Under the pieces are notes generated by a model, which was not told where the DNA came from, did no database searches, and saw only the letters and a program-made list of their open reading frames with translations. Of a stretch of DNA of 27,916 nucleotides, positions 1 to 27,916 are shown one piece after another. Source of the DNA: an uncultured Bdellovibrionales bacterium (GTDB lineage: Bacteria > Patescibacteriota > Minisyncoccia > Moranbacterales > UBA1568); contig CAZYOT010000003.1 of assembly GCA_964649305.1 (NCBI GenBank), forward strand, positions 1 through 27,916, in the 5' to 3' direction. A program made the translations under genes and the position numbers. Numbering within the stretch: position 1 is the first letter of the stretch; the number at the start of each line of letters is the position of its first letter.

Positions 1-1
1 T

Positions 2-955
2 TCTGATACTGGTGGTTCTATTCGTCAGCCAGCGGCTTTTTGTGGTGTAGTCGGTCTCAAGCCTACGTATGGCCGAGTTTCACGGAGTGGCCTTATGGCA
101 ATGGCATCGAGTTTGGACCAGATTGGGACTTTTACGCAGTCTGTAGAAGACGCTGCTATTGTACTTTCTCGTATTGCTGGAGAGGATAGTATGGACAATA
201 CCGCTGCACCAACTGTTACCAACAAATCATTTGAAGATGAATTGACTGGTGACATACAGGGTGTGCGTATCGGTATTCCAGAGGAATATATGAGTGAGAG
301 TATCGATCCAAGTATCAAGGAAGCTCTCGAGACAGCCAAGAAGAACTTAGAGTCTCTTGGAGCTGTTTTGGTGCCAGTATCACTGCCTCATACCAAGCTC
401 GCATTGGCTGTGTATTATGTGCTTATGCCAGCAGAAGTGAGTTCTAATATTGCTCGTTTAGATGGTATTCGTTTTGGTGTAACACATACAGATACAGAGG
501 GACAGAAAAGCGGAGATTCTCTCATGGATACCTATCTCAAGAATCGTGAGCATGGCCTTGGTAAAGAAGTGAAACGTCGAGTGATGCTCGGGACCTATGC
601 ACTTTCGGCTGGGTACTATGATGCGTACTATGGCAAAGCCGACAAAGTGCGAGCCTTGATCCGCAAGGATTTTGAAGAAGTCTTCAGTCAGGTGGATGTA
701 CTTTTTACCCCGACCACACCAGAAGTAGCTTTTCCGATTGGAGAAAAGACCACCGACCCTTTGACTATGTATCTTTCAGACATCTATACCGTGACCGCCA
801 ACCTAGCTGGAGTCCCAGCGCTCTCTCTACCGATAGGTGATAAGGAAGGACTTCCTATTGGGGGACAGTTTATCTCAAAGTGGTTTAATGAAGAAGAGCT
901 CTTGCGGGTAGCCTATGCCTTGGAGCAAAAACAACAAAGCGTAAAAGCAATCTAA
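2..955 (+). CDS. gatA: Asp-tRNA(Asn)/Glu-tRNA(Gln) amidotransferase subunit A, 5'-truncated by the window edge
   Basis: Frame is open from position 2 and reads SDTGGSIRQPAAFCGVVGLKPTYGRVSR (amidase signature). It also has EVSSNIARLDGIRFG, EVKRRVMLGTYALSAGYYDAYY and MYLSDIYTVTANLAGVP. The ORF-track start at 95 is internal. Confidence 0.97.
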   Translation, partial: SDTGGSIRQPAAFCGVVGLKPTYGRVSRSGLMAMASSLDQIGTFTQSVEDAAIVLSRIAGEDSMDNTAAPTVTNKSFEDELTGDIQGVRIGIPEEYMSESIDPSIKEALETAKKNLESLGAVLVPVSLPHTKLALAVYYVLMPAEVSSNIARLDGIRFGVTHTDTEGQKSGDSLMDTYLKNREHGLGKEVKRRVMLGTYALSAGYYDAYYGKADKVRALIRKDFEEVFSQVDVLFTPTTPEVAFPIGEKTTDPLTMYLSDIYTVTANLAGVPALSLPIGDKEGLPIGGQFISKWFNEEELLRVAYALEQKQQSVKAI

Positions 956-966
956 AATACACTCAT

Positions 967-1500
967 ATGGATATAAGCATTGCCGCTGTATTCAGTAGCA
1001 TCTTTGCAGGCCTGGCCCATTTTTGGGAGACCTCTTTTTTGGTGGCTTTTATCAAGTTTTTTCTCTTTATCTACTGTGCAGTTCTTTTAATAGATATTGT
1101 CCTCCTGTTTACTCATCGAGATGTAGCGGGGGATTTGCGCATGACACTTTTTCAATACAAGCGACCATTGGCTAGTAGAAGTAAACTCATCAAGCGTTGG
1201 GAGGGTATTCTCGATCGTCTAGAACATGGTACAGAGTCTCAGTACAAAGCGGCACTGATAGAAGCGGACGCTTTTGCGGATGAAGTACTTGTCAGTATGT
1301 CATTTCATGGCGCCAATATGAAGGAACGTCTTGAATCTATGAAAGACCATCATCTGGAGACAAAACCAGAACTCGTGGCAGCACACGCTCTCCGTAACCG
1401 TATTATCAATGATCCAGGTCTGACTTTGACTCGTGAAGAAGCTGAGGAAAATTTGGAGCGATACAAGCTCTTTTTCCGTGAAATAGAGCTCTTTTCCTAA
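967..1500 (+). CDS. Hypothetical membrane-anchored protein (177 aa)
   Basis: Hydrophobic N-terminal ~50 aa, followed by a charged helical domain. No family recognised with confidence. Confidence 0.8.
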   Translation: MDISIAAVFSSIFAGLAHFWETSFLVAFIKFFLFIYCAVLLIDIVLLFTHRDVAGDLRMTLFQYKRPLASRSKLIKRWEGILDRLEHGTESQYKAALIEADAFADEVLVSMSFHGANMKERLESMKDHHLETKPELVAAHALRNRIINDPGLTLTREEAEENLERYKLFFREIELFS

Positions 1501-1502
1501 AG

Positions 1503-1525
1503 TTTTTGAGGTCCGACCTCAAAAA
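1503..1525. repeat. Perfect interrupted palindrome (REP-like), GTCNGAC core
   Basis: TTTTTGAGGTC-C-GACCTCAAAAA: 11-bp arms with a 1-nt centre, 2 nt after the upstream stop codon. Confidence 0.85.
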
Positions 1526-1542
1526 ATACCTGAAATAAAGGA

Positions 1543-1669
1543 TTGTCCTGCCCATGCATCACAAAAGAGGAGGAATATCAATAAGGCTTTATAGTGTAAG
1601 CCGTTAGGCGACAGGGTTTCTTCCACTGAATAAGGTAAAAATGACTTGAATGCGGTGCTGGGTTGACAA
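1543..1669 (+). ncRNA. Candidate 6S-like (SsrS-like) structured RNA
   Basis: Hand-folded pairs: TTGTC(1543-47)/GACAA(1665-69); GCCCA-t-GCATC(1550-60)/GGTGC-TGGGT(1654-63); asymmetric central bubble (1561-68 vs 1625-53); GGAGGAA(1569-75)/TTCTTCC(1618-24); apical GGCTT/AAGCC. G-U pairs favour the + strand. Confidence 0.45.
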
Positions 1670-1692
1670 AACCGCCTTTTATCTGGTATTCT
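1663..1692 (+). promoter_or_regulatory. Sigma70-type promoter upstream of secE
   Basis: TTGACA(1663-68), 18-nt spacer, TATTCT(1687-92), with extended -10 TG at 1684-85. Confidence 0.7.
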
Positions 1693-1714
1693 CTACACAA
1701 AGTGATTCTCTATT

Positions 1715-1736
1715 AAAAGCCTTCGGGGCTTTTTTT
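1715..1736 (+). terminator. Intrinsic terminator-like hairpin between the promoter and secE
   Basis: AAAAGCC-TTCGG-GGCTTTT followed by a further T run. Confidence 0.65.
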
Positions 1737-1773
1737 AAGACCTTGAAATTCGTATTTATTTGAACCTTTTTGT

Positions 1774-1959
1774 ATGGCAAACTTTTTGCGTTTTTTGCAG
1801 GAGGCTAAAGTCGAGTTGCTCAAAGTTAATTGGCCAAATCGTGAGACTATTATCAAGTACACCATGCTGGTGATTGTAATGAGTCTTATAGTGGCGCTTT
1901 TTCTTGGGGGATTAGACTATTTTTTTAGTTACTTAGTAGAAACATTTCTTTTGAAATAA
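1774..1959 (+). CDS. secE: Preprotein translocase subunit SecE
   Basis: FLQEAKVELLKVNWPNRET motif plus one TM helix, directly before nusG. Confidence 0.95.
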   Translation: MANFLRFLQEAKVELLKVNWPNRETIIKYTMLVIVMSLIVALFLGGLDYFFSYLVETFLLK

Positions 1960-1963
1960 ACTT

Positions 1964-2509
1964 ATGGCAAAGCAAACACAACATCACGGGCGTTCATGGT
2001 ACGTGCTTCACACCTATTCAGGGTATGAGGACAACGTGACTCGTAACCTCAAACAGCGTATCGAGTCTATGGATATGCAGGATCTTATCTTTGATGTCCT
2101 TGTCCCAAAGGAAAAGAAGATTAAGATCAAGGCTGGTAAGCGCGTCGTTATCGAAGAACGCATCTATCCTGGGTACGTGCTCGTAGATATGATTGTGACT
2201 GATGCGTCATGGTATGTGGTACGTAACACTCCAAATGTGACTGGTTTTATCGGTCTTGGTACCACGCCTACTCCGATTGATCCAGCAGAAATCGAGAGTC
2301 TTAAAAAGCGTATGGGTGTGGCTGAGCCAAAATACAAAATCGATGTCCGTATTGGTGAATCAGTCAAAATTGCTGACGGACCATTTAAAGACTTTGATGG
2401 TAAGGTCCAGGAAGTAGATGATGAGAAGGGTAAGGTCAAGGTATTGGTTTCTATCTTTGGACGAGAAACCCCAGTCGAGCTCGACTTCCTTCAGATTCGC
2501 AAAGCATAA
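1964..2509 (+). CDS. nusG: Transcription termination/antitermination factor NusG
   Basis: WYVLHTYSGYEDNV, IYPGYVLVDM, VRNTPNVTGF, KOW domain, SIFGRETPVELDF. Confidence 0.98.
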   Translation: MAKQTQHHGRSWYVLHTYSGYEDNVTRNLKQRIESMDMQDLIFDVLVPKEKKIKIKAGKRVVIEERIYPGYVLVDMIVTDASWYVVRNTPNVTGFIGLGTTPTPIDPAEIESLKKRMGVAEPKYKIDVRIGESVKIADGPFKDFDGKVQEVDDEKGKVKVLVSIFGRETPVELDFLQIRKA

Positions 2510-2534
2510 CATTACTTATTAAAACGTTACTATT

Positions 2535-2960
2535 ATGGCAAAGACAGTAAAAGCGATGATCAAACTGCAGATTGATGCCGGTAAGGCCAATCCAGCTCCT
2601 CCAATCGGACCAGCTCTTGGACAGCACGGTCTCAACATTCAAGAGTTCTGTACTCGTTTCAATGATCAGACTCGTGACCGTATGGGAGATATTATTCCAG
2701 CTGAAATCACTGTGTACGAAGACCGTACTTTTGATTTCATCTTGAAGACTCCTCCGGCTTCAGATCTTCTTCGCAAGGCCGCCAAAGTCGCTAAGGGTTC
2801 TGGTAATCCTTTGAAGGAAAAGGTAGGAAGTATCACAGAAGCTCAGTTGACTGAAATTGCAGAAAAGAAATTGGAAGACTTGAACGCCAACGACGTAGAC
2901 GCTGCTAAGGAGATTATCCGCGGTACTGCTCGTTCAATGGGTGTTAAAATTGAAGGTTAA
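2535..2960 (+). CDS. rplK: 50S ribosomal protein uL11
   Basis: [25 protein letters not shown] and KTPPAS motifs. Confidence 0.99.
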
Positions 2961-2973
2961 TAATTATTTATTT

Positions 2974-3004
2974 GTGGGAGCTTATTATTAGAGCGTTTGA
3001 CCAC
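2974..3004 (+). promoter_or_regulatory. uL1-binding autoregulatory mRNA element
   Basis: GTGG-GAG...TGA-CCAC with an internal GCT/AGC hairpin, 10 nt before the rplA ATG. This matches the known L1-binding mimic of 23S rRNA found between rplK and rplA in many bacteria. Confidence 0.7.
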
Positions 3005-3014
3005 GAACAACTAT

Positions 3015-3704
3015 ATGAAACACGGTAAGAAATACAGAGGAGTAATCGAGGGTCTTGATTTGACCAAGGAATACACTCCAGAAGAAGCCATTGCTTTTCT
3101 CAAGGCTCATCCAATCGCTAAGTTTGATGAATCTTTTGAAGTTCACATGAAGCTCGGGATTAATCCAAAGAAGTCAGATGAACTTATTCGTTCTACAGCC
3201 GTTCTTCCTCATGGTACAGGCCGTAATCAGAAGGTAGCTGTAGTCACTAGTACCAAAGACAAAGAAGCTAAGGACGCAGGAGCTGATATCGTTGGTGCCG
3301 AAGATCTGATTGATGATATCAAGACTGGTAAAGTCAATCCTGGTGTAGACTTCCAGGTACTCCTAGCTACTCCCGAAATGATGCCAAAGCTTGCAGCTAT
3401 CGCTAAGATACTTGGACCAAAGGGCTTGATGCCAAGTCCAAAGTCTGAGACGGTGACAGTGAAGGTAGGAGAGGTAATTGATGTTTTGAAGAAAGGTAAG
3501 AAAGTTAGCTACAAGAATGATGATACTGCCAATGTACATCAGATGATTGGTAAGCTTTCTTTCTCAGAAGCTCAAATTCTTGAGAATTATCAGGCTTTCC
3601 GTGAGAGTATCGACAGAGTGAAGCCAGAGGCCTTGAAGGGTCGCTTGATCCGTTCTATGGTCTTCAGCTCAACTATGGGGCCTGGACTCATCGTCAAAAT
3701 CTAA
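3015..3704 (+). CDS. rplA: 50S ribosomal protein uL1
   Basis: MKHGKKYR start, AKFDESFE, LPHGTG, LGPKGLMPSPK, STMGPG. ATG 3015 is preferred over TTG 2997, which would overlap the L1 site. Confidence 0.98.
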   Translation: MKHGKKYRGVIEGLDLTKEYTPEEAIAFLKAHPIAKFDESFEVHMKLGINPKKSDELIRSTAVLPHGTGRNQKVAVVTSTKDKEAKDAGADIVGAEDLIDDIKTGKVNPGVDFQVLLATPEMMPKLAAIAKILGPKGLMPSPKSETVTVKVGEVIDVLKKGKKVSYKNDDTANVHQMIGKLSFSEAQILENYQAFRESIDRVKPEALKGRLIRSMVFSSTMGPGLIVKI

Positions 3705-3709
3705 GTCTG

Positions 3710-3733
3710 AACCCGAGTTTAACTCGGGTTTTT
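3710..3733 (+). terminator. Intrinsic terminator after rplA
   Basis: AACCCGAGT-TTA-ACTCGGGTT followed by TTT. Confidence 0.85.
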
Positions 3734-3760
3734 GCTTTTATAAAGGTATTTTGGTATTGT
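3732..3760 (+). promoter_or_regulatory. Sigma70-type promoter for dcd
   Basis: TTGCTT, 17-nt spacer, TATTGT, with extended -10 TG at 3752-53. Confidence 0.65.
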
Positions 3761-3764
3761 GTAC

Positions 3765-3802
3765 CTAACACCTATTATCTAACACCTAACACCTAGTCAT
3801 TA
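3765..3802 (+). repeat. Heptamer-period array (CTAnnnn)
   Basis: CTA at 3765, 3772, 3779, 3786 and 3793, then TTA at 3800. The unit CTAACAC occurs three times. It fills the dcd 5' leader. Confidence 0.85.
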
Positions 3803-4374
3803 TGATTCTTTCAGACCGCGACATCAAAAAAGAACTCAAAGCCGGCAATATTAGTCTTAAGCCGTATAAGCCAGAGTGCGTGCAGCCAGCCAGTGTAGAT
3901 ATTCATCTCGATAAGCACTTCTTGGTTTTTGATACTTCAAAACATTTTGTGATTGATCCCAAGGCACCCGTGCAGGATCTTATGAAGCCAGTAGTTATTA
4001 GTGAGAAGGAACCATTTATTCTTCATCCGCAGGAGTTTGCTCTGGGGTTGATACTTGAAGAGACGGGCGTATCTGACAAGTTAGTGGGTCGCTTGGAAGG
4101 GAAGAGCTCCCTTGGTCGCTTAGGTCTCATCATCCATACCACCGCTGGATACCTGGATCCGGGTAATAAACTCAAGATGACCCTTGAGCTCTACAATGCT
4201 GGACGTTTACCTATCAAGCTCTACTACAAGATGGCTATAGGTCAGATGGCTTTTGAATATCTTTCATCACCATGTGAGAGACCATACGGTAGCAAGGGAC
4301 TAAATAGTAAGTACTATGGTGATCAGAAACCAGTCGCCAGTAAGATGAGTCTCAATTTCAAAAAGAAGAAATAA
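3802..4374 (+). CDS. dcd: dCTP deaminase
   Basis: MILSDRDI, VQPASVDIHL, GKSSLGRLGL, TAGYLDPG, TLELYN and YGSKGLNSKY motifs. Confidence 0.95.
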   Translation: MILSDRDIKKELKAGNISLKPYKPECVQPASVDIHLDKHFLVFDTSKHFVIDPKAPVQDLMKPVVISEKEPFILHPQEFALGLILEETGVSDKLVGRLEGKSSLGRLGLIIHTTAGYLDPGNKLKMTLELYNAGRLPIKLYYKMAIGQMAFEYLSSPCERPYGSKGLNSKYYGDQKPVASKMSLNFKKKK

Positions 4375-4379
4375 TCCTG

Positions 4380-4408
4380 AAAACCCTGGCCATTTGGTCA
4401 GGGTTTTT
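4380..4408 (+). terminator. Intrinsic terminator after dcd
   Basis: AAAACCCTGGCCA / TGGTCAGGGTTTT stem with a T tail. Confidence 0.8.
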
Positions 4409-4422
4409 CTCTAAGAGGGGTG

Positions 4423-4431
4423 TGATACACT
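4423..4431 (+). promoter_or_regulatory. Extended -10 promoter for thyA
   Basis: TG-A-TACACT ending 23 nt before the ATG. No good -35. Confidence 0.5.
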
Positions 4432-4454
4432 AAAAGTAGCTTTAATAAACGCTT

Positions 4455-5372
4455 ATGAAACAATATCTCGACCTATTGAGCCATATTATGGAGACGGGGG
4501 CAGACAAGGGTGACCGTACTGGCACGGGTACCAAGAGTGTGTTTGGGTACCAGATGCGCTTTGATTTGAGTCAGGGTTTTCCGCTTCTGACTACCAAGAA
4601 GTTACCGTTTACCATGATTGCCAATGAGCTACTCTGGTTTCTAGAGGGCAGTACTAATATCCGTCCGCTTCTGGCCAATAATATCCACATTTGGGATGAC
4701 TGGCCTTTTAAGAGCTATCTGATGCAAAACAATCTCCCTATTCCAGCTCCCAATACACCTGAGTGGGAAGAACAGATCAAAGCCTTTACAGATAAGGTCC
4801 TTGCTGATGAAGAATTCGCCAGAGAATACGGTGAACTCGGTCCAGTCTACGGATATCAGTGGCGAAGCTGGCCTGCCGCAGACGGTCGTCACATTGATCA
4901 GATTACCGAGGTCATCAAGCAGCTCAAGAATTCTCCTGATTCACGTCGTATGATTGTGAGTGCTTGGAATGTGGCTGATATCGAAGAAATGGCTAAGAGT
5001 GGATTGCCACCATGTCATTGTTTGTTTCAGTTTTATGTTGCCAATGGCAAACTATCCTGTCAGCTCTATCAGAGAAGTTGTGATACTTTTCTTGGCGTAC
5101 CTTTTAATATCGCGTCTTACGCACTTCTCACACATATGATGGCTCAGGTCTGTGGCCTCGAACCAGGGGAGTTTGTGTGGACTGGAGGAGATGTCCATCT
5201 ATACAATAATCACTTTGAGCAAGTAGCTAAGCAGCTTCTGCGAACACCAAAAACGCTTCCAAAGCTATGGCTCAATCCGGAAGTGAAGGATATATTTGAG
5301 TTTACGATTGACGATATACGAGTGGAGGGCTATGACCCGCATGGAGGTATTAAGGCTCCTATTGCAGTATAG
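4455..5372 (+). CDS. thyA: Thymidylate synthase ThyA (long form)
   Basis: [33 protein letters not shown], catalytic [31 protein letters not shown]. Confidence 0.99.
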
Positions 5373-5390
5373 AAAGGGGATTTTGGCGGG

Positions 5391-5419
5391 TTGAGAATAT
5401 GCTTAAAATCAGGTACAGT
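5391..5419 (+). promoter_or_regulatory. Promoter positioned for a leaderless folA mRNA
   Basis: TTGAGA(5391-96), 17-nt spacer, TACAGT(5414-19), 7 nt, ATG(5427). Confidence 0.65.
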
Positions 5420-5426
5420 AGAGAGT

Positions 5427-5918
5427 ATGCAGGAACCACGTATCAGCATTATTTCTGCCATTGCAGAGACCAATAGAGGCATAGGGAGGGCCAATGCTTT
5501 ACTTTGGGATATTAAGGCTGATATGGCTCATTTTAAGCGTTTGACGACTGGTCATGCAGTCATTATGGGTGAGCGTACGTATCATTCTATCGGGAGGGCT
5601 TTGCCCAATCGTATCAATATTGTCTTGACCGACAATCAAGAGTTTGATGCCCCTAATGTACTGACTGTGTACTCTATCGAAGAGGCCTTGGAGGTGGCGA
5701 AGCTTCACGAGCAAGAAGAAGTTTTTGTCATAGGTGGAGGCAGTATCTATGCACAGTTTCTTCCATACACTGACCGTTTGTATTTGACTCTGGTAGCAGG
5801 TGAGTACGAGGCGGATGTGTTTTTTCCAGAGTATGGAGAATTTACGCAAGTTGTAGAAGAGGAGACTGGGAGCGAAGGTGAATATGTATTTCGTTTTGTA
5901 ACATTAGAAAAAAATTAA
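5427..5918 (+). CDS. folA: Dihydrofolate reductase
   Basis: GIGRANALLWDIKADMAHFKRLT, IMGERTYHSI, LPNRINIVLT, VIGGGSIY, ADVFFPEY. ATG 5427 is preferred over TTG 5391. Confidence 0.97.
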   Translation: MQEPRISIISAIAETNRGIGRANALLWDIKADMAHFKRLTTGHAVIMGERTYHSIGRALPNRINIVLTDNQEFDAPNVLTVYSIEEALEVAKLHEQEEVFVIGGGSIYAQFLPYTDRLYLTLVAGEYEADVFFPEYGEFTQVVEEETGSEGEYVFRFVTLEKN

Positions 5919-5929
5919 AATATACACAT

Positions 5930-6487
5930 ATGGCTATTGTAGTAGGCGTCACTGGAGAAATGGCATCAGGTAAAGATACTGTCACAGAGTATCTCGTAGA
6001 AAAATATGGAGCAAAGAAGTACCGCTTCTCAGATATTTTGCGAGAAATTTTGGACTTACTTTTCATTCCTCAGACTCGTGAGAATCTTACCAAGCTTTCG
6101 ATTCTTGTACGTCAGGGTTTTGGTGATGATCTTCTCGCTAAGGTGATTGAGAAGAGAGCTGAGGGAGACAAGACGCATCCAATTTTGGTGATTGATGGTA
6201 TTCGTCGCTATCAGGATATTGCGTATTTCAATAGTCTGGATGGCTTTACACTTTGGTATGTAGATGCTTCTTTTGAGACTCGCTATGAGCGTCTGACGAT
6301 GCGTTCTCAGAATGTAGATGATATGACAAAATCAGAAGAACAGTTCCGAGCAGAGCATGAATTTGAAACAGAGAAAACTGTGCCAGCTCTCAAGGAGCAC
6401 GCCAACGAAGTGATTAATAATGAAGGGATGCTTGATGAACTTCATCGTAAGGTAGATGTGATAATGGCTAAGCTTGGAGTTAACTAA
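5930..6487 (+). CDS. P-loop nucleoside-monophosphate-kinase-fold protein (CoaE/UPF0200-like), substrate unknown
   Basis: N-terminal GVTGEMASGKDT P-loop, VIDGIRR, DASFETRYERL, INNEG. It sits between folA and tmk. Confidence 0.8.
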   Translation: MAIVVGVTGEMASGKDTVTEYLVEKYGAKKYRFSDILREILDLLFIPQTRENLTKLSILVRQGFGDDLLAKVIEKRAEGDKTHPILVIDGIRRYQDIAYFNSLDGFTLWYVDASFETRYERLTMRSQNVDDMTKSEEQFRAEHEFETEKTVPALKEHANEVINNEGMLDELHRKVDVIMAKLGVN

Positions 6488-6501
6488 GAGAAATACGTGA
6501 T

Positions 6502-7191
6502 ATGCCGAAGGGAAAATTGATTGTCATTGATGGTTTGGATGGAGCGGGCAAAGCAACACAAGCAGCATTGCTTGTAGCACGCCTAAAAAAAGAAGGAAAA
6601 AAAGTAGTCACTTTAGATTTTCCTCAGTATCAAAACAATTTTTTTGGTGCTTTTATTGGGGAGTGCCTAGCTGGTAAACATGGGGATTTTTTGAATCTTT
6701 CACCACGTATTGCTTCGGTCTTGTATGCTGGAGATCGCTTTGAGGCTTCGGTCAAAATCAAGCGTTGGCTCAAGGAGGGAAGGTATGTGGTACTTGATCG
6801 GTACGTCAGTGCCAACCAGATTCATCAGGGCGGAAAAATCAAAGATGTGAAGGAGCGTAAGAAATTTCTCGAGTGGCTGAGTGTCCTAGAGTATGATATT
6901 TTTCAGATTCCTCGACCAGATAAAGTAATTTTTCTTGATGTGACACCAGAGGTGACTCGGAGTATGCTTGAGAATCAGATCAACAAGAAAGACAAAAAAA
7001 CCTACCTAGGAAAGAACGCGAAAGATGTCGTTGAAGAAAGTATGGAATATATGGTCAATAGTAGAACATCAGCTCTCTTTATAGCACGGACAGAGAAAAA
7101 TTGGACCAAGATAAGCTGCATCAAAGGGAAGCAGATACTGCCACGAGAAGAGATTGCTGAAAAAATCTATCAAGCCGTAAAAGGAAAATAG
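6502..7191 (+). CDS. tmk: Thymidylate kinase
   Basis: LIVIDGLDGAGKATQ, DFPQY, LYAGDR, LDRY, PDKVIFLDV. Confidence 0.93.
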   Translation: MPKGKLIVIDGLDGAGKATQAALLVARLKKEGKKVVTLDFPQYQNNFFGAFIGECLAGKHGDFLNLSPRIASVLYAGDRFEASVKIKRWLKEGRYVVLDRYVSANQIHQGGKIKDVKERKKFLEWLSVLEYDIFQIPRPDKVIFLDVTPEVTRSMLENQINKKDKKTYLGKNAKDVVEESMEYMVNSRTSALFIARTEKNWTKISCIKGKQILPREEIAEKIYQAVKGK

Positions 7192-7194
7192 TTT

Positions 7195-7620
7195 ATGTTG
7201 TTACAAGCCAAGAAATTACATCCAGAAGCTAAGTTACCAGAACGCGCTCATCTGCATGACGCCGGCCTGGATTTGTTTACCATAGATGAAGTGGTGTTAG
7301 CAAAAGGTGAAACAGCAGTACTTGGGACTGGTATTGCCATGGCTATTCCCGAAGGGTTTGTAGGCTTGATATGGGACAAGTCAGGCTTGGCGGCGAAACA
7401 TGGACTTACTTGCCTTGGTGGGGTGATTGATTGTGGTTATCGTGGTGAGATTATGGTGACCCTCGCCAACCTGGGCGGAGATGCGTATACTATAACTAAA
7501 CACCAAAAAATCGCTCAAATACTGATTCAAGCCGTCGCTCTTCCAGAAGTGGAGGAAGTGACTGATTTGGATGATACAGCGCGAGGTGAAAAAGGTTTTG
7601 GGAGTACAGGTACACATTAA
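7195..7620 (+). CDS. dut: Trimeric dUTP diphosphatase
   Basis: All five dUTPase motifs: AGLDL, DKSG, GVIDCGYRGEI, KIAQ, RGEKGFGSTG. Confidence 0.98.
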   Translation: MLLQAKKLHPEAKLPERAHLHDAGLDLFTIDEVVLAKGETAVLGTGIAMAIPEGFVGLIWDKSGLAAKHGLTCLGGVIDCGYRGEIMVTLANLGGDAYTITKHQKIAQILIQAVALPEVEEVTDLDDTARGEKGFGSTGTH

Positions 7621-7644
7621 AAGAATGATATCTATAAATAAAGT

Positions 7645-9126
7645 ATGGCAAAATATATTCCTGTTATTGGTATGGAAGTGCATGTGGAGCTTAAGACAGC
7701 TTCCAAGATGTTTTGCAGTTGCCCGAATGGACTCGGTCTTGAGACTACACCTAATACTCATATTTGCTCTGTTTGTACGGGTCAACCAGGCAGTCTTCCG
7801 GTGCCCAATGCTCAGGCGATTGAAAGTGTACAGCGCGTAGGCCTGGCTCTGAACTGCAAGCTTGCAACAAAAAGTAAGTTTGATCGTAAGAACTATTTTT
7901 ATCCAGACCTTCCAAAGGGCTACCAGATTTCTCAGTACGATGAGCCTTTTTGTGGACCAGGAACTATAGAGGTGAATGGTAAGAATTTTGGGATCACTCG
8001 TATTCACATGGAAGAAGATACCGGAAAACTCACTCATCCAGCTGGAGCAGACTATACGCTCGTAGACTATAACCGTGGCGGTGTACCTTTGATGGAGCTT
8101 GTGACAGAAGCTGATTTTGATAACAGTACGGATGTCAAAGCTTTTTGTCAGTCCCTTCAGCAACTCCTCCGTTACTTAGAGGTATCTGATGCCAATATGG
8201 AGAAGGGTCAGATGCGCTGTGAGGTCAATATCTCCCTTCACAAAGAAGGTGAAGATAAATTTTCGGGCACCAAAGTAGAAGTCAAAAATCTGAACTCTTT
8301 TCGTGTAGTTGAGCGTACTATCGAGTATGAAATTAAGCGTCAGACAGAAGCGCTTGAGAATGGAATACCTCTCGTACAGGAGACTCGTGGCTGGGATGAA
8401 AACAAAGGAGAGACCTTTGCTCAGCGAAAAAAAGAATCAGCACATGACTATCGCTATTTTCCAGAGCCAGATATTTTGCCATTTCAGTTTGACGAGGCAT
8501 ATTTTACGCATCTCCGAAGCACTTTGCCGGAGTTGCCTCTAGCTAAATCAAAGCGTTTCAAAGAACAGTATGGTTTGAGTGAGGCGGATGTGACACTCCT
8601 GGTAGAAGATAAATATTTTGCAGGTTTTTTTGAGGCGGTAGTGAGTGAGCTCGAAGAAAAAAAACAATCAGGAGAACTCACCACTGATATAGAACGAGCC
8701 CGTAAGCTGGCAGTCAACTATCTTTTGACTGAGCTCCGTAAACATTTGTATGAAGCAGGACAGGCTATTCAGGATATCAGTATTACTCCTGAAAACTATG
8801 CCGAATTTGTTGCCATAGTGGCTGATGGTAAGATCAACTCAAGTGCTGCTCAAACAGTTCTTTCTGAGATGTATCATAGTAGTGATGGCGATACTGATCC
8901 ATCACATATTATAGAGAGACTCAATCTAGGTCAGGTCAATGATACAGAAGCATTAGAAAAAATTACTGATGCTGTATTGGCGGTGAATGAAAAATCAGTA
9001 GTTGATTATAAAGCAGGTAAGGAGAATGCTCTTAAATTCCTTATGGGCCAGGTGATGAAACAGTCAGGAGGTCGTGCCAACCCACAGACTGTAACGGAAA
9101 TTTTGAAGATGAAGCTATCAGAATAG
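7645..9126 (+). CDS. gatB: Asp-tRNA(Asn)/Glu-tRNA(Gln) amidotransferase subunit B
   Basis: IGMEVHVEL, FDRKNYFYPDLPKGYQISQ, HMEEDTGK, DYNRGGVPLMELVT, YRYFPEPD, C-terminal YqeY-like domain. Confidence 0.99.
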   Translation: MAKYIPVIGMEVHVELKTASKMFCSCPNGLGLETTPNTHICSVCTGQPGSLPVPNAQAIESVQRVGLALNCKLATKSKFDRKNYFYPDLPKGYQISQYDEPFCGPGTIEVNGKNFGITRIHMEEDTGKLTHPAGADYTLVDYNRGGVPLMELVTEADFDNSTDVKAFCQSLQQLLRYLEVSDANMEKGQMRCEVNISLHKEGEDKFSGTKVEVKNLNSFRVVERTIEYEIKRQTEALENGIPLVQETRGWDENKGETFAQRKKESAHDYRYFPEPDILPFQFDEAYFTHLRSTLPELPLAKSKRFKEQYGLSEADVTLLVEDKYFAGFFEAVVSELEEKKQSGELTTDIERARKLAVNYLLTELRKHLYEAGQAIQDISITPENYAEFVAIVADGKINSSAAQTVLSEMYHSSDGDTDPSHIIERLNLGQVNDTEALEKITDAVLAVNEKSVVDYKAGKENALKFLMGQVMKQSGGRANPQTVTEILKMKLSE

Positions 9127-9143
9127 GAATTTATATTTCGCTT

Positions 9144-9184
9144 AAAGCACTTTACTGATCTTTTTGACAGTAGAGTGCTTTTTT
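9144..9184 (+). terminator. Intrinsic terminator after gatB
   Basis: AAAGCACT/AGTGCTTT plus TACTG/CAGTA stem, followed by a T run. Confidence 0.8.
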
Positions 9185-9230
9185 GTTACTTTTAGTCCAT
9201 CCTTTTTGAGGCTATATAGGGATTCAAAAC

Positions 9231-9650
9231 ATGGAAAAGAAATCATTGGGACTTGGGAAAGGATTTCAAGGAGTTGTTCTTTCTAAAGAGCATAGCAAAG
9301 AGCTGCGTCGTGGAATAGCTGAAGCGACACGTTTGCGTGAAGCTAGACGATCCGAAGCATCTAGGCGCTCTACCATGAATATTTCGCTCGATTCAGGAGA
9401 GCCATGTGCTGCTTGTGGTGGGGCTATTACCTACACCAGTACCAAAAAATTTATTGCCACTGGTGAAATCCGTTTCGGCAATGGTCCGGCGGCTGGCTAT
9501 TATCAAGAAACAAGGACAGCTTCCTGCTCTGTTTGCGCCCTTGTCTACAATCATCAGCACCAACGTTTTGCTGTTGCTCGTGAGAAAGTAAAGGCGGAGC
9601 GCAGTCCTCCCGGCGATGACTGGTTGCCACCACCAAGAAAAGTTAAGTGA
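9231..9650 (+). CDS. Hypothetical protein with a putative zinc ribbon
   Basis: 139 aa, with CAACGG and CSVCAL (two CxxC) and a basic N-terminal helix. Bounded by terminators. Confidence 0.7.
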   Translation: MEKKSLGLGKGFQGVVLSKEHSKELRRGIAEATRLREARRSEASRRSTMNISLDSGEPCAACGGAITYTSTKKFIATGEIRFGNGPAAGYYQETRTASCSVCALVYNHQHQRFAVAREKVKAERSPPGDDWLPPPRKVK

Positions 9651-9671
9651 AGTCAGACAATGATCGACATC

Positions 9672-9707
9672 CATCGGCACGAACTGTAAAATAGTTTCGT
9701 GCCGATG
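9672..9707. repeat. Long hairpin / REP-like palindrome
   Basis: CATCGGCACGAA(9672-83) / TTCGTGCCGATG(9696-9707) is a perfect 12-bp inverted repeat with a further inner stem. Confidence 0.8.
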
Positions 9708-9726
9708 ATTGTTTCAGGAAGAAAAT

Positions 9727-9754
9727 AAAAAACCTCCAGTGAAGGAGGTTTTTT
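9727..9754. terminator. Bidirectional intrinsic terminator (orphan gene and miaA converge)
   Basis: AAAAAACCTCC-AGTGAA-GGAGGTTTTTT, adjacent to the miaA stop. Confidence 0.9.
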
Positions 9755-9755
9755 G

Positions 9756-10661
9756 TTAGTCAGCGTTTTTTTCAAGGAGGGAGAGGGCTTCGGCAGAGTT
9801 CTTGATCCAGTTGATTTTCCAGCCAAGGGATTCCATACGGCGGAGCCAGGTGATTTGACGTTTGGCATAGCGATTAACTTCTCGCATGAGCTCTACTTCC
9901 ATATCAGCACGTTTGAGTTTCTTCTGAAGGAAAAGGGCGATGTATTTGTATTCAAGACCAAAAGCCTCAAGACGCTTCCAGCTGACGCCTGATTTTTCGA
10001 GGCGTTCTACCTCTTGGACCATACCTTCTTTGAAGCGATCTTTCATGCGCTTACGAATAGCTCCTTGGTGAGTATAGCGATCAAGGCTAATAGCAAAAAT
10101 CTGGTAGTTTTCATTTTTGATTTTGACATGATCTACTGGAGGGACAACACCAAGCACTTCGATAATTTCGAGAGCGCGGATGAGACGAATAGGATTTTTG
10201 CGATCGATAGTCTTGGCACGAGCTGGATCTTTTTCTTTGACCATCGCAAAAAGTTCTTCAAGAGAAAGTTTACCGAGTCGCGCGCGTAGTTCTGGGTTGG
10301 GTTTGACTCCTGGGAAAGACTGACTCTCCATGTAGGCCTGAATCCAAAAACCAGTACCACCACAAAAAATAGGAGTTTTACCCTTAGCGCGAATAGCTAC
10401 TTCAGCTACCTTGGCATCACGAAGAAAGTCGGTGACATTGTACTCAGTGTTGGGATCTACGACGTCGAGGAGGTGATGAGGGGCTTGTTTTTGCTCAGCT
10501 TTGGTCACTTTGCCGCTCCCAATATCCATGCCTTTGTAGACCTGGCGACTATCGACAGAAATAATCTCGCCATTGTATTTGCGAGCTATTTCGATAGCCA
10601 AAGACGACTTACCTGAGGCAGTTGGTCCAAGAATCACAATGGCAGGGGAGGTGTTTTTCAT
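9756..10661 (-). CDS. miaA: tRNA (adenosine(37)-N6)-dimethylallyltransferase
   Basis: GPTASGKS, ISVDSRQVYKGMDIGSGK, PHHLLDV, GGTGFWI, YAKRQITW. Confidence 0.98.
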   Translation of the reverse strand: MKNTSPAIVILGPTASGKSSLAIEIARKYNGEIISVDSRQVYKGMDIGSGKVTKAEQKQAPHHLLDVVDPNTEYNVTDFLRDAKVAEVAIRAKGKTPIFCGGTGFWIQAYMESQSFPGVKPNPELRARLGKLSLEELFAMVKEKDPARAKTIDRKNPIRLIRALEIIEVLGVVPPVDHVKIKNENYQIFAISLDRYTHQGAIRKRMKDRFKEGMVQEVERLEKSGVSWKRLEAFGLEYKYIALFLQKKLKRADMEVELMREVNRYAKRQITWLRRMESLGWKINWIKNSAEALSLLEKNAD

Positions 10662-10837
10662 ACCCAGAACTACAATTTTGACAGGGGCTAATTTTGGATT
10701 AGCTTACGGGCAAAAACGCTTATTTTTATAAAATGGATTGTCTATACAGAACACTAAAGCTCGTTAGTCAAAATCGTAGTGCTGGGCATAGAAACGAATT
10801 CTGACATACTTTGGCTTTTTTGTAAAGAGACCAAAGC

Positions 10838-13800
10838 TTAGATATTGATACCACTCACTCCAGTGAGGTTTTTGATTTCCTCGAGTAGCTCATCATTTGT
10901 GGTGATAGAAAATGAAGTGGCGATGGTTTGACCAGCGATACAGACGCTCACTTTCTGGTCTCCGAGAGGTGCCTTCTTGAGTAGACGCGAAAGGTCTTCT
11001 ATCACGCTACCAGGAGCCTGTGAGTCGATAGTGACTGTGATATTGCTCGGTGCAATAGGTGTCCGTAAAAGCGCTGCTTCGGCTGATCGGGTACGAGTGA
11101 TTTCATGACGGGTAAATTGAGAGACATTTTCGAGGCTGAGCTTCTCGCCACTTTCAGCCATGATACGGATGTCACCATCCTTCTGATTGACCTTTACGGT
11201 CACAATGACCATTTCGTCTTCGTGCCAGAGACTTTCGGTTTGCTCGGCAATTTTGCCAAAGACGAGAATTTCTATTTGTCCCGTCATATCTTCGAGTCCC
11301 ACAAAAAACATCGTGTTGCCAGTTTTGGTGAGGATTTTACGGACCTTACTAATGACACCACCGATACGCACTGTGCGTCCAGGAGTAACTTTTTCGAGTT
11401 CATTTATCGGCAGAGCCGTTTTGTTGAGATACTCTTGATACTCTGCTACTGGATGATCGCTCACGTAAAGACCAAGGAGTTCTTTCTCCCAAGCGAGGCG
11501 CATTTTCTTAGTGGCTGGTTCAGCGGCAGCCAGGTGAATCTTGGTTTCCGGGAGAGGCATATCACCAAAAAGGCTGTTGGTGTGATTCTCTAGCAGGTTC
11601 TTACTGTTTTTGGCGTGTTTTAAGATAGCATCAAGACTTTGGAGAAGTTGATTGCGTTCACCAAAAAAATCAAGAGCGCCTACTTTAGTGAGGGCCTCGA
11701 TAGACTTTTTGTTGAGGTCTTTGGTCTGCACACGTTCGGTCAAGGCTTCGAGTGTCTCGTAGCGTCCGTTTCGCTTGCGCTCTTCTACTATTTCTTGAGC
11801 CACCACATGACCTACGTTTTTGATAGCGTTGAGTCCAAAGCGTATATTGCCACCATTGTGATTGGCCTTGTCTGGGACGACTGCAAATTCCTCAAAACTT
11901 TCATTGACATCAGGTGGCAAAACTTCGATACCCATTTCTCTGGCCTCATGAACTTCAATAGCTACACGGTCGATATTGTCTTGGTCGCTTGTAAGTAGAG
12001 CAGCCATGAATTCGGCAGGGTAGTGAGCTTTGAGGTAAGCAGTCTGGTATCCAATCAATGCATAACAAGCAGCATGACTACGGTTGAATCCATAGCCAGC
12101 GAATGGTTCGATAAAAACAAACACTTTCTCACCAATGGTTTTGCCGACGCCGGTAGCGATACAGCCTTCTACGAATTTCTCGCGTTGCTCCTGTACGAGA
12201 CTCAAGATTTTCTTTCCCACCGCTTTACGAAGCACATCAGCTTCACCAAGGGTAAAGCCAGCCAAGTCACGAGCGATCTGCATAAGTTGCTCCTGGTAGA
12301 CGGCTACACCGTACGTGTTCTTCAAGATTGGCTCGAGGATAGGGTGGAGGTACTTCACCTGTTTGGTACCGTGTTTACCGGCGATGAAGTCCGGGATGTA
12401 TTCCATTGGTCCTGGACGATAGAGAGCCACCATAGCAATGATATCTTCAAAAACAGTTGGCTTGAGCTGTTTGAGGTAGCGTTTCATGCCAGCACTTTCA
12501 AGTTGGAATATTCCAGTAGTATGAGCATCCTGGAGGAGTTTGTATGTAGCGTCATCATCAAGTGGGATATCCTCGATATTCACCTCTACGTCACGCGTCT
12601 TACGGACAATACGGAGGGTGTTTTGGATAATGGTGAGGTTCTTGAGGCCAAGAAAGTCCATTTTGAGGAGGCCAATTTTTTCTACGGCGTTGGCTTTGGT
12701 GCTGGCTGCATACTGTGTCACCACACCTTCGCGTGAACCAGACACGCGCTGAAGGGGGGTGTATTCAGTGACGGGATGCTCGGTAATGACTACTCCACAA
12801 GCATGCATAGAGGCATGGCGACAGAGACCTTCTACGGTCATAGCAGCATCGATGAGTTTTTTGACATCAGCACTACTCTCGTACCAGCTCGTAAATTCAG
12901 GTACCTCTTCAAGAGCTTTCTTGATAGACGTAAACATCGGGATCATCTTGGATGTCTTGTCACAGATATCATAGGGGTAACCGAGAGCGCGACCAACATC
13001 ACGGATAGCCGCTCGCGCCGCCATGGTTCCAAAAGTAATAATCTGTGCTACATGGTCGTTACCATATTTACTACGGACATAGTTGAGCACATCATCACGA
13101 CGGTTATCGGCAAAGTCCATATCCACATCGGGCATGGAGATACGTTCCGGATTGAGGAAACGCTCGAAGAGAAGGTCGTACTTGATAGGATCGAGATCAG
13201 TGATACCGGTGAGGTAGGCGACAAAAGAACCAGCCGCCGACCCACGACCCGGACCAGTCACAACCCCGTTGTTTTTGGCCCAGTTCACGAAGTCCTGGAC
13301 GATAAGGAAGTAAGATGCAAAACCAGTACCCTCGATAATTTTGAGCTCGTAGTTGAGGCGAGTTATGTGTTCTTCAGTGAGGACGCTCTGGTCGGGGTAG
13401 CGTTTGTGGAGACCACTTTCACAAAGCTCGCGGAGGTAGCCATCAGCGGTCTTGCCTTCTGGTAGTGGAAAAGAGGGGAGTTGGTTTTCACCAGTATGAA
13501 GCTTGAAGTGCACTCGGTCAGCGATAGCCTCGGTGTTACTGATGGCTTCTGGTATAGCCGCAAAGAGATTGGTCATTTCTTCAGGAGAACGAAAAGAAAG
13601 ATCAAGTGAACGCATACTGAAACGTTCATGATCAGATACTTTTTTGTTGTCACGGATACAGAGAAGAATATCTTGGATTTCGGCGTGCTCTTTTTTTACG
13701 TAGTGAACATCGCACGCAGCTACCACAGGAATACCAGTCTCCTGACTGATCTGAATCAATCCCTGATTAACCGTCATCTGATTCTCATTGTCTAGATGAG

Positions 13801-14326
13801 GACCAAGCTCAAGAAAGAAATTATCTTTACCAAAAATATCTTCGTACTCGAGAGCTAGCATCTTAGCACGCTCATAGTTGCCATAGAGGAGCTCTGATGG
13901 AATTTCGCCCTGAAGTGATCCCGAGAGAGCAATGAGTCCTTTGCCATATTCACGAAGAAGCTTCTTGTCGGCACGAGCTTTGTAGTAAAAGCCATCCAGC
14001 TGAGCGATAGAGATGAGCTTCATGAGATTCTTGTAGCCCACTTCATCTTCTACCAGGAGGACAAGCTGATGGCGACGACGATCCTCAGCTGTATTGTTTT
14101 TGCTCAGGTGGTCTTTGCAAATAAATATTTCTGCTCCGAGGATAGCCTTGATGTCATATTCTTTGGCTTTGGTATAAAACTCCACAGCACCATACATAGC
14201 ACTTGTATCAGTAATAGCAAGCGCCGTCATACCCATAGCCTTAGCCTCAGCCAAGAGATCTTCTATCTTAGGGAGAGCGGTGAGGAGTGAGTAGTGAGAA
14301 TGCGTGTGGAGGTGGACAAATGACAT
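10838..14326 (-). CDS. dnaE: DNA polymerase III alpha subunit (DnaE, with PHP domain)
   Basis: MSFVHLHTHSHYS, GPGRGSAAGS, FERFLNPERISMPDVDMDF, GLLKMDFLGL, YGFNRSHAACY, OB fold. The start is set at ATG 14326, giving 1162 aa. Confidence 0.99.
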   Translation of the reverse strand: MSFVHLHTHSHYSLLTALPKIEDLLAEAKAMGMTALAITDTSAMYGAVEFYTKAKEYDIKAILGAEIFICKDHLSKNNTAEDRRRHQLVLLVEDEVGYKNLMKLISIAQLDGFYYKARADKKLLREYGKGLIALSGSLQGEIPSELLYGNYERAKMLALEYEDIFGKDNFFLELGPHLDNENQMTVNQGLIQISQETGIPVVAACDVHYVKKEHAEIQDILLCIRDNKKVSDHERFSMRSLDLSFRSPEEMTNLFAAIPEAISNTEAIADRVHFKLHTGENQLPSFPLPEGKTADGYLRELCESGLHKRYPDQSVLTEEHITRLNYELKIIEGTGFASYFLIVQDFVNWAKNNGVVTGPGRGSAAGSFVAYLTGITDLDPIKYDLLFERFLNPERISMPDVDMDFADNRRDDVLNYVRSKYGNDHVAQIITFGTMAARAAIRDVGRALGYPYDICDKTSKMIPMFTSIKKALEEVPEFTSWYESSADVKKLIDAAMTVEGLCRHASMHACGVVITEHPVTEYTPLQRVSGSREGVVTQYAASTKANAVEKIGLLKMDFLGLKNLTIIQNTLRIVRKTRDVEVNIEDIPLDDDATYKLLQDAHTTGIFQLESAGMKRYLKQLKPTVFEDIIAMVALYRPGPMEYIPDFIAGKHGTKQVKYLHPILEPILKNTYGVAVYQEQLMQIARDLAGFTLGEADVLRKAVGKKILSLVQEQREKFVEGCIATGVGKTIGEKVFVFIEPFAGYGFNRSHAACYALIGYQTAYLKAHYPAEFMAALLTSDQDNIDRVAIEVHEAREMGIEVLPPDVNESFEEFAVVPDKANHNGGNIRFGLNAIKNVGHVVAQEIVEERKRNGRYETLEALTERVQTKDLNKKSIEALTKVGALDFFGERNQLLQSLDAILKHAKNSKNLLENHTNSLFGDMPLPETKIHLAAAEPATKKMRLAWEKELLGLYVSDHPVAEYQEYLNKTALPINELEKVTPGRTVRIGGVISKVRKILTKTGNTMFFVGLEDMTGQIEILVFGKIAEQTESLWHEDEMVIVTVKVNQKDGDIRIMAESGEKLSLENVSQFTRHEITRTRSAEAALLRTPIAPSNITVTIDSQAPGSVIEDLSRLLKKAPLGDQKVSVCIAGQTIATSFSITTNDELLEEIKNLTGVSGINI

Positions 14327-14344
14327 AGAGAAGTAATTTGAGGC

Positions 14345-14372
14345 AAAATAAAAACCGCCAAAAAATGCGGCT
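14345..14372 (-). terminator. Terminator-like hairpin just upstream of dnaE
   Basis: Minus strand AGCCGC-8nt-GCGGTT followed by TTTATTTT, ending ~19 nt before the dnaE ATG. Confidence 0.5.
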
Positions 14373-14684
14373 AAAAACGAAATGAAAATGCGTATATCAT
14401 AGGTGTATAGTCCCTCAGTAGCCAGGGTAAACCAAAAGGCATATGCAGGGAAAATCAATGTACTCCTAGTTTACCCCGCGCGACAATTTTAAACAAGCAT
14501 TTCAAAAACTGAACATAAAACCAAAAGTAGGACTTTTTTAGGAGGATACCTAAGATGATTACAAGGTATGAGATAAAAACTTTAAAATTGTAGCCCAGGG
14601 TATAGCAGAAAAGCCAAACCCCCTCCACATGCAGTTGCACGGAAGGGGGTAAGAGGTCCAAGGACTGGGACTTGTCCTAGTAAT

Positions 14685-15014
14685 TTAAGCCTTTCGTAAT
14701 CGTTGTAGATAGAGGATGATTTCCAGGGCGATGAGCGCTCCGATATACCACTGCCAGCCAGGGACGAGATATGGAGGAGTGTTTTGTTTGTTAAAAAACA
14801 ATAATCCAAATGCAAAAATCCCCATACAAGTCATAGCTGATATTGGCGAGTTCCATTTTTGGGTAAAACAAAGGTACCCAGTGCCGAAGATAATCAGGAA
14901 CAAAATAAATTGTGCCTGTTGCACTTGACTTGGGGGCATGTAATAGCCAACAGCTGCAAAAAGCAGCAAAGCAACAACACTAATAATAGAGCGCTTATTG
15001 TTTGTGATGATCAT
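14685..15014 (-). CDS. Hypothetical small multi-pass membrane protein (109 aa)
   Basis: Four hydrophobic segments. GGAG lies 9 nt upstream of the ATG. Confidence 0.7.
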   Translation of the reverse strand: MIITNNKRSIISVVALLLFAAVGYYMPPSQVQQAQFILFLIIFGTGYLCFTQKWNSPISAMTCMGIFAFGLLFFNKQNTPPYLVPGWQWYIGALIALEIILYLQRLRKA

Positions 15015-15098
15015 GATGAATCACTCCATTTGAGAAAGGACTGTGCATTTATTAATTTATCTATAGCACCTACAATCAGTTTAAGTCAAAAAGTAAAG

Positions 15099-15107
15099 TG
15101 ATATACT
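15099..15107 (+). promoter_or_regulatory. Extended -10 promoter positioned for a leaderless rnhB mRNA
   Basis: TG-A-TATACT, 6 nt, ATG(15114). Confidence 0.65.
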
Positions 15108-15113
15108 AAAAGT

Positions 15114-15815
15114 ATGGAACTACCAACCTTCAATAAAGAAAGAGAAATTGTGGCCCATGGCCAGTACTTTGCGGTAGGCATTGATGAGGCAGGCCGGGGG
15201 CCGCTCGCCGGTCCAGTGGTGGCGTCAGCTGTGGTGTATAAGCACCCAGACTTCACCTATCCGCTTGAGCTTACCAAGGCCTTCACACTTATCCGTGATT
15301 CCAAGAAACTTTCCGAAAAGCAGCGTGAAGAGGCTTTTGCTCTCATTCAAGAACACTTCTATGTTGGAGTGGGGATAGTCAATGCTGAGACTATAGACAG
15401 GGTCAATATTTTGCAGGCTACCTTTCTCGCTATGAAGGGGGCTCTTTCGGATCTCAAACGCCAGCTTCCTAAAGACGGCCGCGAAGTGTATCTACTCTTA
15501 GATGGCAATCAGCTTCTCCCAGGCTATAGCGGAGCCCAGGAAACAGTTATCGGCGGAGATGGTACAGTACGTTCCATAGCGGCCGCTTCTATCATAGCCA
15601 AAGTCACTCGAGATCGGATGTTTGAAGAATACGAGAAGACGTACCCCGAGTATGGATTTGGTAAGCACAAGGGCTACGGTACCAAAGTTCACATGGATGC
15701 TCTCCGTAAATATGGACCGACACCGATCCATAGGGTGTCATTTAAACCGGTCAAGCTGGCCCTCCCAGAGAACGTGAACAAGCGCTTTGACCGAGAACTA
15801 AAACCTCGTAAGTAG
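15114..15815 (+). CDS. rnhB: Ribonuclease HII
   Basis: GIDEAGRGPLAGPVV, DSKKL, LLDG, IAAASIIAKVTRD, KHKGYGT. Confidence 0.98.
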   Translation: MELPTFNKEREIVAHGQYFAVGIDEAGRGPLAGPVVASAVVYKHPDFTYPLELTKAFTLIRDSKKLSEKQREEAFALIQEHFYVGVGIVNAETIDRVNILQATFLAMKGALSDLKRQLPKDGREVYLLLDGNQLLPGYSGAQETVIGGDGTVRSIAAASIIAKVTRDRMFEEYEKTYPEYGFGKHKGYGTKVHMDALRKYGPTPIHRVSFKPVKLALPENVNKRFDRELKPRK

Positions 15816-15822
15816 GAAGAAG

Positions 15823-15851
15823 TTGCTCTCTTTGGCTTTGTACGCTAGGGT
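15823..15851 (+). promoter_or_regulatory. Sigma70-type promoter for the orphan gene at 15911
   Basis: TTGCTC, 17-nt spacer, TAGGGT. Confidence 0.45.
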
Positions 15852-15910
15852 GAGGGTGCGTTCTTTTATTATATGTAGTCACTCGTCACTTTTTTCGGAA
15901 GGAATTACCC

Positions 15911-16507
15911 ATGTCTAATGAGCTGAGACGAATACCTTGGTGCGGTGTACTTGCACGGAGCGTTAGTATTCCGCTTGTGTATCCTGAAGGAGAGCGATCA
16001 CTTCAGGAGGAGCTCGCTACGCCACGACCGATTGATTTCCCTCACACGGCATCAGGAGTATGGGAAACACTTCGGTCTCGACTCGGGGAGGGATCAGAAG
16101 GCTATGCTCCAGAGATCGTACCCTATGAAGTGGGTCTAAGCGCGCACCAGCCTCGAGAAGATCCGCGCAAGAAATATATGCGAGCGCCAGTAGCACACAA
16201 GCCCTCTCATTACGAAATCCTGTCGTACTTGGGTCAGTCTGCCTTTGTGCCGTGGCGCACTCTGATTGCCTTTATAGATGCCGACGGAGCCAGTAATGGT
16301 GAGATATTCAGTACCCACGGACCAACCGTAGGACTCTATATTAAGACCAATACGGGTGGCATCATGAAGGTTATCCTTATGCGGTCTGAGGTTCAGGGGA
16401 GCTTTATCTACTATATGGATAATCCTATAGTGCCTGATGCCATACGAGCTGGCCCGCTTGAGTACGGGACCAAAACCATCTTTGCCCTGGCTCGACCGTA
16501 CGGGTGA
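15911..16507 (+). CDS. Hypothetical protein (198 aa)
   Basis: Fills the gap between rnhB and rpmF. It has an AAGGA SD-like motif 7 nt upstream, its own candidate promoter and a terminator. Confidence 0.7.
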   Translation: MSNELRRIPWCGVLARSVSIPLVYPEGERSLQEELATPRPIDFPHTASGVWETLRSRLGEGSEGYAPEIVPYEVGLSAHQPREDPRKKYMRAPVAHKPSHYEILSYLGQSAFVPWRTLIAFIDADGASNGEIFSTHGPTVGLYIKTNTGGIMKVILMRSEVQGSFIYYMDNPIVPDAIRAGPLEYGTKTIFALARPYG

Positions 16508-16553
16508 CCCAAGGTAAGTAAGATGGACAGAAAGTGTTCATGAATTACTATGT

Positions 16554-16590
16554 GCCGGAGCTCCATTTTATGTGGACTCCGGCTCTTTTT
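16554..16590 (+). terminator. Intrinsic terminator
   Basis: GCCGGAG/CTCCGGC plus TCCA/TGGA stem, then TCTTTTT. Confidence 0.8.
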
Positions 16591-16598
16591 CTTTCTAC

Positions 16599-16627
16599 TT
16601 GCCAATATAGAGACCTTGTGTTACTCT
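16599..16627 (+). promoter_or_regulatory. Sigma70-type promoter for rpmF-nusB
   Basis: TTGCCA, 17-nt spacer, TACTCT, with extended -10 TG at 16619-20. Confidence 0.7.
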
Positions 16628-16661
16628 TCTTTTGTTAAATATTTCTAGAATTTTTACTGTT

Positions 16662-16862
16662 ATGGCTCTTCCAAAGCAAAGACATACCCGCCATCGTCGA
16701 GATCGTGCTCGTAAGCAATACGACGTAGAGCTCCAAAATACTGCTACCTGCCCTAAATGTGGTGCTCGCGTGATTACTCATCGTGCCTGTAAAGAATGTG
16801 GTACCTACAAAGGCAAAGAAGTAGTGAAAATTGCTGCTCCAAAACTTAAGAAAGCAGCCTAA
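16662..16862 (+). CDS. rpmF: 50S ribosomal protein bL32
   Basis: MALPKQRHTRHRRDRARK, CPKCG...HRACKECGTYKGKEV (zinc-binding form). Confidence 0.97.
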   Translation: MALPKQRHTRHRRDRARKQYDVELQNTATCPKCGARVITHRACKECGTYKGKEVVKIAAPKLKKAA

Positions 16863-16920
16863 TAAGACTTTCTCAAATCTTTTCAAAAATCGTTCGTAAG
16901 TTCCTTGCAAAACAAAAACC

Positions 16921-17550
16921 ATGGCCAATAGACACCTTCAGCGCTCAGTCGCAATGCAATCACTCTTCGAGTGGGATTTTAAGGGTCGCAAAAACGAGCA
17001 GTCCCGCGCTATCTTGAAGCGCAATATCGTCGAGTTTGCCCCGGGTATTGATGACACTATTTTTGCTGAGCATCTTATCGAAGGCACGCTCCGTGAACAA
17101 AAGACTATTGATGCCTTGATTGTGAAGTGTGCTCCTGAGTGGCCATTGGAGCAGGTGACGGTGATTGATAGAAATATCTTGCGACTCGGTATCTATGAAC
17201 TCATGTTTGGCAATTACGAGGAGGTGCCGCCAAAGGTGGCTATCAATGAAGCCATAGAGCTTGCTAAGTCTTTTGGAAGTGATGCCAGTGCACGTTTTGT
17301 GAATGGTGTACTTGGGACTATTTATCGTGAGATGGGTGAGCCAATGAAAGATGATGTCTCGGCCAACCATAAGCGTGAAGATGGAGAAAAAAAGAAGGCT
17401 CCAGCTGAGCCTACTGAGACTAAAAAGACTACCACAAAGGCCACTGCACCTAAGAAGGTTGCTGCAAAGGCAAAGGTTTTGGTAGAAGAAAAAAAAGCTC
17501 CCAAGAAGACAACAGCCAAAAAAACAGCCAAAAAAACGACTAAGAAATAA
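16921..17550 (+). CDS. nusB: Transcription antitermination factor NusB with a Lys-rich C-terminal tail
   Basis: RHLQRSVAMQSLFEWD, DRNILRLGIYEL, PPKVAINEAIELAKSFG, FVNGVLG, then a 53-aa K/A/T/P tail. Confidence 0.97.
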   Translation: MANRHLQRSVAMQSLFEWDFKGRKNEQSRAILKRNIVEFAPGIDDTIFAEHLIEGTLREQKTIDALIVKCAPEWPLEQVTVIDRNILRLGIYELMFGNYEEVPPKVAINEAIELAKSFGSDASARFVNGVLGTIYREMGEPMKDDVSANHKREDGEKKKAPAEPTETKKTTTKATAPKKVAAKAKVLVEEKKAPKKTTAKKTAKKTTKK

Positions 17551-17557
17551 TAGAGTG

Positions 17558-17586
17558 GAGGCTGCTAGAGAGCAGTCTCATTTTTA
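17558..17586 (+). terminator. Terminator-like hairpin between nusB and rnc
   Basis: GAGGCTGCT-AGAG-AGCAGTCTC followed by ATTTTTT. Confidence 0.6.
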
Positions 17587-17597
17587 TCGGAATAGCT

Positions 17598-18293
17598 ATG
17601 AATCATACAGTAGATACTGCCGGCCTTGCTGCCACACTGGATATTACTATCACCAAGACAGAGCTTTATCATGAAGCTTTGACACATCGTTCATACCTCA
17701 ATGAGCATCGTGACTATGCCTATCCTCATAATGAGCGTCTCGAATTCCTTGGAGATGCCGTGTTGGAATTGGTTGTGACACGTCACTTGTTTGATACTCT
17801 CCCAAATCCAGAAGGGGAACTGACGAGTTTTCGCGCCGCGCTTGTGAATGGTGAGATGCTTTCCGTTATAGGTAAGGAACTAGGGATTGAAAAATTTCTT
17901 CTCATGAGTCGTGGTGAGGCCAAGGATACTGGTCGCGCACGTAGCTATCTTATCGCCAACGCCATGGAGGCTATCATCGGGGCAATTTATCTTGACCAGG
18001 GGTATGATGATGCCGGGCTGTTTATTGAGCGTCACATCCTTTCTCGTTTACCAGAAGTGATGGAGAAAGGACTCTACACCGATCCCAAAAGTCATTTTCA
18101 GGAGATGGCTCAGGAGAAAGCCGGTATTACACCAAGTTATGGTGTGCTTCGAGAATGGGGACCAGACCATGACCGTCATTTTGTAGCGGGAGTTTTTCTT
18201 GAGGAAGAACTGGTTGCTGAAGGCGAGGGTGCGAGCAAACAGGACGCCCAGCGAGCAGCCGCCAAGAAAGCTCTTGAAGCCAAGGGCTGGTAA
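17598..18293 (+). CDS. rnc: Ribonuclease III
   Basis: ALTHRSY, HNERLEFLGDAVLEL signature, ANAMEAIIGAIYLDQG, C-terminal dsRBD (DPKSHFQE...SKQDAQRAAA). Confidence 0.99.
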   Translation: MNHTVDTAGLAATLDITITKTELYHEALTHRSYLNEHRDYAYPHNERLEFLGDAVLELVVTRHLFDTLPNPEGELTSFRAALVNGEMLSVIGKELGIEKFLLMSRGEAKDTGRARSYLIANAMEAIIGAIYLDQGYDDAGLFIERHILSRLPEVMEKGLYTDPKSHFQEMAQEKAGITPSYGVLREWGPDHDRHFVAGVFLEEELVAEGEGASKQDAQRAAAKKALEAKGW

Positions 18294-18297
18294 TTGA

Positions 18298-18353
18298 TGA
18301 GGTTTTAGGTGATGGGTATTAGAGAAAATGTAAAATGAAAAGTTAAAAACAGT
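18298..18353 (+). repeat. Heptamer-period array in the rnc 3' UTR
   Basis: TGAGGTT TTAGGTG ATGGGTA TTAGAGA, then AAATGTA AAATGAA AAGTTAA AAACAGT, all in one 7-nt register. Confidence 0.6.
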
Positions 18354-18370
18354 CTCACAGCTGTTTTTTT
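18345..18370 (+). terminator. Terminator-like hairpin after rnc
   Basis: AAAAACAG-8nt-CTGTTTTT followed by TT. Confidence 0.55.
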
Positions 18371-18412
18371 AATTAGGTCTTGATTAAGCTGAAGGTTGTT
18401 TTTGAAGAGGTT

Positions 18413-18466
18413 CTTTTTAGAAAAAAGCTTGGTCTCTTCGTCTGACGAAGAGTTTTTTCTAAAAAG
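18413..18466. repeat. Compound palindrome, GTCNGAC core
   Basis: CTTTTTAGAAAAAA-gcttggt-CTCTTCGTC-T-GACGAAGAG-TTTTTTCTAAAAAG: perfect 14-bp outer and 9-bp inner inverted repeats. Confidence 0.9.
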
Positions 18467-18553
18467 TAGAGTGTAGTATTTCGCAGGAAAATACAAACGT
18501 CTCTGAAAAAATAATCTTTGGTTTAATTTTGAGAGTGAGTAATTTTAGGTAAC

Positions 18554-18590
18554 AAAAAACCGGTGAGGAGAGCAAATTCTCTCCTCCCGG
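18554..18590 (-). terminator. Intrinsic terminator of the minus-strand lipoprotein gene
   Basis: Minus strand CCGG-GAGGAGAG-6nt-CTCTCCTC-A-CCGG-TTTTTT. A second hairpin, CTCGGC/GCCGAG, lies at 18605-18620. Confidence 0.85.
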
Positions 18591-18624
18591 GTCTTGGGTA
18601 TTGTCTCGGCTGGTGCCGAGGGGG

Positions 18625-19140
18625 TTATTCTTCTTCGGCCGGCTCCGGCGCCAGTGCGTCGTGCATGTGCTCGAAGGCAGTAATTCTCTCAGAAAAGCTG
18701 GGTCCATAGTAGGCGGTTCCGGTTTGGGTGACGCCAGTAATGTACTTACTCCAACAGAGAGTAGCCTCATGTTCCTGGCTTATTTCGACAGTACAGAGAA
18801 GGTCTGACTTCGCCGTAACAGGCAAAATATTTGTCTTGACTCGCTCCCAGCCGGCATGGCTGAATATACCATCGACCATTCCTTGAAATTTATGGTCATT
18901 GATAGAGTAGCGAATAGATACCCATTTGGTAGTTCGATACTGAGGCACCCGTGGGTACAGACCATTGACCTTGATAGGCACGCGCTTCACGAAGTCCTGC
19001 TGGCAGGTGCCATCGGCATTGCACTTGACTTGCACGTATGAGGCCGAGTTTTTGTCGGATTGCGAGTCGGCCTTGGCGCAGCCCATGAGCAGGGTGGTGC
19101 CAGCCAGGACGGCGACGAAGAAGTGGTTGTTAAAGTTCAT
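18625..19140 (-). CDS. Hypothetical lipoprotein (171 aa)
   Basis: ATG 19140 with AGGAG 7 nt upstream. Hydrophobic leader ending in the lipobox LMG|C21, plus four more Cys. Confidence 0.75.
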   Translation of the reverse strand: MNFNNHFFVAVLAGTTLLMGCAKADSQSDKNSASYVQVKCNADGTCQQDFVKRVPIKVNGLYPRVPQYRTTKWVSIRYSINDHKFQGMVDGIFSHAGWERVKTNILPVTAKSDLLCTVEISQEHEATLCWSKYITGVTQTGTAYYGPSFSERITAFEHMHDALAPEPAEEE

Positions 19141-19208
19141 GATGGGTCTCCTGGGCTCGGAATTGAGCCTAAATTTTGCCAAAGCACCATTTAGGTACTT
19201 GACTATGT

Positions 19209-19237
19209 ATTATACGCCTATTTCTCTCTTTTGTCAA
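19209..19237 (-). promoter_or_regulatory. Perfect consensus sigma70 promoter for the lipoprotein gene
   Basis: Minus strand TTGACA(19237-32), 17-nt spacer, TATAAT(19214-09). Confidence 0.9.
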
Positions 19238-19284
19238 TGCTCTGTAGCCGAGAAACAAGCCTTGTGGCATAATGAATGTACATA

Positions 19285-19376
19285 AAAAGTAAAATATCAA
19301 AATTTAAAAAGTGTAAGAGATAAAGTTCGGTGCTTTACCGGTTTTTAATTTTGCAGTTTAATTTTTGCATTTTTGT
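19285..19376. repeat. Inverted pair of heptamer-period A-tract/T-tract arrays upstream of smc
   Basis: AAAAGTA AAATATC AAAATTT AAAAAGT, central TAAAG/CTTTA hairpin (19321-37), then TTTTTAA TTTTGCA GTTTAAT TTTTGCA TTTTTGT. Confidence 0.7.
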
Positions 19377-19377
19377 C

Positions 19378-21693
19378 GTGTATCTCAAGAAAGTTGAAAT
19401 TAACGGGTTCAAATCATTTGCCAACAAGACAGTGTTGGATTTTTCTGCCTATCCGGCAGACAAGTCGCCGACCCTGGACTCTGGCTCGAGTATTGCTCGT
19501 ACGATTACCGCTATCGTGGGTCCTAATGGCAGTGGTAAGTCCAATGTAGCTGATGCTATCCGTTGGGCGATTGGTGAGCAGTCGGTTAAGAATCTGCGTG
19601 GTAAGAAATCAGAAGATGTGATTTTTGCGGGTACTGACAAGAAGGCCCGTATGGGAAGTGCTTCGGTGACGCTTCATTTTGATAATAGTGATAAGCGTAT
19701 CCCGATTGAGTTTGGTGAAGTTTCTATTACTCGCAAAGTCTACCGTAGTGGTGAGAGCGAGTACCTGATCAATGGTTCTAAGGTCCGTCTTTTGGATATT
19801 ATCGACCTTCTTGCCAAAGCGGGTATCGGTAAGGATAGCTACTCAGTCATTACTCAGGGTATGAGTGATGCTACGCTTCAGGCCACACCGCTTGAGCGTA
19901 GGAGTATTTTTGAGGACGCTGCCGGAGTCAAGCAGTATCAGATAGAAAAAGAGCGTTCACAGAGGAAGCTTGTGAATACCGAAGAAAATCTCGCTCGTGT
20001 AGAAGCCTTGATACAGGAAATCGAGCCCCATCTCAAAGGTCTTAAGCGTCAGGCAGAGAAAGCCTCACAGGGGAAGGATGTAGCTTTGAGACTCTATGAA
20101 AAACAAGTCTTGCTTTACGGCTATCTTTGGAAGCAGTTTGAAAAAGAACGTAGCACTGTCTTGGTAGAGCGTGACACTTTGCAGAAGCGTGTATTTGAAT
20201 TGGAAGTCAGTACCAATACGCTTTCAGGTGAGATGACTGTCCTCCGAGAAGAACTTGAAGGTGAGCAAGAAGAAGTAGAGCTCGTGAAAACCCTTGATAC
20301 TCTCCGGGCTGAGCAGAATGACATCGAGCGTAAGCAGAGTGTGCTCCGCGGTAAGATGGAGATTGAGCGTGAACGTCAGAAAGAAGAGGAAGTGATTCGC
20401 ACTATCCCAGTGGATTTGCCGTATGTCCAAAAAGCCCTTGATGCAATTCGTGAGGCTCAAGGAGTACTCGTAAAAAGCATTGCTAAGTGCCAGAGTCTTG
20501 AAGAACTGGTGACGCTCAAGAAGCAAGCGGAAGCTATCCAAGAGCAATTGAGTGAGCTTAATACCAAGGCGAGTGAGGGGAGTGTCAAAGAAGTCCAGGT
20601 CATTCGTTTACCAGTGGCAGAAAAAGAGGCCAGTGATGCTCGTATCAAAGAGAGCGAAGATGAGCTCAAGGCTATGAGTGCTCGCTATGAAGTGGTCAAG
20701 AAGTCTATCAAAGACCTCGAAGAAAAAATCACTACCTCACGTGATGCTACCAAAGCCAAGCGAGACGCTTTTTTTGATAAAGAAAAAACTTGGCGTGAAA
20801 CCGAAATGGAGTTGGCTCGCAAAAAAGATGCTCTTAATGAAATCAAAGTACGTTTGGCTCGAGTGGAAGTGCGTGAAGAGGATTTGACCAAGCTTGTACA
20901 AGAAGAGTTAAACGTGGCTCCGACTACACTAACCTACAATGAGAACACGCCAGTAGAACGTGAACGCCTAGAGCGCGAGATTACGCGTCTCAAGGTAGAA
21001 GTGGAGCACATCGGGAGTATTGATCCAGAAGTGGTCCATGAGTACGAAGAAACTCAGGAGCGTTTTGACTTCCTTACGCGTGAGTCGGGTGATCTACGTC
21101 AGGCCATGGAGAGTTTGGTCACAGTGATTGCGGAAATGGACCAAAAAATTGAGCATGCTTTCAAGAAGGCTTTTCATGATATCCGTGAAAAATTTGCTGA
21201 GAACTTTAAGATTATATTTGGAGGAGGTAAGGCTGAGCTTTCGCTCGTAGCGGTCCAAAAAAGAAAGCGCAATGTCGATGCCGAGCTTGAGGGTGAAGCT
21301 GTGGACGAGGAAGTAGCTCTCGAAGAGTCTCAGTCTGGGATTGAAATCTATGCCTGCCCACCAGGTAAGAAAATTACCAACTTATCTATGCTTTCCGGTG
21401 GAGAACGTTCTCTGACGTCACTCGCCCTTCTTTTTGCCATTATTTCATACAATCCGCCACCATTTGCGGTCCTTGATGAAGTGGAAGCGGCTCTCGATGA
21501 GGCTAATTCACGCCGTTTTGGGAAGATGCTCGGAGAGCTTTCTCGAGAGACTCAGTTTATCGCCATTACTCATAATCGCGAGACTATGTCGCATGCCAGC
21601 CTCCTTTATGGCGTTACTATGGGAGCAGACGGTATTTCGCAGCTTCTTTCTGTCCATTTGGATGAAATAGAGAAAAAAGTGCTTAAGGCTTAA
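19378..21693 (+). CDS. smc: SMC-family ATPase, short (771 aa), no recognisable canonical hinge
   Basis: GTG start, YLKKVEINGFKSFA, Walker A GPNGSGKSN, Q-loop VITQG, FEDAAGV, signature LSGGERSL, Walker B/D-loop VLDEVEAALDEAN, THN. It lies in the rnc-smc-rpsP context. Confidence 0.93.
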   Translation: MYLKKVEINGFKSFANKTVLDFSAYPADKSPTLDSGSSIARTITAIVGPNGSGKSNVADAIRWAIGEQSVKNLRGKKSEDVIFAGTDKKARMGSASVTLHFDNSDKRIPIEFGEVSITRKVYRSGESEYLINGSKVRLLDIIDLLAKAGIGKDSYSVITQGMSDATLQATPLERRSIFEDAAGVKQYQIEKERSQRKLVNTEENLARVEALIQEIEPHLKGLKRQAEKASQGKDVALRLYEKQVLLYGYLWKQFEKERSTVLVERDTLQKRVFELEVSTNTLSGEMTVLREELEGEQEEVELVKTLDTLRAEQNDIERKQSVLRGKMEIERERQKEEEVIRTIPVDLPYVQKALDAIREAQGVLVKSIAKCQSLEELVTLKKQAEAIQEQLSELNTKASEGSVKEVQVIRLPVAEKEASDARIKESEDELKAMSARYEVVKKSIKDLEEKITTSRDATKAKRDAFFDKEKTWRETEMELARKKDALNEIKVRLARVEVREEDLTKLVQEELNVAPTTLTYNENTPVERERLEREITRLKVEVEHIGSIDPEVVHEYEETQERFDFLTRESGDLRQAMESLVTVIAEMDQKIEHAFKKAFHDIREKFAENFKIIFGGGKAELSLVAVQKRKRNVDAELEGEAVDEEVALEESQSGIEIYACPPGKKITNLSMLSGGERSLTSLALLFAIISYNPPPFAVLDEVEAALDEANSRRFGKMLGELSRETQFIAITHNRETMSHASLLYGVTMGADGISQLLSVHLDEIEKKVLKA
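19444..19464 (+). repeat. Short palindrome inside an SMC head loop insertion
   Basis: TCTGCC-TATCC-GGCAGA-CAAG, encoding SAYPADK within extra residues before the Walker A strand. Same arms and CAAG tail as the 21746-21783 element. Confidence 0.5.
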
Positions 21694-21700
21694 GGAAGCC

Positions 21701-21729
21701 TTGACGGCAATCTAAAAAGGCGGTATAGT
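21701..21729 (+). promoter_or_regulatory. Sigma70-type promoter for rpsP
   Basis: TTGACG, 17-nt spacer, TATAGT. Confidence 0.85.
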
Positions 21730-21745
21730 GAACCCTGTATCCTCC

Positions 21746-21783
21746 TCCGCCTTATGAAAGAATTAAGGCTACGGGCGGACAAG
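21746..21783 (+). repeat. Palindromic element in the rpsP 5' leader
   Basis: TCCGCC(21746-51)/GGCGGA(21774-79)-CAAG with an inner GCCTTA/TAAGGC hairpin. Confidence 0.65.
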
Positions 21784-21813
21784 TATAACTTAACTGATTC
21801 CAAAGCGTAAAGT

Positions 21814-22239
21814 ATGTTGACCATCCGTTTTAACCGCACAGGTAAGAAGAATCGCGTTTCTTATCGCGTTGTCCTCCAAGAAAAAACCAAAGCTCCTGGC
21901 AAACGTCATATCGAAATCCTCGGTAGCCATGATCCTCACACAAAGACCACTATCCTTAAGAAGGACCGTATTTTGGAGTGGTTGGCTAAGGGTGTACAGA
22001 CCTCTGACACCGTGCACAATCTTCTCGTACGTGAAGGTATAGTAGAGGGTAAGAAAGTCGCTCGTAAGATGCCTCGTCCTGAGCCAAAAGAAGTAGCTGA
22101 GCCGGAAGTAGTAGCTGAAGCTGAAGAAGCTGTCGCTGACGAAGTAAAGGAAGTGGTAGCAGATGTAGTAGAGGAAGTAGCTACAGAAGCTCCAGCCGTA
22201 GAGCAAGCTACTGAGACTGTAGCAGAAGAAGTAGCGTAG
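21814..22239 (+). CDS. rpsP: 30S ribosomal protein bS16 with an acidic C-terminal tail
   Basis: MLTIRFNRTGKKNRVSYRVV, EILGSHDPH, WLAKGVQTSDTVHNLL, then a 55-aa E/A/V tail. Confidence 0.97.
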   Translation: MLTIRFNRTGKKNRVSYRVVLQEKTKAPGKRHIEILGSHDPHTKTTILKKDRILEWLAKGVQTSDTVHNLLVREGIVEGKKVARKMPRPEPKEVAEPEVVAEAEEAVADEVKEVVADVVEEVATEAPAVEQATETVAEEVA

Positions 22240-22244
22240 GCTCG

Positions 22245-22320
22245 CCCCGTTAGAGGCGACCAGTTACGTACTGTTTGAGGGTTTGTCTTACAAAAATTTA
22301 CCGCCTCTAATGGGGTAAAC
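22245..22320. mobile_element. Short non-autonomous inverted-repeat element (MITE/REP-like), CCCGTTAGAG family
   Basis: CCCCGTTAGAGGCG(22245-58) / CGCCTCTAATGGGG(22302-15): 13 of 14 bp with one G-U, 43-nt interior, right end GGGGTAAA. Confidence 0.7.
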
Positions 22321-22349
22321 TTGACTTCGACACTTTTCTCTGATAGGCT
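22321..22349 (+). promoter_or_regulatory. Sigma70-type promoter for rplJ-rplL
   Basis: TTGACT, 17-nt spacer, TAGGCT, with extended -10 TG at 22341-42. Confidence 0.75.
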
Positions 22350-22364
22350 AGATACACAATAAAA

Positions 22365-22415
22365 TACTCCGTAGAAACAAGGCGTACCGCCCGTCCAGTA
22401 TCTGGCCGAGGTAAA
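22365..22415 (+). promoter_or_regulatory. L10 leader (uL10/bL12 autoregulatory RNA) candidate
   Basis: CCGTAGA...AGGCG...CGCC...CTGGCCGAGGT resembles the conserved CCGUAGAC...CCUGCCGAGG frame of rplJ leaders. It lies just after the predicted TSS (~22356). Confidence 0.6.
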
Positions 22416-22487
22416 TAAGTCCTTGTGAGGAACTTCACAGCAGTCATTGGTCATATCCTGACAAAAGATAGTGCTGGGAAATTTCTC

Positions 22488-22514
22488 ATCTGCGGATTAT
22501 CCGCAGATTTTTTT
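22488..22514 (+). terminator. Attenuator terminator in the rplJ leader
   Basis: ATCTGCGGA-TTA-TCCGCAGAT followed by T6. Confidence 0.8.
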
Positions 22515-22625
22515 ATCCCGTTAGAGTTAATAGAGTCTTCAGAAATTGGTTATTGATACGAATTGATAATCATTGATAGAACTTAATTCTATACAGAGGA
22601 CCCGGTTAACTCTAACGGGATAAAA
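22511..22625. mobile_element. 115-bp MITE-like element with 20-bp perfect terminal inverted repeats
   Basis: TTTTATCCCGTTAGAGTTAA(22511-30) / TTAACTCTAACGGGATAAAA(22606-25). The interior also pairs (GTCTTC/GAGGAC; AGAAATTGGTT/AACTTAATTCT with bulges). Confidence 0.8.
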
Positions 22626-22685
22626 TTTACAAACATATCGGTCGAACAAGTATAAAAGTTCAATTTTTCGTAACAGGTTAAAAAT

Positions 22686-23207
22686 ATGCAGACCAAACAA
22701 CAAAAAGAGGTCTTGGTGCAAGAGGTAGTAGATAAAATCAAAGATTCAAAAGCTTTGGTTTTCGCTAACTACCAGGGAGTGAACGTGAAAGATATCACTG
22801 AGCTCCGCCGAGAACTCCGTAAGAGTGGTTCTGGATGGCAGGTATTGAAGAAGACTCTTCTCAATATCGCCCTCAAGAACGCAGGAGTAGAGGTGAACAG
22901 CCGTGAGCTAGGTGGACAGATTGGTGTCGCTTACTCAAAGGATGAAGTAGTAGCCGCCAAAACCCTCTCAGACTTTATCAAGAGTCACAAAGGTACCAAG
23001 TTTGCCATCGAAGGTGGTTCACTCGGTGAGAAGAGTTTGAGTGCAACGGAAGTCCAGGCCTTGGCCAAGCTTCCAAGTCAGGATGAGCTCCGAGGTCAAC
23101 TCGTGGGAACACTCCAGGCTCCAATCTCAAGTTTCGTTCGAGTATTGGGTGGCAATATCAGTGGCTTTGTCCGAGTGCTCAAGGCCATTGAGGAACAGAA
23201 GGCGTAG
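22686..23207 (+). CDS. rplJ: 50S ribosomal protein uL10
   Basis: KSKALVFANYQG-type N-terminus, LRRELR, VLKKTLLNIAL, LAKLPSQDELRGQL. Confidence 0.97.
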   Translation: MQTKQQKEVLVQEVVDKIKDSKALVFANYQGVNVKDITELRRELRKSGSGWQVLKKTLLNIALKNAGVEVNSRELGGQIGVAYSKDEVVAAKTLSDFIKSHKGTKFAIEGGSLGEKSLSATEVQALAKLPSQDELRGQLVGTLQAPISSFVRVLGGNISGFVRVLKAIEEQKA

Positions 23208-23245
23208 TAATATTTATTCATTCGTTATTAATTTAAAATAAGATT

Positions 23246-23656
23246 ATGTCAGAAGAAAAAAAGGAAGTAGTAGTACCAGCAAAGTTTGAAAAAATTGTTG
23301 CTGAAATCGAAAAGATGAGTGTTCTTGATCTTTCAGAACTCGTATCTGTACTCGAAGACAAGTTTGGTGTATCAGCTGCTGCTCCTATGATGATGGGTGC
23401 TATGCCAGCTGCTGCTGGTGCTGGTGCAGAAGCTGCAGACGAAAAAAGCGACTTTGATGTTGAGCTTACTTCAGCTGGTGCTCAGAAGATCAATGTTATC
23501 AAGGCTGTGCGTGAAATCACCGGTCTTGGTCTTAAGGAAGCTAAGGACCTCGTAGACGCTGCTCCTAAGGTTATCAAAGAAAAGGTAGCTAAGGCAGAAG
23601 CAGAGGAATTGAAGAAGAAGCTTGAGGAAGCTGGTGCAAGTGTAGTTCTTAAATAA
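23246..23656 (+). CDS. rplL: 50S ribosomal protein bL12
   Basis: [47 protein letters not shown]. Confidence 0.99.
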
Positions 23657-23691
23657 TTAGGCTTTAGGGCTTAGTTGTTAGAGATTAGATT
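23657..23691 (+). repeat. Heptamer-period array (TTAGnnn x5) in the rplL 3' UTR
   Basis: TTAG at 23657, 23664, 23671, 23678 and 23685, starting right after the stop. Confidence 0.9.
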
Positions 23692-23696
23692 AAAAG

Positions 23697-23729
23697 AAAA
23701 GAACTCATCCACAAGGTGAGTTCTTTTTT
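23697..23729 (+). terminator. Intrinsic terminator after rplL
   Basis: AAAAGAACTCA/TGAGTTCTTTT plus CC/GG, followed by TT. Confidence 0.85.
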
Positions 23730-23740
23730 GTTCTGAAAGT

Positions 23741-23749
23741 TGCTATAAT
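23741..23749 (+). promoter_or_regulatory. Extended -10 promoter for dedA
   Basis: TG-C-TATAAT. Confidence 0.7.
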
Positions 23750-23772
23750 TGCTACTGTATTGGGAGTATGAA

Positions 23773-23810
23773 TTACTCACTACCACCTACCACCTAACAA
23801 CTATAACCTA
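23773..23810 (+). repeat. Heptamer-period array (CTAnnnn) in the dedA 5' leader
   Basis: TTA at 23773, then CTA at 23780, 23787, 23794, 23801 and 23808. Confidence 0.85.
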
Positions 23811-23817
23811 GTAAACT

Positions 23818-24414
23818 ATGGAATTTTTTGGAGTAAACCTCGTGGATTTAATTCGTACCGTAGGGTATGCCGGAGTGTGGGGGATTGTGTTTGCAGAGAC
23901 GGGCCTATTCTTGGGATTTTTTCTCCCAGGTGACAGTCTCTTGTTCGTGGCCGGGTTTCTTTCGGGCGGAGGGTTTTTCTCACTACCTATTATGCTCTTT
24001 GGGGTGTCGGTAGCTTCTATCCTGGGTAACTTTGTAGGCTATGAATTTGGGAAGTTTGTGGGACCAAAATTGTTTCACAAGGAAGACTCACTTATCTTCA
24101 AAAAAGAGCATTTACGTAAGGCCCAGCGTTACTATGAACACCACGGGTCCAAGACCATCTTTTTAGCTCGATTTATGCCTATTGTGAGGACTTTTGCCCC
24201 TATTGTGGCCGGTATAGCCCAAATGGATCTTAAGGTCTTCTGGTTCTATAATATCGTCAGTGGAGTGGTATGGTCTTTTACTCTTATCTTGCTTGGCTAC
24301 TACCTAGGTAGTGTCATAGACGTAGATAGGTATTTGCTTCCAATTGTCCTCCTAATTATCTTTCTTTCCTTCCTGCCGGCAATTATCACCTATATCAAAG
24401 AAAAGCGCTCTTAA
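23818..24414 (+). CDS. dedA: DedA/VTT-domain membrane protein
   Basis: FAETGLFLGFFLPGDSLLFVAG, GNFVGYEFG, IFLARFMPIVRTFAPIVAG, YNIVSG. Confidence 0.95.
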   Translation: MEFFGVNLVDLIRTVGYAGVWGIVFAETGLFLGFFLPGDSLLFVAGFLSGGGFFSLPIMLFGVSVASILGNFVGYEFGKFVGPKLFHKEDSLIFKKEHLRKAQRYYEHHGSKTIFLARFMPIVRTFAPIVAGIAQMDLKVFWFYNIVSGVVWSFTLILLGYYLGSVIDVDRYLLPIVLLIIFLSFLPAIITYIKEKRS

Positions 24415-24415
24415 A

Positions 24416-24444
24416 TTGACAGTCTCGGACATATAACATATTTT
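24416..24444 (+). promoter_or_regulatory. Sigma70-type promoter for the orphan gene at 24481
   Basis: TTGACA, 17-nt spacer, TATTTT. Confidence 0.6.
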
Positions 24445-24480
24445 GAGAGTAAGTTCTTTCTATTGGAAGGGGAAATGATT

Positions 24481-24978
24481 ATGAATACTTTCTCGAAACC
24501 AGATTTTTCTGGAGATGGCTTTGTAGTTGATTCGGCTCGAGTAAATGCTCATGAGTTATTGGGGTATGGTCATACTATCCCAGATACATATTGGCGAGCT
24601 GAAATGCTTCTGCCGAGTGAATATGAAATGAAAAATCTTCAGCTTCGAAAGCTATGGCAAAAGGATAGGCAGGTGGCATGGCCAGAGATAGACATGCAGC
24701 TTCACCTACAAGCAAATACCTTACCTATTGGTTGGCGGGTGGTACAACATCTATACTATGAGCAAGAGCTTATTCCTATTGAATGGTTGGAATATCTAGT
24801 AGGAGGAGGTTTGATTATATTTCCTTATGCTACTTGTTATCAGCGTGATGCTACTACTCACAAAGATACGGTGTGTTGCCCGGCCTTTTTTCATGATTCT
24901 GGGGTAATAGATGCAAGAGCGGTCAATCGTTTTACAGCACCATCAATGGGGTTGATTGCGGTGTATCATAAGACATGA
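24481..24978 (+). CDS. Hypothetical protein (~165 aa)
   Basis: AAGGGG SD-like motif 8 nt before ATG 24481 (the start could also be 24475). Own promoter and a downstream terminator. Confidence 0.7.
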   Translation: MNTFSKPDFSGDGFVVDSARVNAHELLGYGHTIPDTYWRAEMLLPSEYEMKNLQLRKLWQKDRQVAWPEIDMQLHLQANTLPIGWRVVQHLYYEQELIPIEWLEYLVGGGLIIFPYATCYQRDATTHKDTVCCPAFFHDSGVIDARAVNRFTAPSMGLIAVYHKT

Positions 24979-24992
24979 TTATTCAGAAAAAG

Positions 24993-25030
24993 AAAAAAGC
25001 GCGTTTGCCCAAAGGGGTGGCGCGCTTTTT
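24993..25030. terminator. Bidirectional terminator
   Basis: AAAAAGCGCG / CGCGCTTTTT stem between convergent genes. Confidence 0.85.
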
Positions 25031-25052
25031 CAATATAAGGGAGGCTTCGAAT

Positions 25053-25598
25053 TTAGACAGCTTGTTCCTTGAGGTAAGCGAGCATAGTATCTGCATCACT
25101 GACTTCAAATGGATCAGTCTGACAGTTGTCGCTGTAACCTTCTTCAGCAAAGACCTGCTTGATTTCCCCGTCCTCTACAAGCATAGAGTAACGCCATGAA
25201 CGGTCACCGAATCCAAGGTTTTCTTTCTTCACGAGCATGTCGATACCACGAGTGAAATCAGCATTACCATCTGGAAGCATTTTGACCTTAGTGACACCCA
25301 AGTCATCAGCCCACTTCTTCATGACAAAGGCGTCATTGACGGAGAGGCAGTAGACCTCATCGACACCAAGACCTTTGATCTCATCATACTTGGCTTCGTA
25401 GCCAGGAGCATGAGTAGAAGAGCAGGTAGGAGTGAAAGCTCCTGGTAGACCAAAGACGACAATCTTTTTACCACCAAAAATTTCTGAGCTACTGACATCC
25501 TGCCAGCGGTAGGGGTTTGGTCCTTCTACGGACTCATCGCGTACACGTGTTTTGAAGGTGACTTCAGGCACACGGCTACCTACGAGTTTATGTGACAT
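25053..25598 (-). CDS. Peroxiredoxin, Prx5/type II family
   Basis: LPGAFTPTCSSTH peroxidatic motif, LSVNDAFVM, LPDGNADFT, RSWRYSMLV. Start at ATG 25598. Confidence 0.95.
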   Translation of the reverse strand: MSHKLVGSRVPEVTFKTRVRDESVEGPNPYRWQDVSSSEIFGGKKIVVFGLPGAFTPTCSSTHAPGYEAKYDEIKGLGVDEVYCLSVNDAFVMKKWADDLGVTKVKMLPDGNADFTRGIDMLVKKENLGFGDRSWRYSMLVEDGEIKQVFAEEGYSDNCQTDPFEVSDADTMLAYLKEQAV

Positions 25599-25608
25599 AG
25601 GTTTGCTT

Positions 25609-25663
25609 GCCCGGTGAAATTGCTCTTGAAAGCACCGACCTTGTCGGCATTTCACGGGGTAAA
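25609..25663. repeat. Y-shaped palindromic element in the peroxiredoxin 5' leader
   Basis: Outer CCC(G)GTGAAAT / ATTTCACGGG, inner hairpins TGCT/AGCA and CCGAC/GTCGG, right end CGGGGTAAA as in the 22245 and 22511 elements. Confidence 0.75.
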
Positions 25664-25700
25664 TATTAGGAAATTAGTGTCTCTTAGGGAGACTATATCT

Positions 25701-25729
25701 ATGATAGAGGTTAGAAGATTCACAGTCAA
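25701..25729 (-). promoter_or_regulatory. Sigma70-type promoter for the peroxiredoxin gene
   Basis: Minus strand TTGACT(25729-24), 17-nt spacer, TATCAT(25706-01). Confidence 0.8.
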
Positions 25730-25734
25730 AAAAA

Positions 25735-25743
25735 TGGTATAAT
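25735..25743 (+). promoter_or_regulatory. Extended -10 promoter for the 25773 gene (divergent)
   Basis: TG-G-TATAAT. Confidence 0.65.
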
Positions 25744-25772
25744 AATATAAAATAAATAATTTATATTTAAAT

Positions 25773-26426
25773 ATGAAACGAATACCAGCTTTAGGTATAA
25801 TTATCCTTACTGTAGGAGTGACTATAGGAGTTATCGGAAATACTTATTCTCAAAAAATAACATCACCCGTAAGTGATGAAGAGGCAGTAAAGCCAGTTAT
25901 TCAAACAAAGGCTGTGGCTATAAAGACAAATATAAACCAATATCAAAATGCTAAGATTGGATTTGCGGTAGCTCTTCCAGAAACGTGGATGGGAATGGTA
26001 CAAAATGAGTATGATGGATCTATCGCAAATATTCTTTTCTATGATAAAAAATATGACTCAGACATAAAAGGGGAGAATAATCCCTTATTGGCCTTGATTA
26101 TAAAAAAAGACCCATATATTAGTTTAAGTGTGAATAACAGTGGGTTTATAAAAAAAGCGGATTTTGATATTAAGAGCTGGGTTTCCTCTCAGATAGGTGG
26201 ACCACAAGGAGGTCAGTTAGATACAAAGCTTCTTTCATGGGAAGAAAGAGTAACCACTGCCGGTCAGAAATTTTATGTATACACGAACGTTATTCAGTCA
26301 GATGGTGAGGCAAAAAGATACGGTGCAATATGGATTTCTAATGGAAAATTGTTCGAGCTTCAGGCGGACAATGAGAGTGAGCGAGGTGCAATAGAAGAAA
26401 TAGCTAAAAGCTTTAGGACACAATAA
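25773..26426 (+). CDS. Hypothetical membrane-anchored or secreted protein (217 aa), possibly PsbP-like fold
   Basis: N-terminal hydrophobic anchor and YQNAKIGFAVALPETW motif. The gene is visibly AT-rich. The fold call is an inference. Confidence 0.75.
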   Translation: MKRIPALGIIILTVGVTIGVIGNTYSQKITSPVSDEEAVKPVIQTKAVAIKTNINQYQNAKIGFAVALPETWMGMVQNEYDGSIANILFYDKKYDSDIKGENNPLLALIIKKDPYISLSVNNSGFIKKADFDIKSWVSSQIGGPQGGQLDTKLLSWEERVTTAGQKFYVYTNVIQSDGEAKRYGAIWISNGKLFELQADNESERGAIEEIAKSFRTQ

Positions 26427-26452
26427 AGAATAATTAGATTACATAATTTTTT

Positions 26453-26803
26453 ATGGAAACATACAAAGGAGCCTGTCATTGTCACGCAGTTACATTTGAA
26501 GTCGATATGGAGCTCACCAAAGCCATGGAGTGTAACTGTAGCCACTGTTATCTCAAGGGATTCTTGCTTGCTTTTGTGCCGGAAACTACCGTGCGTATTC
26601 TCACCGGTGAAGACATGCTCACCGAGTACCGCTTCAACAAGGAGCACATTGCTCATCTGTTCTGTAAAGTCTGTGGCGCTCAGCCGTTTGGGCGGGCCAA
26701 TGATGCCGAAGGCAATATGACCTACGCTATCAATATCCGTTGCCTGGAAGGCGTGGAACCAGAGGCTCTCGAGATCAATAAGTTTGACGGCAAAAACATG
26801 TAA
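26453..26803 (+). CDS. GFA/CENP-V family zinc protein
   Basis: GACHCHAVTF, CNCSHC, HLFCKVCG, YAINIRCL. Confidence 0.93.
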   Translation: METYKGACHCHAVTFEVDMELTKAMECNCSHCYLKGFLLAFVPETTVRILTGEDMLTEYRFNKEHIAHLFCKVCGAQPFGRANDAEGNMTYAINIRCLEGVEPEALEINKFDGKNM

Positions 26804-26805
26804 AC

Positions 26806-26833
26806 AAAAAACCCACCGGAAGGTGGGTTTTTT
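26806..26833. terminator. Bidirectional terminator
   Basis: AAAAAACCCACC-GGAA-GGTGGGTTTTTT. Confidence 0.9.
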
Positions 26834-26848
26834 GAACGAGACTAATGC

Positions 26849-27046
26849 TTACGCACGAGCAACGTTGGTAGCTGCCTGTCCTTTAGGACCGTCAGTGATT
26901 TCAAAAGTGACATTGTCACCAACTTGAAGCTCAGTGAAGGCTACTCCTGAAAGTTCATTAGCATGAAAGAAAAGATCTTTGCTCTCACCTTCGCGAGAGA
27001 TAAATCCAAATCCTTTGTCTGTGAGGGTTTTGATTGTACCGTTCAT
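26849..27046 (-). CDS. Cold-shock domain protein (65 aa)
   Basis: MNGTIK, RNP1 KGFGFI, RNP2 LFFH, VTFEI...GPKG..A.NV. Start at ATG 27046. Confidence 0.97.
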   Translation of the reverse strand: MNGTIKTLTDKGFGFISREGESKDLFFHANELSGVAFTELQVGDNVTFEITDGPKGQAATNVARA

Positions 27047-27134
27047 AGTTTTTTGTGGGCTATAATTTCTCTGAAACTCGACTACTTTTTCATTCTGCGT
27101 TAATTGCATGTCCTTACCATGACACACTCCGGGG

Positions 27135-27143
27135 ATAATAGCA
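27135..27143 (-). promoter_or_regulatory. Extended -10 promoter for the cold-shock gene (~80-nt leader)
   Basis: Minus strand TG-C-TATTAT. Confidence 0.55.
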
Positions 27144-27144
27144 A

Positions 27145-27528
27145 CTAAAATTGGAGCCTTTTGGCCGGAAAGTCCTTGATACGGCCTTTTTCATCAAGTT
27201 TGATACCCTCCTTTTTGTAGAGCTTGAGGCGCTTTTCTTCATATTCTGGGCTCATCCAGACTCGGCCATCGCTATAGACGATACGGTGGAAAGGGATACC
27301 CTTCTCGCCATTTTGGTAGGCTCTGGCTAAGATAGATGTCACGCTCATAGCTGCCATGTTAGATTGGCCGCCCCCGCCTGCAACGCTATGCGTAGCATTG
27401 CGGGCAGGACCACAAGCCCGGGCAATATCCCCGTAGGTAGAGACTCTACCAGATGGAATAGAAAGAGCCAAGCGGACGACGCGTTCGCTAAAGGTAGGGG
27501 AGAGTTTTTTGGTAGGGATTTTTTTCAT
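27145..27528 (-). CDS. Alkyltransferase-like (ATL; MGMT DNA-binding family) protein
   Basis: FSERV...IPSGRVSTYGDIA and IPFHRIV (catalytic PCHR Cys replaced by Phe). It carries a 12-aa insert after the first HTH helix. Confidence 0.88.
   Translation of the reverse strand: MKKIPTKKLSPTFSERVVRLALSIPSGRVSTYGDIARACGPARNATHSVAGGGGQSNMAAMSVTSILARAYQNGEKGIPFHRIVYSDGRVWMSPEYEEKRLKLYKKEGIKLDEKGRIKDFPAKRLQF
27373..27408 (-). mobile_element. 36-nt palindromic element inserted in frame in the ATL gene
   Basis: CCTGCCCGCAATGCTACGCATAGCGTTGCAGGCGGG encodes exactly codons 41-52 (PARNATHSVAGG). It has a 9-bp hairpin GCAATGCTA/TAGCGTTGC and GC-rich arms. Confidence 0.75.
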
Positions 27529-27854
27529 TCAGAAATAGGAAAATCTAACTGTTCTTTTGGGATATTAAGCGACTGACCATAGGCGATAACATTTTCCCAA
27601 GTTGTCTTATCCTGAGAATCTATCTCAAAGACTTTGTTTCTGAAAACAACCTTGATACTTGTTTTTCTAGGTATCCAAAAGTGAGTGTACCAGGGCCCAT
27701 CTTTGAGAGACTGTGAAAGTTTTAGTATTTGATTTTCGGAAATAAAAACTGAATGAAGTTTCCAGCTACCATCAACCCAACTTTTTTCTACCTTAAGATT
27801 ATCAAGGACGGAAGTGTCATTGAGGCTATTTTCTACGATGATTCCTTTATACAT
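27525..27854 (-). CDS. Hypothetical protein (109 aa)
   Basis: 4-nt ATGA overlap with the ATL start. W-Y-x-H-F and W...YG..LNIP.EQLDF motifs. Visibly AT-rich. Confidence 0.8.
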   Translation of the reverse strand: MYKGIIVENSLNDTSVLDNLKVEKSWVDGSWKLHSVFISENQILKLSQSLKDGPWYTHFWIPRKTSIKVVFRNKVFEIDSQDKTTWENVIAYGQSLNIPKEQLDFPISE

Positions 27855-27872
27855 AGGATCGTATAATAAGTG

Positions 27873-27916
27873 TTGGGGAGGAAGGGATCGAACCTTCGCA
27901 TGGGGGCTTCAAAGGC
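27873..27916 (-). tRNA. tRNA-Gln(UUG), 3' half (5' part lies beyond the window)
   Basis: Minus strand GC-CTTTGAA-GCCCC anticodon arm (anticodon TTG at 27912-10), T arm GAAGG-TTCGATC-CCTTC, acceptor 3' strand CTCCCCA plus discriminator A. No encoded CCA. Confidence 0.93.

Follow-up and report, generated by a model that had tools for sequence, protein, structure and literature searches.

The 27,916-nt stretch of DNA analysed here, which we call the window, comes from an ultra-small Candidatus Moraniibacteriota genome of 871.5 kb (~0.87 Mb) that is ~90% coding. An initial annotation had described at least eight discrete inverted repeats in three sequence-related groups, (a), (b) and (c), together with a lone hairpin at 9672. 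An inverted-repeat check of the window located all nine. Eight of them fold better than mononucleotide shuffles, with z-scores of -3.4 to -9.6 (RNA or DNA parameters); the hairpin at 21746 is a weak exception (z -0.6 to -2.2 against mononucleotide shuffles). Two further elements, at 10662 and 14474, had been overlooked. Some of the elements occupy 5' leaders or gene junctions, one sits on a start codon, and two interrupt coding sequence exactly in frame. The annotated gene contexts were correct: hairpins 21746 (rpsP), 22511 (rplJ) and 25609 (peroxiredoxin) are each preceded by a conserved promoter and followed by the start codon, and 19444 and 27373 lie within reading frames.

Table 1. Palindromic elements, hairpins and context features of the window.
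Feature	Coordinates	Strand	Description
23-nt REP-like palindrome	1503..1525		T-run, GAGGTC stem, A-run; 3 nt after stop of gene 967-1500
Lone hairpin, 17-bp stem	9667..9712		3' end of strain-variable cassette 9129-9726 carrying ORF 9231-9650
Miniature family-E element	10662..10789	-	Arms of CCCAGCACTAC type; on miaA start codon, CAT/ATG triplet duplicated
127-nt mini, variant family-E arms (CCCTGGGCTACAATTTTAAA type)	14474..14600		Upstream of 1206-aa gene
Intrinsic terminator	18413..18466	+	8-bp GC stem and T-run nested in A/T outer stem; strain-variable 1.08-kb spacer
21-nt hairpin, CAAG tail	19444..19464	+	In frame in SMC; adds SAYPADK (+7 aa) before Walker A strand
44-nt CAAG-tailed element	21740..21783	+	rpsP leader, between -10 box and start codon; promoter 21701-21729
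Family-A mini	22240..22319	+	Arms 22245-22258 and 22302-22315, TAAA tail; between rpsP stop and -35 box of L10-leader promoter
Conserved promoter and L10 (rplJ) leader (context, not an element)	22320..22514	+	Ends in attenuator terminator 22488-22508
Family-A mini	22516..22620		16-bp arms, TTTA/TAAA flanks; between L10-leader attenuator and rplJ start
Variant family-A element, 59 nt	25607..25665		Arms CCCGGTGAAAT / ATTTCACGGGG, TAAA tail; peroxiredoxin 5' leader
36-nt GC-rich hairpin, family C	27373..27408	-	In frame in MGMT-like DNA-binding protein; adds PARNATHSVAGG (+12 aa)

The proposed grouping stands for (a), which is a real family (family A) with CCCCGTTAGAG arms and a TAAA tail. The motif ACGGG[GA]TAAA occurs 19 times in the genome, against a chance expectation of ~0.8 estimated from length and composition. 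Fourteen paired CCCCGTTAGAG...CTCTAACGGGG elements were counted, all 14 intergenic in this densely coding genome; 25609 is a member of a CCCGTGAAAT-armed variant, whose arm type recurs at C15:8173, at C18:7868 and after RNase III in the congener G007. The arms enclose varied filling. Some hold loops of 2-9 nt (C1, C63 and G025), and identical arms also enclose 43, 75-81, ~100 or 250 nt of unrelated sequence. The mini at 22516 is one of eight ~105-nt copies that have only the arms in common, and the interior of the mini at 22240 has no match among 49 congeners. Direct repeats of 4 nt are present at four family-A minis.

Group (b) mixes two families, a 36-nt hairpin (family C, ~10 genome copies) and a CAAG-tailed hairpin with ~6-nt arms. 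The CAAG-tailed elements 19444 and 21746 share TCYGCC...GGCRGACAAG, which is found in 15 of 49 congeners versus 2 for the reversed control; the matches include a few in ordinary coding sequence. No gene-bearing copy of the CAAG-tailed family is known. Two copies of family C lie 20-42 nt from GIY-YIG genes, on contigs C31 and C47. The overlooked elements at 10662 and 14474 belong to another family, E, whose arms bracket a second GIY-YIG subfamily. Sister minis of 10662-10789, 129-137 nt long, are present on C1, C18, C34 and C91, and on C11 the form with a gene encodes a GIY-YIG protein of 98 aa. In both families A and E, the terminal inverted repeats are common to gene-bearing and gene-less copies.

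Empty sites in relatives, which the initial annotation had suggested looking for, were found both in congeners (G015, G047, G010 and G007) and in X5, a sequencing run of a strain ~95-99% alike from an independent study. Clean empty sites in congeners exist for six of the noted hairpins: 19444, 21746, 22245, 22511, 25609 and 27373. The elements at 19444 and 25607 are absent from all four named congeners, as is 22240-22319; 22516-22620 is absent from G047, G015 and G007, and 21740-21783 from G015, G010 and G007, which read CTGTA|TATAAC. At miaA, G015 and G047 read TTTTTCAT|AGAAA without interruption, and 14474-14600 is absent from G015. Four insertions are also missing from X5, which leaves out the 21 nt at 19444, joins 21739 to 21784, skips 14474-14600 (joint 14462 to 14600) and, more weakly, joins 25605 to 25722, skipping 25606-25721 with just 23 letters on the shorter side. 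Both 22240-22319 and 22516-22620 are present in runs X3, X4 and X5, and in the X5 copy of the former a C at 22311 restores a G-C pair. Among the contigs listed from runs X2-X4 (at least 99% alike), the elements are present wherever they are spanned, and many contigs terminate exactly at 27373 or 27408. Protein alignment agrees with the absence of 19444 from relatives, and DNA and protein alignments both place the 27373 hairpin as missing from G015 and G010. These two elements bear out the proposed in-frame insertion of the kind seen in Rickettsia palindromic elements (RPEs). By comparison of sequences, most small palindromes of this genome are recently inserted mobile DNA that is missing from close relatives.

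The initial annotation saw no mobiliser in view. This is correct for the window but not for the genome, in which GIY-YIG and RAYT-like genes are present on other contigs. Seven intact single-domain GIY-YIG genes, P0001 and six small paralogues, all lie outside the window; two are within group (a) arms, and others are accompanied by family-E arms or 27373-type GC-rich hairpins, so that the suggested search for HUH or GIY-YIG genes flanked by the same motifs had a positive outcome. The full-length group (a) form is a 285-nt unit consisting of TTCA, 278 nt from CCCC to GGGG, and TAA. It encodes only P0001, an 87-aa single-domain nuclease, whose last codons and stop are supplied by the right arm; this is the sole reading frame, and the gene-bearing unit contains no known transposase. 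A profile search matched PF01541 to residues 1-71 (E 5e-16) and detected no second domain; among solved structures, UPF0213 proteins come closest (1zg2, E 5e-8). Contig C4 carries two identical copies of the unit, positioned directly behind a stop codon, with 2 nt separating the unit from the next ATG, and relatives have empty sites for both. The copies are bracketed by perfect 14-nt arms that are also found in 12 other paired elements. Their junctions are non-homologous, the empty sites contain no hairpin, and no direct repeats are present at the flanks. Across the order, a GIY-YIG homologue is present in 108 of 151 genomes. At 22 of 30 inspected loci the gene is accompanied by 13-20-nt inverted repeats of the CCCYRT type with co-varying arms, and at these same loci the right arm furnishes the last codons and stop of the reading frame.

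We think it reasonably probable, judging the explanation as a whole and including mobilisation in trans by GIY-YIG nucleases, that the window holds eight or more very small mobile elements, with hairpins or inverted-repeat ends, that inserted recently. An active mobiliser elsewhere in the genome, one of two options offered initially, is plausible. From their sequence context, the likely movers are the tiny GIY-YIG nuclease genes and the RAYT-like transposase genes that are wrapped in the same repeats on other contigs. GIY-YIG nucleases would move gene-less copies in trans, recognising the ends when these fold in single-stranded form, in the manner of Ssn and its hairpin repeats. They are hydrolases with, to our knowledge, no strand-transfer step and so should be unable to finish transposition alone; host replication or repair may complete the insertion. 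Since each mini has a unique interior and is single-copy, conservative (cut-and-paste) movement or import from the population would be more likely than copy-and-paste bursts. Further observations count against GIY-YIG mobilisation: the published Ssn repeat motif (SRM) is not enriched here; the CAAG-tailed family has no known gene-bearing copy; flanks follow no consistent rule (CAT is duplicated at one site, 4-nt direct repeats occur at others, and still others have neither); family-A minis occur in five congeners, just two of which have a GIY-YIG protein 48-52% identical to P0001; and no donor copy for any mini interior was found in this genome or 49 congeners. A stronger version is doubtful: that the 87-aa protein is the only protein of a self-contained ~285-nt transposon, which acts on single-stranded hairpin ends, moves conservatively and also moves 20-135-nt gene-less hairpins in trans, being able to place them in frame in essential genes. 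If true, the nuclease would belong to a new class of transposases, and no autonomous mobile element in bacteria would be smaller than the unit.

Alternatively, the hairpins could be the primary mobile or target units and the GIY-YIG genes homing-endonuclease-like passengers that invade their loops, the hairpins being spread by a RAYT-like Y1 transposase or by palindrome-associated replication slippage or repair. Homing nucleases of the GIY-YIG type are a classic case, this genome has RAYT-like genes, and family-A arms, with loops from 2-9 nt up to 250 nt of unrelated filling, resemble sites of loop insertion. However, the palindromes that flank RAYT-like genes differ in arms and design, and the fact that the right arm completes the reading frame at 22 of 30 loci points to a long-standing unit, not repeated chance invasions. 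The two identical full-length C4 copies, with their non-homologous junctions and hairpin-free empty sites, also argue against passengers, and we regard this alternative as rather unlikely.

RAYT-like transposases as movers of every family, the analogy favoured initially, apply to one element of the window. Group (c) is not a family. The palindrome at 1503 is REP-like; its core, TGAGGTCSGACCTCA or one-mismatch variants, has 5-6 genome copies, three of them 3-6 nt past a stop codon; apart from this genome, only G047 and G007, both near relatives, were found to have it. As an intrinsic terminator 1503 was rejected: it has no trailing T-run, and on either strand the stem is followed by an A-run. 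No alignment with G015 was obtained for the spacer around it. The other member, 18413, is single-copy and contains a terminator scan match (18434-18452 plus TTTTTT); the stretch 18293-19378 is missing entirely from G015 and X5. The lone hairpin at 9672 is likewise single-copy, and in place of its 598-nt cassette G015 has 31 nt; the hairpin too was rejected as a terminator, with no T-run after the stem and a separate conserved terminator at 9724-9757. Both 18413 and 9672, we infer, are ordinary hairpins that lie in gene cassettes which vary between strains.

The genome contains two intact RAYT-like Y1/HUH genes (C5 and C8; PF01797, 32.7 and 27.3 bits) and a third that is truncated at the end of contig C53. 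All three carry an HFH motif and have 19-23-nt palindromes of their own on their flanks; some of these palindromes even sit in frame within the RAYT-like genes themselves. In G007, two 1503-type copies lie ~45 nt upstream of a RAYT-like gene, the one genome in which this type was seen beside such a gene. These observations favour REP-like sequences moved by RAYT-like HUH Y1 transposases, and the analogy fits 1503. Extended to all families it is very unlikely: no RAYT-like gene was ever seen with group (a), group (b), family-E or family-C arms beside it, and the arms of families A, E and C instead bracket or adjoin GIY-YIG genes. Next to the hairpin, classical REPs have a conserved GTAG tetranucleotide; none was observed adjoining 1503 or the elements of groups (a) and (b).

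The remaining alternative, that the hairpins are host cis-regulatory structures of the rpsP, rplJ and peroxiredoxin leaders (terminators, attenuators, RNase III or stability sites), accords with the position of three hairpins in 5' leaders of highly expressed genes, with strong RNA folding (-42 kcal/mol for 22511) and with an RNase III gene in the window, but is highly improbable given that the same leaders lack these hairpins in congeners that conserve the promoters, L10 leader and attenuator (the strain X5 argues likewise), that the same arms are also found in unrelated places and on either side of a nuclease gene, that two elements lie within coding sequence, and that no Rfam family matches. 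The L10 leader itself is 93% identical to G015, higher than the flanking genes, and its attenuator stem is kept across the genus with compensatory changes, judged by eye; it has no Rfam match. An obligate RNA-level role, the other option offered initially, is unlikely, given that close relatives lack the elements.

Recently inserted mobile elements of this kind can be compared with several known systems. Like Correia/NEMIS and ERIC MITEs, the gene-less 70-135-nt elements have terminal inverted repeats, lie in leaders and are able to change transcripts; unlike MITEs, their partner element has no DDE transposase, and they share ends and length but not interiors, with inconsistent target duplication. 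RPEs are ~100-150 bp long. The elements in SMC and the MGMT-like gene resemble them by layout, as palindromic in-frame insertions that leave the reading frame intact in a reduced genome, but are only 21 and 36 nt long. REP/REPIN-RAYT and IS200/IS605 systems share with our elements short, mostly intergenic palindromes, a mobiliser gene (a candidate in our case) lying between copies of its own repeat, a hairpin in single-stranded form as the likely substrate and several sites without target duplication; this genome also has RAYT-like genes, and in G007 such a gene has the 1503 type on its flank. In contrast, groups (a) and (b) and family E are linked to GIY-YIG rather than HUH genes and lack GTAG, and we know of no covalent DNA intermediate for GIY-YIG enzymes.

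The closest published system is that of the Ssn nucleases and their NTS/SRM hairpin repeats (Chenal et al., Nat Commun 2025, PMC11893778). Ssn is a single-domain, ssDNA-specific nuclease of ~94 aa whose gene is flanked by genome-wide hairpin repeats, a layout that its authors liken to an insertion sequence; it is not known to mobilise anything. The present genome shares the single-domain GIY-YIG protein of ~90 aa (87 aa in P0001), the gene flanked on both sides by a hairpin-capable repeat scattered in its own genome (the C4 copies, the 22 of 30 loci, and family C at C31 and C47), and mostly intergenic repeats oriented by a non-palindromic tail, TAAA or CAAG here and CGTCA in Ssn. This comparison is one of genes and repeats, ssDNA cleavage and cd10448 membership being putative for P0001. 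The published SRM motif is not enriched, with 3 genome matches, none in the window, versus 0-5 in ten first-order shuffles, and copies number in the tens here rather than hundreds. Families A and E hold the gene between two halves of one palindrome, whereas Ssn has two complete hairpins, an arrangement to which family C is nearer. Insertion polymorphism, insertion at a start codon and in-frame insertions, not described for Ssn, are all seen here.

Each of the nine inverted repeats that the initial annotation had claimed in the window (1503, 9672, 18413, 19444, 21746, 22245, 22511, 25609, and 27373, named by position) was found at its coordinates. The studied genome comprises 871.5 kb in 98 contigs with 43.7% G+C; the window is its contig C3, on which the genes include secE, nusG, a dTMP-synthesis cluster, miaA, RNase III, SMC, rpsP, rplJ-rplL, peroxiredoxin, cspA, and an MGMT-like DNA-binding protein. 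Under RNA or DNA folding parameters, the hairpins score better than mononucleotide shuffles (z −3.4 to −9.6) except for 21746, which folds weakly with 6-bp arms and a 22-nt loop. Rfam, searched with the whole window at E values up to 1, has no family of leaders, riboswitches, or repeats that matches any element; the sole matches are a sub-threshold cspA hit on the csp gene and noise. An ARAGORN scan of the window returned zero tRNAs and explains none of the nine hairpins. An assembly artefact is ruled out, as contigs from three other studies (runs X2-X4, at least 99% identical) carry every element that they span. The palindromic elements are real, and their extent is greater than first described, with two missed elements added here.

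Comparison with four syntenic congeners (G047, G015, G010, and G007; 70–90% DNA identity to the window) revealed the empty sites that had been proposed as a check, for example for 19444, 21746, 22245, 22511, 25609, and 27373. The rplJ proteins of G047 and G015 are 97–98% identical to that of the window, and neither SMC nor the MGMT-like protein shows any further change near the added peptides. In an unbiased indel list, most window-specific insertions of 20–200 nt relative to G015 are such elements.

Insertion elements of the window and their sites
Position	Insert	Site	Observation
10662-10789	family-E arms (second arm type)	exactly on miaA start codon	CAT triplet duplicated; missed in the initial annotation
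14474-14600	variant family-E arms		missed in the initial annotation
19444	21 nt	SMC gene	in frame; adds SAYPADK at protein level
21746	44 nt	rpsP leader, between CTGTA and TATAAC	empty site in comparison with congeners
22245	~77 nt	between rpsP stop and −35 box of conserved promoter	comparison with congeners
22511	insert	between conserved attenuator terminator and rplJ start	comparison with congeners
25609	59 nt	peroxiredoxin leader	comparison with congeners
27373	36 nt	MGMT-like gene	in frame; adds PARNATHSVAGG at protein level

The elements are also polymorphic between strains. A further study contributes a freshwater strain (X5), whose contigs, mostly 90–99% alike, leave out the 21 nt of 19444, join 21739 to 21784 in place of 21746, join 14462 to 14600 in place of the 14474 element, and lack the 18293-19378 spacer. 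Element 25609 and the PsbP-like gene also seem to be missing from this strain, judged from thin joints with 23 letters on the shorter side. Both 22245 and 22511 are present on one X5 contig, and in X5 a C at 22311 gives the 22245 stem a G-C pair in place of G-T. In X2-X4, many contigs match 27373-27408 alone and then diverge, as expected for a dispersed repeat.

The original grouping of the hairpins needs correction. The group of 22245, 22511, and 25609 is a recurrent family (family A, with a TAAA tail): ACGGG[GA]TAAA occurs 19 times in the genome versus ~0.8 expected by our own estimate, and CCCCGTTAGA, with 21 copies, is the top over-represented non-simple 11-mer. Fourteen family-A elements have both arms, with lengths of 28, 29, 71, 103–109 (eight), 126, and 278 (two) nt. 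Element 25609 has variant arms, CCCGGTGAAAT and ATTTCACGGGG plus TAAA, which recur on contigs C15 and C18 and 3′ of RNase III in G007. Hairpin 27373 is one of ~10 copies of a 36–37-nt GC-rich hairpin (family C). Elements 19444 and 21746 have TCYGCC...GGCRGACAAG in common, their arms and tail agreeing with one T-A pair changed to C-G; this pattern is present in 15 of 49 congeners versus 2 for a reversed control, and its matches there are mostly 19–21-nt hairpins, with a few in ordinary coding sequence. The pairing of 1503 with 18413 was dropped: their common GTCNGAC centre is trivial, and 18413, like 9672, is single-copy in the genome. The 1503 core has 5–6 copies. Contig ends show a mild excess of hidden repeat copies only (3 vs 0.7 expected). 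Two further over-represented words, AATGCTGATGG and GATGTGATTAT (C8, C60), stem not from mobile elements but from a giant repeat protein with, by eye, FG-GAP-like DLNADGK repeats. Heptamer-like arrays (CTAACAC / CTACCAC type) at 3760-3800 and 23776-23795 differ in copy number from G015.

Within the window, no GIY-YIG or Y1-transposase genes were found. The suggested search for GIY-YIG genes flanked by the same motifs succeeded elsewhere in the genome (C4, C11, C19, C26, C31, and C47). Contig C4 carries two identical 278-nt units, CCCCGTTAGAGACT to AGTCTCTAACGGGG, between an exonuclease gene, uppP, and folD. Each has one reading frame, encoding P0001, an 87-aa protein that consists of a GIY-YIG domain alone; the right arm codes its last four residues (SLTG), and the following TAA is the stop codon. 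The first junction reads TAG-[TTCA, 278 nt, TAA]-AT-ATG on C4 versus TAG-AT-ATG in G047, whose UppP is 95% identical, so the first unit is a 285-nt insertion without target duplication. The second junction is also empty in G047, G007, and G010. A deletion derivative of the unit, with both gene ends kept, lies at C8:2476-2601.

The genome holds seven intact small GIY-YIG genes plus fragments. In a second subfamily (C11, C19, and C26; 98–102 aa), TAGTGCTGGG-type arms lie downstream and the left arm codes the first four residues after the start (PSTT or SSTT); gene-less copies (minis) of 129–137 nt have the same arms. The genes on C31 and C47 adjoin family-C hairpins. P0001 has a homologue in 108 of 151 genomes of the order, and 13–20-nt inverted repeats, TTCA-CCCYRT...AYRGGG-TAA, bracket the GIY-YIG gene at 22 of 30 inspected loci across it. 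At those loci the inner arm sequence changes on both sides together: the closest homologues (61–71% identical) have mostly GTTAGA-type arms, and most of the more distant ones have the GTTAAAT type. Four further loci of the 30 have CCCGCCCGC-type hairpins. Only two of five mini-bearing congeners, which are draft assemblies, have a close P0001 orthologue.

On C10, the 5′ part of a tRNA gene is duplicated, with a CCTGCCTGCCGGCAGGCAGG palindrome inside the fragment, and a broken GIY-YIG copy comes next. The 20–28-nt perfect palindrome with this core has ~9 copies (C4:16246, C7:9265, C10:14586, C25:5102, and others) and often lies within the apparent D-loop region of type-II tRNA sequences, between GGTGGTGGAAT and GGTAGACA. 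In two congeners (L087, G020:C33; L094, G021:C22), a CAAG-tailed mini hairpin directly abuts a tRNA-like 5′ end, GCGGGGTAGAGCAGT, and further TTTACCCGCC-type hairpins come after it, an arrangement that suggests stacked insertions in a tRNA D-loop region.

The minis have only their arms in common. Interiors of the eight ~105-nt family-A minis are 75–81 nt long, mostly AT-rich, and mutually unrelated; no common interior rose above shuffles, and the idea that 22511 and its sisters have a rod-like, structured interior was rejected since arm-trimmed interiors fold no better than shuffles. Family-E minis (127–137 nt) behave in the same way. A search of 49 congeners for donors of the 22245 and 22511 interiors found none; the L10 leader alone matched. 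Flank rules vary among copies. A copy-and-paste burst does not account for ends that are identical, a length that is near-constant, and interiors that are unique; the pattern fits conservative movement, population import, or some length rule.

The suggestion of HUH (RAYT) transposases stands in part. RAYT-like genes with an HFH motif are intact on C5 and C8, and a third is truncated where contig C53 ends; each has its own flanking 19–23-nt palindromes. Copies of these also occur in frame inside the genes (C5:4924 and 5200; C8:1865), where they encode LRSLASKS (two times in the C5 protein) and GHPVS (C8 protein). The 1503 palindrome is built alike, and beyond this genome it was found solely in the near relatives G047 and G007. 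A RAYT-like gene of G007, 66% identical to that on C8, has two copies ~45 nt upstream. With no trailing T-run on either strand, 1503 is not a terminator; it is best read as a REP-like element.

Two hairpins are ordinary. With a stem at 18434-18452 and a T-run, hairpin 18413 is a standard intrinsic terminator, its longer stem being an A-tract paired with a T-tract; it lies within a 1.08-kb spacer that varies among relatives and that G015 and X5 lack. Hairpin 9672 is unique and ends a 598-nt cassette with ORF 9231-9650, absent in G015. G015 lacks four strain-variable cassettes of gene size (9129-9726, 18293-19378, 24408-25059, and 25744-26451), two of which X5 contigs skip. The cassettes contain a Cys-rich ORF of 139 aa, a probable secreted protein of 185 aa with a perfect TTGACA-17-TATAAT promoter upstream, a 171-aa ORF, and a PsbP-like protein, whose gene is placed between a promoter and the GFA-family gene formerly driven by it. 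Upstream of rplJ, a conserved promoter and ~170-nt leader (22320-22514) end in an attenuator-like terminator (TCTGCGG...CCGCAGA plus T-run) that is genus-wide, with compensatory stem changes seen by eye; no Rfam family matches this region, probably an L10 leader specific to the lineage. In the stretch from element 22511 to the rplJ ATG (22621-22683), ~50 bases are extra relative to G047 and G015; they end in CGTAACAGGTTAAAAATATG, which resembles the right arm, on its own, of a family-A-like element next to the start codon, and G021 has GTAACGGGATA at the matching position.

The hairpins remodel ribosomal-protein operon leaders and add peptides to proteins such as SMC. In assemblies of Patescibacteria, many strain-specific indels of small size are explained by such elements, as are spuriously extended ORFs and odd inserted peptides. 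It is plausible, as the initial annotation implied, that a mobiliser lies elsewhere in the genome: candidate GIY-YIG and RAYT-like genes, whose products may move the elements, are on other contigs. If the link holds, a nuclease of <90 residues plus host repair would suffice to keep several mobile-hairpin families moving in a bacterial genome that ranks among the most reduced known, and natural enzyme and target pairs would be available for ssDNA tools.

Apart from the paper on Ssn (PMC11893778), full-text literature searches yielded no account of such elements in Patescibacteria. Ssn proteins, ~94 aa long, consist of a single GIY-YIG nuclease domain and cut only ssDNA, beside a specific hairpin repeat; this repeat flanks their genes, in a layout that the authors note is insertion-sequence-like (PMC11893778). 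By analogy, the GIY-YIG nucleases here may recognise folded arms in ssDNA, at replication forks or heavily transcribed leaders, and cut there; host replication or repair would then finish excision and insertion. The analogy is limited in that the published SRM motif, dropped as a candidate repeat, is not enriched in this genome. It is limited also because, to our knowledge, a hydrolytic nuclease alone cannot join DNA. The Ssn family is the closest published system to the GIY-YIG hairpin elements described here, and, if the link holds, these elements would take nuclease/hairpin-repeat systems of this kind beyond 'repeats of unknown origin', with insertion polymorphism that can be demonstrated.

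Follow-up and report, generated by a model that had tools for sequence, protein, structure and literature searches.

The analysed stretch of DNA (hereafter the window; 27,916 nucleotides) carries genes in the order nusB, rnc, a 1.08-kb stretch, smc, rpsP, rplJ, and rplL; all features located below lie on its forward strand. The rnc gene for RNase III (17598..18293) was recognised upstream of smc by Pfam (Ribonucleas_3_3, 1.2e-37, plus dsrm), and rnc-smc is a conserved gene order, as in rnc-smc-ftsY of B. subtilis. The 1.08-kb interval between rnc and smc had no Pfam or Rfam match, and an Rfam scan of the whole window returned none either. The smc coding sequence (19378..21693, stop included) is an open frame that starts with GTG and encodes 771 aa. 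Its GTG at 19378 aligns with the start of the conserved sequence M-Y-L-K-K-[VL]-E-I-x-G-F-K-S-F found in 60 related proteins, most of which begin with ATG. An alternative GTG lies upstream at 19330 and would lengthen the frame.

The two halves of an ATPase head were assigned from Pfam and PDB matches, conservation, and structure prediction to residues 1–184 (19378..19929) and 615–771 (21220..21690). The N-terminal half contains Walker A (residues 48–55; 19519–19542) and a variable surface loop (residues 23–41), and the C-terminal half contains the LSGGE signature (672–676), Walker B (696–701), and H732, together with an acidic insertion at about residues 625–650 that is absent from B. subtilis Smc. 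The complete set of SMC head motifs reported by an initial sequence-only reading was borne out: Walker A (G48–S55), the Q-loop (Q160), the signature (S673–E676), Walker B (D700–E701), the D-loop, and the H-loop (H732) were invariant in both the order-level and the family-level alignments (24 and 91 sequences, respectively).

An AlphaFold2 model of the full length (91-sequence alignment; mean pLDDT 83.1) predicted the head up to residue 181, helices at 185–292 and 297–332 separated by a short break (293–296), a strand at 337–344, helices at 347–369 and 374–400, a second strand at 402–409, a helix at 414–511, a broken region at 512–550 corresponding to the joint (20911–21027), a helix at 551–614, and the C-terminal head. 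The protein is thus predicted to form a long antiparallel intramolecular coiled coil with a joint, at about half the canonical length. The N-terminal strand of the arm (residues 185–332; 19930..20373) measures approximately 162 aa from head to hairpin and ends in a conserved block, G325-x-I-E-I-E-K-E332, immediately ahead of the tip. The C-terminal strand (residues 414–614; 20617..21219) includes the joint and the neck, in line with the fold match to 5xei described below. These boundaries agree closely with those drawn in the sequence-only reading (about 185–338 and 414–612).

A short Smc with ScpA and ScpB in the same genome

The Pfam scan of the 771-aa protein matched SMC_N (8e-66) and generic ABC/AAA families, and the bacterial Smc equivalog model TIGR02168 of NCBIfam scored 660.8 bits, above its cut-off of 567.35. 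In the genome search, the TIGR02168 match fell into two stretches covering profile positions 1–389 and 857–1181 of 1181, with positions 390–856 unmatched. The best matches among PDB sequences were the B. subtilis Smc head constructs 5xg3 and 3zgx (E ~1e-113). The full AlphaFold2 model matched best with 5xei, a structure of the Smc head, coiled coil, and joint, and its fold reached TM values of 0.89–0.91 (by target) with the Smc heads 5xg3 and 5h68.

The assembly (871,562 bp in 98 contigs) is rated 94% complete and contains no strong SMC_N match besides this gene. The expected partners are encoded elsewhere in the genome: adjacent ORFs on contig 40 encode ScpA (235 aa; PF02616, 1.5e-21) and ScpB (199 aa; PF04079, 2.7e-40), and ParB is encoded on contig 4. 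The canonical parS (TGTTNCACGTGAAACA) was not found within two mismatches or fewer in the 94%-complete genome, so that of the partners whose presence had been proposed as a check, scpA, scpB, and parB were found and parS was not. The missing parS counts against the reading favoured below, that of a canonical Smc-ScpAB condensin. On sequence evidence, the identity of the protein as Smc is established, and it would be the resident ATPase of Smc-ScpAB in this organism of the Moranbacteria (CPR/Patescibacteria).

To examine relatives, 40 genomes were drawn from one order; 24 species belong to the genus itself, and the remaining 16 genomes represent 15 further genera and 11 further families. All 40 matched the protein; on complete contigs, the match spanned residues 1–765 at 45–93% identity within open frames of 761–826 aa, and the 27 orthologues that were extracted had lengths of 758–792 aa. 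No genome among these 40 and the source genome encoded a match to the Pfam hinge domain, SMC_hinge (PF06470). The short form and the I-P-V-D motif of its tip are conserved throughout the order. Where dS could be estimated, dN/dS was 0.03–0.18 in every region, including the tip, with dS above 1 (saturated) even for the nearest pair; these values point to purifying selection and to nothing beyond it.

Two explanations that would make the protein something other than an intact condensin subunit can be weighed on these results. The idea that the short form stems from misassembly, from a deletion within the gene, or from decay into a pseudogene could draw on the draft state of the genome, with its 98 contigs, and has next to no probability: many independent assemblies, including a genome in four contigs (G023), share the length and layout without internal stops, and dN/dS is far below 1, which together refute it. 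An SMC-like ATPase of the repair type in place of a condensin Smc, such as RecN, SbcC/Rad50, or an Sph-like protein, would account for the short length and the lack of a hinge, both found in those families. Against this, TIGR02168 gave 660.8 bits and the models of the alternatives remained far under their cut-offs (TIGR00634 for RecN, 36.9 bits with a cut-off of 407.85; SbcC, 18.9 bits; Rad50, 41.8 bits), Rad50 reached only 1e-7 in the PDB search compared with 1e-113 for the Smc heads, a CxxC motif is absent, and the genome encodes ScpA and ScpB and has no other strong SMC_N protein. A repair-type identity is hence exceedingly improbable, and refuted so far as sequence evidence goes. The findings that might have overturned the sequence-only reading were not encountered, as no hinge was detected, the relatives have no full-length smc, and the protein groups with Smc and not with RecN, Rad50, or SbcC.

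The fold-back tip

Between the arm strands, both AlphaFold2 predictions and conservation support four elements: strand beta1 (residues 337–344), running into I-P-V-D (residues 343–346; the two together at 20386..20415); a helical hairpin where the chain folds back (helix 347–369, turn 370–373, helix 374–400; 20416..20577); and strand beta2 (residues 402–409; 20581..20604). When residues 298–448 were modelled alone (45-sequence alignment), the strand-helix-helix-strand order was returned at identical residues with a pLDDT of 86.7 and no residue below 50. In the full-length model, pLDDT fell below 50 at 335–341 and 405–412, that is, at both tip strands, which counts against the reading favoured below. 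Because the only partner available to each strand in a monomer is the other strand, the tip is predicted to be a unit of about 73 residues in which a two-stranded beta ribbon clamps the hairpin at its base. The helical segment between two beta-like motifs that had been noted from the letters thus reappears in both models as a hairpin between strands.

The motif [IVLM]-P-V-[DN] was present at the equivalent tip position in all 27 genomes of the order, and I343-P344-V345-D346 plus Y349-V350 was conserved across them. In the order-level alignment of the tip, P344 and V345 were invariant and D346, Y349, V350, Q361, L364, and L394 were at least 90% conserved. A pair of VIR-x-(I/L)PV motifs had been proposed for the two strands. 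The first is upheld as I-P-V-D; the second, QVIRLPV, proved to be confined to the genus, and the part conserved there in most of the order is G401-x-V403 followed, after one residue, by a hydrophobic one. Within the hairpin, an a/d seam runs through 347/350/354/357/361/364/368/371 in helix 1 and 377/380/384/387/391/394/398 in helix 2. Further conserved hydrophobic positions lie off the seam, at 349 (Y349), 365, 383, 386, and 392; these could simply pack against the strands, a possibility that counts against the favoured reading.

Mean pairwise identity among 19 sequences sharing less than 80% identity was 0.37 in the tip, 0.38 in the distal N-arm, 0.21 in the adjacent C-arm, and 0.66–0.72 in the heads. 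The higher identity of the tip compared with the adjacent C-arm speaks for the reading favoured below. Tip conservation is, on the other side, not above that of the distal N-arm (0.37 vs 0.38), and in the gene's own subclade the dN of the tip exceeds that of the arms; these two observations count against a specialised role for the tip.

Neither a hinge nor a zinc hook was detected, as the sequence-only reading had held when it saw no hinge Gly motifs and no Rad50 CxxC. PF06470 had no match in the protein even at E ≤ 1 and none anywhere in the 94%-complete genome, which together with its absence from the 40 relatives completes the Pfam check that had been called for. CxxC is absent from the protein, which contains just two cysteines, C371 and another in the C-terminal head, and from residues 250–500 of 67 short representatives. 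Compared profile against profile (hhalign), the tip alignment matched the hinges taken from five hinge-bearing SMCs of this phylum with a probability of 0.06%. Searching the tip profile against PDB sequences returned coiled-coil-like noise only. Structure searches with the tip model led to no known fold: the best E value with Foldseek against the PDB was 0.2; an exhaustive VIA search gave Z ≤ 11.6 over approximately 76 residues of helical hairpin, within the noise range for helical models; and the AFDB clusters contained one unnamed 616-aa protein (32% identity), which most likely belongs to the same family, and otherwise only weak helical matches. In the ESM Atlas, the shape search retrieved a CPR fragment and generic hairpins, and the feature search gave scores of ≤0.87 and no named family.

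Hinge, hairpin, and arm length across the phylum

An even draw of 301 genomes was used to survey the phylum. A hinge above the Pfam cut-off was found in six of them, all from two families. Judged from these profile searches, the lack of a hinge is the norm for Smc in this phylum and not a peculiarity of one genome. The six hinge-bearing genomes measure 0.9–1.2 Mb and do not differ in size range from those without a hinge; the earlier suggestion that a hinge-free design suits a small chromosome is therefore unsupported. TIGR02168 detected Smc in 121 of the 301 genomes, a tally that counts one unpublished genome (G193) on which no specific claim depends. The matching open frames ranged from 366 aa (cut at a contig end) to 1105 aa, and the complete proteins extracted from 609 to 1074 aa. 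Among the best 150 representatives of 50%-identity clusters, the lengths were bimodal, with 62 at 725–774 aa and 64 at 850–924 aa.

An HMM of the hairpin (residues 347–400) was searched in 217 proteins, comprising the representatives, the genome-derived proteins, and the orthologues of the order. It matched 79 of them at a domain E < 1e-3; the database is small, yet the match positions were sharply defined, and the hairpin is common to the two main length classes of Patescibacterial SMCs. Distances were measured from the equivalents of neck residue P217 on the N side and of G546 on the C side. The start of the hairpin lay 125–139 residues past the neck anchor in 56 proteins, 185–199 in 21, 115–119 in one, and 255–259 in one, and the distances between hairpin and C-side anchor formed clusters near 145 and 205, plus a single case at 285. 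The distances on the two sides were correlated at r = 0.99, and the anchor-to-anchor distance, which does not involve the hairpin HMM, was also multimodal (groups near 320, 450, and 575 in 216 proteins). Both arm strands thus change together, in steps of approximately 64 residues. Because relatives of the query are over-represented in the sample, little weight can be placed on how frequent each class is; the spacing is independent of these frequencies. With distances of 130 and 146 residues on the two sides and 329 between the anchors, the 771-aa Smc belongs to the shortest main arm class.

In the hinge-bearing relatives, the hinge starts 132–136 residues after the same neck anchor in proteins of 871–888 aa and 200 residues after it in proteins of 1006–1021 aa. 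The hairpin of the 771-aa Smc starts about 130 residues past P217, matching the hinge coordinate in those relatives. Going by these matching anchor distances, the same classes of arm can carry either a hinge or a hairpin as their tip.

Possible mode of action and relation to known systems

We consider it probable that the protein acts in a canonical Smc-ScpAB condensin with normal heads, neck, and joint and half-length arms, in which the tip supplies the permanent contact of the Smc dimer in the hinge's stead. Two Smc molecules would still dimerise, with their heads closed by ScpA, and the tip would provide the second, permanent contact between them. The hairpins of the two molecules may pack as a four-helix bundle, which would fit the conserved off-seam hydrophobic positions, the strands may merge into a shared sheet, or both. 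The complex would entrap DNA and move along it as Smc-ScpAB does elsewhere. B. subtilis Smc remains functional when its hinge is swapped for the Rad50 zinc hook (Burmann et al. 2017, PMC5344682), so an unrelated tip dimeriser can suffice. The initial proposal of a miniature condensin with a new dimerisation module survives in the real and conserved mini Smc, the ScpAB system, and the non-hinge tip; its dimerisation is a point that we infer. In a further-reaching version, the ~73-residue tip would be a self-sufficient minimal dimeriser replacing the hinge at a fixed arm position, giving a nearly phylum-wide Smc-ScpAB that dispenses with the proposed DNA-binding and gate roles of the hinge and whose arm lengths are quantised in ~64-residue steps per strand; we put this forward tentatively and lean slightly against it.

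Other accounts of the tip were weighed against its role as a dimer contact. A degenerate, cryptic hinge remnant would sit where the tip sits and would, like a hinge, combine strands and helices. Such a remnant is very unlikely, given the profile-profile probability of 0.06% with Patescibacterial hinges, the lack of a Pfam hinge at E ≤ 1, a length (~73 aa) under half that of a hinge, and fold searches that ended in generic helical hairpins only. A more serious competitor, and in our view still an unlikely one, is a structural fold-back cap that does not dimerise; the complex would then be held by ScpA bridging the heads, ATP-dependent head engagement, and side-by-side alignment of the arms, or would contain a single Smc per kleisin. 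This account gains from the mostly single a/d seam of the hairpin, which resembles that of a two-helix coiled coil within one molecule, from conservation of the tip no higher than that of the distal N-arm, and from the wide variation of tip sequences among Patescibacterial lineages, the hairpin HMM matching just 56 of 189 targets. However, a plain cap needs neither the invariant I-P-V-D nor the conserved exposed hydrophobic residues, which persist in the order down to 45% identity, and the tip lies exactly at the hinge site of the relatives. To our knowledge, moreover, every SMC-family protein characterised so far dimerises at its tip, be it through a hinge, a hook, or a RecN-type interface.

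The closest known system to the proposed condensin is the B. subtilis-type Smc (TIGR02168; 5xg3, 3zgx, 5xei), with which the protein shares head motifs, neck, joint, ScpA/ScpB/ParB, and an upstream rnc. It differs in that PF06470 is absent, the ~73-aa tip replaces a hinge of roughly 160 aa, and the head carries an acidic insertion; the N-terminal strand of the arm measures about 148–162 aa, compared with 344 aa in B. subtilis (PMC5344682). The tips of Rad50/SbcC (zinc hook) and RecN are likewise small, non-hinge fold-back elements and dimerise in those proteins; here, CxxC is absent, neither sequence nor fold matches, and the heads are of the Smc type. In metagenomes from the ocean, Sussfeld et al. 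(2025, PMC12153180) described a 'hinge-less' SMC clade branching with Actinobacteria. Compared by description, it resembles the present proteins as a natural set with SMC heads and coiled coil but without hinge or CxxC; its partners were not described there (PMC12153180), whereas the present protein is the resident Smc of a Patescibacterium with ScpAB. In the literature that we searched, there was no account of a hinge-less Smc in CPR/Patescibacteria. New here are a hairpin clamped by strands that is specific to the order and bears an invariant I-P-V-D, the evidence that the hairpin is common to the main length classes, and the finding that hairpin and hinge coincide in position on arms of quantised length.

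The hinge is usually held to be defining and important for SMC proteins, through dimerisation, DNA binding, and possibly the gating of DNA. That a natural and conserved Smc-ScpAB has a 73-aa tip and arms of half the usual length indicates that the hinge fold is dispensable in nature, and offers a natural test case for hinge function as well as a compact complex for structural work (Smc, 771 aa; ScpA, 235 aa; ScpB, 199 aa). The discrete arm-length classes form a second, independent data set on the constraint on SMC arm length. B. subtilis Smc functions at particular arm lengths only, and for natural Smc arms, modes at 238, 341, and 515 aa were reported, along with what may be a minor mode at 163 aa (PMC5344682). 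Since alignment served to locate the hinge in that survey, proteins lacking one would have gone uncounted. Shortened arms, a non-hinge tip compatible with function, and discrete arm lengths are features that the Moranbacteria Smc shares with mini-Smc and Smc(Rad50 zinc hook) chimeras engineered in B. subtilis (PMC5344682); the chimeras are laboratory constructs with a zinc hook, whereas the Moranbacteria Smc is natural and has no cysteine hook. The spacing of the arm classes is approximately 64 residues per strand in the Patescibacterial relatives, compared with a period of 91 aa in the earlier work (PMC5344682).

Insertions in the Smc head and a paired palindrome

In a variable loop of the Smc head, seven additional amino acids (SAYPADK) are encoded by a palindrome (TCTGCC-TATCC-GGCAGA-CAAG; 19444-19464) that spans 21 nt and bears a CAAG tail. 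According to the alignment, this insert is missing from the orthologue of the closest relative, L009, which is 93% identical. A second palindrome lies between smc and rpsP (21746-21783); its arms are the same as those of the in-gene copy except for one compensatory change, and its tail is identical. The joint pattern matched only these two copies in the whole genome. The C-terminal head carries an acidic insertion at residues ~625-650 (21250-21327), which was placed with low confidence in the predicted structure and differs in length among members of the order in the alignment. Bacillus subtilis Smc does not contain such an insertion.

The stretch between rnc and smc

The 1.08-kb stretch separating rnc from smc (18294-19377) contains ORFs without Pfam matches, and no Rfam match was obtained. 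No counterpart was found in L009. In the congener L011, a segment with ~80% identity to the final ~250 nt of the stretch is likewise located upstream of smc.

Chromosome segregation genes in the source genome and the phylum

ParB is encoded in the source genome, and canonical parS (TGTTNCACGTGAAACA, ≤2 mismatches) was not found in its 94% complete assembly. Using TIGR02168, the NCBIfam profile for bacterial Smc, at E ≤ 1e-10, no match was detected in 180 of the 301 genomes drawn from the phylum, many of which were rated 100% complete; these negatives included 7 of the 14 genomes of the same class from outside the order. Smc may have been lost in many lineages, or may have diverged past recognition.

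Taxonomic label of the relatives

Many close relatives, available as TPA assemblies, were deposited as ‘uncultured Bdellovibrionales bacterium’. Yet the Smc proteins of these relatives share 60-93% identity with those of Moranbacteria MAGs, and the label looks wrong.

Follow-up and report, generated by a model that had tools for sequence, protein, structure and literature searches.

A 36-nucleotide segment within an alkyltransferase-like gene of the 27,916-nt stretch of DNA analysed here (the window) is an insertion, and it belongs to a repeat family with about 13 loci in this genome, which extends to most of the genus and to several phyla. Copies inside genes are overwhelmingly 36 nt long, in phase 0 and co-oriented with the host gene. 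The segment is probably one copy of a dispersed, non-autonomous hairpin element, a miniature selfish repeat of the REP or RPE (Rickettsia palindromic element) kind. The organism is a small-genome CPR bacterium, and its genome is present in wastewater and activated-sludge samples. The features of the window referred to in the text are the following.

27145 to 27528, minus strand: host gene, encoding a 127-aa MGMT-family DNA-binding protein with PFHR for PCHR (alkyltransferase-like, ATL), identified by PF01035, homologues, alignment and AlphaFold.
27373 to 27408, minus strand: 36-nt GC-rich hairpin element between codons, read as PARNATHSVAGG (residues 41 to 52), defined by sequence, GC content, fold, absence from orthologues, family and run boundaries.
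27337 to 27372, minus strand: diverged patch 3' of the insert, GGQSNMAAMSVT, where near relatives have GGP--MASQSIT; it comprises two additional codons and the beginning of the recognition helix.
19453 to 19488, plus strand: possible decayed copy in smc, PADKSPTLDSGS, at the position matching an intact copy, PARNASHNDAGG, in the smc of genome G042; uncertain.

The host gene and its orthologues

The ORF at 27145-27528 matches the MGMT DNA-binding domain (Pfam PF01035, 8e-11). Its product has PFHR where methyltransferases have PCHR and is therefore alkyltransferase-like; the acceptor cysteine is replaced in the window's protein and in its homologues, which by sequence meets the definition of an ATL. 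Homologues numbered 928, some of them labelled Atl1 by their source, and the alignment and spacing counts given here refer to the best 120 of the 928. The window's protein retains all 32 invariant columns of this alignment. The 12-residue gap expected by an earlier reading of the DNA (the sequence-only reading) was found, the insert being absent from 107 of the 120 homologues, in which the TYG-to-HR spacing is 34 residues against 48 in the window's protein. The nearest proteins (P0002-P0004, 87% identity over the alignment) lack it and read ARACG-GGPM, as does the orthologue of G015, a genome of the same genus, whose codons TGT GGT ^ GGC GGG CCT ATG face TGT GGT [36 nt] GGC GGC CAA TCT AAC ATG in the window.

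Without the insert the window's protein reads ...ARACG|GGQSN..., to be compared with ARACGGGPM of the nearest homologues. The excision is not as clean as claimed earlier: two extra residues (SN) and a diverged MAAMSVT (MASQSIT in relatives) follow directly downstream. MAAMSVT is confined, among the 120 homologues, to the two insert-bearing ATLs P0001 and P0007, whose DNA has 18 of 21 bases in common over this stretch, the differences being synonymous. This patch is unexplained; flanking DNA could have been co-converted, or the recognition helix could have changed in compensation.

In the AlphaFold2 model of the window's ATL, pLDDT is 87-97 on either side and below 50 for residues 43-58, the insert being modelled as a low-confidence loop between the helix at 32-39 and the long recognition helix at 55-72. 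The surface-loop placement proposed earlier is in this sense matched by the prediction, and we infer that the loop sits in the turn of the helix-turn-helix, just before the recognition helix. Nearly the same loop carries an unrelated 16-residue insert (GAKSDD.VRSQQAKG) in P0023, P0027 and P0040, from another lineage, which marks it as a hot spot for insertions.

The insert and its boundaries

The minus (coding) strand of 27373-27408, CCTGCCCGCAATGCTACGCATAGCGTTGCAGGCGGG, supplies 12 codons (P41-G52) of the ORF 27145-27528. Its GC content is 66.7% against 44.3% in the window, and as single-stranded DNA it has a predicted fold of -12.6 kcal/mol (z = -4.0; 0 of 200 shuffles as good), in agreement with its earlier description as GC-rich and structured. 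The minimum-energy fold consists of an outer stem of 5 bp (CCCGC/GCGGG), a middle stem of 3 bp and an inner stem of 4 bp closed by a triloop, while pairing of the first four bases, CCTG, with CAGG is also possible; both of the crossed arm pairings pointed out by the sequence-only reading are thus available to the element.

The boundaries are backed twice independently, by the empty site of G015 and by the contigs of four public runs, in which unlike flanks start exactly at 27372/27373 and 27408/27409. Sequence, orthologue gap and run boundaries together bear out the view that exactly 12 codons had been inserted. Three studies have runs (X1, X2 and X4) that show the filled right-hand ATL junction. 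No contig of the four runs spans the whole insert, because contigs break inside the repeat, and no empty ATL allele was seen among these contigs. Summed contig depth over 27373-27408 was 3 to 100 times that of the flanks, lowest in X2 and highest in X3. In X3, an RNA run (metatranscriptome), the gene flanks are present and no contig crosses the element, which leaves this run uninformative on transcription through the insert. Contigs with the element occur in the X3 RNA library at depth 38-67, and one 3.8-kb contig has two copies, 1221 nt apart. Mobilisation was not observed. The predicted tryptic peptides at the junctions of the ATL insert are ...ACGPAR and NATHSVAGGGGQSNMAAMSVTSILAR.

Distribution of the repeat family

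An nhmmer profile and a covariance model gave 12-13 element loci in the 0.87-Mb, 98-contig genome. With the profile, which was built on the copies first recognised, 11 loci are complete, C19:8067 is weak and one more is cut off where contig C29 ends; two contigs of the genome break inside a copy. Copies in this genome are mostly 36 nt long, with variants of 37, 39 and 45 nt. Within the window the covariance model gave no match besides 27373 at E <= 1, and the likeness claimed earlier to an element at 21746 is consequently not supported, the model giving no match there.

In the genus, 33 of 50 genomes gave covariance-model matches, with up to about 20 loci each; the model found no element in the other 17, the closest relative among them; G015 is one of the genomes without a match. 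The motif search proposed with the sequence-only reading thus found the element again in both genome and genus. At least 118 stretches of species-representative genomes match a degenerate 36-mer pattern exactly. The taxa include, on the CPR side, Saccharibacteria, Microgenomates and Parcubacteria (with the labels Daviesbacteria, Gottesmanbacteria, Roizmanbacteria, Moranbacteria and Nomurabacteria) and, outside it, Verrucomicrobiota (including an Akkermansia MAG), Kiritimatiellia, Lentisphaerae, Bdellovibrionales and Gammaproteobacteria. Among the variants of this cross-phylum sample, the exact 36-mer of the window ranks second in frequency, with 25 occurrences among the matches listed. The earlier inference of an RPE-like process in this lineage is supported as to its kind but not as to its confinement, the same 36 nt being found in several phyla.

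Variants of the element show compensatory pairs at positions 16:26 (T:A or A:T) and 12:30 (T:A or C:G), and its ends are CCYG... and ...GGCGGG. In the insertion flanks purines are weakly preferred at -1 and T is scarce at +2; as there is nothing beyond these, a strong insertion-site consensus was rejected.

Copies inside genes

Pairs of empty and filled sites are available for atpA, pheT, tatD and ATL, and in all four exactly 36 nt are inserted without target duplication. Compared with the orthologues of this genome, exact gaps of 12 residues, 36 nt in the DNA, are found in atpA (G059), pheT (G019) and tatD (G009 and G020). The argS of G062 is less clean, with a larger gap of 19 positions from its orthologue here. 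No clean gap is seen opposite the ileS of G047 (no gap at all) or the smc of G042 (6 positions): both sites are occupied by this genome's own residues and cannot serve as empty-site cases.

The window's exact 36-mer recurs in trpS of G005 (L190, G005:C22:4266-4301), in frame between KG and YGDFK, where it is read PARNATHSVAGG. This trpS copy produced a false weak 'ATL' match in the protein search. A second in-frame copy of this genome lies in rpsI (G000:C75:2-37, equal to L014:2-37), read as PARIATQSVAGG, in the N-terminal extension of ribosomal protein S9. The element is cut by the start of the contig; there is no start codon between the copy and the conserved S9 core, and the copy is therefore inside rpsI. 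These two peptides answer the proteome search suggested by the sequence-only reading. What would have refuted that reading, namely orthologues with the 12 residues and a motif occurring nowhere else, is not what was found.

Roughly a third of copies are gene-internal and in frame. Of 123 copies among the matches listed in the cross-phylum sample, 42 fall within ORFs of 200 aa or more and have 30 aa or more to either side of them; phases 0, 1 and 2 are represented among these 42 by 34, 2 and 6 copies (p = 3e-10). The phase-0 peptides are of the form PARNA[ST]xS[VD]AGG or PARIATxSVAGG; a basic reading, RPHRYAKRFGR, and a cysteine-containing one, PACNA...GR, are rare. With a cut-off of at least 150 aa, ORF-internal copies among the matches listed are co-oriented with the gene 51 to 10, and the orientation of intergenic copies between co-directional genes is 12 to 9. 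The element has no stop codon in any of its six frames, so the phase bias is not due to stop codons. On sequence evidence alone, the bias suggests that selection acts on the peptide and apparently keeps the hydrophilic reading that starts with Pro and ends in Gly-Gly. Phase and orientation together are compatible with translation and subsequent filtering by selection; that the insert is translated is inferred from these two biases and has not been observed.

Copies in gene-length ORFs of this genome and the genus sample are all 36 nt long (11 of 11), which agrees with the earlier expectation of lengths divisible by three, while the eight variants of 37-45 nt in the same material span no ORF of at least 120 aa; this difference is not significant alone. 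ORFs around the copies on C14, C10 and C4 were considered as host genes and rejected: none has a Pfam match and the C14 'ORF' overlaps a tRNA-Tyr gene, so these copies are intergenic.

Same-site and possible decayed copies

One of the homologues, P0007 (L013), is longer by 12 residues at this very codon boundary of ATL, where a family copy stands in inverted orientation, PAHSASHNDSGR. The two tatD copies, in G009 and G020, likewise share one site and are reverse complements of each other, 35 of 36 positions being identical; each of the two TatD proteins is only about 50% identical to that of this genome. In the absence of a strong insertion-site consensus, target specificity does not account for copies sharing a site in ATL and in tatD. 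Opposite orientation at one site is unexplained by simple one-off random insertion. Gene conversion from other copies may flip or overwrite an element where it stands, or else the targeting follows a rule that has escaped us.

The sequence-only reading had also likened the insert to an element at 19444. The extra residues at 19453-19488, which precede the Walker A strand of smc, do occupy the site where a relative's smc has an intact copy, but that the segment is an old decayed copy is uncertain, its DNA identity of 16/36 being within the random range and not above chance, without a covariance-model match. In ileS, G000:C31:10558-10604 has PDGTGGGQAGEE where the IleS of G047 has the element, PARNASRSDAGG, at the same length and with GGCGGGCAGG retained; the DNA identity of this candidate, 18/36, is borderline. 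Both decayed-copy readings rest only on matching position and length in protein alignments.

A small GIY-YIG nuclease as candidate partner

About eight small GIY-YIG genes are found in this genome, and only one of them, C31:1822-2130 (its protein is encoded by G000:C31:1825-2073), adjoins a family copy, a 45-nt variant 41 nt downstream. Rfam places a tmRNA gene at C31:1334-1737, the 5' end of which overlaps the hairpin by 2 nt; ARAGORN missed this gene. The order at G000:C31:1334-2130 (L023) is smpB, a GIY-YIG gene of 83-102 aa, the 45-nt hairpin variant and the tmRNA gene (ssrA). It is repeated in G006 (L026) and, with a diverged hairpin, in four further genomes.

In the wide sample, a GIY-YIG gene lies within 0-130 nt of a copy at 6 of 118 loci among the matches listed, all six inside or beside tRNA genes and with stubs of the tRNA 5' part; L164 is a tandem array of hairpin, gene, hairpin and gene. 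Adjacency is seen at 1 of 30 genus loci. Most copies are thus distant from every GIY-YIG gene, and most GIY-YIG genes have no copy beside them. Where the two are adjacent, copies are found both upstream and downstream of the gene. The element-adjacent genes have the C-terminal motif KTGFGR-YLKRR in common and group within one region of the GIY-YIG tree (label shuffles with equal clustering: 0 of 500), without forming a single clade (3 changes). The nearest solved relatives of the nuclease are UPF0213 proteins (1zg2, 1ywl), and NCBIfam gives only sub-threshold matches. Among genus genomes, a gene of the C31 type is carried by 7 of the 16 that are rich in the element and by 1 of the 34 that are poor in it (Fisher 7e-4), an association that the test overstates because the genomes are kin and not independent. 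Element-rich, near-complete genomes such as G048 lack a C31-type gene at 60% identity or above. Three of the about nine intergenic copies of this genome lie 44-73 nt from tRNA genes.

A small GIY-YIG nuclease of the KTGFGR-YLKRR clade may propagate or homogenise the element; we put this forward tentatively, the mobiliser being inferred only. By analogy, the data fit a nuclease-plus-hairpin module that may have solo hairpins elsewhere, much as RAYT relates to REP, without amounting to proof.

Three further loci of this genome may be recorded. At G000:C4:13207-13470 and 14262-14525 two identical 88-aa GIY-YIG genes stand between unrelated genes, each with the same 24 nt (TAGTTCACCCCGTTAGAGACTCGT) ahead, and look like a recently duplicated mobile cassette without a hairpin. 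At G000:C10:~14590-14860 the 5' part of a tRNA is broken by a 20-nt mini-hairpin (CCTGCCTGCCGGCAGGCAGG), followed by a broken GIY-YIG remnant and then by an intact tRNA; a similar mini-hairpin is found beside a tRNA at C30:5598. A small GIY-YIG gene at G000:C47:69-340 has a different GC-rich hairpin (CCCCTGGCCGCGCTCGTGGCGCAGCCGCGGGCAGG) about 40 nt upstream, which has only its end, GCGGGCAGG, in common with the element.

Alternative explanations and proposed mechanism

A near-identical element across phyla, with compensatory changes in its stems, implies a conserved recogniser, and the hairpin could accordingly be a cis signal useful to the host and under selection, either the site of an Ssn-like single-stranded DNA nuclease in transformation or recombination (compare the NTS in Neisseria) or a signal for RNA stability or processing, the gene-internal copies being tolerated by-products. 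The closeness of three intergenic copies to tRNA genes and the abutment of one on the tmRNA 5' end are in its favour, and an NTS-ssnA-NTS architecture with cleavage of single-stranded DNA has been published (PMC11893778). We nevertheless regard a cis signal as improbable, given the patchy distribution in the genus (17 of 50 genomes, the closest relative included, are without the element), the SRM motif being matched by 0 of 11 copies, with 3 matches in the genome against 1-4 in shuffles, and the third or so of copies located within essential genes, a setting in which one can hardly imagine a signal. Lacking a T-run, the hairpin is not an intrinsic terminator.

Size (36 nt), imperfect palindrome and dispersed copies would equally suit a REP element mobilised by a RAYT, that is an IS200/IS605-type Y1 transposase, and Y1_Tnp (PF01797) homologues do exist in this genome (C5:4963-5187 and C8:1907-2125) and in 13 of the 50 genus genomes. 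Their presence correlates poorly with element counts: the element-rich G048, G005 and G061 have no Y1_Tnp match while the element-free G044 and G018 have one, and six Y1_Tnp loci hold no element (best match E = 0.53). The terminal GTAG/CGTC tag of REP superfamilies (PMC3733652) is missing as well. On poor co-occurrence and lack of adjacency RAYT/IS200 was rejected as mobiliser, and we consider this origin very improbable. Least credible of all is that nothing mobile is involved, the 12 residues being an ancestral or lineage-specific loop with a chance palindrome, or an assembly chimera. The ATL loop does tolerate other inserts, as the 16 residues of P0023, P0027 and P0040 show, and P0007 has 12 extra residues at the same codon; yet that insert is itself a recognisable inverted family copy, the identical 36-mer is found in unrelated genes and other phyla, the nearest ATL orthologues lack it, and the filled junction recurs in independent runs.

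On the preferred reading, that of a selfish hairpin repeat, the element would have been copied precisely, without target duplication, between two ATL codons. It would then be transcribed and translated as a Pro-started, Gly-Gly-ended hydrophilic loop of 12 residues, and selection would keep insertions only in tolerant surface loops, in the single frame and orientation with a harmless peptide; these steps are inferred. With less support, the GIY-YIG nuclease, which resides with a hairpin copy at tRNA and tmRNA genes, may drive its spread; the likely route would be that the hairpin is cut while single-stranded and the break is repaired with another copy as template. Taken to its full extent, this would be an undescribed mobile system of hairpin and KTGFGR-clade nuclease, in which the gene homes into tRNA and tmRNA genes and the hairpin that the nuclease recognises is copied as a solo unit into single-stranded DNA genome-wide, crosses phyla, is repeatedly overwritten or inverted by gene conversion and, in unrelated bacteria, writes the same 12-residue loop into essential proteins. 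As a whole, this system is speculative and we hold it to be rather unlikely.

Significance

Very small mobile DNA can, on these results, remodel essential proteins. The hosts are core genes (ATP synthase alpha, PheT, IleS, ArgS, TrpS, Smc, S9, TatD and ATL), and a single 36-nt hairpin unit is about as small as a structured repeat can be. In-frame selfish palindromes are, to our knowledge, textbook knowledge only from Rickettsia, at about 150 bp. The copies constitute a natural experiment on which protein loops tolerate a fixed 12-residue insert. In ATL the loop adjoins the helix that reads damaged DNA, and the MAAMSVT change in that recognition helix may show the host protein adapting to its insert. 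The element is furthermore a marker of horizontal exchange among uncultivated bacteria and, since it breaks assemblies, is likely to cause artefacts in the alignment and annotation of CPR proteomes. If the GIY-YIG nuclease recognises the hairpin, Ssn/NTS biology would be extended to protein-coding DNA.

Comparison with known systems

Literature searches on the element's peptides and on palindromic and GIY-YIG hairpin elements of CPR bacteria returned no description, many subscription papers being beyond our reach. REP and REPIN sequences resemble the element in being imperfect, GC-rich palindromes of 20-40 nt with tens of copies, mostly intergenic, and with structure-preserving variation. They differ in that about a third of the copies here are in frame in genes, that the GTAG/CGTC tag (PMC3733652) is lacking, and that Y1 transposases neither co-occur with the element nor adjoin it.

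The NTS/SRM repeats of Ssn nucleases (Chenal et al. 2025, PMC11893778) are similar in their many hairpin copies and in their occurrence in several phyla; a copy flanking a single-domain GIY-YIG gene of about 85-100 aa is seen here only at a minority of loci (C31, L026 and the six of the wide sample). The published search motif, HGTCWYN(0-2)YYVSBRHN(0-5)WNVSBRGN(0-2)RNCYNB (PMC11893778), is however matched by none of 11 copies and is not enriched in the genome (3 against 1-4 in shuffled sequence), and identity of the element with the SRM repeat was rejected. The text of that paper mentions neither in-frame or intragenic copies nor Patescibacteria (PMC11893778).

RPEs are about 150 bp long and form ten families (PMC10969869). 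The element shares with them the dispersed palindromic repeat in frame in unrelated housekeeping genes, with a conserved and fold-compatible peptide, as well as intergenic copies and an unknown mobiliser. By in-frame position and conserved peptide it qualifies as an RPE, with 34 phase-0 copies among the matches listed; by size and taxon (100-150 bp, Rickettsia families) it does not, being 36 nt long and found in CPR, PVC and other MAGs. RPEs are confined to Rickettsia, whereas this is a single 36-nt hairpin of 12 residues, a quarter of the size of an RPE, near-identical in MAGs of CPR, PVC, Bdellovibrionales and Gammaproteobacteria, and with a candidate nuclease partner. It fails as a MITE, the four empty/filled pairs being without target-site duplication.

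Small GIY-YIG genes lodged in tRNA genes or next to them, where the 5' part of the tRNA is partly duplicated (L105, L164, L187 and C10), are reminiscent of free-standing GIY-YIG homing endonucleases at tRNA genes, such as SegB of phage T4. We know of no homing endonuclease that seeds solo repeats of such a kind. In contrast to these systems, the 36-nt hairpin is separable from the nuclease gene, travels far from it and lands in protein-coding genes.
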